A DNA stretch of 64,000 nt from Dehalococcoidia bacterium (lineage in GTDB: Bacteria; Chloroflexota; Dehalococcoidia; Plut-88900): contig CBDBLV010000005.1 of NCBI GenBank assembly GCA_965207225.1, forward strand, positions 160,001 through 224,000, given 5' to 3'. A model generated the notes under the pieces. It searched no databases. It saw only the letters and a list, made by a program, of their open reading frames with translations, and had not been told where the DNA came from. This document shows positions 1 through 64,000 of this stretch, piece by piece (positions within the stretch are counted from its first letter, which is position 1; each line of letters starts with the position of its first letter). The position numbers were made by a program, and so were the translations under genes.

Positions 1-91
1 CGCCACCATGCGTGGGGTCTTTTTCGGCGTCTGATTTGTTCACACTCTCTTCCAACTCTATTGAAGCGCTGAACCGAGAGGGGCCGGAACG

Positions 92-358
92 ATGAACCCA
101 CGGAAGGCCAACGAGCGTAGGGATCACCGAAAGCGCCCGGTGCGGGCGGTCGTCCGGCTCGACGCGGCGGCCCTCTGGAAGCGTTTGGCCCTGCTGAACC
201 GCTCCCAGTCCTGGCTTGCCCGGGAGGTCGGGATAAGCCCTGGCTATCTCTCCATGCTGATCAACGCGGGGAGAGCCCCATCAGGTCGCATCCGGGAGCA
301 GATGCAGAAGGCTCTCGGAGCGGACGACTTCAACGACCTTTTCGGAGTGGAGGAATAG
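92..358 (+). CDS. XRE-family helix-turn-helix protein
   Basis: SQSWLAREVGISPGYLSMLINAGRAPS matches the HTH_XRE pattern; 88 aa. Confidence 0.8.
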   Translation: MNPRKANERRDHRKRPVRAVVRLDAAALWKRLALLNRSQSWLAREVGISPGYLSMLINAGRAPSGRIREQMQKALGADDFNDLFGVEE

Positions 359-469
359 CGATGACGCAACCTGACGTTACGTCCGCCCTCACCGAGTCGG
401 CGGCCCCACTCCCACACTTGTAAACAAGAGGCCAGCGGCCCGATAGAGAAGCCGCTGTGACTGTGACCC

Positions 470-694
470 ATGAGAGACAGCAGCGAGAAAAGAACACGGA
501 AGAGACCCGCAGGCCGGGAGCTTGAACGCGCCCTTGCCCACTCCATGCCGTCCTATTCTCCGGAGCACCGCAGGGCGATCCTCAAGGGGCTGCGCATCCT
601 GGCCCGTGTCGCCATCCGCTCATACATGGAAGAGAAGGCGGAAGCATCATCCCGGTCCGAAGCTGTAGGAGGCGGCAGCGAGGAGGAGATCTGA
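470..694 (+). CDS. Small hypothetical protein of the integrative element
   Basis: 74-aa ORF with an amphipathic GLRILARVAIR helix, downstream of the HTH gene in the same orientation. Confidence 0.5.
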   Translation: MRDSSEKRTRKRPAGRELERALAHSMPSYSPEHRRAILKGLRILARVAIRSYMEEKAEASSRSEAVGGGSEEEI

Positions 695-910
695 TGGGAT
701 GCGAGGGGAAGCGGCAGACGCCTCTGCCATGTCGGTCGGCGCCAAATGGATGAGCCAACCTGTGCCGCCGTCCCCAGCGGTCGGGAGGCCACGGGAGACC
801 GGCATCGATGTCAATGCTAAGTTAGATTTGACCCTTTTCCGCTAAGTTAGAACTGACCCACCTTGTCGTTAAGTCGCCTCCTTTCTGGCAAGCAAGAGTG
901 CCTCTGGGAT

Positions 911-1714
911 TTAGACGTCGCCGGAGCTAGCGGCTTCAGGCGATGTCGATAGCAGTTGATGGGAGGCGAAGAGTCCGGCCTGCCTCTTGCCTTTAAGCCG
1001 GTAGCTCTCGCCTCGGATGTTGAGGACGTGGCTGTGGTGCAGCAGCCGGTCCAGGATGGCCGAGGCGATGACGGTATCGCCCAGAAGCTCACCCCACTCG
1101 GCGAAGCCCTTGTTGGAGGTGAGGATGATGCTGCCCCGCTCATAGCGAGCCGACACCAGGGTGAAGAAGGCGGTGGAGGCGTCCCGGTCGTAAGGCCAGA
1201 TGCCGAACTCGTCCACGATGAGTAGCTTGGGCGACAGGTAGACCCGCATGCGCCGTTGGAGGTTGTTCTCCACCCTGGCCTTCCTCAGGTCCTCCATCAG
1301 GTCGTAGGCTCGGACGAAGTAGGCCCCCTGGCTCTTCTCGATGGCCTTGAGCGCTAGGGCCACCGCCAGATGGGTCTTGCCCACACCTGGCGGTCCCAGG
1401 AGCAGCAGGTTGGTGGCTTCGGCGACGAAGGACAGGCCGGCCAGTTCCCGCACCTGTCGCTCGTCGATGGAGGGCTGAAACGAGAAGTCGAACTGCTCCA
1501 AGGTCCGGTGGAAGGGGAGGTGAGCCAGCTTCGTCCTGGTGGACATGTACCGCTCCTTCCGGGCGGCCACTTCCACGCCGAGTAGCTCTGCCAGCATCTC
1601 GGGGTAGGTCAGTTTCTTGGTGGCCGCAGCGTCCAGGGAGTTGTCCAGGGCTTCGACGGCCTGCTTGAGGCCCAGCGTCTCCAGGTGCTGGCGAGCCTGT
1701 TCCAGCGCGATCAT
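911..1714 (-). CDS. istB: IS21 helper ATPase IstB
   Basis: Walker A GPPGVGKTH, LLIVDEFG, TSNKGF, AILDRLLHH, GESYR; ATGA overlap with istA. Confidence 0.95.
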   Translation of the reverse strand: MIALEQARQHLETLGLKQAVEALDNSLDAAATKKLTYPEMLAELLGVEVAARKERYMSTRTKLAHLPFHRTLEQFDFSFQPSIDERQVRELAGLSFVAEATNLLLLGPPGVGKTHLAVALALKAIEKSQGAYFVRAYDLMEDLRKARVENNLQRRMRVYLSPKLLIVDEFGIWPYDRDASTAFFTLVSARYERGSIILTSNKGFAEWGELLGDTVIASAILDRLLHHSHVLNIRGESYRLKGKRQAGLFASHQLLSTSPEAASSGDV

Positions 1715-2946
1715 CGCCCACCTCCCACCGCTGCCAACTCGTACACCTCCAGGGAGCGGCGCTCCACCTGGCCCACAGGGATCTGCACCGCCACGGCTTC
1801 CTTACGAGGACGATCATCGCCGCCGGGCAGTCCGTCCCACTGGCCCGGCAGTGTGAGGCGCTGACCGGTCCGCTGGGCTTGGGGATGCACCGCCAGCCGC
1901 ACGTCGCCCGACCAGACCTCCACCGTACCGGCCCGCACACCCACCTGGACCGTCGAACCCGCCCAGCTCCAGGGCACGCCGTAGCGAGACCTCTCCCAGT
2001 GGACGTAGCCGTCCCTGGCCACCTTCCGCTCCTCCCGCATGTAGGGCGCAAGGCCCGAACGCGGCGGCAGGCTGCCCAGGTGGGCGAGCTCCTCAGCCAG
2101 CATCTCTCGGGGGACCCGGTGCGTCGTCCCATGGACTCGCCGATTGGCCACCGCATCGCACCACTCCAGGGCCTGGCGGTTCATGTCTGCGTCGTCGGTG
2201 AAGCGGACACCGGGCCACAGGTTGCCCCGGACGTACTTCACGCCGCTCTCCACCTTGCCCTTCGTCTGCGCTCGGTAGGGTCGGCACAGACGGAGGTCGA
2301 AGCCCATTCGCAGTGAGAAGTCCAGCATCCGGCTGTTCCACTCCGGCCTGCCCTCCCTGTCACGCCCCAGGACCACCACCTTGGCGTTGTCGTACAGGCA
2401 GCGGCGGGGAACACCACCGAAGTACTCGAAGGCGTTCACGTGGCACCTGATGAAGGTCGCCACGTCGGCGCGCCGGACGAACTCCACGTAGATGGTCCGA
2501 GACCAGCTCAGCACCATCACGAAGGCCCAGACCCGGTGCTTGCGCCCGTCCTCTCCGACATAGGCGAAGCTGCCCCAGTCCACCTGTGCCTGCTCGCCTG
2601 GCGCCGTCTCGAACCGCACCGTCGCACGGGGCTGACGCGGCCGACGCCGAGGCCGCACGTAGTTGGTCAGCGTCGGATAGCTGCCGTCGTAGCCCAACTC
2701 CCGGATCTCCCGCAGCAGCACCACGCAGTTGTCCACTCCCGCCGACAGCCGACCATCTATGTGACCCTTGTATGGGTCCAGCTTCGACCCCTGCTTCTCT
2801 CGCCGCTTGGCCTTGGGCACCTCGTCGGAGCGCACGTACTTGCGCACGGTGTTCCGGGAAATCCCCAACTCCCTCGATATCCCTCGGATCGAGCTTCCAT
2901 CGCCCTTCAACTCGTATAACTCTCTCACTAACCCACCTCCTATCAT
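1711..2946 (-). CDS. istA: IS21 transposase IstA
   Basis: N-terminal HTH (ISRNTVRKY), RFETAPGEQAQVDWG, YDNAK, KGKVE; DDE integrase core. Confidence 0.95.
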   Translation of the reverse strand: MIGGGLVRELYELKGDGSSIRGISRELGISRNTVRKYVRSDEVPKAKRREKQGSKLDPYKGHIDGRLSAGVDNCVVLLREIRELGYDGSYPTLTNYVRPRRRPRQPRATVRFETAPGEQAQVDWGSFAYVGEDGRKHRVWAFVMVLSWSRTIYVEFVRRADVATFIRCHVNAFEYFGGVPRRCLYDNAKVVVLGRDREGRPEWNSRMLDFSLRMGFDLRLCRPYRAQTKGKVESGVKYVRGNLWPGVRFTDDADMNRQALEWCDAVANRRVHGTTHRVPREMLAEELAHLGSLPPRSGLAPYMREERKVARDGYVHWERSRYGVPWSWAGSTVQVGVRAGTVEVWSGDVRLAVHPQAQRTGQRLTLPGQWDGLPGGDDRPRKEAVAVQIPVGQVERRSLEVYELAAVGGGR

Positions 2947-3596
2947 TTGACTTGCTGCACCTCCTAATCGGTTTCCCGACGAAGATGCGTCCGCTATCGG
3001 GGTGGGTCAATTCCAAATTAGCGCTACTGGGTCAGTTTAGAGTTAGCACTAACATCGAGACCCCGGAGCGCCGCCGGCAGACCCCGCCGGACGGTTGACA
3101 TGTCACGGTGCCGCAGCCCCCTGCCAGCCCTGCGCCAGCACCCCTTCCGAGGGATTTAGAGTGCCGTTTCCGCCCCGTCCCGCACCCCCACCTCCATCGC
3201 CTTATGCGCCCCGTTTTCCCACCGAGCAGCCGATTTAGCACGGCGTCGTGCCCTCCGACATCCAACGAAATTCGCTGGATTCGACCGGAACCCGCCCTTT
3301 CAAGAAAGTGTTCACTCTTTCCGTCCGATAGAGGGACGATGTGGCACTGTGCCAGCTACGGAATCGCCTATTCCGCCGCTTCCCCGACAAACTCAAACTC
3401 GTGTACAGGCCCCCCACTTGGCGGGAGACCCCCGATCCGGCAGTCGGCTGGAAGGGATACCCTTGCAGGGGATGTTCCTCACCTCGCCGGGCGACTGGGG
3501 AGCAGGGACCGCCGGGGGGCTTGGACGAGCCCTGCTTGTTTCCGCCGCCAAAAACGACCCTTTCAGGTGGCGGCTGTTCACGTGAGAATTTGACCG

Positions 3597-3661
3597 ACGA
3601 GTCTTGACTCGTTCATGTGTGAAGGATAGAATGACTCGTAGAGCCTCTATTTGTGACTCAT
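3597..3661 (+). promoter_or_regulatory. Sigma70-type promoter and probable operator of the TA operon
   Basis: TTGACT (3604-3609), 17 bp, TAGAAT (3627-3632). Perfect inverted repeat ACGAGTC-TT-GACTCGT (3597-3612) overlaps the -35, with further TGACTC half-sites at ~3632 and ~3654. Confidence 0.7.
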
Positions 3662-3674
3662 CAGGGAGTGTGAC

Positions 3675-3938
3675 ATGAACCAATTGACGGTAAGAGGATT
3701 CGACGACGAACTGAGCGCGGCTATGCACGGCCTCGCCAGGCGGGAGGGAATCTCCCTGAACCAAGCTGCGCTGAGGCTTCTGAGGAGGGGAGCGGGGATA
3801 ACGGATAGCAAGAGAAACCCCAACGCCATAGGGTCTGCATTGGACGACCTGTTCGGTGTGTGGAGTCAGGATGAGGCGGACAGCTTCAACCGCGCTATTG
3901 AGGTCTTCGGGACGGTGGACGAGGCAGCGTGGGCATGA
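3675..3938 (+). CDS. Ribbon-helix-helix antitoxin (FitA/VapB-like)
   Basis: MNQLTVRGFDDEL...ARREGISLNQAAL RHH pattern; ATGA overlap with the PIN gene. Confidence 0.8.
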   Translation: MNQLTVRGFDDELSAAMHGLARREGISLNQAALRLLRRGAGITDSKRNPNAIGSALDDLFGVWSQDEADSFNRAIEVFGTVDEAAWA

Positions 3939-4333
3939 GGATTCTGCTGGACTCGAACGCCTACTCCGCGTTCATGCGGGGCAACGAGGAAGTGAGAGCC
4001 CTCATACAGGACGCTGAGGAAGTGCTGTTCTCCGCTATTGTTGTAGGCGAGCAGCTTTTCGGATTCCGGCAAGGGGCGTACTACGAGCGGAACCTTGCGC
4101 AGCTTCGATCCTTCCTCGAACGTCCTTACGTGTCCTTCGTTCCCGTGGGTCCGGTGACCGCCGACCGTTACTCACGTGTGATGACCGCATTGAAGGCTAA
4201 GGGGCGGCCCATTCCCACAAACGACGTCTGGATTGCGGCCCACGCGATGGAAACGGGCGCCGACCTGGTATCGGCGGATCGCCACTTCGAGCACGTTGAC
4301 GGGATAGTGTGGACACCGATAACAACCAACTGA
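3935..4333 (+). CDS. vapC: PIN-domain toxin (VapC family)
   Basis: ILLDSNAY, GEQ, IPTNDVWIAAHA, LVSADRHF; start ATG 3935 overlaps the antitoxin stop. Confidence 0.9.
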   Translation: MRILLDSNAYSAFMRGNEEVRALIQDAEEVLFSAIVVGEQLFGFRQGAYYERNLAQLRSFLERPYVSFVPVGPVTADRYSRVMTALKAKGRPIPTNDVWIAAHAMETGADLVSADRHFEHVDGIVWTPITTN

Positions 4334-4349
4334 AACCAAGGAGGACGAC

Positions 4350-5930
4350 ATGAAGAAGAAGCACCTACAGCCGCTAACGCCGGCGGCTTTATATGCCAGG
4401 GTGTCCAGCGACCGCCAGGACGTGGACCTGTCCGTGGCAGCCCAGCTCAGGGCGCTCAAGGAGTACGCAGAGGCCAACGGCTACTCCGTGGCCCGCGAGT
4501 ACATCGACGAGGCGGAGAGCGGCCGCATCGCAGACCGCCCCCAGTTCAAGATGATGATCGAGGAGGGCAGCAAGCCCAAGGCCCCCTTCCAGGTCATTCT
4601 CGTATGGAAGTTTTCGAGGTTCACAAGGAAGCGGGAGCACGCCGTCGTCTTCAAGTCCCAGCTGCGGCGCAAGGGCATCCGCGTGGTGTCCATCACCGAG
4701 CAGGCCGAGGACAACGCCACCGGCAGGCTGCTTGAGGGCATCATCGAGACCGTGGATGAATTTTACAGCGAGAATCTGGCGACGGAAGTTGTCCGGGGCA
4801 TGCGGGAGGCCGCGTCACGGGGCTTCTTCCTGGGTTCGAAGGCCCCCTTCGGCTACCGGAAGATCAAGGTGCAGGACGGGGTGAAGGAGCGCCCCTCGCT
4901 GGAGGTGGACCCGGCCACCGCTCCTGTAGTGAAGGAGATATTCGAGAAGTCCCTGGGCGGCCACGGCCTCAAGGAGCTGTGCAAGGAGCTGAACGAGCGG
5001 GGCGTCACCAACCGGGGCAAGCGCTGGTACAAGGGCGGACTCCACTACGTGCTGAGGAACGAGGTGTACACCGGCACGGCAGTGTGGGGACTCAAGGGCA
5101 AGAACGAGAAGTCCCAGGACCCTGTGCGGGTGGAGGGAGCGTGGCCCGCGCTGGTGTCGCGGGAGTTGTTCGACGAGGTGCAGCAGGCGATGAGCGAGCG
5201 TGCTCCGAAGGTGCAGAGGCCCGCGAGAGTGGGAAGCCAGTATCTGCTGAGCGGGCTGCTCAAGTGCGGGGTGTGCGGCAGGCCCTACTCGGCCCAGGGA
5301 GCCAAGAGCGGCCAGTTCGCCTACTACATCTGCGGCACCCTGTTCAGGGAGGGCGCGGGGACGTGCAGCGCCGGTTATCTGAACGCCCAGAAGCTGGAGA
5401 CCTTCGTGGTTGAGAAGATACGGGAGCGTATCCTCAACGAGGAGACCATCGTGGCGCTGGTGCAGCTGGTGGCGGAGGAGATCGACGCCATGGCCGGAGA
5501 GCTTGCCGATAGGCTGGATGTCGTCGAGGCGGAGCTAGAGGACGTGAGGAAGCGCCTTGGGAAGCTCTACGAGGCCATCGAGACCAGTGAGTTGACCCTT
5601 GAGGTCCTGTCGCCCCGCATCATGTCCCTGAGGCACCGCGAGGAGCAGCTGGAGGCTGCGCGGGAGGACGCCGAGACCCGGCTGGAGCAGCGCAGGGTTG
5701 CCCTTCCCGACACCGAGGAGATCGTGGAGTACGTGGCGGACTTCCGAGACTTCCTGAAGGACGGGACGATACCGGAGAAGAAGGCGCTCATCCGCAACTT
5801 TGTGGAGGGCATCGAGGTGGTGGGAGACGAGGCGACGCTGACGTACACGGTCCCCATGCCGAGCGACGGCGTGACCAGCGAATCGGCCTCGGTTCTTGAT
5901 TTCGTCAAGTCCAGCCCACCAGGGGGATAG
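4350..5930 (+). CDS. Large serine recombinase (resolvase + recombinase + Zn-ribbon + coiled coil)
   Basis: YARVSS catalytic motif, ESGRIADRPQF, SRFTR, LLSGLLKCGVCG, YYIC; RBS AAGGAGG. Confidence 0.95.
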   Translation: MKKKHLQPLTPAALYARVSSDRQDVDLSVAAQLRALKEYAEANGYSVAREYIDEAESGRIADRPQFKMMIEEGSKPKAPFQVILVWKFSRFTRKREHAVVFKSQLRRKGIRVVSITEQAEDNATGRLLEGIIETVDEFYSENLATEVVRGMREAASRGFFLGSKAPFGYRKIKVQDGVKERPSLEVDPATAPVVKEIFEKSLGGHGLKELCKELNERGVTNRGKRWYKGGLHYVLRNEVYTGTAVWGLKGKNEKSQDPVRVEGAWPALVSRELFDEVQQAMSERAPKVQRPARVGSQYLLSGLLKCGVCGRPYSAQGAKSGQFAYYICGTLFREGAGTCSAGYLNAQKLETFVVEKIRERILNEETIVALVQLVAEEIDAMAGELADRLDVVEAELEDVRKRLGKLYEAIETSELTLEVLSPRIMSLRHREEQLEAAREDAETRLEQRRVALPDTEEIVEYVADFRDFLKDGTIPEKKALIRNFVEGIEVVGDEATLTYTVPMPSDGVTSESASVLDFVKSSPPGG

Positions 5931-6030
5931 GAGATGGATTGATGACCCCTCCCCATAATCCCATAAGTTCCTCTATTCTTAGGGTTAGATTAACTCCAAG
6001 GTCGAACAGCCTTGATCAAGGAAACAGACA

Positions 6031-6588
6031 ATGCCTGAAACAGACAATCATGGCTTAATCGTTTCTCTAATTGATTCCTTGGCATGGCCCGCTGTTGCCT
6101 TTATTGCCCTGTTGGTATTGCGGCCCTATGTAAAACACTTGGCATCTCTTCTAGAAAAAGTCAAATATAAGGACCTTGAGTTGACATTTAGAAGATCCGT
6201 ACAGGACACAGCTGACAAGGTGGCGTCATTACCCGTCGCTGATGAACGCCAAGATGTGGAACCAATGCAAGTTTCCCATGATACTGATCCAAGGATTACT
6301 ATTCTAAAATCATGGGCCGCGGTCGAGAGTGCAATTGAAAGCCTAGCCCTTGCGCATAGTAGCGAAATAGGAAAAGTTCACCGTGTGCTGACGCATAGAC
6401 GTGTAGAGGCACTGCGCCGGGCAAATGTGATTGATGACACGTTGGCAGCTGTTCTTCAAGATATGAGAGGGGTGCGCAACCTAATTGCACATGGTAGGGA
6501 CTTTCCCCTTGATAAGGAAACCGTTGATGTATTCTCCACGGCTGCCGCACGACTTGAATCCGTTGTAGAACGGCAACTTCGCGACTGA
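6031..6588 (+). CDS. Membrane-anchored protein with a C-terminal HEPN-like (Rx4H) motif
   Basis: N-terminal TM segment (LAWPAVAFIALLVL), RNLIAH motif; lower GC than the flanks. Confidence 0.6.
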   Translation: MPETDNHGLIVSLIDSLAWPAVAFIALLVLRPYVKHLASLLEKVKYKDLELTFRRSVQDTADKVASLPVADERQDVEPMQVSHDTDPRITILKSWAAVESAIESLALAHSSEIGKVHRVLTHRRVEALRRANVIDDTLAAVLQDMRGVRNLIAHGRDFPLDKETVDVFSTAAARLESVVERQLRD

Positions 6589-6735
6589 CAGCCAATACAT
6601 TGCTAAGTGAGCCAGAGAGGGAAGTCTTATCTGGATTTCCCCTTGTCTGGAGAGCCTCTGTCTGGCAACCAACAACGCAATCAAGGTTCGGGCTTACAGC
6701 ACGAGTATTTGTGTAATGGCCCATTCAGGTGAGGA

Positions 6736-8157
6736 GTGCGAGCTTTTCTGTTTGGTGTGAACGGGCATAGCGAATCGTTTGAACGACAGGGTCTAAATTT
6801 GTACAAACATGCTGTAGAGGTCCTTCGCAAGACGATTCTGCCCTACGTGTTCGGTGTGCAGGGGTTGGATATTCCTTATCCCGCCATACTGATCTCAAAA
6901 GATGAATTCGGTTCAGAATCGGGCTCGGTCATTTTTCGGTTGGATGAACGAGGTCTGTTGATCGCGGAATACTTTTCGTATGACGGGCAAGTCAGAGACA
7001 TCTGGGCTGTGCCAGAGAGCCAAAGTGACGTAAGTAGATTCATTCGTCTTGTTGATACGGGCGTGGAGATTCCCATACGGTCCGTGAGGTCAAGTACGAA
7101 GACTAGTACGATTTACACCCAAGCTAAAATGCCGCTGATTAGGGCATTTGAATGTGGCATCTCAGGCTGGATCGGTGACTCGTCTGCGGAGATGAAATCG
7201 GCGATTGCGACGTTGGATGGATGTGCCATTCTGCCTTTACTGCGGAGCGGAGAAAAGACTGTACGAGGCATCGGCGAGGGAGAGAACAGGTTCCCGTCTA
7301 CGGCCTATTACGATAGTCGCATTACCGAGGTTATAGAGTTAGTTGCAGGTGGATGGAAGGCCTCACTCTTGTCAATGGGGGAAGATGAGCGGGAAAACCT
7401 AGGAGATGAACCTCCGTATTTACTCTCGGCCGAACTATGCGGGGGGTCTACTTTTCAGCTGCCTGCACAATCAGAAGTCCTGCGTTTGGTAGCCTTGCTG
7501 CTCTCATTTTCCTCGGAACGGTGGGTTCAGTATTCAACAATATATGGGCAAATGCCTAAGGCCCGTCCTCATGTAGCGAGACAGGCATTCATTGGGAGGT
7601 TTGCCTCTCGTGGGTGGAGCGAGAAGCGCGATGTTCGTATAGAAGAATTGCAAGAATGGCCGGTATTGTTCCAAGGATTGTGGGACTCTAGGGATTCACC
7701 GCAGATGCTTTCTGCTTTGACGCATCTTATCTCGTGCGGAGACCGCTCCAAGGACGGCATCTTCAGTTATCAAGATCTGGTTGAGGCTGGAGGGGCATTG
7801 GAGGCCGCTGTTCGGCTGTGGAATGGACTTGATCCAAACCACTTTTTTCGAACAAAGGGGTCATCTTCACTCAGGTCACAATTGCGACAAGTTGTCTCGG
7901 AGTTCAGGATGGATGATCGTACTTTAAGCAGTCCTGAAGTCCTCAAGATAGTAAGGCGAGCTTATGAGTATAGAAACACACTTGCCCACGGTAGTGGGGG
8001 ACAATTCCACCGTTCCGACAACGATGAAGCAAAGAAAGTTTTTGCCTATCAACAATACCTGTATTACCTGGCACGCCTTTTGGTTCTAGTAAAGCTTGGG
8101 GGAAGCTCAGGGCACCCTGGACTTCGGTATTATGCTCCAAAATTGGTGCCAGCGTGA
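6736..8157 (+). CDS. Large protein with a C-terminal HEPN motif (ApeA-like architecture); start uncertain
   Basis: ALEA and YRNTLAHG motifs in the C-terminal region; low GC. Confidence 0.6.
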   Translation: MRAFLFGVNGHSESFERQGLNLYKHAVEVLRKTILPYVFGVQGLDIPYPAILISKDEFGSESGSVIFRLDERGLLIAEYFSYDGQVRDIWAVPESQSDVSRFIRLVDTGVEIPIRSVRSSTKTSTIYTQAKMPLIRAFECGISGWIGDSSAEMKSAIATLDGCAILPLLRSGEKTVRGIGEGENRFPSTAYYDSRITEVIELVAGGWKASLLSMGEDERENLGDEPPYLLSAELCGGSTFQLPAQSEVLRLVALLLSFSSERWVQYSTIYGQMPKARPHVARQAFIGRFASRGWSEKRDVRIEELQEWPVLFQGLWDSRDSPQMLSALTHLISCGDRSKDGIFSYQDLVEAGGALEAAVRLWNGLDPNHFFRTKGSSSLRSQLRQVVSEFRMDDRTLSSPEVLKIVRRAYEYRNTLAHGSGGQFHRSDNDEAKKVFAYQQYLYYLARLLVLVKLGGSSGHPGLRYYAPKLVPA

Positions 8158-8183
8158 AAATGCTGAAGGTTGGTTGGTGAAAG

Positions 8184-8218
8184 GGCGCTTGAGATTCCTC
8201 GCGGGGCCTCGGAATGAC
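8184..8218 (+). repeat. Palindromic repeat family A (GATTCCTCGC-n-CCTCGGAATGAC)
   Basis: Identical 35-bp copy at 28102-28136; variants at ~13003, ~14985, ~16943. Confidence 0.85.
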
Positions 8219-8236
8219 GGGTAGGGGGAGTAGGGT

Positions 8237-8617
8237 TTGTTGATTGTGTGGGTTGGGGTGGGGGGTGTGGTGGGGGCGGTTGCGCGGTACCTGGTGGTGA
8301 TGGGGGTGAATGGGGTGGCCGGGGGGTCGGGGTTTCCGTATGGGACCCTGGCCGTGAACGCGGTCGGGTGTTTTCTTATCGGGTTGGTCGTGGGATACGC
8401 GGAGGCGCACAGGCCGCTGAGCGACGAGGTGCAGGCATTCCTGTTAATAGGGGTTCTCGGGGGGTTCACGACGTTCTCGGCGTTCGGGATGGATACTATC
8501 AGGCTGTTGAGGGACGGGGCGTACGTTGCGGGGTCGGCGAATGTGTTGGCGCAGGTGGGGGTGGGGCTGGGGGCGGCGGTGGTCGGGCTTCGGGTGGGGG
8601 GGTTGTTAGTGAGGTGA
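8237..8617 (+). CDS. crcB: Fluoride efflux channel CrcB/FluC
   Basis: GGVVGAVARY, FPYGTLAVNAVGCFLIG, GVLGGFTTFSAF. Confidence 0.92.
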   Translation: MLIVWVGVGGVVGAVARYLVVMGVNGVAGGSGFPYGTLAVNAVGCFLIGLVVGYAEAHRPLSDEVQAFLLIGVLGGFTTFSAFGMDTIRLLRDGAYVAGSANVLAQVGVGLGAAVVGLRVGGLLVR

Positions 8618-8649
8618 ATAGAGGTGACGGTTAGGCTAAGGAGGGCCCC

Positions 8650-8835
8650 TCCCCCGCTCGATCCTTCGAGTGCCTCAGGATGAGCGGCCCCGCGCCGGGG
8701 AGGGCTACCAGCCGGTCGCCCCTACGGGGATCCGGCACAACCCCTTAGGAGGGGAACACCCCACCCATTCCGTTCTAGAGACTCCCTCGAGGGACTCGGG
8801 ACAGGCTCTTCGACTCCGCTCAGGGCGAACGGAAT
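8650..8835 (+). repeat. Intergenic array of palindromic repeats (families C, E and nested H)
   Basis: CCTTCGA..CTCAGGATGAGCGG, GGGCTACCAGCCGGTCGCCCCTAC, CTCTTCGACTCCGCTCAGGGCGAACGG. Confidence 0.8.
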
Positions 8836-8897
8836 ACCCTACCCCAAAGGACGAGTGAGATAATGGTAGATAGCATGGCTGCAGAAGGAGAACTCCA

Positions 8898-9290
8898 ATG
8901 GGCCAGGGGAAGATTTTCGACTGGGATGGGGTGGAACGGCTGCCTCCCGACGGTCGGTATCCGGGGATAAAGGCAAAGGTGGTGGATGGGAAGAATATGC
9001 AGCTGATCTGGGCGGAGTTCCAGCCGGGCAGCGTCTATCCCCTCCATTCCCACGAGCGGGAGCAGTTCAGCTTCATGCTGAGCGGCCGGATGCGGTTGAC
9101 GGTCGGGGATGAGGTGTCGGAGGTCGGGGCTGGGGACATGTGGCATGCGCCGAGCAACGTGGAGCACGGGGGCGAGATCCTGGGTGACGAGCCAGTGGTG
9201 TTTGTGGATGCGTACTCGCCGCCTCGCCCGAAGGCTCAAAGGGGGTGGGAAGCAGATGTCGGGGCTGGTGGACGTGGTGGCCCGGGGTAG
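8898..9290 (+). CDS. Cupin domain protein (copy 1)
   Basis: PLHSHEREQ and APSNVEHG cupin motifs; RBS AAGGAG. Confidence 0.9.
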   Translation: MGQGKIFDWDGVERLPPDGRYPGIKAKVVDGKNMQLIWAEFQPGSVYPLHSHEREQFSFMLSGRMRLTVGDEVSEVGAGDMWHAPSNVEHGGEILGDEPVVFVDAYSPPRPKAQRGWEADVGAGGRGGPG

Positions 9291-9352
9291 CTCCGCCCTC
9301 CGCTCATATTTCGACTATGCTCGGTGTGAGCGGGCCTGCACCGCGGGAGGGT

Positions 9353-9445
9353 ATCACCCTCACCCTAGCCCTCTCCCCTCAAGGGAGAGGGAACAGGACC
9401 CCGCCCCGCATCCCGGGATGGATTCCCGATCGGGGTCGGGAATGA
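9353..9445 (+). repeat. Repeat families D (CACCCTCACCC..CCCTCTCCC..GGGAGAGGG) and B (GATGGATTCCCGATCGGGGTCGGGAATGA)
   Basis: D recurs at ~12945, 16879, 51676, 63321. B recurs at ~13163, 19892, 27401, 28250, 28291, 34832, 43741, 46560, 48060. Confidence 0.85.
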
Positions 9446-9494
9446 GGGAAGGTGAGATAATGTTGGGGAGCGCGGTTCGACAAGGAGAGTTTCC

Positions 9495-9845
9495 ATGAGC
9501 AAGAAGAGAATTTTCAACTGGGATGATGTGACGGCCCTGCCTCCCAACGACCAGTATCCGGGGATAAGGGCGAAGATTGTGGACGGCAAGAACATGCAGC
9601 TGGTGTGGGCGGAGTTTCAGCCCGGCAGCGTCTACCCCCTCCACACCCATGAGCGGGAGCAGTTCAGCTTCATGTTGAGCGGCCGGATGAGGCTGACTGT
9701 CGGGGATGAGGTGTCGGAGATCGGGGTGGGGGATATGTGGTACGCCCCGGGGAACGTGGTCCACGGGGGCGAGATCCTGGGAGACGAGCCGGTGGTCTTC
9801 GTGGACGTGTACTCGCCGCCTGCGGAGGAGTTCAAGGAGGCGTAG
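9495..9845 (+). CDS. Cupin domain protein (copy 2)
   Basis: PLHTHEREQ, APGNVVHG; highly similar to 8898-9290. Confidence 0.9.
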   Translation: MSKKRIFNWDDVTALPPNDQYPGIRAKIVDGKNMQLVWAEFQPGSVYPLHTHEREQFSFMLSGRMRLTVGDEVSEIGVGDMWYAPGNVVHGGEILGDEPVVFVDVYSPPAEEFKEA

Positions 9846-9847
9846 GG

Positions 9848-9992
9848 GAACCCTCACCCCCTTTGTCCCCCTCTCCCCCGTATCGGGGTACGGGGCAGGC
9901 TCTTAGGGCCAATAAGGGAGAGGGAGAGATAAGAATAGAGGCATACGCATGAGCTTCGCCCATGCGTATGCCTCTAGTTCAATATTGGGGGA
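9848..9992 (+). repeat. Composite repeat family G (fixed hairpin + variable-stem hairpin + AGTTC tail) with a nested insert
   Basis: Same architecture at ~12750, 14841, 42170, 44609, 44737. Confidence 0.8.
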
Positions 9993-10005
9993 GGAGGTGG
10001 GGGTG

Positions 10006-11151
10006 TCAGTAGACGCCGGGTAGGATGCGGTATTTGACCCGGGACTTGTACTCGGCCCACTTCTCGGGGCCGTATTTTTCGGCGCAATGCCTGTCGTCGT
10101 CACGCTGACGGAATGTAAACAGGGTGACGATGAAGGCCATGTATATCCAGGACCACGCAACGCCGAAGTGGCCGAAGGACAGGGCGATGGACAGGGAAAG
10201 AAAGCCCTCGCCGAGGTAGTTGAAGTGCCGGGCGACGCCCCAGAAGCCACTGTGAAGGATCTTGCGGTCGCCTGCCTGGATGTATTTCGGCTCGATGAGG
10301 CCCAGGAACTTGCGGTCGGGCCAACGTTTGAAGGTGTATTTCTGCATATTGGCGCCGCGTGAGATGGTCCAGCCAAGGAGGAAGAGGGCGGCGGTCCCGA
10401 TGAGCCAGACATAGGTCCATGTCGTGGAGAAACCGGGGTCGGGATAGGCGGCCATGCCCCAGAGCGGGAGGATGAAAAGCCATCCGTAGACGATCAGGCC
10501 GCCCCAGAAGAGCATGAAGCCGAGCCTTTCGTGGATAAGGTCGTAGGTGTAGAGCTGGACGCGCTCGAAGATGAAGTAGTCCAGGATGTAGAAGGTGAAG
10601 AAAGCGGCGTAGAGGTAGACGCCGGGATTGGTGTCGTCGCCGAAGCGCTCGTGGTGGTAGGCGGCGCCGGAGAGGGCGTTGAGCGCGAGCATAGTCCCGC
10701 CAACGACATAGAAGTACATCTTGACGTCGAGGCGGTTGTTGAAGAAGGAGAGCTCCCGGGCGCGGCCGGTCCAAAGGGCGGCGATGGGGTTCCTGTTCTT
10801 GCCCTGGGGCTGACTGAATACGGCGATGATGGCGAAAATGGTGGTGAAGACGGTGCCACCGGCCACGGCGTAGATGGATGAACGGTAGAACCAGTCCCGG
10901 GATATCCCGATGGGCTCGAAGGCGAAGGCCCACACGAGGATGGCGATGATGAATACGAGGAGGCCGTTGAGGCGGTACTGTCGGGGCTGACCGGTGTCGG
11001 GGTTGATGACGTAGCCCGGGACCCGTCTTGCGGGCAGGATGATCTGGGCGAGGAAAAAGGCGGCGAAGACGGCCAGCGGTGTGAAGAAGCCGGCGATGGC
11101 CTCCGTGCGGGAAAGCTCTACAAGGTGCTCAATACCGAGCCATTCGATCAA
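10006..11151 (-). CDS. ERG4/ERG24-family sterol reductase-like membrane protein
   Basis: YRLNGL, ERLGFMLFWG, RGANMQKYTFK, SGFWGVARHFNYLGE, RQRDDDRHCAEKYG, VKYRILPGVY. Confidence 0.85.
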   Translation of the reverse strand: MIEWLGIEHLVELSRTEAIAGFFTPLAVFAAFFLAQIILPARRVPGYVINPDTGQPRQYRLNGLLVFIIAILVWAFAFEPIGISRDWFYRSSIYAVAGGTVFTTIFAIIAVFSQPQGKNRNPIAALWTGRARELSFFNNRLDVKMYFYVVGGTMLALNALSGAAYHHERFGDDTNPGVYLYAAFFTFYILDYFIFERVQLYTYDLIHERLGFMLFWGGLIVYGWLFILPLWGMAAYPDPGFSTTWTYVWLIGTAALFLLGWTISRGANMQKYTFKRWPDRKFLGLIEPKYIQAGDRKILHSGFWGVARHFNYLGEGFLSLSIALSFGHFGVAWSWIYMAFIVTLFTFRQRDDDRHCAEKYGPEKWAEYKSRVKYRILPGVY

Positions 11152-11256
11152 GGGGTGACCTCCGTGCCTCGGGTGTGGGGAAGATTATGGGGGTGGGGAG
11201 GGGGGAGGTCAACGATTGGATAGGCGGTAGTCTATGGGCGATACTGTGGGAAAGGA

Positions 11257-12243
11257 ATGAGAAAGAAAATTGACATGGGAAACCTAGAATTGTTCATAAA
11301 TGGAACCGATATCTCGCAATATTTGGATGCTTGGTTTCAATCTGAAGAAACAGGGTCGGAATGGACGGTACATGTTGGTTTGACTCACAACAGCTATACA
11401 TCGGGGCTGTTGGGTCCATTGAATGGCCGGAAAGTCTGCGCCTGTTATCGGTTGAATACTGGCGAAGTTAGTGGGCCTTGGTCTTCAGGGAAGGCAGAAC
11501 TTAACTGGCGCCATACGAGAATTGGTACAGAAGAGGTCATATTGCATGGCGTGGGACGATTGAAGAAAGACAAAGACGGATCCAAGATTCCTAATACACC
11601 TGTCACTGCGAGAGTCAGTAAATTGATGTTCTCGGAAGGTAAGGTAATCGAAAGAGAGGAAGAGGAAGGAACAATCACTGTTGTTGAAGAAAACCCACAG
11701 GAGAAGGCCAAGAGAAAGGCAGAAATAGAGGCTGCTCAAGAGGCTCAAATTCAAGCAATAACTAGTCCGGAATTTATTTTATTTCTAGCAAAAAGCGCGC
11801 AAATCTCCTATCAATTGCTCTACGACACAGGAAAATTGGATCATTACAGAGAACTTTCCTATTCCTCCTTTATTTTTCTTCCCCTCTCGATCGAATATTT
11901 CTTGAAGTATTTGATACGTAGGAGCAGTGGCTCGCTTAGGAGAGAGCACAAAATTCATAAACTACTTGCACTATTCGACTACCTTTCGTTCGATTTACAA
12001 GACTCCATAGACGAGGAATTCAAGAAGGAACTGAGGAAAATAGGAAGGGACAGAACATTTCAAGACCTTCGGGTTTTTCTGATGAAAACACAGGATAGCT
12101 TTACAGCAATCCGATATTTGTTCGAACTTCACAATGCAACGGAATCGAGGCATCTACTTAGGCCCGAAAACATTGCGGTTTTGACCTGCGTGCTCAATGC
12201 CGTTGAGAGCGTAAGTAGGACAATAGGAGCCGTCGACTCCTAG
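11257..12243 (+). CDS. Hypothetical protein with a probable C-terminal HEPN-like domain
   Basis: LSIEYFLKY...HKIHKLLALF...FTAIRY pattern; low GC. Confidence 0.55.
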   Translation: MRKKIDMGNLELFINGTDISQYLDAWFQSEETGSEWTVHVGLTHNSYTSGLLGPLNGRKVCACYRLNTGEVSGPWSSGKAELNWRHTRIGTEEVILHGVGRLKKDKDGSKIPNTPVTARVSKLMFSEGKVIEREEEEGTITVVEENPQEKAKRKAEIEAAQEAQIQAITSPEFILFLAKSAQISYQLLYDTGKLDHYRELSYSSFIFLPLSIEYFLKYLIRRSSGSLRREHKIHKLLALFDYLSFDLQDSIDEEFKKELRKIGRDRTFQDLRVFLMKTQDSFTAIRYLFELHNATESRHLLRPENIAVLTCVLNAVESVSRTIGAVDS

Positions 12244-12404
12244 GAACCCTTCCGTGGTTGTCAGTTTCACACCTAGCCTATTTATCCAGCCTGAGCCGAA
12301 CAACGGTTGAACCCACGAAGATTGAGAGAGTGATGGACACATAACTTGTCATGCCTCCTTAACAACACTCAATTCGAGGAGACTTTGTGAATCGGGGCGC
12401 AATG

Positions 12405-12434
12405 TTGACATAAGCTTTTTGGGGGGTTTATGCT
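12405..12434 (+). promoter_or_regulatory. Sigma70-type promoter
   Basis: TTGACA (12405-12410), 18 bp, TATGCT (12429-12434). Confidence 0.6.
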
Positions 12435-12440
12435 GGCTTC

Positions 12441-12743
12441 ACCCTAGGGACTACGGGTAAAGGGACCCGAGAAAGGAGAGGCGAATGAAACGGTTACATC
12501 TGCTGATTGTTCGTCTCGAAATCGACTGTAACGGCCCCGCCGGAGACCCGGGGATGGGCGGCAGTGATATGGGAGAGTCTCCGGCGGGGAGTCGGAAGGC
12601 TGTCTCCCAGCCCTAAGGCAACAGCTCCCTCAGTGTGAAAGCTCATCCGGTTTCGAGCACCGGGGTAACAAGGCCAGGGACAGCCAGCAGTATTTTTGTC
12701 TCACAGAAAGGCCCGGGGAATGGCACCCGGGCCTTTCGCTTTT
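12441..12743 (+). ncRNA. Candidate stand-alone structured RNA, containing a 43-codon ORF at 12485-12616
   Basis: Bounded by a promoter and a terminator. Stems 12535-12547/12577-12589 and 12598-12604/12679-12685, with inner hairpins. No same-strand gene downstream. Confidence 0.45.
12706..12743 (+). terminator. Rho-independent terminator
   Basis: GAAAGGCCCGGG-loop-CCCGGGCCTTTC followed by GCTTTT. Confidence 0.75.
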
Positions 12744-12749
12744 GTGCGT

Positions 12750-13370
12750 GGGAGGGGGAGAGAAGAACAGAGGCAGACGCCCTGTGCTCCAGCACAGGGC
12801 GTCTGCCTCTAGTTCGGTACTGGGGAAGGGAACCCCGCCACCCCAGGGTTAAGTGGAGTCCCGCCCACCCGCCCTGGTTTATTGAATTATCAGAAATGCT
12901 GCCAAGCAGCATTTCTGATAATTCGTTGCCAAGGGGGAAGGGGGATCACCCTCACCCCAGCCCTCTCCCGTCGAGGGAGAGGGGGTTAGGACACCCCGCC
13001 CTAGATTCCTCGCGGGGCCTCGGGATGGGGGGATGGTCGATGGGGAGGGCGTACGAGACGGATTGGCAAGGCGAGGGCCTCCGGGTGAGCGGCCCCGCAA
13101 CCCGGGGAGGGCGACCAGCCGGTCGCCCCTACGGGGAACGAGGACGATCCCCATCCCCAAGGGATGGATTCCCGATCGGGGGCGGGAATGACGGGGAGGG
13201 GTGGGGGTAGGTATGGAGGGGGCTGGCGACTAGGAGAATGTGGGCCGCCCCCCGCTCGACCCTTCGAGTGGGGGGCGGCCCCGCAACCCGGGGGGCGACC
13301 AGCCGGTCGCCCCTACGGAAAGCCGGTACGGGCACCCCCGGAATCTTAGCGGGGAATCGAGATGACGGGA
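12750..13370 (+). repeat. Large modular repeat array (families G, F, D, A, C, E, B, C, E)
   Basis: Consecutive recognisable copies of the window-wide repeat families; no credible CDS. Confidence 0.85.
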
Positions 13371-13381
13371 GAGGGAGGGGG

Positions 13382-13648
13382 TTAGAGGTTTGAGAGGAGG
13401 GTGAAGATTGTGGGGGCGGTGTGTTGGGCCTGAGCTTTGAGTTCCTTGAGGTCTTCGAATGAGGCCATCATGAGGCCCCGGCCGAAGCGGGGCCCGTGGT
13501 AGTAGCAGAAGCGGAGGGACTCCTCGCCGTCTTCGTAGCGGAGGAGCTGGATGGTGGGCTCCCAGTGGGGTCGAAGGACGCTGACTTCCTCGACGACCTG
13601 GCCCTTGCCCCAGGGGAATTCGAAGGGTCTGGGTAGTTTGCGATCCAT
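13382..13648 (-). CDS. Hypothetical protein (88 aa)
   Basis: ATG at 13648 just after ruvA; globular-looking sequence WGKGQVVEEV...EPTIQLL...LRFCYY. Confidence 0.6.
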   Translation of the reverse strand: MDRKLPRPFEFPWGKGQVVEEVSVLRPHWEPTIQLLRYEDGEESLRFCYYHGPRFGRGLMMASFEDLKELKAQAQHTAPTIFTLLSNL

Positions 13649-13662
13649 GGTGCGGGCCTCGC

Positions 13663-14244
13663 TCAGGTTGCGCCCATGCGCTGGAGCACGGCCATGACTT
13701 TTTCTTCGAGGGGAGCGGCGGGGTCGATGTTCACGCCTGCCAGGGCGGTGCGGGCCTCGGAAGGCTGGTAGCCAAGCGCCGAGAGGGCGGCGACGACTTC
13801 GTCGAGGTCGGGGCTTGGGGATACGGCGATCTCTCCCCACTCCCGCTCCATCTTGCCCTTGAGCTCCAGGACCAGTCGGCCGGCGGTCTTATTGCCCAGG
13901 CCATTGACCCGGGTGAGGGCGGGAATGTCGTCGGAGCTGATGGCGCGGGCGAGGTCACGGGGGGACATTGCGGATAGGACGGCGAGGGCGAGTCTCGGGC
14001 CGACCCCAGAGACGCCGATGAGCATGATAAAGAGTTCCCGCTCCTCCAGGGTTGCGAAGCCGTAGAGGGACAGCACCTCTTCCCTTATGTACAGGTAAGT
14101 GTGGAGGCGGACGGGTTGTCCGGTCGGGCCGAGGGCGCCGATGGTGGAGGTCGGGGCGAAGACCTCGAGGCTGAGGGGGCCGATGTCTATGGTGAGGGCG
14201 TCGTCGGAGACGGCTTCGAGTGTGCCCCTGAGTCCGGTAATCAT
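13663..14244 (-). CDS. ruvA: Holliday junction branch migration protein RuvA
   Basis: MITGLRG, LYGF, VSGVGPRLALAVLS, GLGNKTAGRLVLELKGK, ALSALGY. Confidence 0.95.
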   Translation of the reverse strand: MITGLRGTLEAVSDDALTIDIGPLSLEVFAPTSTIGALGPTGQPVRLHTYLYIREEVLSLYGFATLEERELFIMLIGVSGVGPRLALAVLSAMSPRDLARAISSDDIPALTRVNGLGNKTAGRLVLELKGKMEREWGEIAVSPSPDLDEVVAALSALGYQPSEARTALAGVNIDPAAPLEEKVMAVLQRMGAT

Positions 14245-14248
14245 GGCG

Positions 14249-14752
14249 TTATCCCTGGGCGCTCTCGGCGATGAGTCGGGCCTGGGCGCTTTCCTGGATG
14301 TGGCAGAGGGCGACGGCCACGGCATCGGAAGCGTCAAGGGAGTCCGGGAAGGAGTCGAGGTCGAGCTGGAGCCGGACCATCTCCCGGACCTGCTCCTTGT
14401 CGCTGCCCCCGTGACCCGTGACGGCGAGTTTCACCTGCCGGGGGCTGTAGTGGAAGACCCGGGCGCCGGCGCCCGAGGCGGCGAGGAGGGCCACGGCGTT
14501 GGCCTGCCCTACGAGGATGGCGGAGCGGACGCTCTTGTGGACGAAGGGCTCTTCGACGGCGACTTCGTCGGGGGAGTGAAGGGCTATAAGTTCGTTGAGG
14601 CCTTCAAAGAGGATGTGGAGGCGTTGGTCGACGGGTCGGGAGGAGGGGGCCTTGAGGACGCCGCATGAGAGGAGGGTCGGGCCCTGGGGGTGGTCTTCGA
14701 GGAGGGCGAAGCCCATGTTGAGGGTGCCGGGGTCTACGCCTAGGCATTTCAT
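14249..14752 (-). CDS. ruvC: Crossover junction endodeoxyribonuclease RuvC
   Basis: LGVDPGT, AVEEPF, VKLAVTGHG, DASDAVAVALCH. Confidence 0.95.
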   Translation of the reverse strand: MKCLGVDPGTLNMGFALLEDHPQGPTLLSCGVLKAPSSRPVDQRLHILFEGLNELIALHSPDEVAVEEPFVHKSVRSAILVGQANAVALLAASGAGARVFHYSPRQVKLAVTGHGGSDKEQVREMVRLQLDLDSFPDSLDASDAVAVALCHIQESAQARLIAESAQG

Positions 14753-14840
14753 GGACTTGCCTCTGGCGCTCGGCGAGCGGTGACCTGTGAGGTTGGTGCC
14801 CTGTGAGTCAAGATGTTCACATTTTAGCATTGTGGGAGGG

Positions 14841-15011
14841 GGAACCCTCACCCCCTTGGTCCCTCTCTCCCTTAGGGCCTGTAAGGGAGAGGGGGAGATA
14901 AGAACAGAGGCAGACCCGCTGTGCTTTGGCACAGCGGGTCTGCCTCTAGTTCAGTACTGAGGGGAGGGGGAATGTCCCAACCCCAGATTCCTCGCAGAGC
15001 CTCGGAATGAC
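14841..15011 (+). repeat. Repeat array (family G + family A)
   Basis: GAACCCTCACCCCC...GGGAGAGGGGGAGATAAGAA, hairpin 14906-14947, family A at 14985-15011. Confidence 0.85.
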
Positions 15012-15025
15012 AGGGAAAGCAGGGG

Positions 15026-15784
15026 TTAGTTTTCTTCGCCGTAGCTTTGGAGGGCCTCGGGGGGGAAGTCTGCGTTGGAAAAGATGCGCTGGATATCGTC
15101 CAGGGCCTCCAGCTTGTCCATGAGGCGGAGGGTCTGGAGGGCGCCCTTTTCGTCTAGCTCGATCATGGACTTAGGAATCATGGAGAGCTCTGCGGAGTCG
15201 ATGGCGATTTCCTGACCTTCAAGCTCTTTACGCACGGACTCCAGGGTGTCAGGTCGGGTGTGGACTTCGAGGGTTGAGTCCTCGATCTTGACGTCCTCGG
15301 CGCCGGCGTCGATGGCGACGAGGGCGAGCTCCTCGGGGTCTTCGGAGGCGGGGGTGATCATGATTACGCCCTTGGAGTCGAAATTCCAGGCGACGGAGCC
15401 GGTCTCGCCGAGGTTGCCGCCGTTGCGGGTGAGGGTGCTGCGTACCTCGGCGACGGTGCGGTTCTTGTTGTCGGTGAGGGCCTGAACCATAAGGGCTGCG
15501 CCACCCGGGCCGTAGCCTTCGTAGGTGACCTCGAAAAGGTCGTCGGCGTTGGCGCCGTCGCCCGCGGCGCGCTTGATGGCCCGCTCGATGTTGTCCATGG
15601 GCATGTTGTTGTCGCGTGCCCTCTGGACGGCGAGGCGAAGGTTGAAGTTGGCGTCGGGGTCGGGGCCTCCGCGCTGGACGGCTACGGAGATCTCGCGGCC
15701 AAGCTTGGTGAAGAGCTGGCCTCGGCGGGCGTCGTTAGCCCCCTTCTGTCTCTTGATGGTGGACCATTTGGAGTGTCCCGACAT
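15026..15784 (-). CDS. yebC: YebC/PmpR family protein
   Basis: MSGHSKWSTIKRQKG, YEGYGPGG, TDNKNRT. Confidence 0.95.
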   Translation of the reverse strand: MSGHSKWSTIKRQKGANDARRGQLFTKLGREISVAVQRGGPDPDANFNLRLAVQRARDNNMPMDNIERAIKRAAGDGANADDLFEVTYEGYGPGGAALMVQALTDNKNRTVAEVRSTLTRNGGNLGETGSVAWNFDSKGVIMITPASEDPEELALVAIDAGAEDVKIEDSTLEVHTRPDTLESVRKELEGQEIAIDSAELSMIPKSMIELDEKGALQTLRLMDKLEALDDIQRIFSNADFPPEALQSYGEEN

Positions 15785-15902
15785 GGGCATACCTCCTTCA
15801 ACACTCCAGCAGGGAGTAGGGCTTATGGAGATTATTATAGCGGATGAGGGGTCGTGGGCGACTTAGACGGATGACCAGTGTCAAAATGACTGTAGACCGA
15901 CG

Positions 15903-16322
15903 ATGGAGAAACGAGAAATTACTGATTACCTCGCTGGGGGTGCCCCAGCGACCGAGGTGGATTTGATTGATAGAAGACTGCTAATTGGGGGGAGCGCAAT
16001 GGCCCTGATTCTCACCACGGCCCTAGCCGGCCTTTTTCTCTTCATCCCCCTAATCAGCCCGGAGACTAGCGCCACCTGGGCCGAGTCGGGAACACTTTGC
16101 GGTATGGCATTGGTGGGAGTCGCCTCAGCGGGGGTCACCCTTCAGTCCGCCCGGCATGGTGGGAGGTGGGGATGGGTGGGCCTAGCCCTAGGACTGTTTT
16201 ATCTGGTTGTGCCGTGGACAATCCCCTACTTCGTAGGAGTGGTCCATCTGACCGTTTTACCAGCCGGGTTCACCACTGCGATCGCCGTGGCGAACACGTT
16301 CTCTCGAAGACTGCGGGAATGA
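15903..16322 (+). CDS. Hypothetical membrane protein (about 4 TM segments)
   Basis: Hydrophobic segments; fills the gap between yebC and rimM. Confidence 0.55.
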   Translation: MEKREITDYLAGGAPATEVDLIDRRLLIGGSAMALILTTALAGLFLFIPLISPETSATWAESGTLCGMALVGVASAGVTLQSARHGGRWGWVGLALGLFYLVVPWTIPYFVGVVHLTVLPAGFTTAIAVANTFSRRLRE

Positions 16323-16356
16323 TAATCACCAGACGCCTTTTGAAAGCCCAGAATAG

Positions 16357-16848
16357 TCAAATGACTTCCGTGTCTTCGACGACCATCCGGCCGGCCTGCA
16401 GGTCTATCTCTACTACGAAGTCGGGGAGGACGGGAACGAGTAGCTCGCCGTTGGGGGTCTGGATCAGGTAGACATCGTTGGCCGGGGTTTCGAGAACGTC
16501 CTTGACGGGACCCAGCTCCCGGCCATCCCTGGTGACCGCGAGGAGGCCGATGATCTGGAAGCGGTAGAACTGGCCCTCGGGGAGGGGGTGAAGCTGGGAC
16601 TCAGGGACCTGGAGGAGGGCACCGCGGAGGGTCTCGGCGTCCTCAGGGGTGTCGACGCCCTTGAACTTCAGGACCCAACGGTGCTTCTGGGGTCGGCTGG
16701 CGGTTATTTCGAAGGGCTGGTCATCGAGGAGGAGGGTGCTGCCGGGAGCGAAGCGGTCTGGGAAGTCGGTGAGGGATTCGACGACAACGCGGCCCCGGAG
16801 GCCGAAGGGTTTGATTATCCGGGCGACGGTTATGGGGGAGTCGGGCAT
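16357..16848 (-). CDS. rimM: Ribosome maturation factor RimM
   Basis: KPFGLRG, TDFPDRF, ETPANDVY, LLVP; follows rpsP-khpA. Confidence 0.95.
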   Translation of the reverse strand: MPDSPITVARIIKPFGLRGRVVVESLTDFPDRFAPGSTLLLDDQPFEITASRPQKHRWVLKFKGVDTPEDAETLRGALLQVPESQLHPLPEGQFYRFQIIGLLAVTRDGRELGPVKDVLETPANDVYLIQTPNGELLVPVLPDFVVEIDLQAGRMVVEDTEVI

Positions 16849-16878
16849 GGTGGGGGGATTTTACATGAATGGGGAAGA

Positions 16879-16968
16879 TCGCCCTCACCCCAGCCCTCTC
16901 CCGTCAAGGGAGAGGGGGCCGGAGGCCTCTCTTCGCCACCCCAGATTCCTCGCGGGGCATCGGGATGG
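16879..16968 (+). repeat. Repeat families D + A inside the rpsP-khpA-rimM cluster
   Basis: CCCTCACCCCAGCCCTCTCCCGTCAAGGGAGAGGGG; AGATTCCTCGCGGGGCATCGGGATGG. Confidence 0.8.
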
Positions 16969-17024
16969 TGTGGAAACAGGCGCGGGCTGATGCGGGAGGG
17001 GCAAGGAAAGAGTAGGGGAGGGGG

Positions 17025-17252
17025 CTATACGATTTCGAGGACGGCGCGGACGCCACGCTTGGCGGCGCCGACTCGGAGGAGGGTCCTCATGGCCTGGGCG
17101 ACGCGGCCCTCGCGGCCGATAACCTTGCCCTTGTCGTCTGCGGCGACTTCAAGGCGGATGACGATCCTGTCTTCCTCTTCTTCCTCAGTCACGACAACGG
17201 AGTCGGGATCGTCGGCTATGAATCTGGCAAGGTACTCGATAAGCTCTTTCAC
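17025..17252 (-). CDS. khpA: KH-domain RNA-binding protein KhpA
   Basis: [20 protein letters not shown]; GTGA overlap with rpsP. Confidence 0.92.
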
Positions 17253-17506
17253 CCGCCCTTAACCTTTTGCAAGGCGCCCGTCCTGTTCAAGAGCTTGGCG
17301 ACGCTATCGGTGGGCTGGGCGCCCTTTCTGAGCCAATCTATCGCCTTTTCTTCGTCGATTGTAAGGGCGGGAGGATCGGGGATGGGGTCATAGTGGCCGA
17401 TATTGTCTACGAAACGGCCGTCCCTTGGGGAGCGGGAGTCGGCGACGACGACCCGGTACTTGGGGTTCTGCTTGGACCCGACTCTTCTGAGTCTTATCTT
17501 GAGCAT
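17249..17506 (-). CDS. rpsP: 30S ribosomal protein S16
   Basis: [35 protein letters not shown]. Confidence 0.97.
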
Positions 17507-17625
17507 TTGTAAGTTGTCCGATCGAATAGAGGAAAGCCGTGATGGAGGAGTCGGATAATTGCGGCCTTTCCCGGACAGCACCGTCTCGCTGACGGCCCTG
17601 ACCCTCAGTTTGATAGAATTGACGA

Positions 17626-17655
17626 ATTCTAGCCTTGAGAGGGCGTGATTGTCAA
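17626..17655 (-). promoter_or_regulatory. Promoter of the rpsP operon
   Basis: Minus strand TTGACA, 18 bp, TAGAAT. Confidence 0.6.
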
Positions 17656-17691
17656 ACTTGACGCCTGTCTGAATAGGCTGAGGAGCTGCGG

Positions 17692-18030
17692 ATGCTTGAA
17701 TACAAAGGTTATTTGGGAGAAGTCGTATTCGATGACGAGGCGGGGGTCCTGCACGCCAGGGTAATCAACAGCGGCTCTTATCCGATTGCCAATGCCGAGG
17801 CAACCGACGCGGAAGGGATCAGGAGGGAGTTTCGAATCTCGATTGACGAGTATCTGGCTTCCTGCAATGAGCTGGGTATTGAGCCGGTCAGGCCATTTTC
17901 AGGTGATCTTCGTCTCCGACTAGGGTCCGAGCTCCACAGGAGGGCTACGGTGGCAGCTATGGACGCCGGTGTGAGCCTTAACGCCTGGATAAAGCAGGCC
18001 GTGGAGACTGCCAGCAAGGGAGTGAGGTAG
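17692..18030 (+). CDS. hicB: HicB-family antitoxin (no adjacent hicA)
   Basis: [34 protein letters not shown]. Confidence 0.85.
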
Positions 18031-18174
18031 TACACGGGATAGGAAGTGAGGGCTGGAAGGCGAGGTGGGATTTTTATTGTCGGCCTTGTAAAAACCCATG
18101 TGGTTGGGTAGAGTAGCCGCGTTTAACGAAAAATCGGATAGAGGCTCCGGGTCGGGGCCCGGGAGGATATTCAG

Positions 18175-18570
18175 TTGTCTATAACACTGTCAGAAGCCGA
18201 GACCGTGCTGGCTGCAGCAAAGGCGGAGGCCCGCAGGATGGGCGTAGGCATAAGCGCGACGGTGGTCGATGCCAGGGGTGATTTCGTGGCGGCATTCCGT
18301 ATGGACGGCGTGGGCTGGTTCACGGCGGACGTGTGCCGGGGGAAGGCGTTTGCCTCGGCGAACTTCGGGGTGCCAACGACGGACTTGATGGAGCTGGCGG
18401 GCAACCCCGTGTTCCAGAGCCTGGTGCAGATGCAAGGGGGCCGGATGGTGCTGGGCAAGGGAGCGGTGCCCATCAAGAAGGGGGACCAGGTGATCGGGGC
18501 GATTGGGGTGAGCGGGGCGACGGCGCAGGAGGACGAGGACATAGCGATGGTCGGGGCGCGGGCGATCTAG
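18175..18570 (+). CDS. GlcG/HbpS-family heme-binding protein
   Basis: VVDARG, RMDG, GKAFAS, GAIGVSGA..EDEDIA. Confidence 0.9.
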   Translation: MSITLSEAETVLAAAKAEARRMGVGISATVVDARGDFVAAFRMDGVGWFTADVCRGKAFASANFGVPTTDLMELAGNPVFQSLVQMQGGRMVLGKGAVPIKKGDQVIGAIGVSGATAQEDEDIAMVGARAI

Positions 18571-18622
18571 CAGCTGGCCCCAGACCTGGTAACACCGACT
18601 GAGAAACGGGGGACATAGGCCA

Positions 18623-19777
18623 ATGGACTACGGCAAGATGGCTGTCGAGATGCACCGGAAGGCTCGCGGCAAGATAAGCATGAACTCCAAGGTGCCGCTG
18701 GAGTCGGTGCTGGACATGTCCCTCGCGTACACGCCGGGTGTAGCGCAAGTCAGCCTTGATGTGGCCGCGGACAAACGGGAGGCCTACGAGCTGACCAACA
18801 AGGGGAACATGGTTGCCGTCGTGAGCGATGGGTCGGCGGTGCTGGGGCTGGGGAACATCGGGGCGGAGGGGGCGATGCCGGTGATGGAGGGGAAGGCGGT
18901 GCTGTTCAGGGAGCTGGCGGGGGTGGATGCGTGGCCGATATGCGTCGCGACCCAGGACCCGGACGAGATAATCATGATCGTGCGGAACCTGGCCCCGACC
19001 TTCGGGGGGATCAACCTGGAGGACATTTCGGCGCCCAGGTGCTTCTATATCGAGGAGAACCTGATGGACATCGGGATTCCGGTGTTCCACGATGACCAGC
19101 ACGGTACGGCGGTGGTAACGCTGGCGGCGGCGATCAACGCGCTGAAGGTTGTGGGCAAGGGCTTCGATGAGGTGAAGGTGGTGTTCAGCGGGGCGGGGGC
19201 CAGCGGGATAGCCTGTGCGCAGATCCTGCAGGAGATGGGGACGACGGACATAGTGCTGGTCGATTCCCGGGGGGCGATATACAAGGGTCGGGACAACCTG
19301 AACTCGATGAAGGAGAGGATCGCGGAGACCACGAACCACAGGATGGAGAGCGGGTCGGTCCACGACGTCATCAAGGGAGCGGATATGTTCATCGGGCTGT
19401 CGACGAAGGACCTGCTGGACGCCGACGACATCCGGAACATGAACAAGGACGCCATAGTTCTGGCGATGGCCAACCCGGACCCGGAGATCCTGCCCGACGA
19501 GGCGTTCAAGGGCGGGGCTAAGGTAGTGGGTACGGGACGCAGCGACATGCTGAACCAGGTGAACAACGTTCTCGGGTTCCCGGGTATCTTCCGTGGGGCG
19601 CTCGATGCCCGGGCGGAGCGGGTGACGATGGGTATGAAGATTGCTGCGGGCCACGCGATAGCAGGTGTCATAGAGGAGCCGACGCCGGAGGAGATTATCC
19701 CGTACGCTTTGAATACGGCGGTGGTTCCGGCGGTGGCGGAGGCTGTTGAGCAGGCGTGGAGGGTGGAGTCGAGGTAG
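18623..19777 (+). CDS. NAD(P)-dependent malic enzyme
   Basis: LAYTPGVA, GSAVLGLGNIG, MEGKAVLF, INLEDISAPRCF, FHDDQHGT, NQVNNVLGFPG. Confidence 0.95.
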   Translation: MDYGKMAVEMHRKARGKISMNSKVPLESVLDMSLAYTPGVAQVSLDVAADKREAYELTNKGNMVAVVSDGSAVLGLGNIGAEGAMPVMEGKAVLFRELAGVDAWPICVATQDPDEIIMIVRNLAPTFGGINLEDISAPRCFYIEENLMDIGIPVFHDDQHGTAVVTLAAAINALKVVGKGFDEVKVVFSGAGASGIACAQILQEMGTTDIVLVDSRGAIYKGRDNLNSMKERIAETTNHRMESGSVHDVIKGADMFIGLSTKDLLDADDIRNMNKDAIVLAMANPDPEILPDEAFKGGAKVVGTGRSDMLNQVNNVLGFPGIFRGALDARAERVTMGMKIAAGHAIAGVIEEPTPEEIIPYALNTAVVPAVAEAVEQAWRVESR

Positions 19778-19805
19778 CTGTTAAGCACATCTGAAGTGAG
19801 GTACG

Positions 19806-19840
19806 GACCCTTCTGCGGAAGCAGAGGGGTCTTTGCTTTT
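19806..19840 (+). terminator. Rho-independent terminator
   Basis: GACCCTTCTGC-GGAA-GCAGAGGGGTC followed by TTTGCTTTT. Confidence 0.7.
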
Positions 19841-19970
19841 GTGGGGGAGGGCGACCCGTCGGTCGCCCCTATGGAGGATAGGCCCCCGCGGGATGGATTC
19901 CGGCTCTGGGCTGGGGTGACGGGGAAGTGGAAGGGCTGGAAATCCCGTGAAAATCCGTGGGGGGAACCTC

Positions 19971-20053
19971 TTGACGGGGCTTGTGAAAGTTATTACAGTA
20001 TCATAAGTACGTATTAGCGATACATAAATATATAGTTATATACATACTACAAT
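19971..20053 (+). promoter_or_regulatory. AT-rich promoter/operator region upstream of the GGDEF-RHH gene and pst operon
   Basis: TTGACG at 19971; TAYRTA hexamers at 20008, 20021, 20029, 20037, 20041. Confidence 0.5.
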
Positions 20054-20107
20054 ATGCCGGTCGTATTGCCGACGTACAACGGTCAGGTAAGTGGGGAGGT
20101 TTACGGC

Positions 20108-20833
20108 ATGAGCCTGAGAACGTCTAACGGGGTGCAGGACCTGGAGCGAGACTCGCTTACCGGTCTGTATACGCGAGCCTCCGCGAACAGGATTGTGAAG
20201 ATCGGGATCGAGGAGGCGCTGGGGGACGGCGGGATGATATCAGTGGCCCTGCTGGACGTGGACAGGTTCGAGCTGTTTGACGAAGAGCACGGACTTTCGG
20301 CAGGGGACGCACTGCTTAAGGCGGTATCGGAAATCCTGCGGAACGCGGAGACCGGGGCCGAAGCCATATCCCGCTATAGCAGGGACACGTTTCTGCTGAT
20401 ATTCCCGGGCCGGGGGCCCGAGGACGCCCTGCTGGCCGCGGAAAAGGTACGCTCCTTCTTTGATACCAACCCCCTGAGCCTCGGCCACCAGGACGAGCCG
20501 TTGGAGGTGAAGGTGTCGCTGAGCAGCGGAGTCGCATCCTACCCCAACCAGGCCCATGACGACCGGGACCTGCTGCGGAAGGCGCAGGGGGCACTGATCC
20601 GGGCGAAGGAGACGGGTCGGGGGCGGACGAACCTGTGGCAGCGGTCCAAGGAGACCCGGATGGCCCTGAAGACGAGCTACTACGCCCAGACGCAGCTGGA
20701 CCAGCTATCGGAGCTGGCGGACGAGCTGTCCAGGAGTGAGGCATCGCTGCTGCGGGAGGCGATGGATGACCTGCTGTGGAAGTTCTACAGCCTGCGGGTC
20801 CGTCCCCCCGAGGAGCCCCGGGGCAAGAAGTAG
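20108..20833 (+). CDS. Degenerate GGDEF domain fused to a C-terminal ribbon-helix-helix domain
   Basis: RDSLTGL, LLDVDRF, GDALLK, signature replaced by RYSRDTF, AKETGR; then KTSYYAQTQLDQLSELA...SEASLLREAMDDLL. RBS GGAGG before ATG 20108. Confidence 0.8.
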   Translation: MSLRTSNGVQDLERDSLTGLYTRASANRIVKIGIEEALGDGGMISVALLDVDRFELFDEEHGLSAGDALLKAVSEILRNAETGAEAISRYSRDTFLLIFPGRGPEDALLAAEKVRSFFDTNPLSLGHQDEPLEVKVSLSSGVASYPNQAHDDRDLLRKAQGALIRAKETGRGRTNLWQRSKETRMALKTSYYAQTQLDQLSELADELSRSEASLLREAMDDLLWKFYSLRVRPPEEPRGKK

Positions 20834-20876
20834 CCGAATCCCAGTTTGAGCACCAGTAGTTTCAGGAGGTCCAGAA

Positions 20877-21875
20877 TTGAGAACCATCAGGAAGATAGTG
20901 CCCTGGCAGCGCATGGGAGTTGCGCTGCTTGTGGGCATGTTAGCCGTCGGGGTTGCAGTGGCTTGCGGAGGCGGCACTTCGACTGAGGGGGGCGGATCCT
21001 CGGCAACTACGGGCAGTGCGGGGGAACAGCTGAGCGGCGACATTGAGATCGACGGCTCCAGCACGGTGTTTCCCGTGACTGCCGCCGTAGCGGAAGAGTT
21101 CCGCAAGGAACACGGAGACGTACAGATCAACGTCGGGTTTTCGGGCACGGGCGGTGGATTCAAGCGTTTCGCTGCCGGCGAGACGGTTATAAGCGACGCC
21201 TCCCGTCCGATCCTGGAGGAGGAGGCGGAAGCTGCGGAAGCCAACGGAATTGAGTACATAGAGCTCAGGGTCGGGACAGATGGACTCTCCGTGATGGTGA
21301 GTCCGAAGAACGACTTCGTGGACTGCCTGAGCGTCGACCAGCTGCACGAAATCTGGAAGCCGGAGAGCACGGTCAACAACTGGAACCAGATCAACCCGGA
21401 CTGGCCCGACAACAAGATCAATCTGTACGGCCCGGGCACCGACTCCGGAACCTTCGATTACTTCACCGAAGAGGTTAACGGAGAGGCCAAGGTCAGCAGG
21501 GCGGACTACACCGCCAGCGAGGACGACAACGTGCTGGTCCGGGGCATCGCGGGCGACCGGAACGCTCTCGGTTACTTCGGGTATGCATACTACGCAGAGA
21601 ATGCGGACAAACTGAAGGTCATCGGTGTGGACCACGGAGAAGGCTGCGTGCTCCCGTCACCGGAGACTATCGAGGACGGCAGCTACGGCAAGCTGTCCCG
21701 GCCGCTGTTCATCTACGTGGACGTGGATGCCCTGAAGAACAGGCCGGAGGTAGCTGCATTCGTAGACTTCTTCCTGGACAACGTCCCGGAGCTAGTCAGG
21801 GAAGTTGGATACATTGCGGAGCCGCCCGCGGTGTACGACGAGGGTCGGGCGAAGGTGGCGGCGGCAAAGGAATAA
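20877..21875 (+). CDS. pstS: Phosphate ABC transporter substrate-binding lipoprotein PstS
   Basis: Lipobox VAVAC, IDGSSTVFP, SGTGGGFKRF, DSGTFDYF, SRPLFIY. Confidence 0.95.
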   Translation: MRTIRKIVPWQRMGVALLVGMLAVGVAVACGGGTSTEGGGSSATTGSAGEQLSGDIEIDGSSTVFPVTAAVAEEFRKEHGDVQINVGFSGTGGGFKRFAAGETVISDASRPILEEEAEAAEANGIEYIELRVGTDGLSVMVSPKNDFVDCLSVDQLHEIWKPESTVNNWNQINPDWPDNKINLYGPGTDSGTFDYFTEEVNGEAKVSRADYTASEDDNVLVRGIAGDRNALGYFGYAYYAENADKLKVIGVDHGEGCVLPSPETIEDGSYGKLSRPLFIYVDVDALKNRPEVAAFVDFFLDNVPELVREVGYIAEPPAVYDEGRAKVAAAKE

Positions 21876-22150
21876 TGAGTAAGAGATTTGCGAGTTGCTT
21901 TAGGTTGACTCCGAAACCCGCCCCGCCCATTCCGCTCTTGAGACCCTTCGACTCTGCTCAGGGCGAGCGTAATGCCCCACCCCAGTCAGGGCATCTGTAA
22001 TCGCCTCGGGGGCCGGAATGACGAGAACAAACAAGACAACTACTTGATTCCCCCCATCTGTGAGGGCGGCGGCGCTCAATGCGCCGGGGTGGGACCGCCG
22101 CTCCCATCATGCCCTTTAAAGAATTGGGAAAGGGGCATAAAGCTTTTATA

Positions 22151-23119
22151 ATGAAGCAATCCATGGCGGAGACCAGGGAGCCCACGATCCCTTCAAAGGC
22201 CGAGACCCGGGCCCCAACACGGGTAAAGGATGCACGACGCCGGCGGCGAGACCTCGAAGGCAACGCCGTCCGGTATCTTTTCTTCCTCTGCGCCCTCGTA
22301 TCCATTGTCACGACGGTGGGCATAGTAGTCAGCCTGTTGAGCCAGGCCGTGGGATTCTTCCAGGAAGTCCCGTTCTGGGAATTCTTCTTCGGCACCCGCT
22401 GGACGCCTATCCTGAAGCCGAACTCCTACGGTGTTCTGCCGCTGGTCGGGGGCACGCTGCTGGTGGCAGGGCTGGCCCTGGCGGTGGCCATACCGGTCGG
22501 GCTTGCGATAGCGATCTTCCTGGCGGAGTACGCCCCCGACAAGATGAGACGGGTAATCAAGCCCGCCCTGGAGGTGCTGGCGGGGATCCCGACGGTGGTG
22601 TACGGCTACTTTGCCCTGACCTGGGTGTCACCGCAACTGCAGAACATATTCCCCAACATGCTCATCTTCAACGCCCTGAGCGCGGGCGTGGTGATGGGGA
22701 TAATGGTCATCCCTATGGTCTCGTCGCTGAGCGAGGACGCCATGCTGGCCGTGCCGCGGTCACTGAGGGAAGGGGCCTATGCGCTGGGTGCGACCAAGCT
22801 GGAGGTGTCGCTGAAGGTGGTGGTGCCGGCGGCGTTGTCGGGGATCGTGGCTGCGTTCATCCTGGCGCTGTCCCGGGCCATCGGGGAGACGATGCTGGTG
22901 ACCATCGCCGCGGGCGCTACGCCCAACCTGACCTGGAACCCGACCGAGAGCATCCAGGCGATGACCGCTTACATAGTCCAGCTGGCCCTAGGGGAAGCTC
23001 CGCACGGGTCGATTGAATACCAGACGATCTTCGCTGTAGCGATACTGCTGTTTGCCCTGACGCTGACGGCGAACATGGTGGGCCACTGGTTCGTGCGCAG
23101 GTGGCAAGAGAAGTACTGA
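22151..23119 (+). CDS. pstC: Phosphate ABC transporter permease PstC
   Basis: [31 protein letters not shown]; start uncertain. Confidence 0.95.
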
Positions 23120-24003
23120 TGCAGCGGATTACCGGCGGTTCATTCGATCCACGGCTGGCGTTTCGCAAGAGCGTGGGGACGGGGTTTGTCGGGCTCTTCC
23201 TGCTGGCCCTGTGCATAGGCCTGGCCGGGCTGATCATCCTGATCATCCAAGTGCTGATCGAAGGGGTGCCGTGGCTTAGCTGGACACTGCTGTCCAGCTA
23301 CCAGTCCCGTTTCCCGGAACAGGCGGGCCTACTGGCGCCGGTAATCGGGAGCCTGTGGCTGATGGCGCTGACGGCGGCATTTACGGTGCCCGTGGGTGTC
23401 GGGGCGGCGGTGTATCTCGAAGAATACGCGCCGAAGAACCGGTTGACGCAGATTATCGAAATAAATATCTCCAACCTGGCGGGGGTGCCGTCCATCGTAT
23501 ACGGCCTTCTTGGGTTGGCGGTGTTCGTACAGTGGATGGCGATGGGCAGGTCGCTGCTGGCGGGGGGGCTCACGCTGTCTTTGCTGGTGCTGCCGATAGT
23601 TATTCTGACGTCACGGGAGGCGATTCGGGCAGTTCCGCAGAGCTACCGGCAGGGGGCCTACGCCCTGGGCTCGACGCAGTGGGAAGTTACGAAGAAGATA
23701 GTGCTCCCGGCCGCGTTCCCCGGAATCCTGACGGGGGTTATACTGGCGATGTCCAGGGCGGTCGGGGAGGCGGCGCCGATACTGGCGATCACGGCCCTGG
23801 TGTACGTGACCTTCGTACCCAGCAATCCCCTGGACAGGTTCACCATCCTGCCGTTACAGATCTTCGACTGGGTCGGGAGGCCGCAGGAGGACTTCCAGGC
23901 ACTGGCGGCTGCGGGCATCATCATCCTGCTGGGGCTGCTCCTATCGATGAACGCATTAGCCATTTTCTTACGCAACAAGTATCAGAAGAGGTCGGAGGAA
24001 TAG
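23119..24003 (+). CDS. pstA: Phosphate ABC transporter permease PstA
   Basis: [30 protein letters not shown]. Confidence 0.95.
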
Positions 24004-24004
24004 A

Positions 24005-24778
24005 ATGGGGGAGTCGGACGTAATCCTCGAGGCCCGGGACCTGTACAGCTGGTATGGGTCGTTCTGCGCTGTCAGGGACGTGAGCATGGGCATCGAGCAG
24101 AACAAGGTGACTGCGCTCATCGGGCCGTCGGGGTGCGGGAAGAGCACACTGCTGCGGTGCTTCAACCGGATGAACGAACTGGTGCCCGGGGCACATATCG
24201 ACGGCGAGGTGCTCTACCACGACGAGGATATATACGGCGAAGAGATGGACGCCACCGAAATCCGGTCGAAGATAGGGATGGTGTTCCAGAAGCCGAACCC
24301 GTTTCCCAAGTCGATCTACCAGAACGTGGCTTTTGGCTTGCGGATTAACGGGTACAAGGGAGACGAAGGGGAGGCGGTGGAGCAGGCCCTCCGGAGGGCG
24401 GCGCTCTGGAACGAGGTGGAGGACCGGCTGAACGAGGGGGCGCTTACGCTGTCGGGGGGTCAGCAGCAGCGGCTGTGCATAGCCCGGGCGCTGGCGGTGG
24501 AGCCGGAGGTGCTGCTGATGGACGAGCCGTGCTCGGCACTGGACCCGATAGCGACGCTGGCCATAGAGGACTTGATCCGGGACCTGGTGTCGGATATCAC
24601 GATTGTCATAGTGACACACAACATGCAGCAGGCGGCGCGAGTGTCGGACCATACGGCGTTCCTGATGATGGGAGACAACCGGGCGGGCTACCTAGTCGAG
24701 CACGGGCCCACGAACGATATCTTCACCAACCCGAAGGAAGAAAGCACTGAAGCCTACATCACGGGCCGGTTCAGCTAG
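24005..24778 (+). CDS. pstB: Phosphate ABC transporter ATP-binding protein PstB
   Basis: [49 protein letters not shown]. Confidence 0.96.
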
Positions 24779-24795
24779 AGTCAGGCGGTAATCCC

Positions 24796-26139
24796 ATGCC
24801 TAGAGCCGATTTCGACAACGATCTGAAGCTGCTGGAGGAAGACCTTCTCCGGATGGGCGACATGGTCGAGGAAGCGATAGACCGGGCCCTCGATGCCCTA
24901 TCCAAGCGCGATCTTGATGCATCCGCGCAGGTGGTTCGGGACGACGACAATCTGGACCGCTTGCAGATCGAGATTGAAGAGAAGTGCATCGAGCTCATCG
25001 CCACCCAGCAGCCGATGGCAGGCGACCTCAGGGCCCTGGTAACGGTATTGAGCGTCGTAAGCGACCTGGAACGGATGGGGGACTATGCGGAAGGGATCGG
25101 GAAGATCAGCCTACTAATGGGCGATGAGCCTCCGATAAAACCTTTGATCGACATTCCGCTTATGGCCGAAAAGGCCAAGAAAATGCTGGAAGGCAGCCTC
25201 GAGTCCCTGGTGAACCGGGACGTGGAGTTGGCGGCCCAGGTCAGCGTCGATGACGACGAAGTCGACTCCCTGTACGACCAGGTATACCGGGAGCTTCTCA
25301 CTTACATGATCCAGGACCCGAAGAACGTGCAGCGGGCCACCTACCTGCTATGGGTAGCCCACGACCTTGAAAGGCTTGCGGACAGGGCGACGAACATCGC
25401 TGAGAGGGTGATATACCTGGTGACGGGTCGGCAGATCACGGTCGAAGTTTCACCATCGACGGTCAGGGTCAGGGAGCAGCAAGGAAAAATCAGGAGGCAG
25501 GTCATGGCCAGATCGCCGTCGATTCCCGGAGCCCACGAAAAGTTCTACGAGCTGCTGCAGAGCGAGGCGTCTAACCTGAAGATCACCGCCCAGGCCCTTG
25601 CGGAGATGATGGACGACTTCGGGTCGGTGGAAACGAGCGCCCAGAGGATTCGGGACCTGGAGCACACCGGCGACGAGATCATTCACAGCATAATGCGTCT
25701 GCTGCACGGCACGTTTGTGACTCCGCTGGACAGGCAGGACATCCAGAACCTGGCGGAGCGGCTGGACGACGTCGTGGACCACATTGAGGAGGCGGCGCGG
25801 GATATCCAGGAGTTCAACATCGAAGCGCCAACGCCCCAGGCGGCTGAGGTAGCCCACGTCCTTCAGCAAGCGGGGGTGGAGTTGGAGAAGGCGGTCGGGT
25901 GGCTTCCGACCATGCGTACAAAGAAGGACGACATCCTGGAGCTGTGCCGAAGCATCAGCACGCTGGAGGAGGAGGCGGACAGGGTCGGGAGGCAGGCGCT
26001 GATCGAGCTGTTCAACGACGGCCGGTCCTTCAATGAGGTGATGAAGTGGCGGGAGGTGTACCAGCACCTGGAGGAAGCGGCCGACAGCTGCCAAGGCGCA
26101 GCCATTGTGCTGGAAGGCATCGTCCTGGAATATGCCTAG
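24796..26139 (+). CDS. phoU: PhoU fused in frame to a DUF47 (PhoU-like) domain
   Basis: QQPMAGDLR, DLERMGD, DLERLADRATNIAE in the first ~215 aa; then EHTGD, FVTPLDRQDI, EEEAD, KWREVY. Confidence 0.9.
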   Translation: MPRADFDNDLKLLEEDLLRMGDMVEEAIDRALDALSKRDLDASAQVVRDDDNLDRLQIEIEEKCIELIATQQPMAGDLRALVTVLSVVSDLERMGDYAEGIGKISLLMGDEPPIKPLIDIPLMAEKAKKMLEGSLESLVNRDVELAAQVSVDDDEVDSLYDQVYRELLTYMIQDPKNVQRATYLLWVAHDLERLADRATNIAERVIYLVTGRQITVEVSPSTVRVREQQGKIRRQVMARSPSIPGAHEKFYELLQSEASNLKITAQALAEMMDDFGSVETSAQRIRDLEHTGDEIIHSIMRLLHGTFVTPLDRQDIQNLAERLDDVVDHIEEAARDIQEFNIEAPTPQAAEVAHVLQQAGVELEKAVGWLPTMRTKKDDILELCRSISTLEEEADRVGRQALIELFNDGRSFNEVMKWREVYQHLEEAADSCQGAAIVLEGIVLEYA

Positions 26140-26165
26140 CCGGTCCCGGGTCACAGGCTGACTTC

Positions 26166-26843
26166 TTGGAGAAATCTCTTCCCAAACGAGCACTCGCCGA
26201 GGGCATCGGCACATTTGGCCTGGTGTTCGCTACGGCGGGCGCGAATGTAGTCAACGAACTGTCCGACGGCCGGATTACCCACCTGGGGGTGGGCATAGTC
26301 TCGGGGCTGATCATCACGGCGATGATCTATGCCGTGGGGCACATCTCGGGGGCGCACTTCAACCCTGCGGTGACCGTGGGTTTTGCGGTGGGCCGGCACT
26401 TCCCCATGAAAGAGATTCCCGTCTACTGGGCTGCGCAACTGCTCGGGGGCAGTGTTGGGGCGTTAAGCCTGCTCGGCCTGTTCGGGAAGGTGGGGATCAT
26501 GGGGGGGACGGTGCCAAGGGGCTCGACGCTAGAGTCGTTCGGCTTCGAGATACCGCTGACCTTCATCCTGATGTTCGTCATCATGGCCGTGGCGACAGAT
26601 TCCCGGGCGCAGGGGGGACAGGCGGCGCTGGCGGTCGGAGTCACAGTGGGGCTGAACTCGATATTCGGGGGGCCGATATCGGGGGCGTCGATGAACCCGG
26701 CGAGGTCATTCGGGCCTGCGCTGGCGGCGTGGAATTGGGGAGACCACTGGATCTACTGGACGGCGCCGTTTGTCGGGGCGGGGTTGGGGGCGGTGGCTTA
26801 TAATCTTCTCCGTTCCTCCAGAGAAGACACGCCCACCCCGTAG
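26166..26843 (+). CDS. MIP-family aquaporin/aquaglyceroporin
   Basis: HISGAHFNPAVT and SGASMNPARSFGPA; likely TTG start at 26166. Confidence 0.92.
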   Translation: MEKSLPKRALAEGIGTFGLVFATAGANVVNELSDGRITHLGVGIVSGLIITAMIYAVGHISGAHFNPAVTVGFAVGRHFPMKEIPVYWAAQLLGGSVGALSLLGLFGKVGIMGGTVPRGSTLESFGFEIPLTFILMFVIMAVATDSRAQGGQAALAVGVTVGLNSIFGGPISGASMNPARSFGPALAAWNWGDHWIYWTAPFVGAGLGAVAYNLLRSSREDTPTP

Positions 26844-26874
26844 CTGCTCAGGCGGCTAGAACAAGGAGACACCG

Positions 26875-27318
26875 ATGTCCGACGTCAAACCCATCCCTGA
26901 CGGCTATTCCATCATCACCCCCTACCTTATCGTCAATGATGCTGCCGGGTTCCTGGACTTTCTCTCCAATGCGTTTGGAGCGGTGGAGAGGCTGCGCATA
27001 CCAATGCCCGGAGGAACCATCGGACATTCCGAGGTGGAGATAAACGGTGCGGTGCTGATGGTGAGCGACGTGGAGGGGACGGACTTCCAGACGACAAGGT
27101 CGCTGATACATCATTTTGTCGAGGACGTTGACTCTGCCTACAAGCGGGCCATCGACGCCGGGGCGACGCCTATCGCCGAGCCGGAAACCCAGTTCTATGG
27201 AGACCGCATGGGCCACGTGCTCGATCCGTCCGGCAACCGGTGGGTACTGTCTACCCATGTGGAGGACGTGGACATGGACGAGGTGATGAAGGCTATCGAG
27301 GGGATGGGGGAGGGGTAG
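26875..27318 (+). CDS. VOC/PhnB-like glyoxalase family protein
   Basis: KPIPDGYSIITPYL, VEDVD, FYGDR, DPSGNRW. Confidence 0.9.
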   Translation: MSDVKPIPDGYSIITPYLIVNDAAGFLDFLSNAFGAVERLRIPMPGGTIGHSEVEINGAVLMVSDVEGTDFQTTRSLIHHFVEDVDSAYKRAIDAGATPIAEPETQFYGDRMGHVLDPSGNRWVLSTHVEDVDMDEVMKAIEGMGEG

Positions 27319-27356
27319 GGCACCTTGACGCCCGGGCTGGCATGGTACCCTCCCCA

Positions 27357-27430
27357 CTCGACCCTTCGATGGAGCTCAGGGTGAGCGGCCCAGCCCCGGG
27401 GATGGATTCCCGATCGGGGTCGGGAATGAC
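27357..27430 (+). repeat. Repeat families C + B
   Basis: CCCTTCGATGGAGCTCAGGGTGAGCGG; GATGGATTCCCGATCGGGGTCGGGAATGAC. Confidence 0.85.
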
Positions 27431-27506
27431 GTGATGGGGGGTTGGACACCGACTCCCGTGAAATCTAGAATAAGCAACAATTCAACAGGGCAGGGAGGGC
27501 GAGAAC

Positions 27507-27950
27507 ATGGCTAGCGGGCCGCAGGTACATGCAATCAGTGTTTCGAAGAGCCACTTCGGGGATATGGAGTCTCAGGCGAGCGCGCACGTAATCGAGGACC
27601 TGGGCATCGAGGGGGACAGGTACGCGGTGAAGCGGGGGATGAACCGGGCCAAGCGACAGGTGCTCCTGATGGACAAGGAGACGATCGACCTGCTGGGTCT
27701 GAACCCCGGGACGGTGCGGGAGAATATCACGACCGAGGGTTTCGATATCTATTCGCTGGAGCCGGGGCAGAAGGTGCGCATCGGCTCCCAGGTGGAATTG
27801 GAGATCACGGAGCTGTGCAACCCGTGCGAGCGGATGGATGCGGTGAGGCCGGGCCTGAGGGCGGAGCTGGAGGGGCGTCGGGGGATGCTGACCCGGGTGG
27901 CGAAGGGTGGGGATATTGTCATCGGGGATGGGATCTCGGTGGTGGGGTGA
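27507..27950 (+). CDS. MOSC domain protein
   Basis: GIEGDRY, RQVLL, ENITTEG, CNPCERM, RRG. Confidence 0.9.
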   Translation: MASGPQVHAISVSKSHFGDMESQASAHVIEDLGIEGDRYAVKRGMNRAKRQVLLMDKETIDLLGLNPGTVRENITTEGFDIYSLEPGQKVRIGSQVELEITELCNPCERMDAVRPGLRAELEGRRGMLTRVAKGGDIVIGDGISVVG

Positions 27951-27975
27951 TGCCCCACACACCGCGGGATTCATC

Positions 27976-28320
27976 GGAGTCCCGCCCACCCGCCCTGTTT
28001 TATTGACCTATCAAAAATGCGACGCATTTTTGATAGGTCTTTTCCAAGGGGGAATAAGAAGTAGGGACGTTAAGGGTGGGGATAGGTTGGATTTAGGGAA
28101 TGGCGCTTGAGATTCCTCGCGGGGCCTCGGAATGACATGTAAGGGCGTGGGTTTGCGGAAGGCAGGCGTGATGGGTTGGAGGGGTGTGGGCCACCCCTCG
28201 CTCGACCCTTCGACGCTGCTGAGGGCGAACAGAATGGCCAACCCCTCGGGATGGATTCCCGATCGGGGTCGGGAATGACGGGAAAGAGGGGATGGATTCC
28301 GGCTCGGGGGCCGGAATGAC
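27976..28320 (+). repeat. Repeat array (families F, A, C, B, B)
   Basis: F at 27976-28054, A at 28102-28136, C at ~28199, B at 28250 and 28291. Confidence 0.85.
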
Positions 28321-28352
28321 GAAATGAAGAGGACGCACAAGGGAGGGGACGG

Positions 28353-30554
28353 TTAGGTGAGCTTTTCCAGGGGGGCGTAGCTGAGGAGGAGTTTCTTGAT
28401 GCCGTGGGAGCCCTTGAAGGCCACGGTGACGAGATGGTCGTCGTTGGATTCGGTGCAGGAGACGACTATGCCCTCGCCGAAGGCGTTGTGCTGGACGCGG
28501 TCGCCGGCGGAGAAGAGAGCTTCCTGCTTTGCCTTCGGTTTGGGCGGTGACCACCAGAGGTCATCGGCGCGGGCCTGATAGCCCTTGGGGTTCTGGGAGA
28601 AGTTGGCGGTTAGTCCCTGGGGAATGGCCTCCAGGAAGCGGGAGGGCGGGTTGACGTTGCTGGAGCCCATCATGTTGCGGCGGAAGGCCCGCACCAGGTA
28701 GAGGCGCTCCTTGGCCCGAGTCATCCCCACGTAGCAGAGGCGACGCTCCTCTTCCATCTGGTCGGGATCGTCGATGGAGCGTCTATGGGGCAGCAGGCCC
28801 TCCTCCATGCCCACGAGGAATACGGCCGGGTACTCGAGGCCCTTGGCCTGGTGGAGGGTGATGAGGGTGACGGCGTTGGCCCGGGCGTCGATATCATCGG
28901 TGTCGGAGACGAGGGCGACGCCGTCGAGGAGGGCGGTGAGGGCTTCGTCGGGTTCCATGCCGAGGTACTCGGATGCGACGGAGCGGAGTTCCATGACGTT
29001 GTCCCAGCGGTCTTCGCCGCGGTCCTCGGACTCCAGGAGGGCCTCCCGGTACCCCGAGCGCTCGGCGACCATGCTTATGAGCTGGGTGACCTCCACGCCT
29101 TTGCCGTCCTCGATCAGGCCGTTGAGCATGTGGAGGAAGGCGGTCAGGGTGCGTCGCGGCCCCGGGCCGAAGGGGGGCTCGGGGCCCGAGATTCCTTCCT
29201 CGGGGGGATTGGCGAGGAGCTGGAGGGCGGTGTAGGGGGGCATGCCAAGCTGCGTGGCCCACATGAACAGGCCGTCGACTGTCTTCTGCCCTATGCCCCG
29301 CTTGGGGACGTTGATGATGCGTCGGAGGCTGACGGTGTCGTAGGGGTTGTGGACGAGTCGGAGGTAGGCGACGACGTCCTTGACCTCACGTCGCTCGTAG
29401 AAGCGGGTGCCCCCGACCAGCCTGTATGGGATGCCGTAGCGCATGAAAGACTCTTCCAGGACCCGAGACTGGGCGTTGGTGCGGTACATGACCGCGATGT
29501 CGCCGGGGGCGTAGTTGTCGTCGCGCTGGAGGCGTTCGACTTCGCGGGCGACGGTCTGGGCCTCGTCCTGTTCGTTATAAGCCTCGGACATGGTGATAGG
29601 GACACCGAGGCCGTTGTCGGTCCAGAGGCTCTTATCCTTGCGCTGTCGGTTGCCGGCGATGACGTAGTGGGCGGAGTCGAGGATGGTCTGGGTGGAGCGG
29701 TAGTTCTGCTCCAGGAAGATTGTCCTGGCCCTGGGGAAGTCCTTTTCGAAGCTGAGGATGTTCCGGATATCGGCATGGCGCCAGGAGTAGATGGACTGGT
29801 CGGGGTCGCCGACGACGCAGATGTTGCCGTGGGCACTGGCCAGCTGCCGGGCGAGGCGGTACTGGACGACGTTGGTGTCCTGGAACTCGTCGATGAGGAG
29901 GTAGCGGTAGCGGTTGGCGTACTTTTCGAGGGTGTCGGGTGAGCGGTCAAAGAGCTGGACGGCCTTGAGGAGGAGGTCGTCGAAGTCGACGCCGTTGTTG
30001 CCCTCAAGGATGGCCTGGTAGCGCTGGAAGACCCGACCCACGACTTCGTCGAAGTAGCTGTGGACGTGCAGTCGGTGGGACTCGGCGTCGATCATCTGGC
30101 TCTTGTTGGCGGAGATGGCGGAGGAGATGGAGCGTGGAGGGAAGTTGCGGGTGTCGACGTTGATGTCCTGCATGGCCTCCTTGATGATGGAGTTCTTGTC
30201 GTCTTCGTCGTAGATGACGAGGTTGCGGTCGAGGCCGATGGGTTCGCCGTCCATGCGGAGGATACGGACGCAGATGGCGTGGAAGGTGCCCATGGTGAGC
30301 CGCTCCGTCTCCTGGCCGACGAGGTCGAATACCCGCTCACGCATCTCCCTGGAAGCCTTGTTGGTGAAGGTGACGGCCATGATGCGGCTCGGGTATACGC
30401 CAACGACCTGCATGAGGTAGGCGATGCGGTGAGTGATGACACGGGTCTTGCCGCTGCCGGGCCCGGCGAGGATGAGAAGGGGGCCGTCCACAGTCTCGAC
30501 GGCTTCGCGCTGGGGCGGGTTGAGGCCTTCGAGGAGGTTTTGCGCGGTGGTCAT
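28353..30554 (-). CDS. pcrA: ATP-dependent DNA helicase PcrA/UvrD
   Basis: AGPGSGKT, TFTNKA, DEFQDTN, VGDPDQSIY, LEQNYRST, TLHQAKGLE, EEERRLCYVGMTRA. Confidence 0.96.
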   Translation of the reverse strand: MTTAQNLLEGLNPPQREAVETVDGPLLILAGPGSGKTRVITHRIAYLMQVVGVYPSRIMAVTFTNKASREMRERVFDLVGQETERLTMGTFHAICVRILRMDGEPIGLDRNLVIYDEDDKNSIIKEAMQDINVDTRNFPPRSISSAISANKSQMIDAESHRLHVHSYFDEVVGRVFQRYQAILEGNNGVDFDDLLLKAVQLFDRSPDTLEKYANRYRYLLIDEFQDTNVVQYRLARQLASAHGNICVVGDPDQSIYSWRHADIRNILSFEKDFPRARTIFLEQNYRSTQTILDSAHYVIAGNRQRKDKSLWTDNGLGVPITMSEAYNEQDEAQTVAREVERLQRDDNYAPGDIAVMYRTNAQSRVLEESFMRYGIPYRLVGGTRFYERREVKDVVAYLRLVHNPYDTVSLRRIINVPKRGIGQKTVDGLFMWATQLGMPPYTALQLLANPPEEGISGPEPPFGPGPRRTLTAFLHMLNGLIEDGKGVEVTQLISMVAERSGYREALLESEDRGEDRWDNVMELRSVASEYLGMEPDEALTALLDGVALVSDTDDIDARANAVTLITLHQAKGLEYPAVFLVGMEEGLLPHRRSIDDPDQMEEERRLCYVGMTRAKERLYLVRAFRRNMMGSSNVNPPSRFLEAIPQGLTANFSQNPKGYQARADDLWWSPPKPKAKQEALFSAGDRVQHNAFGEGIVVSCTESNDDHLVTVAFKGSHGIKKLLLSYAPLEKLT

Positions 30555-30608
30555 GGCAAGTTGATTATAGCAATGGGGGTGGGGGGGGGTGTGTGGTAGG
30601 GTGGGAGG

Positions 30609-31814
30609 ATGAGAAGGTCATTCCTCTTTGCCCTAGCAGTCGTTTTGATGAGCTTGGTTGGCTGCGACACCCCGCCGCCAACCCCTCTCCCCACATCAAC
30701 TTCTGCTCCCACCCCCACTCCACCCCCGACCATCACCGTAGTCCCGACGATTGTGCCAACCCAAACCCCTGAATCGTTACTACCTTCTGCACCTCAAATC
30801 CTGGATTCGGCTGTTGAGAATTTGCGGAGGCAGGCTTCTTTTCACGTTTCGGCGGTGATTGAGACGAGCACGGTTACTACGACTATCGAGGCGGATGTCG
30901 TGCCTCCAAACATGGGGTACGTTAGGGAACAGTGGACTTCGGGGCTGGCGAAGAACGTAGACGAGTTTCTGTTTATAGATGACTCTCGCTATTCTCGGCC
31001 GCCGGGCTTCCAGGTATGGTTCGACTACAGCGGAACGACCTGGTCCCGCAGGACTGTCGGGGACTTTCCTTACGACTTGGCCTTTCTTGCTGAAGAAGTG
31101 GGAGAGTTGGCATTGCGGGGGTCGGAGGAGGTGGAGGGAGCGCTGGCATATCGGATCATAGGCGTTGTGTCGAGGCGTCTGGAAGTTGCCCTGGGGTTTG
31201 ATGTCGGGGCCCGTTTGGTGAATGACGCCTCGGTGGTTGAGATCTGGGTCAGCAGGGAAGACCTGTTGCCGCTGCGTATCGAGGCCCGGTTCGACGGAGC
31301 CGGAGAGTCGTTCAGCGCGGTTTATTCGGACTTCGGGTCGGGGATAGACGTTTCTGCGCCCGAGGAGGTATTGCACCTGGACTACCTGCAGGGATTGCTG
31401 GATGGGACGCTTGATGCCGAGGAGAAGGGCCTGATGGTGAGCGTGTTTCCGCCGGAAGGGCAGGTGTGCGTGGAGGAAGAGATAGGGGTCGGGCCTTACC
31501 GGGAACTGGTGTCGGGGGCGAGTGATCTCGATGATGTTCTCTTGTGGGTCCTGGACCACTGCGAGTGGGAGGTCTTCTCGTTCTCCGACAACTTTGCCAG
31601 GAGCGGCCTTGCCGAAGTCCTGTACAGCCTGGACCTGACTGTTCTCACTATCCCGCGCGGGGATATGGTCGGGGAGTTGGCAGAGTGTGTGAGAGGGGTG
31701 GTGGGGCTTGAGGCGCTGTTCGAGGTGGGGTGGGGGGAGCGGCCCCCGACGCCTGAAGAAGTGGAGGCTGCGGAGATGTGTGTTGTTGCGGCTGTGGAGG
31801 AAGAAATCTACTAG
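30609..31814 (+). CDS. Lipoprotein, LppX/LprAFG-like fold plus Cys-containing C-terminal repeats
   Basis: Lipobox LVGC, Pro/Thr linker, EIWVSREDLLPLRIE...YSDF. Confidence 0.65.
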   Translation: MRRSFLFALAVVLMSLVGCDTPPPTPLPTSTSAPTPTPPPTITVVPTIVPTQTPESLLPSAPQILDSAVENLRRQASFHVSAVIETSTVTTTIEADVVPPNMGYVREQWTSGLAKNVDEFLFIDDSRYSRPPGFQVWFDYSGTTWSRRTVGDFPYDLAFLAEEVGELALRGSEEVEGALAYRIIGVVSRRLEVALGFDVGARLVNDASVVEIWVSREDLLPLRIEARFDGAGESFSAVYSDFGSGIDVSAPEEVLHLDYLQGLLDGTLDAEEKGLMVSVFPPEGQVCVEEEIGVGPYRELVSGASDLDDVLLWVLDHCEWEVFSFSDNFARSGLAEVLYSLDLTVLTIPRGDMVGELAECVRGVVGLEALFEVGWGERPPTPEEVEAAEMCVVAAVEEEIY

Positions 31815-31847
31815 CGGGCGGGGCTGCGCGGTGTTACTGTGCCTCGG

Positions 31848-32768
31848 ATGAGACGAGCATTGATATTGATCGCCTGTGTCCTGGTGGCGGGTGGGGTGGG
31901 GTGTGAGGGCCTGCTCCCGACAGCTACCGCCCGTTCTCAGAACAACTGGATTCCCGCGTCGGAAGCTGAGGCGGGTGATGCGCACTGGATAGTCCGCTCT
32001 GCTGAAGCGAACCTGAAGGATGCATCTTCCTTTCGGCTGACTGTGAGTGCGGAGGGGTCGGGGGGAGGGGCTGGGACCGAGGCGGATGTACTGCCATTCG
32101 GGGGAGGACGCTTCGTTATAGATGTCCTCCTTGACGCCTCCCATGACGCTGAGATTGAGGTTATCCGGGCCGCGGAGTCACTGTACGTGCTGTATCCCGG
32201 CTTCCAGGCGTGGTTTGATTTTGGCGAGTCGGGCTTGTACCACAATTCGAATCTGAAGAGCTTCCCCTATGACCTGGGAGGGATCCGGGAGACGGCCGAG
32301 AGCTTTGAACTACTGAGGGAGGGGGTTATTGGTGGTATTGACGCCTACCGGATCGTTGGTAGGGGGACGGGAGATTTCAGGGAGGCTGCGGGATTCGGGC
32401 CGGGGGTGGGGGAGGCGGAGTTGATGATGTGGATAAGCGAGTCGGGGGTGCTGCCGCTGCGCATCGAGGCCCGGGTGGAAGACCCTGATGTAACGTTCAT
32501 CTCGGTATATTCCGATTACAGCATGGATTCTGGGGTCTCGGCACCGGAGAACGTGGTCCACGTGGGCTTGATGGATGGGCTGCTGGAAGGGGCCCTGAGC
32601 CCCGAGCAGTTGGGGCAGGTAGTGCGGGCCCTGCCGGTGCCCGGGCAGAAGTGCATCGAGGAAGAGATAGGTACGGAGGTGTACCGGGTGGTGATAGGCG
32701 GGGATAGTGAGGAGGACTTGCTGGTGTTGAACGCGTTCAATGAGTGTGAGGGGGAGATTTTTCCGTGA
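31848..32768 (+). CDS. Paralogous lipoprotein
   Basis: Lipobox GVGC; shares PGFQxWFD, FPYDL, LPLRIEAR and QxCxEEEIG with the upstream gene. Confidence 0.65.
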   Translation: MRRALILIACVLVAGGVGCEGLLPTATARSQNNWIPASEAEAGDAHWIVRSAEANLKDASSFRLTVSAEGSGGGAGTEADVLPFGGGRFVIDVLLDASHDAEIEVIRAAESLYVLYPGFQAWFDFGESGLYHNSNLKSFPYDLGGIRETAESFELLREGVIGGIDAYRIVGRGTGDFREAAGFGPGVGEAELMMWISESGVLPLRIEARVEDPDVTFISVYSDYSMDSGVSAPENVVHVGLMDGLLEGALSPEQLGQVVRALPVPGQKCIEEEIGTEVYRVVIGGDSEEDLLVLNAFNECEGEIFP

Positions 32769-32909
32769 ACGTGGGGACGAATGGCAGGCGTGTCCCTCCG
32801 CTCGACCCCTGCCTTCGCAGGGGCAGGCTCTTCGAGGGTCTCAGGGTGAGAGGCCCCTCCCCAAGAGGCTAGAATAGTGATCGCCAATCGAGACAACAGG
32901 AGGATGAAC

Positions 32910-33308
32910 ATGTCTGAAAGGTCACAGGTAGGAAGCGGAAGGCCGTTGGAGGCGAAATTCGGGTATTGCCGGGCGATCAGGGTCGATAACCCGACCAGCC
33001 ACATATTCATAGCGGGAAACGCGTCGACATCCGCGGACGGGTCTGTGCATGCGCCGGGGGACTACTACGAACAGACAAAGCACATACTGGGCCTTATCAA
33101 GGGATACGTGGGGCAGGCCGGAGGTTCGTTGGAGAACATTGTGAGGACTAGAGTGTTCGTGGTGGACGTGCAGAACCATGCGGAAGAGGTCGGGATTGCG
33201 CACGGGGAGGTGTTCGGGGAGATCAAGCCGGTGTGCACGCTGCTGGGGACGGATGCGCTGGTGCATCCGGACATGGTGGTGGAGATAGATGCGGACGCGG
33301 TGATTTAG
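32910..33308 (+). CDS. RidA/YjgF-family protein
   Basis: GYCRAIR, IVRTRVFV, HGEVFGEIKP, VEIDADA; RBS AGGAGG. Confidence 0.88.
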   Translation: MSERSQVGSGRPLEAKFGYCRAIRVDNPTSHIFIAGNASTSADGSVHAPGDYYEQTKHILGLIKGYVGQAGGSLENIVRTRVFVVDVQNHAEEVGIAHGEVFGEIKPVCTLLGTDALVHPDMVVEIDADAVI

Positions 33309-33323
33309 GACCCCCCCCACCCT

Positions 33324-33397
33324 CCGTTCATACTTCGACCTAGCTCAGCATGAGCGGCCCCGCCTCCGGGGAGGGCAGGCACGAGACCTGCCCCTAC
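33324..33397 (+). repeat. Repeat families C + E
   Basis: CTTCGACCTAGCTCAGCATGAGCGG; GGGCAGGCACGAGACCTGCCCCTAC. Confidence 0.75.
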
Positions 33398-33438
33398 AGG
33401 GAATTGGGAGTCAGCCCCTCCCACCCCCTTCGAAAGGT

Positions 33439-34167
33439 CTAGGGGCGGCCGGCGAGGATGTCGAGGAGGCGGCGGCTCTGGAAGCGCATGACCCAGATGA
33501 CGCTGGCGGCAGCGAGACCCACGCCCGTGAAGAGCAGCCCCAGACCCACGAACTTGACGGGCTCCAGCCATCGGTCCATGGACTCGAGCGTACCGCGGGT
33601 GGAGAGGAGGGAGTCGCCGGGGGCTGCCGGGTTCAGTTGGGTGGCGATGGAGTTGTCCCAGTAGCCGGAGGCGATTAGGCCCTGGACGACTGCAAGGACG
33701 AGGGCCACGAACAGGATGGCCAGGCCGGCAACGGTGAAAAGAGGGAAGAGTCGGGCGGTTACGGGGGGCCCGGGGAGGATGATGGTGACGCCGAGGGACT
33801 GCTGGACGGTGGCACCGGAGACCCGAAGGCTGCCCAGCACTATGTTGAACAGCTGGATGATGCTGGCGACGATCAGGCCCAGGCCGAGGAACATCAACTC
33901 GGGGAGCCAGGCACCGACGGATTCGATGAATACCTTCTTCTGGACGATGTCGGAGCCGGAGGAGGCGGCCTCCCGCTCGGCGTGGGAGAAGGCAAAGTAG
34001 TCGGAGGAGACCATGCCGTTGATGATGCCAAGGACGAAGGAGGAGGCGGCAATGATGAGGCCCATGAAGAGGAGGGGCGCCCAGAACCGGACGGCCAGGG
34101 TCTGGGCACGGGTGAAGCCAACGGCGGGTCGGGCGATGGCTTCGGCGGCGCTTTCGAGAGTGGTCAT
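33439..34167 (-). CDS. Uncharacterised 4-TM membrane protein with an internal duplication
   Basis: RBS GAGGAG; two halves, each with ES..WL....F.GLGL. Confidence 0.75.
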   Translation of the reverse strand: MTTLESAAEAIARPAVGFTRAQTLAVRFWAPLLFMGLIIAASSFVLGIINGMVSSDYFAFSHAEREAASSGSDIVQKKVFIESVGAWLPELMFLGLGLIVASIIQLFNIVLGSLRVSGATVQQSLGVTIILPGPPVTARLFPLFTVAGLAILFVALVLAVVQGLIASGYWDNSIATQLNPAAPGDSLLSTRGTLESMDRWLEPVKFVGLGLLFTGVGLAAASVIWVMRFQSRRLLDILAGRP

Positions 34168-34198
34168 GTGGTCTCCTCTGTGACGGTGGACAAAGGGC

Positions 34199-34654
34199 TT
34201 AAGACTCGGCCTCCCGGTCTGGGTCCAGAGGGGCCTCGAATGTGGAGATTTCCTGGCCGGTCGGGTCAAGGGACTCCGTGCTCCGGAGTGAAGGGAGTAT
34301 CAGTGCGGAAACGGTCATCCTGAGCCTGACGGCGGCGACCCAGCGCCACAGGAGCAGGGCAACGCCTACCAATATCAGGGCGAGACCCTGCCAGGGGAGG
34401 AGGCCGAGCCACTCATCATGGGTGGCGAGGCTGGCCTGTTGCTCGCCCAGTAAGGTGTTGGAGGGGGCAGCGAGCCGTTGTTCCAGGTATGCTAAATAGA
34501 CCTCGGAGGCGGTGTCGGAGAGGTCGGCCCAGAAGTAGAAGGCAAGGCCGATGGTGGCGAGGCCGGCGATGATGAGCAGGAGGGCGGCGAGGGTGAGGAA
34601 AGGCCCTCTGAAGGCTTCCTTTTCGAGCTTCTCAACGGTGGTCTGGGAGATCAT
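34199..34654 (-). CDS. Uncharacterised 2-TM membrane protein
   Basis: Two hydrophobic helices; WL...GLAL..GV motif resembles the downstream gene. Confidence 0.65.
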   Translation of the reverse strand: MISQTTVEKLEKEAFRGPFLTLAALLLIIAGLATIGLAFYFWADLSDTASEVYLAYLEQRLAAPSNTLLGEQQASLATHDEWLGLLPWQGLALILVGVALLLWRWVAAVRLRMTVSALILPSLRSTESLDPTGQEISTFEAPLDPDREAES

Positions 34655-34781
34655 TACCGACGTTGGTCCTTGAGCATCCTTTACGACGGGTAATCACAGT
34701 GGTGAATTATACGGGTGGGGGGAAGGGGGTGGAGCGCCGGGGACGATAAACGCGACAGGAAGGCAGTACGAGGGCCATCCC

Positions 34782-34861
34782 CCGCTCGGCTCTTCGACTC
34801 CGCTCAGGGAAAGCGGCCCCGCACCCGGCGGGATGGATTCCGGCTCAGGGGGCGGGATGAC
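34782..34861 (+). repeat. Repeat families C + B
   Basis: CTCTTCGACTCCGCTCAGGGAAAGCGG; GATGGATTCCGGCTCAGGGGGCGGGATGAC. Confidence 0.8.
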
Positions 34862-34866
34862 GGGAG

Positions 34867-35589
34867 TTATTGGGGTTTGGAGCCCCAGTGGAGTGCCACG
34901 ATTCCCATGTTCATGCGTCGGTAGCCGACGTTTTCCAAGCCGGCTGTGCGCAGGATGTCGGCGAGGCCGTCGGCATTGGGGAAGCGGTCTATGGACTCGG
35001 AGAGATAGGAGTAAGAGGAGCGGTCTCCGGCCATCAGGTGTCCGAGGAGGGGGATGAAGCGCCGGACGTAGATTTCGAGGAGGAAGTTGAGGGGCGACCA
35101 TCCCTTCACGGGGCTGAGGTCGACCACTGCGATCCCACCCCCGGGCTTGAGCACGCGGACGATCTCCGAGACGCAGGTCTCAACGTTTTCCACATTTCGG
35201 AGGGCGAAGCCGGAAGTTACGGAGATGAAGGACTCGTCCGGGAAGGGGAGGGAGAGGGCGTCGGCCTGGAGAAAAGAGACGGCGCGGTCGGGGAATTTGT
35301 CTATGGCCTTGCGTCGGGCTATGTCGATCATGGGGCGGGAGAGATCGATGCCAAAGACTGAGGTGACGTCCGGCTGTTTCGAGAGGTTGAAGGCGATATC
35401 TCCGGTGCCGGTGGCGATGTCGAGGCCCGGGCCTGTGCCTTGCGCCTTGCCTGCGGCGAGGGCTGCGGCCCTCTTCCACCGCCGGTGCCTCCCCAGGGTG
35501 ATGGTCGTGTTGAGGAAGTCGTACCGCCGTGCGATACGGGAGAACATCCTCTCGACGTACTGGGCTGGGGGTCCCGTCTTGGCTGGCAT
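34867..35589 (-). CDS. menG: Demethylmenaquinone methyltransferase UbiE/MenG
   Basis: MFSRIARRYDFLN, LDIATGTGD, LPFPDESF, FALRNV, YLSESI. Confidence 0.9.
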   Translation of the reverse strand: MPAKTGPPAQYVERMFSRIARRYDFLNTTITLGRHRRWKRAAALAAGKAQGTGPGLDIATGTGDIAFNLSKQPDVTSVFGIDLSRPMIDIARRKAIDKFPDRAVSFLQADALSLPFPDESFISVTSGFALRNVENVETCVSEIVRVLKPGGGIAVVDLSPVKGWSPLNFLLEIYVRRFIPLLGHLMAGDRSSYSYLSESIDRFPNADGLADILRTAGLENVGYRRMNMGIVALHWGSKPQ

Positions 35590-35593
35590 AGGT

Positions 35594-36202
35594 TTACCGG
35601 GCTGCAATAGGAAGGATAATTTGGATTTCGTCTGGGGGGCCGGCGGCGTCGAAGGCATTTTGCAGCCAGCACAGGCCAACGTAGGCGGCTGTTATCGCGT
35701 CAAGCTCATCGTGGACGCGTTTGCGGTCGGGGTCGGGGAATCGGATGCCGAGATCGTAGAGTCCTTTAAGTAGGGCGTCCTCGCCGCGCTGCTTTCTCGG
35801 GAGTCCGAGTCGGTCCTGGGCGGCGCCGGGATAGACTTCGATGACTTTGATGCCATCGGATTCTAGGGTCTCGCGAAGTCGGATGGAGCGGAGGGTCAGG
35901 TTGACCATGGAGGGGAGGAGGGTCCAGAAGGGTCGGTAGCCCATGCGGGAGACGGCCCTGTCGGCGGCGCGGACGATGCCGTGGACGGCGCAGGCACAGG
36001 ATGGGTCGGCACAGCAACGGCCCTTAGGGAGGGCGAGGGGCGAGTCGATGGCTACGACGTCGGGTTTGGCTTCGTGGATGGCCTGGAGGATATCGGCGTC
36101 GGTCTTTACGACTTGTGACTCGGCGTTGAGGTTCTCGTTGATAACGGCCAGCCCCGACCTCTTGCGCTCGGAGCCTGAGGGGTCGAGGCCGAGGGCGATC
36201 AA
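35594..36202 (-). CDS. DUF429-family predicted nuclease (RNase H-like)
   Basis: LGLDPSG, VAIDSPL, IEVYPGA, HDELDA. Confidence 0.8.
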   Translation of the reverse strand: MIALGLDPSGSERKRSGLAVINENLNAESQVVKTDADILQAIHEAKPDVVAIDSPLALPKGRCCADPSCACAVHGIVRAADRAVSRMGYRPFWTLLPSMVNLTLRSIRLRETLESDGIKVIEVYPGAAQDRLGLPRKQRGEDALLKGLYDLGIRFPDPDRKRVHDELDAITAAYVGLCWLQNAFDAAGPPDEIQIILPIAAR

Positions 36203-36256
36203 GGGCGGCCTCGGGCAGCGGGGCCTTCCCAGGTCCGCGAATTTGACATTCGAGGG

Positions 36257-38005
36257 TTAGTCTTCAAGGGTGGAGGTATCGCCCTCGGGGAGGCCGAGTT
36301 CGCGGGCCTTGAGGAGACGGCGCATGATCTTGCCGCTGCGGGTCTTGGGCAGGGTGTCGATGAAGTCGATCTCCCGTGGTGCGACCGCAGGTGAGAGCTT
36401 CTGGCGGGCGAAGCGCATCAGCTCGCGGCGGAGGGAGTCGGACTGCTCGAAGCCGTCCTTGAGGGAGACAAAGGCCTTGACGACCTCCATGGCTATGGGG
36501 TCGGGCTTGCCGATGACACCGGCCTCGGCGACGGCAGGGTGCTCGATGAGTGCGCTTTCCACCTCGAAGGGCCCGACCAGGTGTCCGGCTGTGTTGATCA
36601 CGTCGTCGGCGCGGCCGACGAACCAGAAGTAGCCGTCCTCGTCCATGCGGGCCTTGTCGCCGGTGATGTACCAGCCGTTCTGGAAGCGGGAGTTGTAGCG
36701 TTCCTCATTGCGCCAGTAGGTCTTGAACATGGAGGGCCAGCCGGGCCTGATGGCGAGGTGGCCTTCCTGCCCGGCGGGCAACTCGTTGTACTCGTCGTCG
36801 AGGATGCCGGCAGTGATGCCGGGGGTGGGGCGGCCCATGGAGCCGGGCTTGATGTCCTGGATTGGGTAGTTGGAGATGAGGATGGAACCGGTCTCGGTCT
36901 GCCACCAGGTGTCGTGGAAGGGGAGGCCGAAGACGCGTTCGCTCCAGATCACGGCCTCGGGGTTGAGGGGCTCGCCGACGCTGGTGATGTAGCGGAGGGA
37001 CGAGAGGTCGTGGCGTTTGACGACCTCGTCTCCGGCCTTCATGAGCATACGGATGGCGGTCGGGGCGGTGTACCAGACGGTGACGCCGTACTTTTCGATG
37101 ACCCGGTACCAGCCCGACGCCCCAAAACCACCCTCGTAAATGATCTGGGTTACGCCGTTGGTCCAGGGCGCAACCATGCCGTAGGAGGTGCCGGTGACCC
37201 ATCCGGGGTCGGCGGTGCACCAGTAGATGTCGTCGGCGTGGAGGTCCAGGGCCCACTTGCCGGTGGCGTACTGCTGGTAGGCGGCACGGTGTGCGTGGGC
37301 CGCGCCCTTGGGCTTGCCCGTGGTCCCCGAGGTGTAGTGCATTATGTCGTAGTCTTCCTCGGTGGTGCGGACGATTTCGAAGTCCTCCGAGGCGGAGGAC
37401 ATGGCCTCTTCGTAGCTGATGTCGCCCGCGTCCAGGGGGCCCTCATCGCGGTTGTTCTTGTTGACGATGATGACGTGCTTGAGGTCGGGGAGGTCGCCGA
37501 GTATGCCGCCGATCTTCTTGCGGAGCTTGGGGCTGGTGATGAGCACCTTGGCCCCCGAGTCCTCCATGCGGTCTCTAACGGGGTCGGGGCCGAAGGCAGA
37601 GAAAAGGGGCCCGGCGATGGCGCCGGCTTTCAGGATGCCGAAGAAGGCGAAGTAGAGCTCGGGGACCCGGTCCATGAATATGAAGACGCGGTCTCCAAGC
37701 TCGACGCCCAGACCGGAGAGGACGTTGGCGAACTTGTTGGACTGGGCCTTGAAGTCTGCGAAGGTGTAGGTCTCCTCCTCTCCGTTGGCCCCTAGCCAGT
37801 GGAAGGCTACCTTGTCACCCTTGCCGTGGACCACGTGCCGATCGATGGCTTCGTAGGCGAGGTTGAGGCCGCCGCCGGGAAGACCGTCAAGCTCGGCCTT
37901 GATGGTGTCCCAGGAGAAGTCGTCGCGGGCGGCATCGTAGTCGGGGATGTTGGGCGTGACCTGGATTTCGCTGAGAGCGGGCTTGGCGATAAGGTTGTCG
38001 GCCAT
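36257..38005 (-). CDS. acsA: Acetate--CoA ligase (AMP-forming)
   Basis: YTSGTTGKPKG, WCTADPGWVTG, SVGEPLNPE, DTWWQTETG, LPKTRSGKIMRR. Confidence 0.93.
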   Translation of the reverse strand: MADNLIAKPALSEIQVTPNIPDYDAARDDFSWDTIKAELDGLPGGGLNLAYEAIDRHVVHGKGDKVAFHWLGANGEEETYTFADFKAQSNKFANVLSGLGVELGDRVFIFMDRVPELYFAFFGILKAGAIAGPLFSAFGPDPVRDRMEDSGAKVLITSPKLRKKIGGILGDLPDLKHVIIVNKNNRDEGPLDAGDISYEEAMSSASEDFEIVRTTEEDYDIMHYTSGTTGKPKGAAHAHRAAYQQYATGKWALDLHADDIYWCTADPGWVTGTSYGMVAPWTNGVTQIIYEGGFGASGWYRVIEKYGVTVWYTAPTAIRMLMKAGDEVVKRHDLSSLRYITSVGEPLNPEAVIWSERVFGLPFHDTWWQTETGSILISNYPIQDIKPGSMGRPTPGITAGILDDEYNELPAGQEGHLAIRPGWPSMFKTYWRNEERYNSRFQNGWYITGDKARMDEDGYFWFVGRADDVINTAGHLVGPFEVESALIEHPAVAEAGVIGKPDPIAMEVVKAFVSLKDGFEQSDSLRRELMRFARQKLSPAVAPREIDFIDTLPKTRSGKIMRRLLKARELGLPEGDTSTLED

Positions 38006-38111
38006 GGATCCACCTCCGTGAGCGGCGCGGGCGCGGGGCCCGGGCGGGTTCTACACGGCCCAAAATGTAATGCAAGGGGTCGGGGGTAGTCAACGCGGGG
38101 GAAGGGCTGGG

Positions 38112-38588
38112 TCAATTGAGGCAGAACATTTGCATAAGCTCGTTGAGAATCTCATGCATGACCGGGAACTGAGAGCGAGTCAGTGTATCCTTGATAATTT
38201 CCTCGCCCGTGCTTGGGTCAAATAAGTGACGGTGATAAATGTTTTCCTCATCAAGGTGCATGTTATCGTAGCGGAGCACATTATGCCTACCCGGAAACCA
38301 CGCATTGTAGGAATAGATTGACATCCGCACCCGTCGATTACGCGATTTATCTAATGCTCCTGTCTTACGTATCTCGAGATTTAGGCCATTCTCGAAGACG
38401 ATGAAGCCCCTCACAACTAGCATGTCGTGAGGGGCTTGCGGTTGCAATACTGGCGTGAAGTCTAGGCTGGATTCCTCCATTAGAACATAGGGATGATTCT
38501 CAAGATGCATCTCATGAAGGTATATGTAGTTGTCTAGGGGATTCCAGTTGTGGGGGTCTCCCCTCTGATCATCCTTAAGGTCTGCCAT
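38112..38588 (-). CDS. DUF6516/TumE-like toxin
   Basis: YSYNA...VLRYDNMH...YHRH motif; low GC. Confidence 0.65.
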   Translation of the reverse strand: MADLKDDQRGDPHNWNPLDNYIYLHEMHLENHPYVLMEESSLDFTPVLQPQAPHDMLVVRGFIVFENGLNLEIRKTGALDKSRNRRVRMSIYSYNAWFPGRHNVLRYDNMHLDEENIYHRHLFDPSTGEEIIKDTLTRSQFPVMHEILNELMQMFCLN

Positions 38589-38836
38589 GTCCAAACCCAG
38601 TTAGAAACATCGCGTGTCTCGGGCATTTCACCGAGGTGGAGACTTCTGAGCATCGTTTCAGAAGACATGCTGTGTCTACGCTCATAATCTTCGAGTTGTT
38701 GACTTAGGAGTCTCTGCAACTCTCGAGCATCCGACTCAGAGCGGACTAGAGCCGTTTCGATGCGCTCTTTTATGTCCGCACGCCATTCGGATTCTGCTCT
38801 CTGTCCGTTACCATTCTTTCTCACAATGATGCCCAT
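38534..38836 (-). CDS. Putative antitoxin (TumA-like)
   Basis: LEDYERRHSMSSE...GEMPE...W motif; overlaps the toxin start; RBS GGAG. Confidence 0.6.
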   Translation of the reverse strand: MGIIVRKNGNGQRAESEWRADIKERIETALVRSESDARELQRLLSQQLEDYERRHSMSSETMLRSLHLGEMPETRDVSNWVWTWQTLRMIRGETPTTGIP

Positions 38837-39233
38837 GTTAGTCTCCCGCAGACTTTGGGCCTGAAGTTGACAAAGCTCCACCAAGCCCATATACTCCCTT
38901 TGTCTCGAGAGAACTCATGGGACAGCAATCATAAAGGGTGTTGCCGCACCCTCTTGAGTGCCTACCCAATATACTACATATAGGGTTCAGCATCAACGAC
39001 CCCACAATTTGTGGGGTTATTTCTTTTGTACAAACTCCTGGTAAATGGCCTATTTCCCGGAGAAGCTTTGGGGCGGTGAACGCCCAACTAATCACTTGGA
39101 GGCCAGCTTGCAGAGCTTGCAGTTTTTCTTGAGGCTCACTAAGTAGTGCCCCCACACTTCGGGGCGGACTTCGGCTTCTTGCTAGCTTTCTTGTCGCCGT
39201 TCCTAGCGCCTTCCAATGCCGCCGTCGTCTGAC

Positions 39234-40655
39234 CTATGCACCCGACAGGAACTCGTTGTAGGTTACGAGCTTGCGGTAGGCGTTGGCGCTGCGGTGGAAG
39301 GTGGGGAAGGAGGGGATGCCACGGGCCAGGAGCCGGTCACGCATGTCTATGGCGGCGACTTCCTGGTCGACGGGGCAGACGGTGCAGAAGTAGGGCTTCT
39401 TGGTGCGCTCCCGGTGGTTGGCCAGGATATCAATCAGGCCGCTCACGTAGCCTTCGCCCATCGACTCCCGACGGTCCAGCAACGAGGTGGTCAGCTCGGT
39501 GGTGATGGCGTCGACGGTCGGGTCCCGTTCGAGGATGTCGAGGATGCGGACGAGGACGGTCTGGTCGGGGAGGTTGGAGCTGATGTCCAGGGGGTTGCGG
39601 TAGCTGGCACCGATGACGCTGAAGAATTGCGAGAGTTCTTCGTAGCTGGAGTCGCTGAGGGGGCCGATGGTGAAGCCCTGCTTGGCGAAGGCGTCGACGG
39701 CGGCGACGGCCTGTCCTCCGGTAAGGGCCATGACGCCCATGCGCTCGCCGGTGGACGGGGCGATGTAGAGGAGGCCCTTGAGCACATCGACGAGCTCTTC
39801 GAGGCTGTGGACGGGGAGGGCGCCGCACTGGCGGACGAGGGACTCCCAGACGGTGTACTCGGTGGCGAGGGAGGCGGTATGGGAGGAGACGGCCCGGGCC
39901 CCGTCCGAGGTCTGGCCGCCCTTCCAGATGACAACGGGTTTGCGCTTGCAGACGTCCTTGAGCACGTCGAAGAAGCGACGCCCGTTCTTGACGCCCTCCA
40001 CGTACATGCCGATCATCTTCGTCTCGGGATCCTGGCCGAGGTATTCGAGGTAGTCGGGGACGTCAAGGACAATGGCGTTGCCGAGGCTGACCAGCTTGCT
40101 GACCTTCACCCCATGGGCTCCGCCCAGCAGGCTGAAGTACATGCTCTGGGTGCCACTCTGGCCGATGAAGCCCACGGGCCCGGCCTCTCCGGCGTACTGC
40201 TGGGGGGTGAAGCGGACGCCCCGGCCGGGGATGAAGAGGCCCATGCAGTTGGGCCCAACCAGCATGAAGTTAGCATCCCGGGCCATCTGCTGCATCTGGT
40301 TTTGGAGGGCTATCCCCTCCTCCTCGGCGGTCTCGGCGAAACCGGATGTGAAGAAAGTGGCTCCTCCGACTCTCTTTTCGATGCACTGCTGGAGGACCAT
40401 GGGGGCGAACTTGCGGGGTACGGAGACGATGACGAAGTCTATGTCGTCGGGGACATCGAGGATGCTCTTGAAGTTCTGATACCCCATGGCCTCGATGTTG
40501 GGGATCTCCCGCTCGTCGATCTGGACGGAGTAGACGGGGCCCTTGAAGGTGCTCATGGAGTTGAGCCAAGAGTAGCCGAGGGCCTGCTTGTCGCCGATGA
40601 CGGCGGCGGTTTTCGGGTTGAAGAGTCGGTCGAACTTGGATACGTCGATGGTCAT
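39234..40655 (-). CDS. ADP-forming acyl-CoA ligase, CoA-binding (alpha) subunit
   Basis: LFNPK, SGFAE, VGPNCMG, QSG, VSLGN, YVEG, KGG...SHTASLA. Confidence 0.9.
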   Translation of the reverse strand: MTIDVSKFDRLFNPKTAAVIGDKQALGYSWLNSMSTFKGPVYSVQIDEREIPNIEAMGYQNFKSILDVPDDIDFVIVSVPRKFAPMVLQQCIEKRVGGATFFTSGFAETAEEEGIALQNQMQQMARDANFMLVGPNCMGLFIPGRGVRFTPQQYAGEAGPVGFIGQSGTQSMYFSLLGGAHGVKVSKLVSLGNAIVLDVPDYLEYLGQDPETKMIGMYVEGVKNGRRFFDVLKDVCKRKPVVIWKGGQTSDGARAVSSHTASLATEYTVWESLVRQCGALPVHSLEELVDVLKGLLYIAPSTGERMGVMALTGGQAVAAVDAFAKQGFTIGPLSDSSYEELSQFFSVIGASYRNPLDISSNLPDQTVLVRILDILERDPTVDAITTELTTSLLDRRESMGEGYVSGLIDILANHRERTKKPYFCTVCPVDQEVAAIDMRDRLLARGIPSFPTFHRSANAYRKLVTYNEFLSGA

Positions 40656-41359
40656 CAGCGGGCCTGCTCTTCGAGGATGATGCGGGCGTCGACGGCGGTG
40701 AGGCCGTCCTTGTAGGCGAAAATAGGGTTGAGGTCGATCTCCTTGATCTCGTCGTGTTGCTGGACGAACTCGGAGAGCTTGAGGAGGGTGTCTTCGAGCT
40801 TTTCGATGTCGGCGGGCTCCTGGCCGCGGTAGCCCTCCAGGACGGGGAAGCCCTTGATTTCACGGATCATGCTGCGGGCGTCCCTCTTGGTGAGGGGGAC
40901 GATGCGGAAGGCGACGTCCTTGAGGATTTCGACCATGATGCCGCCGAGGCCGAACATGAGGACGGGGCCGAACTGGGCGTCCTTGGACATGCCGATGATG
41001 ACTTCCGTGCCGGGTCGAGCCATGCCCTGTACGGAGACGCCTTCGATGGTGGCACCGGGCTGGTTGGCGTTGATGGAGGCGACGATGTCGTCGTAGGCGG
41101 CGGCGGTCTCGGCTTCGTTCTTGAGCCCGAGCTTCACGCCGCCCATGTCGCTCTTGTGGACGACGTCGGGGGAGATGACCTTGAGGACAACGGGAAAGCC
41201 GATGGCCTTTGCCTGCTCGACAGCCTGGTCACGGGAGGTGGCGAGGGTGGCCTGGGTGGTGTCGATGCCGGCGTCGCGAAGGACCTGCTTGGACTCGACC
41301 TCGTTAAGGAAGGTGCGTCCCTCGCTCTGGGCGCTCTGCAGGGTCTGGCTCTGGGTCAT
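40655..41359 (-). CDS. ADP-forming acyl-CoA ligase, ATP-grasp (beta) subunit
   Basis: GFPVVLKVISPDVVHKSDMGGV, FGPVLMFGLGG, EIDLNP, AVDARI. Confidence 0.92.
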   Translation of the reverse strand: MTQSQTLQSAQSEGRTFLNEVESKQVLRDAGIDTTQATLATSRDQAVEQAKAIGFPVVLKVISPDVVHKSDMGGVKLGLKNEAETAAAYDDIVASINANQPGATIEGVSVQGMARPGTEVIIGMSKDAQFGPVLMFGLGGIMVEILKDVAFRIVPLTKRDARSMIREIKGFPVLEGYRGQEPADIEKLEDTLLKLSEFVQQHDEIKEIDLNPIFAYKDGLTAVDARIILEEQAR

Positions 41360-42115
41360 GGGGTGTCCTCCTTGGGCGGCTGTGCCGTGGGGGAGGATAG
41401 CAACGGGGCTGGTCGGGTGTCAACGCGGGGGTTTATTCGGTTGTGGGGTGAGGTTTTGATTGTTCTTTTGGGTTTTTGGAGGGGGTTGGCGATGGAAGGC
41501 CCGGGACTCAATTTCAGGGGGCGGGAGGCCAGCCTGGTTCAGCCCCGTGTTCCTGTGTCACATGGCAGACAAGCGAAGGGTTCTCGCCTGAGGGCGTCTC
41601 TACCACCAGTTTTTCAGTCTTCCTGCCCCACTCGGAGGGGTGGGGAGGTGTTTTCTCGCTGCCGTCGCTGGGTTTATGGGTATCTCCGAAGGGAATGACG
41701 GGGGAGATTTTTCAAGGGCCGTAAAGCCCGAGGTTTTTCGGCAGGGCTCCTATATGAGGGGCGTGCCGCTTAATGTTGTGGACCTTCCATCGCCTGGATG
41801 GATAGGGAAGGGGTACGGGACCCGTGGTGAGGGGATAATATCCCTGGCTTGTGCCTCGGGCCTGCGCGGGGCCGTTAGGACAGGCTGGGACGTTGAGTCC
41901 TCGGGGTGGGGTCTTGGGGGCTTCCCTGGGTTTTTGGTTCCTCCTTGGATGATGTGAGTTAGTGTTCGATCGGACGCAGGACATGATAGTACCGTCGGAC
42001 AGGTGTGTCAAGAGCAAATGTGCGGCTTTTTGGAGGGAATATCTGAACTGTGATTCATGGGCTTGATGGATTGGTTGGGGGGAGGGAATGCAAGTCCTAG
42101 CCTGGTTGGCGGGCA

Positions 42116-42385
42116 GGGTACCCACAAGGGGCACCCCTACAGGGGAGGGGATGCCCCCAACCCTCGCAGGGAACCCTCACCCCCTTGGTCCCCCTCTCCC
42201 TTAGGGCCTTTAAGGGAGAGGGGGAGAGAAAAACAGAGGCCCACGTGGGTGCGTCGCACCCACGTGGGCCTCTAGTTCAGTACGGGGGGAGGAGAGGGAT
42301 GGGGGTGGGGTCGGGTTGGCCATCGGAGGCTCGCCCCAGCTCCTTAAGGGGCTCGGAGCAGACTAAGCTCGGGGTGAGCGGCCTC
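42116..42385 (+). repeat. Repeat array (families E, G, degenerate C)
   Basis: GGGTACCCACAAGGGGCACCCCTAC; family G at 42170-42290 with hairpin 42235-42273. Confidence 0.8.
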
Positions 42386-42411
42386 TCCCAAGGGGGAGGA
42401 GAAATCCATCG

Positions 42412-42711
42412 CTAGGCTAGAGAGAAGATACCGCTTTCCTCGGTGAGACGTAAGTCCCTGAGATTACAGATACGCTTAAGGGCGCTGATTGTGTTTTCGT
42501 CGCTTGCCTTGAAATTGACCAATCCAGTTTGGTCGAATTCCTTGAGTCTGAGGATGATGCTGTCAATGAAAGAAGGGGTGATGACCAAAGGGCCGTCCAA
42601 ATCCAAGACGAGCTTCCTGTCCAAGAACGAGGACAACTCTCTATAAGCCTCGTTGCCGCGTTCGCGCGTGGAATAAACGGGTACTAAATTGGTGACAGAA
42701 ACGGTGTCCAC
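42412..42711 (-). CDS. STAS-like (DUF4325-type) protein
   Basis: STRERG, LVLDLDG, ITPSFID; follows the HATPase gene. Confidence 0.6.
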   Translation of the reverse strand: MDTVSVTNLVPVYSTRERGNEAYRELSSFLDRKLVLDLDGPLVITPSFIDSIILRLKEFDQTGLVNFKASDENTISALKRICNLRDLRLTEESGIFSLA

Positions 42712-42723
42712 CTACATCGCTCC

Positions 42724-43539
42724 TTATAGAGGAATTGTAATCTGCACTTGCACCCCTGGCAAATCATAGGCTGCTGTGCTGCTCATCAGATTGTATCTGG
42801 TGCCCGGGTTAGCAATGACGTAGCCTTCGCCTGTCGACAGGAACAGGGAGCCGTTAAGGCGCTCAACATTTTCCTTAATTGTGGACAAACCTGTCCCGCC
42901 TTCGTCCTTGCTGGTAACGCCGTCTTCAAAAGCCCTGACTGCCGCAGCCCGGTCATTAGACACATGATATTTCGGAGACAGGTTTTGGCGGATACCCACA
43001 CCACTGTCAGCGAGTGCTATCTCAACATAATGGCCGTCAGGGAACAGCTGGAAAATCATACATGCCGGCGTGTTGATTTGAGAACGGGAATGCCTCACTG
43101 CATTGTCGATAAGCTCTACTACGATGGTTGATATGGCTGAAGGACTGATATGAAGATCCCATTCCTGAAGGATCTCCTGCGTCCATTGTTCAAGGTCTTC
43201 GGCAATCCGGGGTTCGGCAAGAATGTCCAGGGGGACTATATCCTCAAATGAAGTGGGTTTGACCGTTTGCAGTTTGGGTTGCGCCCCATCCCCCTCGAAT
43301 ACGAAGTTAAATCGATCCCAGAAATTCTGTGAATCTAGATATCGTCTGAGTGCACTGGACCTGGATACTCTTATGGTGAATAGCTTTTCTCGCGAGTTCC
43401 AGTATCTAACAAAGGTGCCGAGATAGATGACCGCAAATGGCCCTATACTCTCCACTGAGCGGAGATCTATTGTCGGCTTGGCAGGGTTCATGTCGATGCT
43501 GGAACAAAACGAGGCAATATTGTCTCGGGTCAGCCGCAT
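42724..43539 (-). CDS. HATPase_c (anti-sigma-kinase-like) ATP-binding protein with a STAS-like N-terminus
   Basis: ELIDNAVRHS, ADSGVGI, GGTGL, PGV; low GC. Confidence 0.8.
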   Translation of the reverse strand: MRLTRDNIASFCSSIDMNPAKPTIDLRSVESIGPFAVIYLGTFVRYWNSREKLFTIRVSRSSALRRYLDSQNFWDRFNFVFEGDGAQPKLQTVKPTSFEDIVPLDILAEPRIAEDLEQWTQEILQEWDLHISPSAISTIVVELIDNAVRHSRSQINTPACMIFQLFPDGHYVEIALADSGVGIRQNLSPKYHVSNDRAAAVRAFEDGVTSKDEGGTGLSTIKENVERLNGSLFLSTGEGYVIANPGTRYNLMSSTAAYDLPGVQVQITIPL

Positions 43540-43687
43540 GGCGGGAGTTTATCATGCTATGTCGGGATTATTGCCTGACCTGGAGCTCCACTTAAAGTGG
43601 TATGGCCAAGTCGTTGCCTCACCGCTCCACAGCATGAAGGTGGGCAGATAGTGGCAGGTTGGTGACGATGAACGGCCACCCCGTTCC

Positions 43688-43770
43688 GTTCAGTTGACCC
43701 TTCGACTTCGCTCAGGGTGAACGGAATTCCCTCCCCTTGGGATGGATTCCCGATCGGAGTCGGGAATGAC
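43688..43770 (+). repeat. Repeat families C + B
   Basis: CCCTTCGACTTCGCTCAGGGTGAACGG; GATGGATTCCCGATCGGAGTCGGGAATGAC. Confidence 0.85.
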
Positions 43771-43795
43771 AAAAGAATAGGTAAGGAGTTTGGAA

Positions 43796-44599
43796 ATGGG
43801 TGATGGATTTTTGGGGAAAGTGGCGCTGGTGACGGGTGGGGGGTCCGGGATTGGGAGGGCGAGTTGTTTTGCTTTTGCCCGGGAGGGGGCCCGGGTGGCG
43901 GTGGCGGATGTGGATATGGCAGGGGCGGAGGAGACGGTGCGGTTGATCGAGGAGGCCGGGGGGAGTGGGGTGGGGTTTCGGGTCGATGTGACGAAGGCCG
44001 GGGGGAGTGGGGTGGGGTTTCGGGTCGATGTGACGAAGGCCGGGGAGGTGGAGTCGCTGGTTGAAAGGGTCGTGGAGGAGTTTGGGAGGCTGGACTGCGC
44101 TTTCAATAACGCGGGTGTCGGGGGAAAGGTGATGAACACCCACGAGTACCCGGAGGACGACTGGGACCGGGTTATCGACGTGAACCTGAAGGGCGTGTGG
44201 CTGTGCATGAGGTACGAGATCCCGGTGATGCTGAGGCAGGGCGGTGGGGCTATTGTGAACACGGCGTCGATATACGGGCTGTCGGGGGCGGGGGGATACA
44301 TTGCGTACAATGCGGCGAAGCACGGGGTGGTGGGTGTGACGAAGACGGCGGCGCTGGAGTATGCGGAGGTCGGGATACGGGTGAATGCGATGTGCCCGGG
44401 CTACATCTTGACGCCGATGACGATCCCGGGCATCGAGGCCAATCCTGAGCTGGAGCGGAGGATGGTTTCGCAGACGCCGATGGGTCGGATGGGGAAGCCG
44501 GAGGAGATTGCGGAGGCGGTTGTGTGGCTGTGCTCGGATGGGGCGTCGTTCGTGACGGGGCATACGATGACGCCGGATGGGGGGTACATGGCGCAGTAG
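43796..44599 (+). CDS. SDR-family oxidoreductase
   Basis: TGGGSGIG, NNAG, YNAAKHG, IRVNAMCPG. Confidence 0.93.
   Translation: MGDGFLGKVALVTGGGSGIGRASCFAFAREGARVAVADVDMAGAEETVRLIEEAGGSGVGFRVDVTKAGGSGVGFRVDVTKAGEVESLVERVVEEFGRLDCAFNNAGVGGKVMNTHEYPEDDWDRVIDVNLKGVWLCMRYEIPVMLRQGGGAIVNTASIYGLSGAGGYIAYNAAKHGVVGVTKTAALEYAEVGIRVNAMCPGYILTPMTIPGIEANPELERRMVSQTPMGRMGKPEEIAEAVVWLCSDGASFVTGHTMTPDGGYMAQ
43953..44045 (+). repeat. Exact 42-bp in-frame tandem duplication within the SDR gene
   Basis: AGGSGVGFRVDVTK twice; AGGCCGGGG at 43953, 43995, 44037. Confidence 0.95.
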
Positions 44600-44608
44600 G
44601 GAACTTAA

Positions 44609-44900
44609 GAACCCTCACCCCCTTTATCCCCCTCTCCCTTAGGGCCAATAAGGGAGAGGGGGAGAGAAGAATAGGGGTAGGCACGCCCGCCAAGCGGGCG
44701 TGCCTACCCCTAATTCGGTACCGGTGGGGGAGGACAAACCCTCACCCCCTTGGTCCCCCTCTCCCTTGGGGCCTATATGAGATAGGGGGATAGGAAAACA
44801 GAGCGCCGCACCTGTGCATTTTGCGCAGGTGCGGCGCTCTAGTTCAGTGCTGGGGTGGGAGGGGTACCACGGAATCTGCCTCTAATTCGGTAGTGGGGGG
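44609..44900 (+). repeat. Tandem family G repeats
   Basis: Hairpins at 44672-44712 and 44800-44840, plus a relic tail near 44875-44900. Confidence 0.8.
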
Positions 44901-44911
44901 ATGAGGAAGGG

Positions 44912-46489
44912 TTAGGTGGAGGTGCGGCCGCGGCGGAGGGAGCGGCCGGGGAGGGCGCCGGTGTGGTCGCCGTCGGTTACGACTGGTTGCCCGTTGACGA
45001 GGACGTGCTCGATGCCGGTGGGGTACTGGCGGGGGCGGTGTCGGGTGGCGGGGGAGTGGACGGTGGAAGGGTCGAAGACGACGATGTCGGCCTTCATGCC
45101 GTCGCGGAGGATGCCGCGGTCGGGGATGCCGAGTCGGAGGGCGGCGAAGGAGGTCATCTTTCGTATGGCCTCGGCCATAGTGATGAGCTTTTCGTTGCGG
45201 ACGTAGTGGGAGAGGAGGGTCGGGAAGGTGCCGTAGGTGCGGGGGCTGGGGAAGTCGCCGAGGAGGAGGCCGTCGGTGCCGACCATGGTGAGGGGGTGGG
45301 TCATGAAGTCGGGGAGGGTGGTGAGGTTGGGGCCCGGGGTGACGTAGGAGGTCTGCAGGTCTTCGTCGAGGAGGAGGTCGCAGAGGGCGTCGACCTCGCT
45401 CTTGCCGAGGGTGTCGGCTACTTCGGCGACGGACTTGCCCTCAAAGCGCTTGTTGTGGGGGCGCTTGAAGTAGGTGAGCCAGATGTCGCTCCAGGACTGG
45501 CCTCGGGGTCGGACTTCTTGTCGGAGGCGCTCACGGCCCTCGTCGGAGCGGAGGACTTCTTTGAGGCGGGTCGGGCCTCCGTTGTGGGCCCACTGGGGGA
45601 ACATGATGAGGACTCGGGTGCTGCTGTAGGTGTAGGGGAAGCAGTCCATGGTCACGTCCTGGCCGGAGTCGACGGAGCCGTCCACCAGTTCAAGGAGCTG
45701 TCGGGCGCTGCCGGGGTGGGTGATGCGCTGGTAAAAGTGGGTCAGGTGGCAGGGGAGGCCCGCCCGCCGGCCGATCTCCAGGGCCTCCTTGACGGGGTCG
45801 AGGAACCGGTCACCGAGGGTGTTGCGCAGGTGTGTGTGATAGATGCCGCCGAGCCGGGCGACCTCCCGGGAGAGGCTGACCAGTTCGTCGGTGGAGGCGT
45901 AGCTGCCGGGCGGGTAGTCGAGGCCGGTGGAGATGCCGAAGGCGCCCTCCTCCATACCTTCCCGGAGCATGGCGCGCATGTTGGCGACGTCGGCGTCAGT
46001 GGCGGGGGTGTCGTGCCAGCCCATGGCGCAGATGCGGATGGGGGAGTTTCCGATTACGTAGGCGATGTTGACTGCGACCTTGTTGTCGAACATGGAGAGG
46101 TACTGGGCGACGGTGGACCAGGTGCCGGGGAGGGGTGGGGCCCCGTCCAGGCCCGAGTTGAGCTCGATGAAGTCACGGAGGTCGTCGGGGGAGGTGAATG
46201 GCGCATAAGAGTTGCCGTCGACGCCGACGAGCTCGGTGGTGATGCCCTGGCGGACCTTTGGGTGGTGCTCGGGCTCGGCGAGGATGATGAGGCCCGTGTG
46301 GGCGTGCATGTCGATGAAGCCGGGGCAGACGACCTTGCCTGAGGCGTCGATGGTGCGGTGGGCGAGGGTGTCGGAGTAGTCACCGCGGAGGATGCAGACT
46401 TCTTCACCCCGGACGCCTACGCCGGCGTAGAAGCCCGGGTTGCCGGTGCCGTCGACGACGAGGCCGTTCCTGATGAGGGTGTGGAGCAT
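44912..46489 (-). CDS. N-acyl-D-amino-acid deacylase (amidohydrolase)
   Basis: VVDGTG, CPGFIDMHAH, GISTGLDYPPG, PRTYGTFP, ADIVVFDP. Confidence 0.92.
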   Translation of the reverse strand: MLHTLIRNGLVVDGTGNPGFYAGVGVRGEEVCILRGDYSDTLAHRTIDASGKVVCPGFIDMHAHTGLIILAEPEHHPKVRQGITTELVGVDGNSYAPFTSPDDLRDFIELNSGLDGAPPLPGTWSTVAQYLSMFDNKVAVNIAYVIGNSPIRICAMGWHDTPATDADVANMRAMLREGMEEGAFGISTGLDYPPGSYASTDELVSLSREVARLGGIYHTHLRNTLGDRFLDPVKEALEIGRRAGLPCHLTHFYQRITHPGSARQLLELVDGSVDSGQDVTMDCFPYTYSSTRVLIMFPQWAHNGGPTRLKEVLRSDEGRERLRQEVRPRGQSWSDIWLTYFKRPHNKRFEGKSVAEVADTLGKSEVDALCDLLLDEDLQTSYVTPGPNLTTLPDFMTHPLTMVGTDGLLLGDFPSPRTYGTFPTLLSHYVRNEKLITMAEAIRKMTSFAALRLGIPDRGILRDGMKADIVVFDPSTVHSPATRHRPRQYPTGIEHVLVNGQPVVTDGDHTGALPGRSLRRGRTST

Positions 46490-46604
46490 GGGGGGAGGTT
46501 AGCATTTGGGGTGTTCTCCCCTCAACCCCGGAGAAGGGAACCCTCACCCCATCCCGCGGGATGGATTCCCGATCGGGGTCGGGAATGACGAACAGGAAAA
46601 GGCG

Positions 46605-47960
46605 TTATTGGCCCCAGACGCGGGTTTCGGGTTTGAAGGCGGCCCAGGCGAACCAGAAGTGGTTGGCGTGGACTATGGGGGTTAGGGTCTCGTCTTTTAG
46701 GGGGCCGTCGGTGGCGCGGCCGAGGACGTTCCAGGTTGAGCCGGTCTCCTCGTCGGTGAAGGCGCCGGAATCGGGGCGGAAGGTCAGGGTGCGGTCGCCG
46801 AGGCGGCGGTCGAAGACGCCGGTGGCGCCGACGTCCCGAGAGTTGGCTATCGTGCCCCTGTCCAGGGCCGAGGCCGTGCCAGGCGCGTGGAACACCACGA
46901 TAGGAGTTCCTCCGACATCGTCGTTGACGACGGGGGTCTCCTCCAGCCTCAGGAAGGGGTAGGCCACGGTCTCGCCGTTGAGCTCGACGGTGGCGACGCG
47001 CTCGACGGGGCGGAGGCGTCCGTCCTCGGGTCCCTGGAAGAGGAAGGGAGACGAATTGATGTCGTCGTAGCCGGTGTAGGGGTTGCGGCCGTACTGGCGG
47101 GTGAAGCCCGTGTCCCGGGTGAGCACCTGGCCTTCGGGGTAGTTGTCGCGGAAGTCGGCCCAGGAAATGATGGAAGCGGGGACCTGGGGGAGCCGGGCGC
47201 CGGTAAGCTCGCCGACGATGGCCTCGCCGAGGATCTGCTGCCACCAGCTGTCGGTGGCGCGGTCGTACATGATGAGGTCGCTGTAACGGAGGAGGCCGCT
47301 GACGCCGAAGGAGTTTATGGTGTCTCCCATGCGGCGATCGAAGGCGATGGCGGTGTTGCAGAGGGGACAGAAGGTGACGATAACGGGCTCGCCGCCTACG
47401 ACGTCGTTGACGATCTCGTGCCAGGTCATTATCTGAAGGGGGTAGGCGCGGGCGTCACCGCTGATTTCGACGGCGATGACGGGCTCCATATCGCCAAGCC
47501 AATCGATGTCGTCGGAGACGGGGGCGAACTTGGGGTTGTCGATGGAGGGTATCCCGTCACGGACCTGGCCGAGGAGGATTTCGGCGTAGTCGACGGAGTG
47601 CTTGGAGAAATCGGTGCGCCAGGGATTTCGTCCCGTCGGGTCAGAGCGGGCGAAATAGGTTGCCGGGTCGAAGTCCGGGGTGGCGACGGGGGTGGGAGTC
47701 GCCGCGGGCTGGGCGGGACTAGGGGTCAGCAAATCCGGTTGGGGCCAGGGCTGCTCTAAGATTTCGCGGGTGGGCTGTGGATCGGTCTGGCCTGTCGGGG
47801 GAGACCACTCGGATTCCCCGGGGCGGTGGGTGGGGGTGGGGTCACTCTCGCCCTGGGCCTCTCCTGGGGAGGGGGCAGGGGAGTCTCCGCCGCAGGCGGA
47901 GATGACGAGGGTGGCGACTAGGAGGATGGTTATGGGGAGGAGGATTTTGGGGGTTGGCAT
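46605..47960 (-). CDS. DUF3179-domain lipoprotein
   Basis: Lipobox ISAC, DGIPSIDNPKF, RAYP, WHEIVND, TFCPLCNT, FGVSGLL, HFWFAWAAF. Confidence 0.88.
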   Translation of the reverse strand: MPTPKILLPITILLVATLVISACGGDSPAPSPGEAQGESDPTPTHRPGESEWSPPTGQTDPQPTREILEQPWPQPDLLTPSPAQPAATPTPVATPDFDPATYFARSDPTGRNPWRTDFSKHSVDYAEILLGQVRDGIPSIDNPKFAPVSDDIDWLGDMEPVIAVEISGDARAYPLQIMTWHEIVNDVVGGEPVIVTFCPLCNTAIAFDRRMGDTINSFGVSGLLRYSDLIMYDRATDSWWQQILGEAIVGELTGARLPQVPASIISWADFRDNYPEGQVLTRDTGFTRQYGRNPYTGYDDINSSPFLFQGPEDGRLRPVERVATVELNGETVAYPFLRLEETPVVNDDVGGTPIVVFHAPGTASALDRGTIANSRDVGATGVFDRRLGDRTLTFRPDSGAFTDEETGSTWNVLGRATDGPLKDETLTPIVHANHFWFAWAAFKPETRVWGQ

Positions 47961-48010
47961 GGTGTTAGTTGGTTATGGCTGATGCGAGTGTATGAGTATC
48001 CGGGCCACCC

Positions 48011-48089
48011 CCCGTTCGACCCTTCGAGTGGCCTCAGGGTGAGCGGCCCCACCCCGGGGGATGGATTCTCGACAGGAGTCGAGAATGGC
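48011..48089 (+). repeat. Repeat families C + B (B with compensatory changes)
   Basis: CCCTTCGAGTGGCCTCAGGGTGAGCGG; GGATTCTCGACAGGAGTCGAGAATGG. Confidence 0.8.
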
Positions 48090-48100
48090 GAGCAGAGGCA

Positions 48101-48712
48101 TTAGTTTTCGATGGCGAGGAGGGCTCGGTCGCGGATGCCTTCGTGGGTGTCGAAGCCGAGCTTTCGGTCGACGATTATGCCGTCTATGTCGATGTAGTAG
48201 GTGGTGGGCATGGCTAGGACCTGGTAGGCCTTGACGATCTGGTCGTCCCTGGGGAGGTATAGGAGGGGGTAGGTGACGCCGCGGGCAAGGGCAAACGGCT
48301 CCCCCTGGGCTACGGTCTCCTGGTTGTTGATGCCGAGGATGACTAGGTCGTCGCTGAACTCCTGTCCGACGGCCTCGAGGTCGGGCATCTCTTCGAGGCA
48401 GAAGTTGCACCAGCTGGCCCAGAAGTTGACGACGACGGCCTTTTCGCCGAGGAACTCGGAAAGGCTGACGACTTTGCCTGCGGAGTCGGTGAGCATGAAG
48501 TTGGGTGCGGCGTCTCCAACGTCGGTGCCGACCTCGCCCTGACCGGTATTGTCGGCGACGCCGAGCATGACCATTGAACCCTCTTCGGTCATTACCTCGG
48601 TGCCTCCGGCGAAGGGGTTGGTAAGCGCAATGACTATGGCGGCGACGCCGGCAAGGCCGATGGTGAAGATTATTCTCTTCTGGAGGAGTGAAAGGGCCTT
48701 GATGTCCCACAT
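48101..48712 (-). CDS. TlpA/ResA-family thiol-disulfide oxidoreductase
   Basis: APNFML, VNFWASWCNFCLEEMP, MPTTYYID; N-terminal TM segment. Confidence 0.9.
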   Translation of the reverse strand: MWDIKALSLLQKRIIFTIGLAGVAAIVIALTNPFAGGTEVMTEEGSMVMLGVADNTGQGEVGTDVGDAAPNFMLTDSAGKVVSLSEFLGEKAVVVNFWASWCNFCLEEMPDLEAVGQEFSDDLVILGINNQETVAQGEPFALARGVTYPLLYLPRDDQIVKAYQVLAMPTTYYIDIDGIIVDRKLGFDTHEGIRDRALLAIEN

Positions 48713-48799
48713 ATCTCTACGTCAATGATAACGCACCACGGGGGGTGGGGTTAGGGGGAGCCATTTGAGGGTGTGATTTTTTGATGCTACGATGTTGCA

Positions 48800-49030
48800 A
48801 TGCGAACTACGGGGACCATAGATGACGACGTATTGTCGGTGGCGAGGGCGCTGGCGCAGCAGCAGAAGATCAGTCTGGGGAGCGCGGTGTCGGAGCTGGT
48901 GCGTCGGGGGTTTAGGGGTGGTGGAAGGACAGTAGCTGAACGGGATGACATACCCTTTTTCCCAATAGATCCGGACGCCAAATCTTTCACCAGTGAGGAT
49001 GTGTACTGAGCATTGAGTGACAGGCCTTGA
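48800..49030 (+). pseudogene. Orphan VapB-like antitoxin, probably with a premature stop
   Basis: MRTTGTIDDDVL...SLGSAVSELVRRG; TGA at 49007-49009 followed in frame by ALSDRP-stop; no toxin gene follows. Confidence 0.6.
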
Positions 49031-49155
49031 ATCTGTAAGTATGGCAAAGAAGCTCGACATCCAAGTCTCTTACTGTAAGGAATCCGGGGTGTGGGGAGGG
49101 GTGGTGTGAGCAGAACATCTTGAACAGGTATTTACTTTAGGAGACACTTCTTGCG

Positions 49156-49767
49156 ATGCCCATAGTGCGAAACATGGTTCAGATGGACAACTTCAATAAA
49201 GATTTGGTGTTGCCATATGAACTTCGTATACAGGACTTCGAACTTGCTATGCAGGACGTGTACGACTTCTTCTACGATGTCAATGCCCATCTCACTGGTA
49301 AAGGACTGCAAAGACTGGACGATATGCTGCGACCCGCAATTATGTCCGGCGTTTTGTCGGATATGTTGACCGCCAGTATGGCCCAACACTCGCGAGTCCT
49401 TACCGAAAATCGTTACCACAACGGGCATCCCGATCTGGTCGTTCAAGGCGTACATCCCGGCAATGCCGTCAAAGCTGGTTCGCGCGGTGTGGAGGTTAAG
49501 ACTACCCGCAAGGCTGGGGGCGCCGTGGATACTCACGGCGCCCGCGACCAATGGTTATGCGTCTTCGTATATCAGGTGGATACTAAGTCTGAACCCGCAC
49601 TCGACCGTAACCCCATGACCTTTACCGAAGTCTATCTTGGACACGTGACCGTGGATGATTTTCGGAAAAATCCCAGGGGCGATCTTGGGACGCGCACCGC
49701 AACCCTTCACAAGGACGGGATTCGTCGTTTGCGCGAATGCTGGGTCTATAAGGCTGCAGCGGCTTGA
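49156..49767 (+). CDS. Putative type II restriction endonuclease (PD-(D/E)xK)
   Basis: HPDL...VEVK motif; convergent with and overlapping a DNA methyltransferase gene. Confidence 0.7.
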   Translation: MPIVRNMVQMDNFNKDLVLPYELRIQDFELAMQDVYDFFYDVNAHLTGKGLQRLDDMLRPAIMSGVLSDMLTASMAQHSRVLTENRYHNGHPDLVVQGVHPGNAVKAGSRGVEVKTTRKAGGAVDTHGARDQWLCVFVYQVDTKSEPALDRNPMTFTEVYLGHVTVDDFRKNPRGDLGTRTATLHKDGIRRLRECWVYKAAAA

Positions 49768-50903
49768 TCTGTTGAGATCCGGGCAAGTTTAGGAATGCCA
49801 TTGCGCGCCATTTCGAAATACGTAGCGTCTTTTTCGACACCGATGCTTGCATAGCCCAGAGACTCGGCGGCGGCCAATGTAGATCCTGCACCTGCGAATG
49901 GATCCAGCACGACACCCTCCCCGATTGGCAATACCGAGCGCACCAGCTGCCTTAGAAAAGCCTGGGGCTTGAGACTCGGGTGGGAGGCCAATTCTCGCTC
50001 TGTCTTCCTTGTTGGCGAAGAACGGATAACATCCCCAAACGGGCGTTCGTTGCATGGACGACGGAATCCCCCGGTCTTCCACCTCCTTAGGTTGTCCTGC
50101 ACTCTTCCTTCTATGGGTTTTCGAAACACAATCCACGGCTCCCACATTGAACGAGGCATCACACTAACGTCCGGGAATTCATCCTGAGCCGCCTTGGGCC
50201 GGTCTCCTCCCCTTAGAGTCATCGTTAGTCTCGCTATCTCTCCGCGTCGTTCGAAGCCTGCATCCGCCAATGCACCTGACACTAGATATGAGACCAACGG
50301 GTTGGACGCTACGACTACATTAGCCCCTGGGACCACCTTAGGTATGAGTAGCCGACCCCAGACGAAGAAAAATGCCTTGATTTCGTCCAGTTGATCGGGA
50401 GTGAGAGTCGTAAAGCGTGGAAGCGGAGACCTCCGATGCCCGTCAAAGGACGGCGGAATGCGCCAAACGCCGCCCTTTCCCTCTCGTAATTTGGTTTGTT
50501 GTTCTCTCGTGTATTCGTGAAGCCCATAAGGAGGGTCGGTAACTACCCCATGAAAGCTGTTATCGTCCTGTTGGCTTAGCCAGTCGAAACAATCTGAGTG
50601 GTAAAGTGTGGCCCGCCCGAATTTGAACGGAGACTTCCATTCCCTGTTCAGACGAAGCTCGCTTTGCATGCCCAGCGCAGCTGCCGACCGAAGGGTGTAC
50701 ACACCCCTTTCCTCTCGTATGAAAGTTGCCGGCGTATTTAGCCTCAGATAAGATCGGATGGACGAGCCTCGGATTGGCCCTACGACCTGCGATACCCGCT
50801 CCTCTATCTCCTTGACGGTAAGCTGTTTAGAAGTGAGGGACATCACCTGCATAATCCCGTCTCTCACTCTTCCCGGGGCGTACCTCTCGCGATTTTCTGC
50901 CAT
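49746..50903 (-). CDS. Amino-methyltransferase (N6A/N4C, beta class) with an N-terminal HTH-like extension
   Basis: VTDPPYG precedes HPSLKP and VLDPFAGAGST; N-terminal LTVKEIEE..SSIRSYL winged-helix-like segment. Confidence 0.9.
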   Translation of the reverse strand: MAENRERYAPGRVRDGIMQVMSLTSKQLTVKEIEERVSQVVGPIRGSSIRSYLRLNTPATFIREERGVYTLRSAAALGMQSELRLNREWKSPFKFGRATLYHSDCFDWLSQQDDNSFHGVVTDPPYGLHEYTREQQTKLREGKGGVWRIPPSFDGHRRSPLPRFTTLTPDQLDEIKAFFFVWGRLLIPKVVPGANVVVASNPLVSYLVSGALADAGFERRGEIARLTMTLRGGDRPKAAQDEFPDVSVMPRSMWEPWIVFRKPIEGRVQDNLRRWKTGGFRRPCNERPFGDVIRSSPTRKTERELASHPSLKPQAFLRQLVRSVLPIGEGVVLDPFAGAGSTLAAAESLGYASIGVEKDATYFEMARNGIPKLARISTDQAAAAL

Positions 50904-50911
50904 AGCGATTT

Positions 50912-50947
50912 CTATATTAGACGTCTGGACGTCGTGAGTCAATATAG
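50912..50947 (-). promoter_or_regulatory. Methyltransferase promoter with palindromic operator features
   Basis: Minus strand TTGACT (50942-50937), 17 bp, TAATAT (50919-50914). The spacer holds GACGTC twice; CTATATT/AATATAG form an inverted repeat. Confidence 0.65.
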
Positions 50948-51047
50948 GAGGAAATGACGTGGGGCGTCGGGTGAGATATAATGTCTTTCGCTTTTGGAGG
51001 ACGGCGCTGGCCGTTACCGGCATGAACAGAAAGGGGGTGAAGTAAGG

Positions 51048-51326
51048 ATGGCCAAGAAGCTGAACATCGAGGTCGAATACTGCACTCTTTGAAACTACCT
51101 CCCCGAAGCCGTCAGTCTGACGGAAGAGGTGATGAGGGAATACGACTACGACATCGCTACCTTCAACATCATCACTGCCTCTCAGGGCAAGTTCGAGGTG
51201 AGGATCGACGGTGAGACGGTCCACTCCAAGCTGGAGACGGGCCGGTTCCCGAGCAACGAAGAGATTAAAGAGGCGATAAAGGCCCGGCTGCCCGAGGAGG
51301 CGACTCCCTCGCTGTTCGGGTCCTAA
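51048..51326 (+). CDS. SelT/SelW/SelH (Rdx) family selenoprotein, CxxU
   Basis: MAKKLNIEVEYCTL-UGA(51090-51092)-NYLPEAVSL...GKFEV...HSKLETGRFP; hairpin immediately 3' of the UGA. Confidence 0.88.
51098..51130 (+). promoter_or_regulatory. Bacterial SECIS-like hairpin
   Basis: ACCTC...CCGTC-AGTCT-GACGG..GAGGT directly downstream of the in-frame UGA. Confidence 0.7.
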
Positions 51327-51350
51327 GAGTTTAAGAACAAACACGATATA

Positions 51351-51629
51351 GGCGAAGACGGAGACGAGTAGGGGCACGAAAGCTGCGGTCAGCGAGCCTG
51401 GACCGGTGAGAGCAGGCCCGGAGCCCGGCCCCGAAAATCCCTCCCGAGCCGCCACCCGAAACCTGATACCGGGGAGGTAGGCGTGGCCGGAGTCGCTCCC
51501 CGTTACAGGGGCGAGGGCATCGGCCTTGTAATATGGGGTCCGTGCTTTAATGAGAAGGTCCGCTTCGGGCGGACAATTAGGGTGGTACCGCGGGTTGGAA
51601 CCCGTCCCTGTGAAGGGGGCGGGTTTTTT
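51351..51629 (+). promoter_or_regulatory. Ile T-box riboswitch
   Basis: AGTA, AGCGA and GGTGAGA stem I motifs; specifier AUC at 51437-51439; T-box AGGGTGGTACCGCG at 51579-51592; terminator 51599-51629. Confidence 0.93.
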
Positions 51630-51675
51630 GTTGGGGTGCGTGGGGATGAGGGGCGTGGGTGGGGCAACATGCCTT

Positions 51676-51765
51676 TCACCCTCACCCCAGCCCTCTCCCA
51701 TCAAGGAAGAGGGGGTAGGACACCCCTTCGACCCCGCGGGAGGGCGACCAGCGGGTCACCCCTAC
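51676..51765 (+). repeat. Repeat families D + E between the T-box and ileS
   Basis: CACCCTCACCCCAGCCCTCTCCC; GGGCGACCAGCGGGTCACCCCTAC. Confidence 0.8.
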
Positions 51766-51820
51766 GGGAGGGGGGACGACAACAGGGAATTGAGTAGAGA
51801 AATAAGGTTTAAGTAAGGCG

Positions 51821-54800
51821 ATGAACGAGAAGATGTTTGAACCGGTATCGAGCAAGGTTAGTTTTCCGGAACTGGAGACGCGGGTGCTGGAGTTCTGGAA
51901 GGAGCGTGATATTGCGACCCGGTCGGTGGAGGAGCGTCGGGACAGGCCGCTGTACGTGATGTACGAAGGACCCCCAACGGCCAACGCGGGCCCCGGGATT
52001 CACCACGTCCTGTCACGGGTGTTCAAGGACATCATGCCCCGCTACAAGACTATGAAGGGTTTCTGCGCGCCCCGGAAGGCGGGCTGGGACACCCACGGGC
52101 TGCCGGTGGAGCTGGAGGTCGAGAAGAGTCTCGGGATCACGCAGAAGGCTCAAATTGAGGAGCACGGGATACGGGAGTTCAACGCCGCCTGCAAGCAGAA
52201 CGTGATGCGCTACGTCAAGGAGTGGGAAGACCTGACCGACCGCATTGGGTTCTGGATCGACATGAACGACCCCTACGTCACCTTCGAGAACTCGTACATC
52301 GAGTCGATGTGGTGGATTCTGAAGCAGCTGTGGGATCGGGGCCTGATCCACGAGGCGTACAAGTCGATCTGGCACTGTCCCCGATGCGTGACCTCGCTGA
52401 GCGACCACGAGGTGGCCCAGGGCTACAACGACCAGACGAAGGACGTGGCTATCTTCGTGAAGTTCCGCGTCGATCTGGAGGAGGACGACTACAGCAATGA
52501 TGCCCGCAAGCTGATAGGCGGGTCTCACCTCCCGACCTACATCCTCGCCTGGACCACGACCCCCTGGACCCTTCCCGGCAACACGGCCCTCGCCATAGAC
52601 CCCGAAGCGGACTACGCAGTTGTAGAGGACAAGGCGGATGGGTCGATACCCGAGAGGCTGATCATGGCCGAGGCCCTGGTGAGCAAGCTGCTGCCGCCGG
52701 GCTACGATACGGTCGGGACGGTGAAGGGGAGCGACCTGGTCGGCATGGGGTACAAGTCGCTGTACAACCCGGTGGCGTACAAGGTGCCGGGAATCGGGAA
52801 GTTTGCGGAGGGTCGGGTGCAGAGGGGGGCGAGCTATCAGCCGGGACAGACGGCGACGTTCCACGTGGTCGGGGGGGACTTCGTGAGCTTGGATGAGGGG
52901 ACGGGGGTAGTGCACATAGCACCGGCCTTCGGTGAAGACGACTTCAAGATAGGGGCGTCGGAGGAGCTGTACTTCGTGCAGCACATCGATTTGCAGGGCA
53001 ACATGATCGGGAACTTCCCCTTCGCGGGCAAATTCGTGAAGGATGCAGATTCGGACATCATCGACGACCTGACGGCCCGAGAGCTGCTGTTCAGGCACAC
53101 CCAGATCGTCCACACCTATCCGTTCTGCTGGCGGTGCAGTTCGCCGCTGGTGTACTACGCCAAGAGCTCCTGGTACATCAACACCACGGCGATCAAGGAC
53201 ACCCTGCTGGACAACAACGATAAGGTGAACTGGTATCCGGGCCACATCAAGTGGGGCCGGTTCGGGGAGTGGCTGCGGAACGTGCAGGACTGGGCCATCT
53301 CCCGGGAGCGGTACTGGGGCACACCGATACCCTTCTGGCAGTGCGACTCCTGTGAGAAGTACGAGTGCGTCGGATCCATAGAAGAACTGCGGGACAAGAA
53401 AAACGTGCGCGGGGTTCCGGAGCCCCTGGACCTACACCGGCCTTACGTCGACGAGATCTTTTATGAGTGCGGCGACTGCGGCGGAACCATGTCCAGAATC
53501 CTGGAGGTGATGGATGTCTGGTTCGACTCGGGGGCGATGCCCATAGCGCAGTGGCACTACCCGTTCGAGAACAACGGGATGAAGGAAGATGGTCGGTTCC
53601 CGGCGGACTACATCTGTGAGGCCGTCGACCAGACCCGGGGCTGGTTCTACAGCCTGCACGCTGTGTCATCGCTGGTGTTTGGGGAACCGTGCTACCGGAA
53701 CGTCATCTGCCTGGGCCACATCCTGGACGAGGCCGGGGAGAAGATGAGCAAGTCCAAGGGGAACGTGGTGCAACCGTGGTCCGTCCTCGATGCCCAGGGC
53801 GCCGACGCCCTGCGCTGGTACCTGTATACGGCGTCGCCGCCGGGGAACCCGCGCCGGTTCTCGGGGGAGCTGGTACAGGAAGCGATCCGGAAGTTCATGC
53901 TGACACTCTGGAACACCTACTCCTTCTTCGTGACCTACGCCAACATCGATGGGTACCGGCCGAATGGCACGGGAAATGGGGCGAAGGCGTCGGGGCTGGA
54001 CCGGTGGATAGAGTCGGAGCTGAACCGGCTCGTCAAGGACGTGACGGAGTCGTTGGACAACTACGACCCAACGAACGCGGGCCGCAGGATCGAGGCATTC
54101 GTGGACGTGCTGTCCAACTGGTACGTGCGTCGGAGCCGTCGGCGCTTCTGGAAGAGCGAGAATGACGATGAGAAGCAGTCTGCGTACGACACGCTGTACG
54201 GCTGCCTTGTGACGTTGTCCAAGCTCATTGCTCCCTTCACGCCGTTCCTGGCCGAAGAACTGTACCGGAACCTGGTGTCGACGGTTGATGACTCTGCGCC
54301 GGAAAGCGTTCACCTGACCGAGTTCCCGGAGGCCGATGAGTCGCTGATAGACCCGGCGCTAAACGACGAGGCCCGTCTGGCGATGAAGATAAGCAGCCTG
54401 GGTCGGGCGGCGAGGAGCAAGGCGGCGATCAAAGTGCGGCAGCCGTTGGCGTCGGTGAAGGTGGTGGTGCGGGGCGAGGGGGAGAGGGAGGCCCTGCGGC
54501 GCAGCTTTGGCGAGGTGAGCGAGGAGCTTAACGTGAAGACATTGGAATTCATGGAGTCGGCATCGGAGGTGTATGACTACAAGGTATCGGCGAACACGCC
54601 GTTGCTCGGGCCCAAGTACGGGAAGGATACGCCGAAGATCGTCAAAGGACTTACGGCAATGGACCCCGGCGAGGTGGCGAGGGTTGTGCAGTCGGGCGGA
54701 AGCATCGAGGTGTCGGGATTTACGCTGGCGCCCGAAGAGGTGAACCTGGAGGCGGTGGAGAAGGAAGGGGTGTCGGTGGCGGCGGAGGGAGACTACGTGG

Positions 54801-55096
54801 TCGGGATACCTACTATCATCTCTGAGGAGCTGGCTAAAGAAGGCATGGCCCGGGAGCTGGTGCACCGGCTGCAGACCATGCGGAGGTCGGCGGGGTTCGA
54901 GGTGGTGGACCAGATAGTGAGTTACATGGTCGGGGAAGGGGCCCCGACGGAGGCCCTTGCCGCCCACGAGACCTACGTGAAGCAGGAGACGCTGTCCCAA
55001 GAGGTCTTCACGACCACGCCACCGGTGGAGGCGTTCGTGGAGACGCACAAGCTGGACGGTCGGGAGGTGGTGCTGGGGGTGGTGAGGGTGGGGTAG
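51821..55096 (+). CDS. ileS: Isoleucine--tRNA ligase, type 2
   Basis: EGPPTAN..GIHH, GWDTHGLPVE, WTTTPWTL, DQTRGWFY, KMSKS; long C-terminus with KVRQPL and ARELVHRLQ. Confidence 0.97.
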   Translation: MNEKMFEPVSSKVSFPELETRVLEFWKERDIATRSVEERRDRPLYVMYEGPPTANAGPGIHHVLSRVFKDIMPRYKTMKGFCAPRKAGWDTHGLPVELEVEKSLGITQKAQIEEHGIREFNAACKQNVMRYVKEWEDLTDRIGFWIDMNDPYVTFENSYIESMWWILKQLWDRGLIHEAYKSIWHCPRCVTSLSDHEVAQGYNDQTKDVAIFVKFRVDLEEDDYSNDARKLIGGSHLPTYILAWTTTPWTLPGNTALAIDPEADYAVVEDKADGSIPERLIMAEALVSKLLPPGYDTVGTVKGSDLVGMGYKSLYNPVAYKVPGIGKFAEGRVQRGASYQPGQTATFHVVGGDFVSLDEGTGVVHIAPAFGEDDFKIGASEELYFVQHIDLQGNMIGNFPFAGKFVKDADSDIIDDLTARELLFRHTQIVHTYPFCWRCSSPLVYYAKSSWYINTTAIKDTLLDNNDKVNWYPGHIKWGRFGEWLRNVQDWAISRERYWGTPIPFWQCDSCEKYECVGSIEELRDKKNVRGVPEPLDLHRPYVDEIFYECGDCGGTMSRILEVMDVWFDSGAMPIAQWHYPFENNGMKEDGRFPADYICEAVDQTRGWFYSLHAVSSLVFGEPCYRNVICLGHILDEAGEKMSKSKGNVVQPWSVLDAQGADALRWYLYTASPPGNPRRFSGELVQEAIRKFMLTLWNTYSFFVTYANIDGYRPNGTGNGAKASGLDRWIESELNRLVKDVTESLDNYDPTNAGRRIEAFVDVLSNWYVRRSRRRFWKSENDDEKQSAYDTLYGCLVTLSKLIAPFTPFLAEELYRNLVSTVDDSAPESVHLTEFPEADESLIDPALNDEARLAMKISSLGRAARSKAAIKVRQPLASVKVVVRGEGEREALRRSFGEVSEELNVKTLEFMESASEVYDYKVSANTPLLGPKYGKDTPKIVKGLTAMDPGEVARVVQSGGSIEVSGFTLAPEEVNLEAVEKEGVSVAAEGDYVVGIPTIISEELAKEGMARELVHRLQTMRRSAGFEVVDQIVSYMVGEGAPTEALAAHETYVKQETLSQEVFTTTPPVEAFVETHKLDGREVVLGVVRVG

Positions 55097-55136
55097 GGGG
55101 TTGTCTTCCCTACGAAAACGATCGATTTCTCGTCAT

Positions 55137-55751
55137 TTATTCATCTTGCCCTGCCACTCTACTGGGAGCTGCCAATAGGCGCCAACCTGCAACGCACAGG
55201 CAGCCATATAAGGTGCCCTCTGCCAGGCGTTGCATTAGGCCTCTCCATTGATCAAGGTCAGGGACCAAAGCCAGCGTGTAAATAGTTGCGAAAGTTGTCG
55301 CCAGCACCAACCAGCCCACTCTCCCGGCCAGCGAGAGTCTTTGGTTAAGAGATAGGAATACCAATCCTGACGTGGTCGCACAAAGGGTAGCTACACTCAA
55401 CACATTATGGATATTTTGGGAAAGACTACCTGTACTGGGACACCCCAAGTCACAAGGAGCGAAGGCTGACCCAATATAGGCAATGGGCTCGGCGGCAAGA
55501 AGCCAATAACCCAGGTGACTGACTCCGGTCAATTTTGTGTGTGGGGCAACCGCGAGCAATAGCGCAAGGCCAATGATTCCCAGAGGAAGAAACCCGAAAT
55601 AACCGATCTGCCAGCTCCAAGCTGAACCCCTGGCATTGAGTTCGCTAATGTACTGGCCGGTATGGCTAAAATCGGTTTTTAACCACGCGCCGCCAAACAA
55701 TACTGCGAGATAGAATGAAACCAGTACCAGTATGAGCCAACGCCAATTCAT
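55137..55751 (-). CDS. DUF998-family membrane protein
   Basis: QYISELNA, APCDLGC, IHN, GLMQR; lower GC. Confidence 0.75.
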   Translation of the reverse strand: MNWRWLILVLVSFYLAVLFGGAWLKTDFSHTGQYISELNARGSAWSWQIGYFGFLPLGIIGLALLLAVAPHTKLTGVSHLGYWLLAAEPIAYIGSAFAPCDLGCPSTGSLSQNIHNVLSVATLCATTSGLVFLSLNQRLSLAGRVGWLVLATTFATIYTLALVPDLDQWRGLMQRLAEGTLYGCLCVAGWRLLAAPSRVAGQDE

Positions 55752-55873
55752 CAGAATCTATTATTCGAGGGTACAACTCAATCAAAGGATACGCATACAC
55801 CTAAAAGACTGCCCCTAGAAGAGGCAGTAGGGTGACCTTCGTGGCCGTTTCTACCGTGCGGCCGGTCAAGGTG

Positions 55874-56938
55874 CTACTGGCGGACGGCGAGGACTACGGA
55901 GAAGGTGAGTTCTTCGCCTTCGCGGACTATGGTGATGGGGAGGGCCTGGCCGATGGGGCTGGTGCGGATTAGGTGGATGAACTCGTTGCTGGAGGTGAGG
56001 ACTTCGCCGTTGAAGTTGATGGCGACGTCCCGGGGCTCGATGCCAGCGTCGGAGGCGGGGGTGCCGTTTAGGACGTTAGTAATGAGGACGCCTTCTTCGA
56101 CGTCCAGGTCGAACCGCATGGCTATTACGGGATTGACGGTAGCCAGAGTCACGCCCAGGTAGCCACGCACCACCTCACCGGTGGCGATCAGCTGCTCGAC
56201 GACACGGTTGATGGTGGTTGTGCCCATGGCAAACCCGATTCCCGGCTGGGTCCTGTCGATGGCCGTGTTGATGCCCACAATCTCGCTGTCCATGTTGAGG
56301 AGGGGGCCGCCGCTGTTGCCCGGGTTGATGGCGGCGTCGGTCTGCACCAGGTCGCTTAGCTCGCCGTCGCTGACGGAGACGGACCTGCCGAGGGCGCTCA
56401 CGACGCCCGCAGTGACGGTGGGCCCGCCCTCCAAGGCCAGGGCGTTGCCGATGGCGACGACGGGTTCGCCGATGCGGAGGGTCTCGCTGTCTCCGAAGCT
56501 GAGGGTGGGCAGGTCATCGGCGTCTATTCTCAGGACAGCGAGGTCGGAGGTCGGGTCTGCGCCGACTATTTCGGCGCTGAAATGACGGTCATCGGTTAGG
56601 GTAACCAGGACAAAGTTAGCCCCTTCTACTACGTGGCTATTGGTGAGAATCAGGCCGTCCTCGCTGATGATGACGCCGGAACCACTGTAATCGGACTGGG
56701 AGGCAGGGTCCAGGAACTGCCTGAGATCTACGGGGCCGGTAAGGATGGAGACGACGGCGGGGAGGGACTGCTCCGCCACGTCGGCGAAGAAGAGAAGGCC
56801 CGGGATGGAGGTAGGGGTGGTGCTTGGTGCCGGGGTCTCGGTAGGGGTAGGGGTGGGCTCGGGGTCCGGGATGCAGGCAAAGGCAGTTACAGACAACAGG
56901 AGAGCGACGGTGAGGGCAGTTAGCAACGAGGGTCTCAT
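55874..56938 (-). CDS. htrA: HtrA/DegP-family serine protease lipoprotein
   Basis: GSGVI, TNSHVV, DLAVL, QTDAAINPGNSGGPL, PDZ domain. Confidence 0.92.
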   Translation of the reverse strand: MRPSLLTALTVALLLSVTAFACIPDPEPTPTPTETPAPSTTPTSIPGLLFFADVAEQSLPAVVSILTGPVDLRQFLDPASQSDYSGSGVIISEDGLILTNSHVVEGANFVLVTLTDDRHFSAEIVGADPTSDLAVLRIDADDLPTLSFGDSETLRIGEPVVAIGNALALEGGPTVTAGVVSALGRSVSVSDGELSDLVQTDAAINPGNSGGPLLNMDSEIVGINTAIDRTQPGIGFAMGTTTINRVVEQLIATGEVVRGYLGVTLATVNPVIAMRFDLDVEEGVLITNVLNGTPASDAGIEPRDVAINFNGEVLTSSNEFIHLIRTSPIGQALPITIVREGEELTFSVVLAVRQ

Positions 56939-56954
56939 GGTCGGGGGGAGTGGG

Positions 56955-57908
56955 CTAGCCGCCGTCCTCGGTCTTGGTATAGACCAGCATATCCACGATT
57001 ATCTGCCCCGAGCCATCGCCGTTGTCGTCCATCTGCTGCCTCTTGCGCCGAAGCTTGTTCAGCCGGGAAGCGACCACTGCGCCGAAGAGGAGGACGACGC
57101 CGGAGAAGTATGCCCAGGCCAACAATACCACCATGGTTGCTGCGGTGCCGTAGACCAGGTTGTAGATGGAGATGTTGGCTACATACCAGACGAAGCCGTG
57201 GCGCAGGGCTTCGAAGGATACGGCGGCGATGGCTGCGCCGGGCCATACGTCCCTCCAGTGAACCCGGGTGTTGGGGATGTACCGGTAGAGGGTGGCGAAA
57301 GAAACAAAGGTGAGCAGGAGTGGCAGGCCCCAGCCGAGGAGGAACCAGGTACCGCCCCAAGCGCTGCCGGCCTCCGTGCTGGCCGTACTGCGAGAGAATT
57401 CGATGATGGGGGTGATGGAGAGGGAAAGGGTGAATATGAGCCATGAGCCGAGCATGAGTGAGAAGTCGATCACACGCTCCCGCATGAAGGACCGGGGCCT
57501 GAAGATGGCCCACGCGGCATTGATTCCCTTGCGGGTAGCGGAGAATACGGCGAGAGAGGCCCAAACCAACCCAATCAAGGCGACGGTCCCAGTGTAGGGC
57601 CAGTCGTTGGAGATGTTTATCAGAGTATCGGTTATGAATTCCCGGGAGACGGGGATGGCGTTGCCGATCCGTTCAATAAAGGCGTCGTAGGACAGGAAGT
57701 CGCCGGTGATGATGATGACGGCGAGGACCATGGGGAACATGGAGAAAAGCCCCCAGAAGGCGATGGAAGCGGCCATGTGGGGGACGTTGAAGGTCAGGAA
57801 ATCGTGGACAATAGACTTGAAGAGGGACTTGATAATGTCCCGTCGCCTCTGGCCAAGCCTGTCGCGCTTGTTCAGCCAGTCGGGGTTGAATATGGCTGGG
57901 ACTTTCAT
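56955..57908 (-). CDS. YihY/virulence factor BrkB family membrane protein
   Basis: AASIAFW..FSMFP, LYRYIP, VWPGA, YNLVYG. Confidence 0.88.
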   Translation of the reverse strand: MKVPAIFNPDWLNKRDRLGQRRRDIIKSLFKSIVHDFLTFNVPHMAASIAFWGLFSMFPMVLAVIIITGDFLSYDAFIERIGNAIPVSREFITDTLINISNDWPYTGTVALIGLVWASLAVFSATRKGINAAWAIFRPRSFMRERVIDFSLMLGSWLIFTLSLSITPIIEFSRSTASTEAGSAWGGTWFLLGWGLPLLLTFVSFATLYRYIPNTRVHWRDVWPGAAIAAVSFEALRHGFVWYVANISIYNLVYGTAATMVVLLAWAYFSGVVLLFGAVVASRLNKLRRKRQQMDDNGDGSGQIIVDMLVYTKTEDGG

Positions 57909-57971
57909 CTTATGCTAAGTAGTGAATAATGACAGGGCACCACATGGGGTCCAGGGCGTCGGGGAGCGGGG

Positions 57972-58715
57972 CTAGAGAATGGCTCCGGCGGGCGCCTTGC
58001 CCCGACTTTCCACCGCTTCTCTCTGAGCTTCGAATAGCTGCTTGAGGCCTTGGGAGACGGAGTCCAGGATGGAGTCCATCTCGTCCCGGGAGAAGGGGCG
58101 GGCCTCGCCGGTGCCCTGAACCTCGATGATCTGACCCGAGTCGGTCATCACGACGTTGAAGTCGACGCTGGCGGATGAGTCTTCCTCATAGCACATGTCC
58201 AGTAGGACGTCGCTGCCCCGGATGCCGGCGCTCAGGCCGGCGACGGCGGAGACCATGGGCGACGCTCGGCCGGTGAGGCCCAGCTTGTCCATGGAGTCGA
58301 GCAGGGCCACGTAGGCGCCGGTGATGGAGGCCATTCGGGTGCCGCCGTCGGCCTGCAGGACGTCACAGTCGACGGTCAGGGTCCTTTCGCCAAGCTTTGT
58401 CATGTCGGTGACGGAGCGGAGGGAGCGGCCGATAAGGCGCTGAATCTCCATGCTCCTGCCGCTGGGCCGGCCCTTGGACTGTTCTCTGGGTGTGCGCTCG
58501 GGTGTGGCCCGGGGGAGCATGGCGTATTCTGCGGTGATCCACCCCTGCCCCCGGCCCCTCAGGAAGAAGGGCACGCGATCTTCAACAGACACGGTGCAGA
58601 GCACCTTGGTCCGGCCCTGGGAAATCATCGCAGATCCTTCGGCGAAGGCCTGGATGCCCCTGACAATCCGCACAGGCCGAAGCTGGCCCGCGGACCTGCC
58701 ATCGGTCCTGATCAA
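57972..58715 (-). CDS. rph: Ribonuclease PH
   Basis: RTDGR, GWITAEYAMLPRAT, EIQRLIGRSLR, DCDVLQADGGTR, IEVQGTGE. Confidence 0.96.
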   Translation of the reverse strand: MIRTDGRSAGQLRPVRIVRGIQAFAEGSAMISQGRTKVLCTVSVEDRVPFFLRGRGQGWITAEYAMLPRATPERTPREQSKGRPSGRSMEIQRLIGRSLRSVTDMTKLGERTLTVDCDVLQADGGTRMASITGAYVALLDSMDKLGLTGRASPMVSAVAGLSAGIRGSDVLLDMCYEEDSSASVDFNVVMTDSGQIIEVQGTGEARPFSRDEMDSILDSVSQGLKQLFEAQREAVESRGKAPAGAIL

Positions 58716-58815
58716 CTTCCCTCCCCTAGCTGGGCAACCGGCCCCTATAGCCGACATGCCTGCATTCGAGTATAGCATCGGGTGAAATGGCGGGCAATTT
58801 GGGGCGGGAGGCTGG

Positions 58816-61800
58816 TCAAAACGGCACCCGATAGATTTTGACCTCGGGGTTGGGGGAGGTGGGGGTGGGGTAGATGGGTTCGAGGAGGCCGTCCCGGGCC
58901 ATCAACTCGAACTTGTCGAGGCCCGGCTGGGGGTAGTAGAGCCGCTCCAGCTGGCCGACGTAGATGTAGCGAACATTGTATTTTTCGATGAGGCGTCGGG
59001 TGTAATCCAGGTCGGTGGCGGTGTAAAGGGCCTGGACGTCGGCGCGGCGGGCGGAGACGTGGTCCCGGTCCTCCCAGCGCTGCTGCTGCTGATGCCAGTC
59101 CCAGCCGACGACGGTCGGGAGCCCGGTGTAAACCGAGACCCGGCTCCCCCAGGTGTACAGCCCCGAGTTCCCCTCCAGAATGACGGGAGATCCCTCCAGG
59201 TTGTCCTGCAGCCAGATGATGGCGTGGTAGTCCCAGCCCAGTTCCAGCACTTCATGGGGTTCGATGGAACCGCTGCGGTCTCGATCATCGTAGTAGACGG
59301 CGCCGGGCATATAGGCCATGCCGTCGATGGTGGTCGGGGAGTCGTTGAAGCGCTGCTTCGAGCGCTCGGGGGTGGCGGCGACGGGGTAGACCATGCCCGC
59401 GACGATCAAGACTACCAGTAACTGTGTCCAGGCAATTCTCCGGGCCGTGAATTTAGGCGGAATCGCCATTGCACCGAGCCGCCAGGCGAAGTAAGCAGAG
59501 GCCAACGCCATCAGGGTCCAGGCGTGGAAGTAGAACTTGAAGACGGTGTTCATGCGGCCTGGGTCGACGAGCTTGACCTTGAAGAACTCGACGCCTATGC
59601 CCAGGGCGAGGGCCACGGCGAGCATGAGGAGGGCGAAAAGCTCGGGGCCCGAGCCCTCCTCCCTCTTGATGAGCAACTTTATCCCTACCAGAGCTGTCAG
59701 AAGCAGGACCACGGTTGCGAAGGCGGCGGTGTGGTATCCGAAGCCCGCCATAGCCGCCAGCAGGATAACTATGCCGACCACGGGCCAGAGCCACTGGGCA
59801 CGCAGGGCGGCGAGCCGGAGGAAGGCTGTCGGGGACCGGAGGCTGGACCTGATGGGAAATTCCTGCCAGAGGCGATAGAAAAGATAGCTGATGGCGATGA
59901 ACAGGAAGATGCCGTGGATGGCCAGGTACTGGTAGAGGGGTGTGGCGAACTCGTTGGGTTCGATGAAGGGGAAGTCTACTGAGCCTTCGTAGCTGAGGTG
60001 GAAGGGTGCGAAGAACAGTATGCCGAGAAGCCAGACGCCCAACCCCCCCGCCCCGACCAGCACGACGGTCCTGCCCGAGACTCTCCCTTTCGTGAAGGCC
60101 AGCGTGGCCAGGAACACGACGCCCAGCGATAGCAGAAGGTAGGTCGGGTAGTCCCAGCTGTTGATGGTGAACAGGGCGCCGACGGCCAAGCCGAGGACGG
60201 CAATCCTCGCCGCCCAGGCCCGAGTCGAGCATCCATTTGCGGCACCCAGGACAAGGGCCAGCCCGAGACCCAGGGCTAGGATGGCGAAGGGTAGGGCGAT
60301 GAGGTGGGCGTGGAGGTCGGCGTAGAGGAAGCTGAAGAAGGGGAATTCGGTGATTTCGCAGCCGCCACAGGAGTTGAGGCCGCCCTGCGCCGAGGTGTCG
60401 ATTACCCGGCTGCTCCGCCAGTAGTCGAAGACACCGAGCTCACCATCGCCGAAGGTTACCCTCCACATGGCCTGGACGAGCTGGACCATGCCGTCCAGGT
60501 TTCCGATTATGGCAACGAACACGGCTCCGGCTATTCCGGCCAGGTAGGGGCCCGAGGGGCTGGGGGGTGGGGCGCGGTCGCCGCCCCCGTTTCTGCTTGC
60601 AGCGAGGTTGTAGATGAGGCTGAAGGCCCCGCCCACGGTCAGGGCGAAGACCAGCGCTATTGCCAGGTTGAATGCCGTGGAGGGCAGGATGCCCGTGAGC
60701 TTGGTCAGGGATGCGACCTGGAACTGGCCGAAGTAGTAGTAGTTCAGGTGGCCGCCTGAGAACCATGGGTCGTAGGGGGGCATCTCGGTGGAACGGGTGA
60801 CGGCATTGAGGTAGGCGAAGTCCATGGGCTTCTCGCCGCCGCGCCACGGGTGCCAGAGGTCGGGGTTCCAGGCCCGGATCCCGAAAAAGGAGACCAGGGC
60901 CACGACGAAGATCGCTTCGCAGAACAGGATGAGCTTCCAGCGTCGCCGGAAGAAGTCGAGGACGTCGACCTCACCCCTCCAAACGAGGAGCCCCGAGACA
61001 AGGGCCACGGCCAGTATCATCAGCCACAGTCCAACCGCCGAAAATTCCAATATCCCCAGGCTGGCCAGCAGCCAGGCAAGGTAGGCAACAAGAAGCAGGC
61101 CGAGGGCCTTGGACAGCAGGTATCCGCCGTCGGGGAGGCGGCGGAAGAGGAACAGGCCGATGGGCAGGACGGCAAAGGCAATTATCTGGATGGCGATGTA
61201 CCAGACCAGCCCCGGGGCCCGGTTGGCAAAGCTGGTACGTTCGAAGATGTCCGAGAAGGTGCCGCCCTCCTGCTGCCGGACGGCACTCTTCTCGGAAAGC
61301 ATGCCTCGTTCGGGGATGCCGGGTGTCGGGGGGGCGCGTATGGTCTCGCCGGGGAGGGGTGTTTCCAGCAGGGTGCGAAGGGTCGCCTCGTTCAGTTGGC
61401 CGACGTTCTTGAGGATGATGGGCGTCGGGTGTTCGTAGTTGGTGAAGGAATCGTCGGCGTGGCCGAGGTCCAGCGCCAGCCCCGACACCCGGCCCGGCCC
61501 CAGCGCTGCCGGAGCCATTAGCCCAGGCCTTGAGAAAGTGTCGTGTACGAAACTTACGCCCAGGAAGTTTGGATGGGCCTCCGCAACGTAGTCCACCTCG
61601 AAACCCAATTCGCCGGAGAACAGGAGCTTGTAGTAGCGGGTGCTCAGCGGGTATCGGTCGGGGAGGGTGGGGATGCTGCCGTAGAGCCGGTTGCTGAAGA
61701 GGATTACGTAGTCCGAGTTGGCAAGGGCGTCGGCGAGGTGGTCGGCCTTGCTGCCGACCACGGTGAATCCATCGTGGTCCGTGTACTGGATGGGCACATC

Positions 61801-63309
61801 ATCGGGGTCGTAGAGCTGGAGGGTGACTCGCCGGTAGGAGTGGAGGTTGGGCAGGCTCTCCTCCCAGTGCTCCATAGCCAGAACGGAATTGGAAGGAACG
61901 TTCTCACGCACGTATTCCGAGGCCCGGGAGGCGGGGTGATCGTCCGTATAAACATTGGCGTAGGCAAATGAGTAGAAAACCGTTGCGAAGGCGATAAGGG
62001 CCACGGCAGCAATGCCGCCCCCGTAAAGCACGTTGGATTTGAAGGAAAGGGAGCGTAGCCGGGTCAGGCCCTTGTCGCCCAGATTAGCGGCCATGATGGC
62101 GAGAAATGGCGTGACCGGCAGCAGGTAGCGCAGGAACTTCACTTCGGCGAGACCCGTGATCAGGAAGAAAGGTACGAACCAGGCCAGGATAAGGATGTCG
62201 GGCCGGGTGCGCTTCAGGGCCGCCCTGACTGCCGTAAACCCGAGACCCGCCCACATCAGAAGCGCCAGCGGCAGCCCCACCCCCCATACAGAGAACTGCC
62301 AGATGTGGTAGGCGAAGGGCAGGCTGTCGTCGTACTGGCGGGTGTAGGGGAAGTCAATGACGCGGCGGACCATCTGGCTCTGCTGGTAGGCGTCGGCAGC
62401 GTAGTAAGGGAGGTCGAGGATGGCGTAGGGCTGGGCTACGGCGAAGGCGATAAATCCGAATATGGCGGCGATGCCCAGCTTTCGGAGGGCCGACTTCAGG
62501 GCGTCGGGGGTGGGGGTAAGGGTTTCCAGCGTTGATCCGTTGCGCAGGGCCAGAAGCCCGAGACCCACGGCGAAACCCGCCAGCATGGGCAGCGCGCTGA
62601 ACTTGGAGGCCATGGCCAGCCCGAAAAAGAGGCCTGCCAGGGCCGCATCTCGTCTATGACCCTCTTCGGAGAGGCGGATGACGAAGAAGAATGAGAGGCA
62701 GCTGAAGAAGGTGAGCATGGCCTCGGTGGTGTAGAAGTGGGCCAGCTGGATATGCAGAACGGCGAAGGCGGAGAAGAACGCGGCCAGAAGCCCGACGCGC
62801 TCGTTGAAGAGGCGTCGGCCGATAAGGAAGACGACAAAGACTGTGCCCGTGTCGAAGAGGGCGGAAAGGACCCGACCCACGATGGTCAGGTCGTACATAT
62901 TGGAGTCTTCCACTCCCGGTATGACGTTGGCCACCCATCCCACCGCCCCGAGAAGATAGAAGGGCAGGCTCCCGTAGTCGTACACCCCGTGCCCCGAGGT
63001 GGCGCCGGGGGGTCTCGGGACGAGGGTGCTCTCCTGGACCCTGAACAGTTCCAACGGTGACTTGAGGGAGTCGAGAGACAGCTGTTGCGCGGTCCAGACC
63101 ACGGAGCGTTCGTCGGGGTGGAGGGAGTGGGGGGAGCCGGCGTCCCAGTTGGCGCCATAGAGCCGGAGCCCGAGAGCGAAGACCAGGATCAGTATGAGGA
63201 CAAGGGTGACTGGGGAGGGGCGGGGGAGGGTCAGTCCTGTACGCGCCTTTGTGCTAGCCTGACTCTCTTGCGCGGAGCGATCTTCGGAAGGGAGGTTGGC
63301 AAGCCACAT
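58816..63309 (-). CDS. PMT-like glycosyltransferase fused to a DUF2298 (YYY) membrane domain
   Basis: LHPDER, YGSLP, GGEKPMD, PPYDPWF, NYYYFG, ITEFPFFSFLYADLHAH, RMNTVFKFY. Confidence 0.85.
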   Translation of the reverse strand: MWLANLPSEDRSAQESQASTKARTGLTLPRPSPVTLVLILILVFALGLRLYGANWDAGSPHSLHPDERSVVWTAQQLSLDSLKSPLELFRVQESTLVPRPPGATSGHGVYDYGSLPFYLLGAVGWVANVIPGVEDSNMYDLTIVGRVLSALFDTGTVFVVFLIGRRLFNERVGLLAAFFSAFAVLHIQLAHFYTTEAMLTFFSCLSFFFVIRLSEEGHRRDAALAGLFFGLAMASKFSALPMLAGFAVGLGLLALRNGSTLETLTPTPDALKSALRKLGIAAIFGFIAFAVAQPYAILDLPYYAADAYQQSQMVRRVIDFPYTRQYDDSLPFAYHIWQFSVWGVGLPLALLMWAGLGFTAVRAALKRTRPDILILAWFVPFFLITGLAEVKFLRYLLPVTPFLAIMAANLGDKGLTRLRSLSFKSNVLYGGGIAAVALIAFATVFYSFAYANVYTDDHPASRASEYVRENVPSNSVLAMEHWEESLPNLHSYRRVTLQLYDPDDVPIQYTDHDGFTVVGSKADHLADALANSDYVILFSNRLYGSIPTLPDRYPLSTRYYKLLFSGELGFEVDYVAEAHPNFLGVSFVHDTFSRPGLMAPAALGPGRVSGLALDLGHADDSFTNYEHPTPIILKNVGQLNEATLRTLLETPLPGETIRAPPTPGIPERGMLSEKSAVRQQEGGTFSDIFERTSFANRAPGLVWYIAIQIIAFAVLPIGLFLFRRLPDGGYLLSKALGLLLVAYLAWLLASLGILEFSAVGLWLMILAVALVSGLLVWRGEVDVLDFFRRRWKLILFCEAIFVVALVSFFGIRAWNPDLWHPWRGGEKPMDFAYLNAVTRSTEMPPYDPWFSGGHLNYYYFGQFQVASLTKLTGILPSTAFNLAIALVFALTVGGAFSLIYNLAASRNGGGDRAPPPSPSGPYLAGIAGAVFVAIIGNLDGMVQLVQAMWRVTFGDGELGVFDYWRSSRVIDTSAQGGLNSCGGCEITEFPFFSFLYADLHAHLIALPFAILALGLGLALVLGAANGCSTRAWAARIAVLGLAVGALFTINSWDYPTYLLLSLGVVFLATLAFTKGRVSGRTVVLVGAGGLGVWLLGILFFAPFHLSYEGSVDFPFIEPNEFATPLYQYLAIHGIFLFIAISYLFYRLWQEFPIRSSLRSPTAFLRLAALRAQWLWPVVGIVILLAAMAGFGYHTAAFATVVLLLTALVGIKLLIKREEGSGPELFALLMLAVALALGIGVEFFKVKLVDPGRMNTVFKFYFHAWTLMALASAYFAWRLGAMAIPPKFTARRIAWTQLLVVLIVAGMVYPVAATPERSKQRFNDSPTTIDGMAYMPGAVYYDDRDRSGSIEPHEVLELGWDYHAIIWLQDNLEGSPVILEGNSGLYTWGSRVSVYTGLPTVVGWDWHQQQQRWEDRDHVSARRADVQALYTATDLDYTRRLIEKYNVRYIYVGQLERLYYPQPGLDKFELMARDGLLEPIYPTPTSPNPEVKIYRVPF

Positions 63310-63320
63310 CCGGGCCTCGG

Positions 63321-63360
63321 ATCACCCTCACCCTAGCCCTCTCCCATCGAGGGAGAGGGG
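63321..63360 (+). repeat. Repeat family D
   Basis: ATCACCCTCACCCTAGCCCTCTCCCATCGAGGGAGAGGGG. Confidence 0.85.
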
Positions 63361-63404
63361 ACAGGACCTCTCTTCCCCCAGGGGAGGGAGTTGCTCATTT
63401 GCAC

Positions 63405-64000
<596 letters not shown>

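Follow-up and report, generated by a model that had tools for sequence, protein, structure and literature searches.

Introduction

Among described systems, the REP/BIME hairpins come closest to the repeat reported here. At their foot, REP hairpins have a conserved tetranucleotide, GTAG or CGTC, as described for the elements treated in PMC3733652 and PMC3333891. Their bases vary between copies while complementarity is kept (PMC3333891), and REPs have been described as targets of insertion sequences (PMC1525189). How CGTC-type REPs spread without a RAYT is a question already raised in PMC3733652. A second relevant body of work concerns template switching between the arms of an inverted repeat, which is reported to homogenise the arms and invert the spacer (PMC8604942) and, in the hairpins of RNA genes, to give rise to compensatory changes and loop inversions (PMC8794818).

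MITEs such as Correia and ERIC are short, non-coding, dispersed and strongly folding repeats that are sometimes terminator-like. Integron attC sites are folded single-strand sites in which the sequence is free and the structure is kept; they have an ...AAC/GTT... foot and an extrahelical base and are cassette-like.

Here we describe Family G, a non-coding repeat of ∼125 bases from one uncultured Dehalococcoidia genus. We consider it probably a REP/BIME-like mosaic intergenic repeat whose palindrome is kept by arm copying at the DNA level.

Copies in the Window and Anatomy of the Repeat

The original prediction concerned six variable stems within a 64,000-nt window (the whole stretch of DNA analysed), and all six were found where it had placed them. 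Each was said to have at most one mismatch, and indeed four are perfect and two carry one; G-C pairs close the stem beside a 3–4 nt loop in 6/6 copies. The conserved leader that had been described in front of the stems is complete in five of the six, but the copy with its stem at 12769 keeps just the last ∼20 nt. The copies and one remnant are as follows.

9848..9998, + strand: full copy, long form with ∼25 nt additional within the hairpin 1 loop; variable hairpin with one mismatch at 9936-9976; nhmmer 118.7 bits, model positions 1-126; begins 3 nt past the stop codon of the ORF at 9495-9845.
12748..12829, + strand: partial copy comprising the 3' arm of hairpin 1, linker, variable hairpin and tail, without the leader; perfect variable hairpin at 12769-12810; nhmmer model positions 44-122.
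14842..14970, + strand: full copy, short form; perfect variable hairpin of 19-20 bp at 14906-14947.
42171..42296, + strand: full copy, short form; perfect variable hairpin at 42235-42273; at the right end of a mosaic (41430-42150) made of other dispersed repeats.
44609..44733, + strand: full copy; perfect variable hairpin at 44672-44712; the sister genome G008 has no copy at the orthologous site.
44737..44864, + strand: full copy in tandem with the preceding one; variable hairpin with one mismatch at 44800-44840; uncompensated decay of hairpin 1; the stem of the G008 ortholog differs and is equally well paired.
44876..44900, + strand: remnant of a further module 2 unit, consisting of the 3' arm end CTGCCTCT and the tail AATTCGGTAG; read directly from the sequence and from the alignment of the present genome (G000) with G008.

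Collected genome-wide, as had been proposed with the prediction, Family G amounts to 123 near-full copies on all five contigs of the genome, and it was found in 8/8 sister genomes of the genus. Two of the 123 copies lie inside predicted genes, so the repeat is largely intergenic. Its DNA fold was calculated at -48.7 kcal/mol (z -7.9).

The repeat is built of two modules. Module 1 consists of a constant leader (AACCCTCACCCCC) and a constant 14-bp hairpin (hairpin 1), and also occurs in more distant relatives. Module 2 has a linker and a foot helix of 4 bp (GAAC/GTTC), a bulged A, a constant base (AGAGG/CCTCT), 13 pairs that vary, closing G-C pairs, a loop of 3–4 nt and, as constant tail, GTTCAGTAC with a run of G. 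Sixty-nine copies, four from the window and 65 from related genomes of several species, were aligned for the covariation analysis; the foot in this alignment reads GAAC ... CCTCT-A-GTTC, which contains CTAG, and the extrahelical A is invariant (69/69).

The stems had been called hypervariable. This is borne out by 76 distinct 5' arms among the 121 scorable copies (those of the 123 with arms of at least 16 nt), but they are no free-form sequences: 72 of the 117 scored copies belong to one of four inner-stem types, GTGGGTGC (24 copies), GTTGGCGC (24), GCCTGCGC (13) and ACCTGCGC (11), which are accompanied by particular linker and tail variants. Stems identical to those of G000 recur in sister species.

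Comparison With Known Repeats

Family G resembles REP/BIME elements in that it forms high-copy, extragenic, GC-rich hairpins whose bases vary between copies under kept complementarity, lies in mosaic clusters with other short motifs where the unit number varies per locus, and is an insertion-sequence target. It differs from them in several respects. The foot is without a GTAG or CGTC tag; the stems (18+4 bp) are near-perfect and come in dozens of variants, whereas REP stems are imperfect and of two or three types; and the hairpins are single, in one orientation that is locked to GC skew, whereas REPs form inverted pairs. No Y1/RAYT gene was found in the nine genus genomes searched: the Y1_Tnp profile (PF01797, RAYT/HUH) gave 0/9 genomes at E ≤ 0.001, with the control positive in 6 of 14 named genomes.

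With template-switch (quasipalindrome) mutagenesis, Family G has in common the homogenised arms, inverted spacers and simultaneous compensated changes that are described for it in PMC8604942, PMC7202029 and PMC8794818. That mutagenesis is described as sporadic, in genes and RNA hairpins, whereas Family G presents a steady state over more than 100 copies in which flipped and unflipped loops stand at about 1:1. Template switching is also a process and not an element family, and it accounts for the pairing but not for the spread or the constant flanks.

The likeness to integron attC sites, namely a kept structure with bulged A and foot, a variable sequence and a cassette-like make-up, would be a resemblance in possible working and not one of membership. 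The foot of Family G misfits the attC consensus, and its stems are perfect, whereas attC stems are bulged at several places. Its copies are dispersed over five contigs without gene cassettes or a single array. No integron integrase (TIGR02249) scored above cut-off in the nine genomes; the sub-threshold matches are Xer-like recombinases of 314–325 aa, and similar matches were obtained in 14/14 controls. The TnpB domain (PF07282) was above cut-off in one of the nine genomes (G005) and not in the present one; an IS200/IS605-derived element (PATE) would call for a TnpA (Y1) and/or TnpB gene of that family with matching end hairpins. Family G shares with MITEs the small size, the lack of coding, the dispersal and the strong folding, and may share the terminator-like look; parent-IS terminal inverted repeats and a target-site duplication, on the other hand, were not found with it.

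Pairing, Loop Inversion and Ortholog Change

In the 121 scorable stems, mismatches number none in 105, one in 12 and two in 4. Both sides have changed in 14 of the 19 pairs of stem 2 in the 69-copy alignment, with 98.5% of cells paired, and the foot helix covaries at two of its four pairs (G-C 41 / A-U 26; C-G 54 / U-A 14). The covariation score of all three helices was reached by 0/500 column shuffles, and pairing fell from 98.8% to 39–57% when the partner was shifted by 1–3 columns; the pairing is thus far beyond chance. The original prediction had judged so many paired changes unlikely by drift. The variable arms depart from consensus at 31% of sites vs. 3% for hairpin 1, and broken pairs in the same 123 copies make up 41/2213 (1.9%) in hairpin 2 vs. 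77/1706 (4.5%) in hairpin 1. G.T wobble pairs are rare and not favoured: mismatches among 3622 pairs were 10 G.T, 21 A.C and 13 other.

Loops were compared in 597 comparable pairs with a common inner stem. Fifty-two were identical, 44 were reverse complements, 1 was only reversed and 3 were only complemented; the 44 reverse-complement pairs were reached in 0/2000 runs under either null. In-situ flips were observed as CTTA/TAAG between L111 and C5:311903, a stem type occurring once in G000, and as AA/TT at a locus ∼98% identical between two species. The interior of hairpin 1 inverts too. Among 13 same-lineage ortholog pairs, compensated double changes numbered 16 vs. 7 single changes, and the loops were the same in four pairs, flipped in five and otherwise different in four. 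Four of the flipped or compensated ortholog pairs (L115:2327, L120, L129 and L130) belong to a single larger paralogous repeat; they have their changes in common and are thus not independent, and paralog conversion might look like change in place.

The loop flips between like stems and between orthologs support DNA-level copying of one arm from the other, one of the options that the original prediction had named, and the 16 vs. 7 changes and the rarity of G.T point the same way. We infer that template switching is the copying mechanism; any cellular role of the repeat would likewise be putative. One arm would be rewritten from the other, by template switching during replication or by recombination between the two arms, and the loop would be inverted in the same event, so that a near-perfect palindrome is retained. 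Constraint would apply to the structure, foot and bulge only, and the inner sequence would be free to drift, so that many old module 2 lineages could coexist.

Orthologous loci gain paired changes at a roughly neutral rate, not faster, and the stem diversity would therefore be mostly inherited from many module 2 lineages swapped between loci. Homogenisation at a neutral rate alone cannot produce an inner stem with ten times the diversity of the flanks. The tenfold excess needs old lineages together with a constraint or turnover that holds module 1 uniform, both of which are putative. Pairing may also be selected for, in DNA or in RNA, alongside arm copying.

Compensatory evolution of hairpins is usually attributed to selection on RNA structure. 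Family G has a different signature, in which the evenly flipped loops, the compensated double changes in orthologs and the few wobbles suggest a copying that matches both arms in one step. The repeat may record, naturally and in many replicates, how template switching or intra-palindrome conversion proceeds in an uncultured bacterium, and it gives reason for caution in covariation-based RNA discovery, as very strong covariation would be possible without an RNA function.

Module Exchange and Orientation

Family G had also been predicted to be a cassette with a variable insert in constant flanks. The linker, stem 2 and tail do behave as one exchangeable unit, but the leader belongs to the separate constant module beside it. 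Module swapping and unit insertion occur at a junction motif, and the orthologous loci L118, L119, L115, L117 and L111 hold one vs. two units. Module 2 lineages would be shuffled between loci by gain, loss and replacement of units at this G-rich motif (GGGAGAGGGGGA). The copies are flanked by other dispersed repeats in mosaic clusters. An IS481-family element sits in the loop of hairpin 1 (module 1) in 4/4 copies; this inserted element is the only IS having sequence in common with Family G. No target-site duplication was found at a 206-bp insertion specific to G000 or at a copy specific to G008, and no clean insertion boundary was found either. Since neither these nor an enzyme were found, mobility is deduced solely from presence and absence between species.

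Of the 123 copies, 108 are oriented in agreement with the local GC skew, and all 15 exceptions lie where |skew| < 0.1; the result was unchanged with coding-only skew. In G008, 70 of 73 copies are skew-concordant, including 53/53 where |skew| ≥ 0.1. The genes themselves show no such bias. The sign of the skew switches many times along the contig, and dnaA of G008 (623 kb) falls between copies of equal orientation. Because the copies are locked to GC skew, the agent that spreads or retains them would act on one strand, most simply on a hairpin of single-stranded DNA at the fork. We infer a coupling to single-stranded DNA or replication.

The orientation lock, together with the lack of a known mobilising enzyme for it in the nine genomes searched, raises for Family G the question of how REP-like mosaics spread without a RAYT. 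Our tentative proposal is that the mosaic modules, among them the hairpin cassette of module 2, need no transposase to spread. Short G-rich/C-rich junction motifs (GGGAGAGGGGGA and TGGGGGGAGGGG) would let the nascent strand at a fork jump to a different locus, where a unit would be copied before the strand switched back. If true, this would explain the missing enzyme and the missing target duplications, the swapping exactly at junction motifs, the mosaic intergenic regions, and the strictness with which orientation follows strand asymmetry. Acting inside a unit, the same process at the fork would account for the perfect palindromes and the flipped loops. Alternatively, an unrecognised recombinase that is neither HUH- nor integron-type may read the foot helix and the bulged A on single-stranded DNA.

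Alternative Explanations

It is unlikely that Family G is an RNA-level element in which hairpin 2 serves as a terminator or 3'-end stabiliser and stays paired through RNA-structure selection alone. After the hairpin, the minus strand has TTCTTCTCTC or TTCTTATCTC, and a pattern scan marks 3/3 copies in 9000-16000 as terminator-like on that strand, although the tract is T/C-mixed with no clean T run. Copies in the window lie directly past stop codons and between convergent genes. Crude gene calls have 3' ends of genes facing the tail in 58 of 122 copies and the leader in 39, but 46 of the 122 copies lie between divergent genes by the same calls, and the orientation tracks GC skew, not gene direction. 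The excess of A.C over G.T mismatches on the top strand (21 vs. 10) would correspond to G.U in a bottom-strand RNA; wobbles nevertheless make up <1% of pairs, which is unusual under RNA-selected structure, and the inversion of loops between orthologs takes place in DNA. Rfam 15 gave no Family G match at gathering score, the sole hit in the window being a T-box at 51346-51612, and a relaxed Rfam search of 42100-42350 returned only generic hairpin models below threshold.

A hairpin-recognised site appears quite improbable, whether of REP/REPIN or IS200/IS605 derivation with a Y1 (HUH) transposase or attC-like with an integron-type integrase. The enzyme would read the structure, foot and bulge and disregard the inner stem, which would suit a covarying foot with an invariant extrahelical base, a stem that varies yet stays paired, and mosaic clusters whose unit number differs per locus. 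Yet Y1_Tnp and integron integrase were each found in 0/9 genomes, TnpB was not found in the present genome, and the copies are dispersed and not in arrays with gene cassettes. The strand-locked orientation fits the action of IS200/IS605 at the lagging-strand template as described in PMC3333891 and PMC6006769, and Family G is an IS target, as REPs are in PMC1525189. However, the GTAG or CGTC tag is missing, and a mismatch is required by the E. coli enzyme treated in PMC3333891, while the stems of Family G are perfect.

The suggestion of an "undescribed diversifying or guide-like element", in which arms made anew or acquired would be used for target matching, is barely credible and already largely refuted here: 76 distinct arms in 121 copies, the constant flanks and the exchange of module 2 as a unit would accord with it, but the arms match the rest of the genome at about the frequency of shuffled arms (33 hits vs. 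11–23, a small excess), identical stems recur in sister species, in-situ paired changes occur at about the neutral rate, and no nuclease gene consistently flanks the copies. The genes that do flank them are ordinary, unrelated metabolic paralogs and one orphan low-complexity ORF.

Structure and copy number of family G

Direct reading of the window placed six family G hairpins exactly where the original prediction had located them (variable stems starting at 9936, 12769, 14906, 42235, 44672 and 44800). Four of the six stems are perfect and two carry one mismatch. The conserved leader that had been ascribed to the family is complete in five copies, and the copy at 12769 keeps only its last ~20 nt. 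The parts of the repeat are listed below; the leader and hairpin 1 are referred to as module 1, and the remainder as module 2.

Parts of the family G repeat, 5' to 3' on the given strand
Leader: 5' end of the element; AACCCTCACCCCCTT
Hairpin 1: after the leader; CCCCCTCTCCCTTA, 7-nt loop GGGCCnn, TAAGGGAGAGGGGG
Linker: 3' of hairpin 1; purine-rich, with GAAC at its end
Hairpin 2: after the linker; AGAGG, 13 variable pairs, loop of 3-4 nt
Bulge: between hairpin 2 and GTTC; one unpaired A
Foot: 3' of the bulged A; GTTC, paired to the GAAC of the linker
Tail: 3' end; AGTAC and a G run

The innermost variable pairs of hairpin 2 are usually G-C followed by C-G. Folded as single-stranded DNA, the copy at 42170-42300 gave -48.7 kcal/mol (z = -7.9), and none of 200 shuffles was as good.

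A profile built from five window copies yielded 217 matches in the source genome (4.03 Mb, 5 contigs), 123 of them near-full (at least 100 model positions and >45 bits). The near-full copies comprise 82 of ~125 nt and 41 of at least 140 nt, the long form having ~25 nt extra within the hairpin 1 loop. Arms of at least 16 nt are present in 121 copies, which carry 76 different 5' arms and 104 different combinations of arm and loop; 105 of these stems pair without a mismatch, 12 with one and 4 with two. The stems are non-random. Four inner-stem types account for 72 of 117 scored copies and accompany the linker and tail variants AGTTTGGT, AGTTCAAT and AGTTCAGT. A division into a few static subfamilies, named in the original prediction as an outcome that would speak against it, is thus half borne out, but the outer stem still varies with compensation inside each type.

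Covariation of the paired arms

Covariation was scored on 69 copies. Four were window copies, and the other 65 came from related genomes, where a tail-motif filter had retained them from 80 loci; pair counts were made on a hand-written structure. Both sides changed in 14 of the 19 pairs of hairpin 2, and 98.5% of its cells were paired. Two of the four foot pairs covary (G-C 41/A-U 26; C-G 54/U-A 14), and the bulged A is invariant. The observed score over all three helices was reached in none of 500 shuffles, and sliding the partners by 1-3 columns lowered pairing from 98.8% to 39-57%. Hairpin 1 showed no covariation in this alignment, which had been picked by the exact hairpin-1 pattern; it was therefore scored on the unselected 123 copies instead. 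There, 77 of 1706 hairpin 1 pairs were broken (4.5%) with arms 3% off consensus, and we conclude that hairpin 1 decays without compensation. In hairpin 2 of the same copies the variable arms are 31% and the loop 62% off consensus, with 41 of 2213 pairs broken (1.9%). Hairpin 2 is thus ten times more variable than hairpin 1, yet less than half as often broken. The variable-but-paired hairpin is real, and statistically the observation is overwhelming.

Loop inversion

Loops were compared between copies with identical inner stems (8 nt). Among 597 comparable pairs, 52 loops were identical and 44 were exact reverse complements, against 1 reversed only and 3 complemented only. The number of 44 was never reached in 2000 runs of between-group shuffling or in 2000 runs with random loops of the same composition. 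On a perfect palindrome, inverting the entire hairpin would show up as a reverse-complemented loop. The interior of hairpin 1 is inverted too at one locus (L121), and a pattern count found it flipped in 5 of 123 copies, 42 of the 123 matching no pattern. These inversions, of loops and of the hairpin 1 interior, are DNA events. Contigs assembled from the short reads of three runs break at the repeats and diverge from the start of the variable stem.

A mismatch census covered 198 non-redundant copies (107 from the source genome, 54 from its sister genome G008 and 37 from others). Its 3622 hairpin pairs contained 44 mismatches: 10 G.T, 21 A.C and 13 others. Wobble is thus rare, and the top strand shows no preference for it. 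A.C outnumbers G.T by 2:1, a weak excess that could stem from a bottom-strand RNA or from the strong mutational asymmetry of the genome.

The perfect yet variable hairpin is best explained by DNA-level copying from arm to arm in a stem free of constraint on its inner sequence. Earlier studies ascribe arm homogenisation and spacer inversion to polymerase template switching between inverted-repeat arms (PMC8604942, PMC7202029, PMC8794818), and one of them tabulates events under 'loop inversion only' and 'multiple compensatory mutation' (PMC8794818). Both published signatures are present in family G. Template switching at quasipalindromes is suppressed in E. coli by single-strand exonucleases.

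Changes at orthologous loci

The closest genome, G008, is ~92% identical in genes and locally syntenic. Since the 200-bp flanks of family G copies are dispersed repeats themselves, orthology was anchored on unique genes, in 40 G008 regions of 6-13 kb around copies. This gave 25 same-locus candidate pairs, in which at least one immediate flank was at least 70% identical. The same stem lineage was found in 13 of the 25, with 16 compensated double changes vs. 7 single changes; 5 pairs had flipped loops, 4 had the same loop and 4 differed in some other way. A clean CTTA/TAAG flip separates L111 of G008 from C5:311903, where a paralogous donor is unlikely because this stem type occurs once in the source genome. 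A clean AA/TT flip lies in a locus that is ~98% identical between the two genomes, and L115:3315 (flank 98% identical) differs by a single compensated C-G to T-A change. The loci L115:2327, L120, L129 and L130 are not independent, as they belong to one larger paralogous repeat with the same changes. A stricter, hand-counted subset of 10 pairs, from which L119:3294, L132 and L115:2089 were left out, held 8 paired and 4 unpaired changes, and loops that were the same in 4 pairs, flipped in 4 and otherwise different in 2.

In the remaining 12 pairs module 2 is of a different type (4 replaced, 8 of a different arm length). For several of these pairs, orthology is clear in module 1 and in the flank upstream of it. 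Five loci have one unit in one genome vs. two in the other. At L105:4231 an extra module 2 unit stands directly 3' of GGGAGAGGGGGA and closes in a fresh GGGAGAGGGGGA copy. A 206-bp insertion found only in the source genome and a copy found only in G008 (window ~46551) both bring neighbouring modules along, and target duplication was absent at these two sites. Deletions between short direct repeats such as CCTCT were also seen in the ortholog alignments. The window at 46540-46610 is an 'empty' site that keeps GGGAACCCTCACCCC, its G008 counterpart (L016:3267-3390) being a family G copy. The leader's first 15 nt may belong to a separate module upstream; alternatively, an internal deletion may have removed the element from this site.

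The 16 paired changes over 13 stems of 18-19 pairs amount to ~7% per stem position, which is of the order of flank divergence, so that no hypermutation is seen. By inference, the tenfold excess of inner-stem variation within the genome must be of old date, handed down from many module-2 lineages. Module 1 would meanwhile be kept uniform by constraint or turnover.

Relation to known families and insertion of an IS481-family element

Family G is best filed as a REP/BIME-like mosaic repeat. It does not qualify as a RAYT-type REP, an IS200/IS605 derivative, an attC site or a MITE. The Y1/RAYT domain PF01797 was found in none of the nine genus genomes (the control was positive in 6 of 14), and TnpB (PF07282) exceeded the cut-off in one of the nine, which is not the source genome. 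The integron integrase model gave Xer-like matches only, none of them above the cut-off in the nine. For family G, Rfam returned nothing at gathering score and generic hairpin models only at a relaxed threshold.

A 1.4-kb element with ends TGTATAGACCGGGG... encodes a 375-aa IS481-family transposase (rve, rve_3, LZ_Tnp_IS481). All four of its copies in the source genome lie within a hairpin 1 loop:

IS481-family copies in the source genome (loci L125-L128, both orientations)
C5:1203727-1205129
C4:457329-458723
C4:503421-504818
C1:39043-40439

G008 has the same arrangement. With four of four insertions in this loop, the element evidently targets it. It sits inside hairpin 1 and is not the parent of family G, and an origin of the family as an IS-derived MITE was rejected. 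REPs are described as targets of insertion sequences (PMC1525189), and family G resembles them in this respect. One IS481-family copy shows an apparent 5-bp GGGCC duplication.

The original prediction had also raised a guide-like or diversifying cassette, an idea that gained no support. The 48 distinct 13-nt arms gave 33 matches outside palindromes vs. 11-23 in five shuffles, and this excess may consist of decayed copies.

Gene context

Genes were called crudely from codon usage (3176 genes, 83% coding), and 2 of the 123 copies fell inside them. For 122 copies a neighbour was called on each side: 46 lie between divergent and 21 between convergent genes, 37 have a gene 3' end on the tail side only and 18 on the leader side only. 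In a pattern scan of window positions 9000-16000, three copies were terminator-like on the minus strand, which is a consensus match and no evidence of function.

Recurrent neighbours were sought among 187 flanking ORFs, which formed clusters of 3-11 members. Nine representatives were scanned, one per cluster and two from the largest; for the 3-member cluster holding C3:168298... the scan covered L156 alone. All were ordinary enzyme or transporter paralogs except an 11-member orphan ORF, which is no credible nuclease, and the nuclease gene that the family might regularly have had beside it did not appear among these neighbours. The orphan ORF (~440 aa) adjoins family G in 11 copies: L149 (C5:1098026-1099354), L157 (C2:366537-367892) and nine paralogs. 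Its first third, at the N-terminus, is repetitive and of low complexity, and it had no match in Pfam, NCBIfam or PHROG.

Orientation and GC skew

All six window copies are on the plus strand. Across the genome, 108 of 123 copies are oriented in accord with the sign of the local GC skew (20 kb around the copy), the 15 exceptions all having |skew| < 0.1, and coding-only skew is likewise concordant in 108 of 123. Predicted genes are without strand bias (866/813 and 743/754). In G008, 70 of 73 copies are concordant, including all 53 in regions with |skew| of 0.1 or more. A plus-oriented element is on the G-rich strand. This strand is conventionally taken as the leading one, and the family G top strand would then be on the lagging-strand template. 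IS200/IS605 elements have been reported to favour that template (PMC3333891). The leading/lagging assignment is tentative, as the skew sign flips repeatedly over the length of the 2.08-Mb contig, rearrangement between the source genome and G008 is heavy, and copies of like orientation stand on either side of the G008 dnaA gene (623 kb).

Contig C5, which contains the window, has an unusually strong GC skew that reaches 0.25 in 25-kb bins of coding sequence alone. Its near-zero-skew stretches at ~350-425, 1425-1550 and 1925-2075 kb have no family G copies. This pattern could come from numerous inversions, from acquired DNA or from a mis-joined assembly; the bin is rated 8.3% contaminated.

Distribution and other repeats nearby

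With a family G copy as query, matches were obtained in 17 of 41 related genomes. Among these, each of the eight sister genomes in the genus had 9-63 matches, and a second genus of the family was also represented. Two members of the family, G010 and G011, carry little or no module 2. In more distant relatives module 1 alone matches and is followed by other small hairpins; module 1 is thus the older and more widespread part, and this type of module 2 is genus-level. A limited literature search on Chloroflexi and Dehalococcoidia repeats found no description of the family among the papers listed.

A second hairpin family, with behaviour like that of family G, occurs at window 12889-12919 and at nine more places in the genome (TGAATT-ATCAGAAATGCTGC-CAA-GCAGCATTTCTGAT-AATTC). 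Its stems are perfect, differences between copies are compensated, and its loops occur as the reverse-complement pair CAA/TTG. Window positions 41430-42150, which adjoin the copy at 42171 on its upstream side, form a mosaic of other dispersed repeat modules, with ~14 copies of 41430-41836 and ~20-30 of 41883-42045. The window also contains a T-box leader on the plus strand at 51346-51612 (RF00230, 96.2 bits vs. a gathering score of 93).
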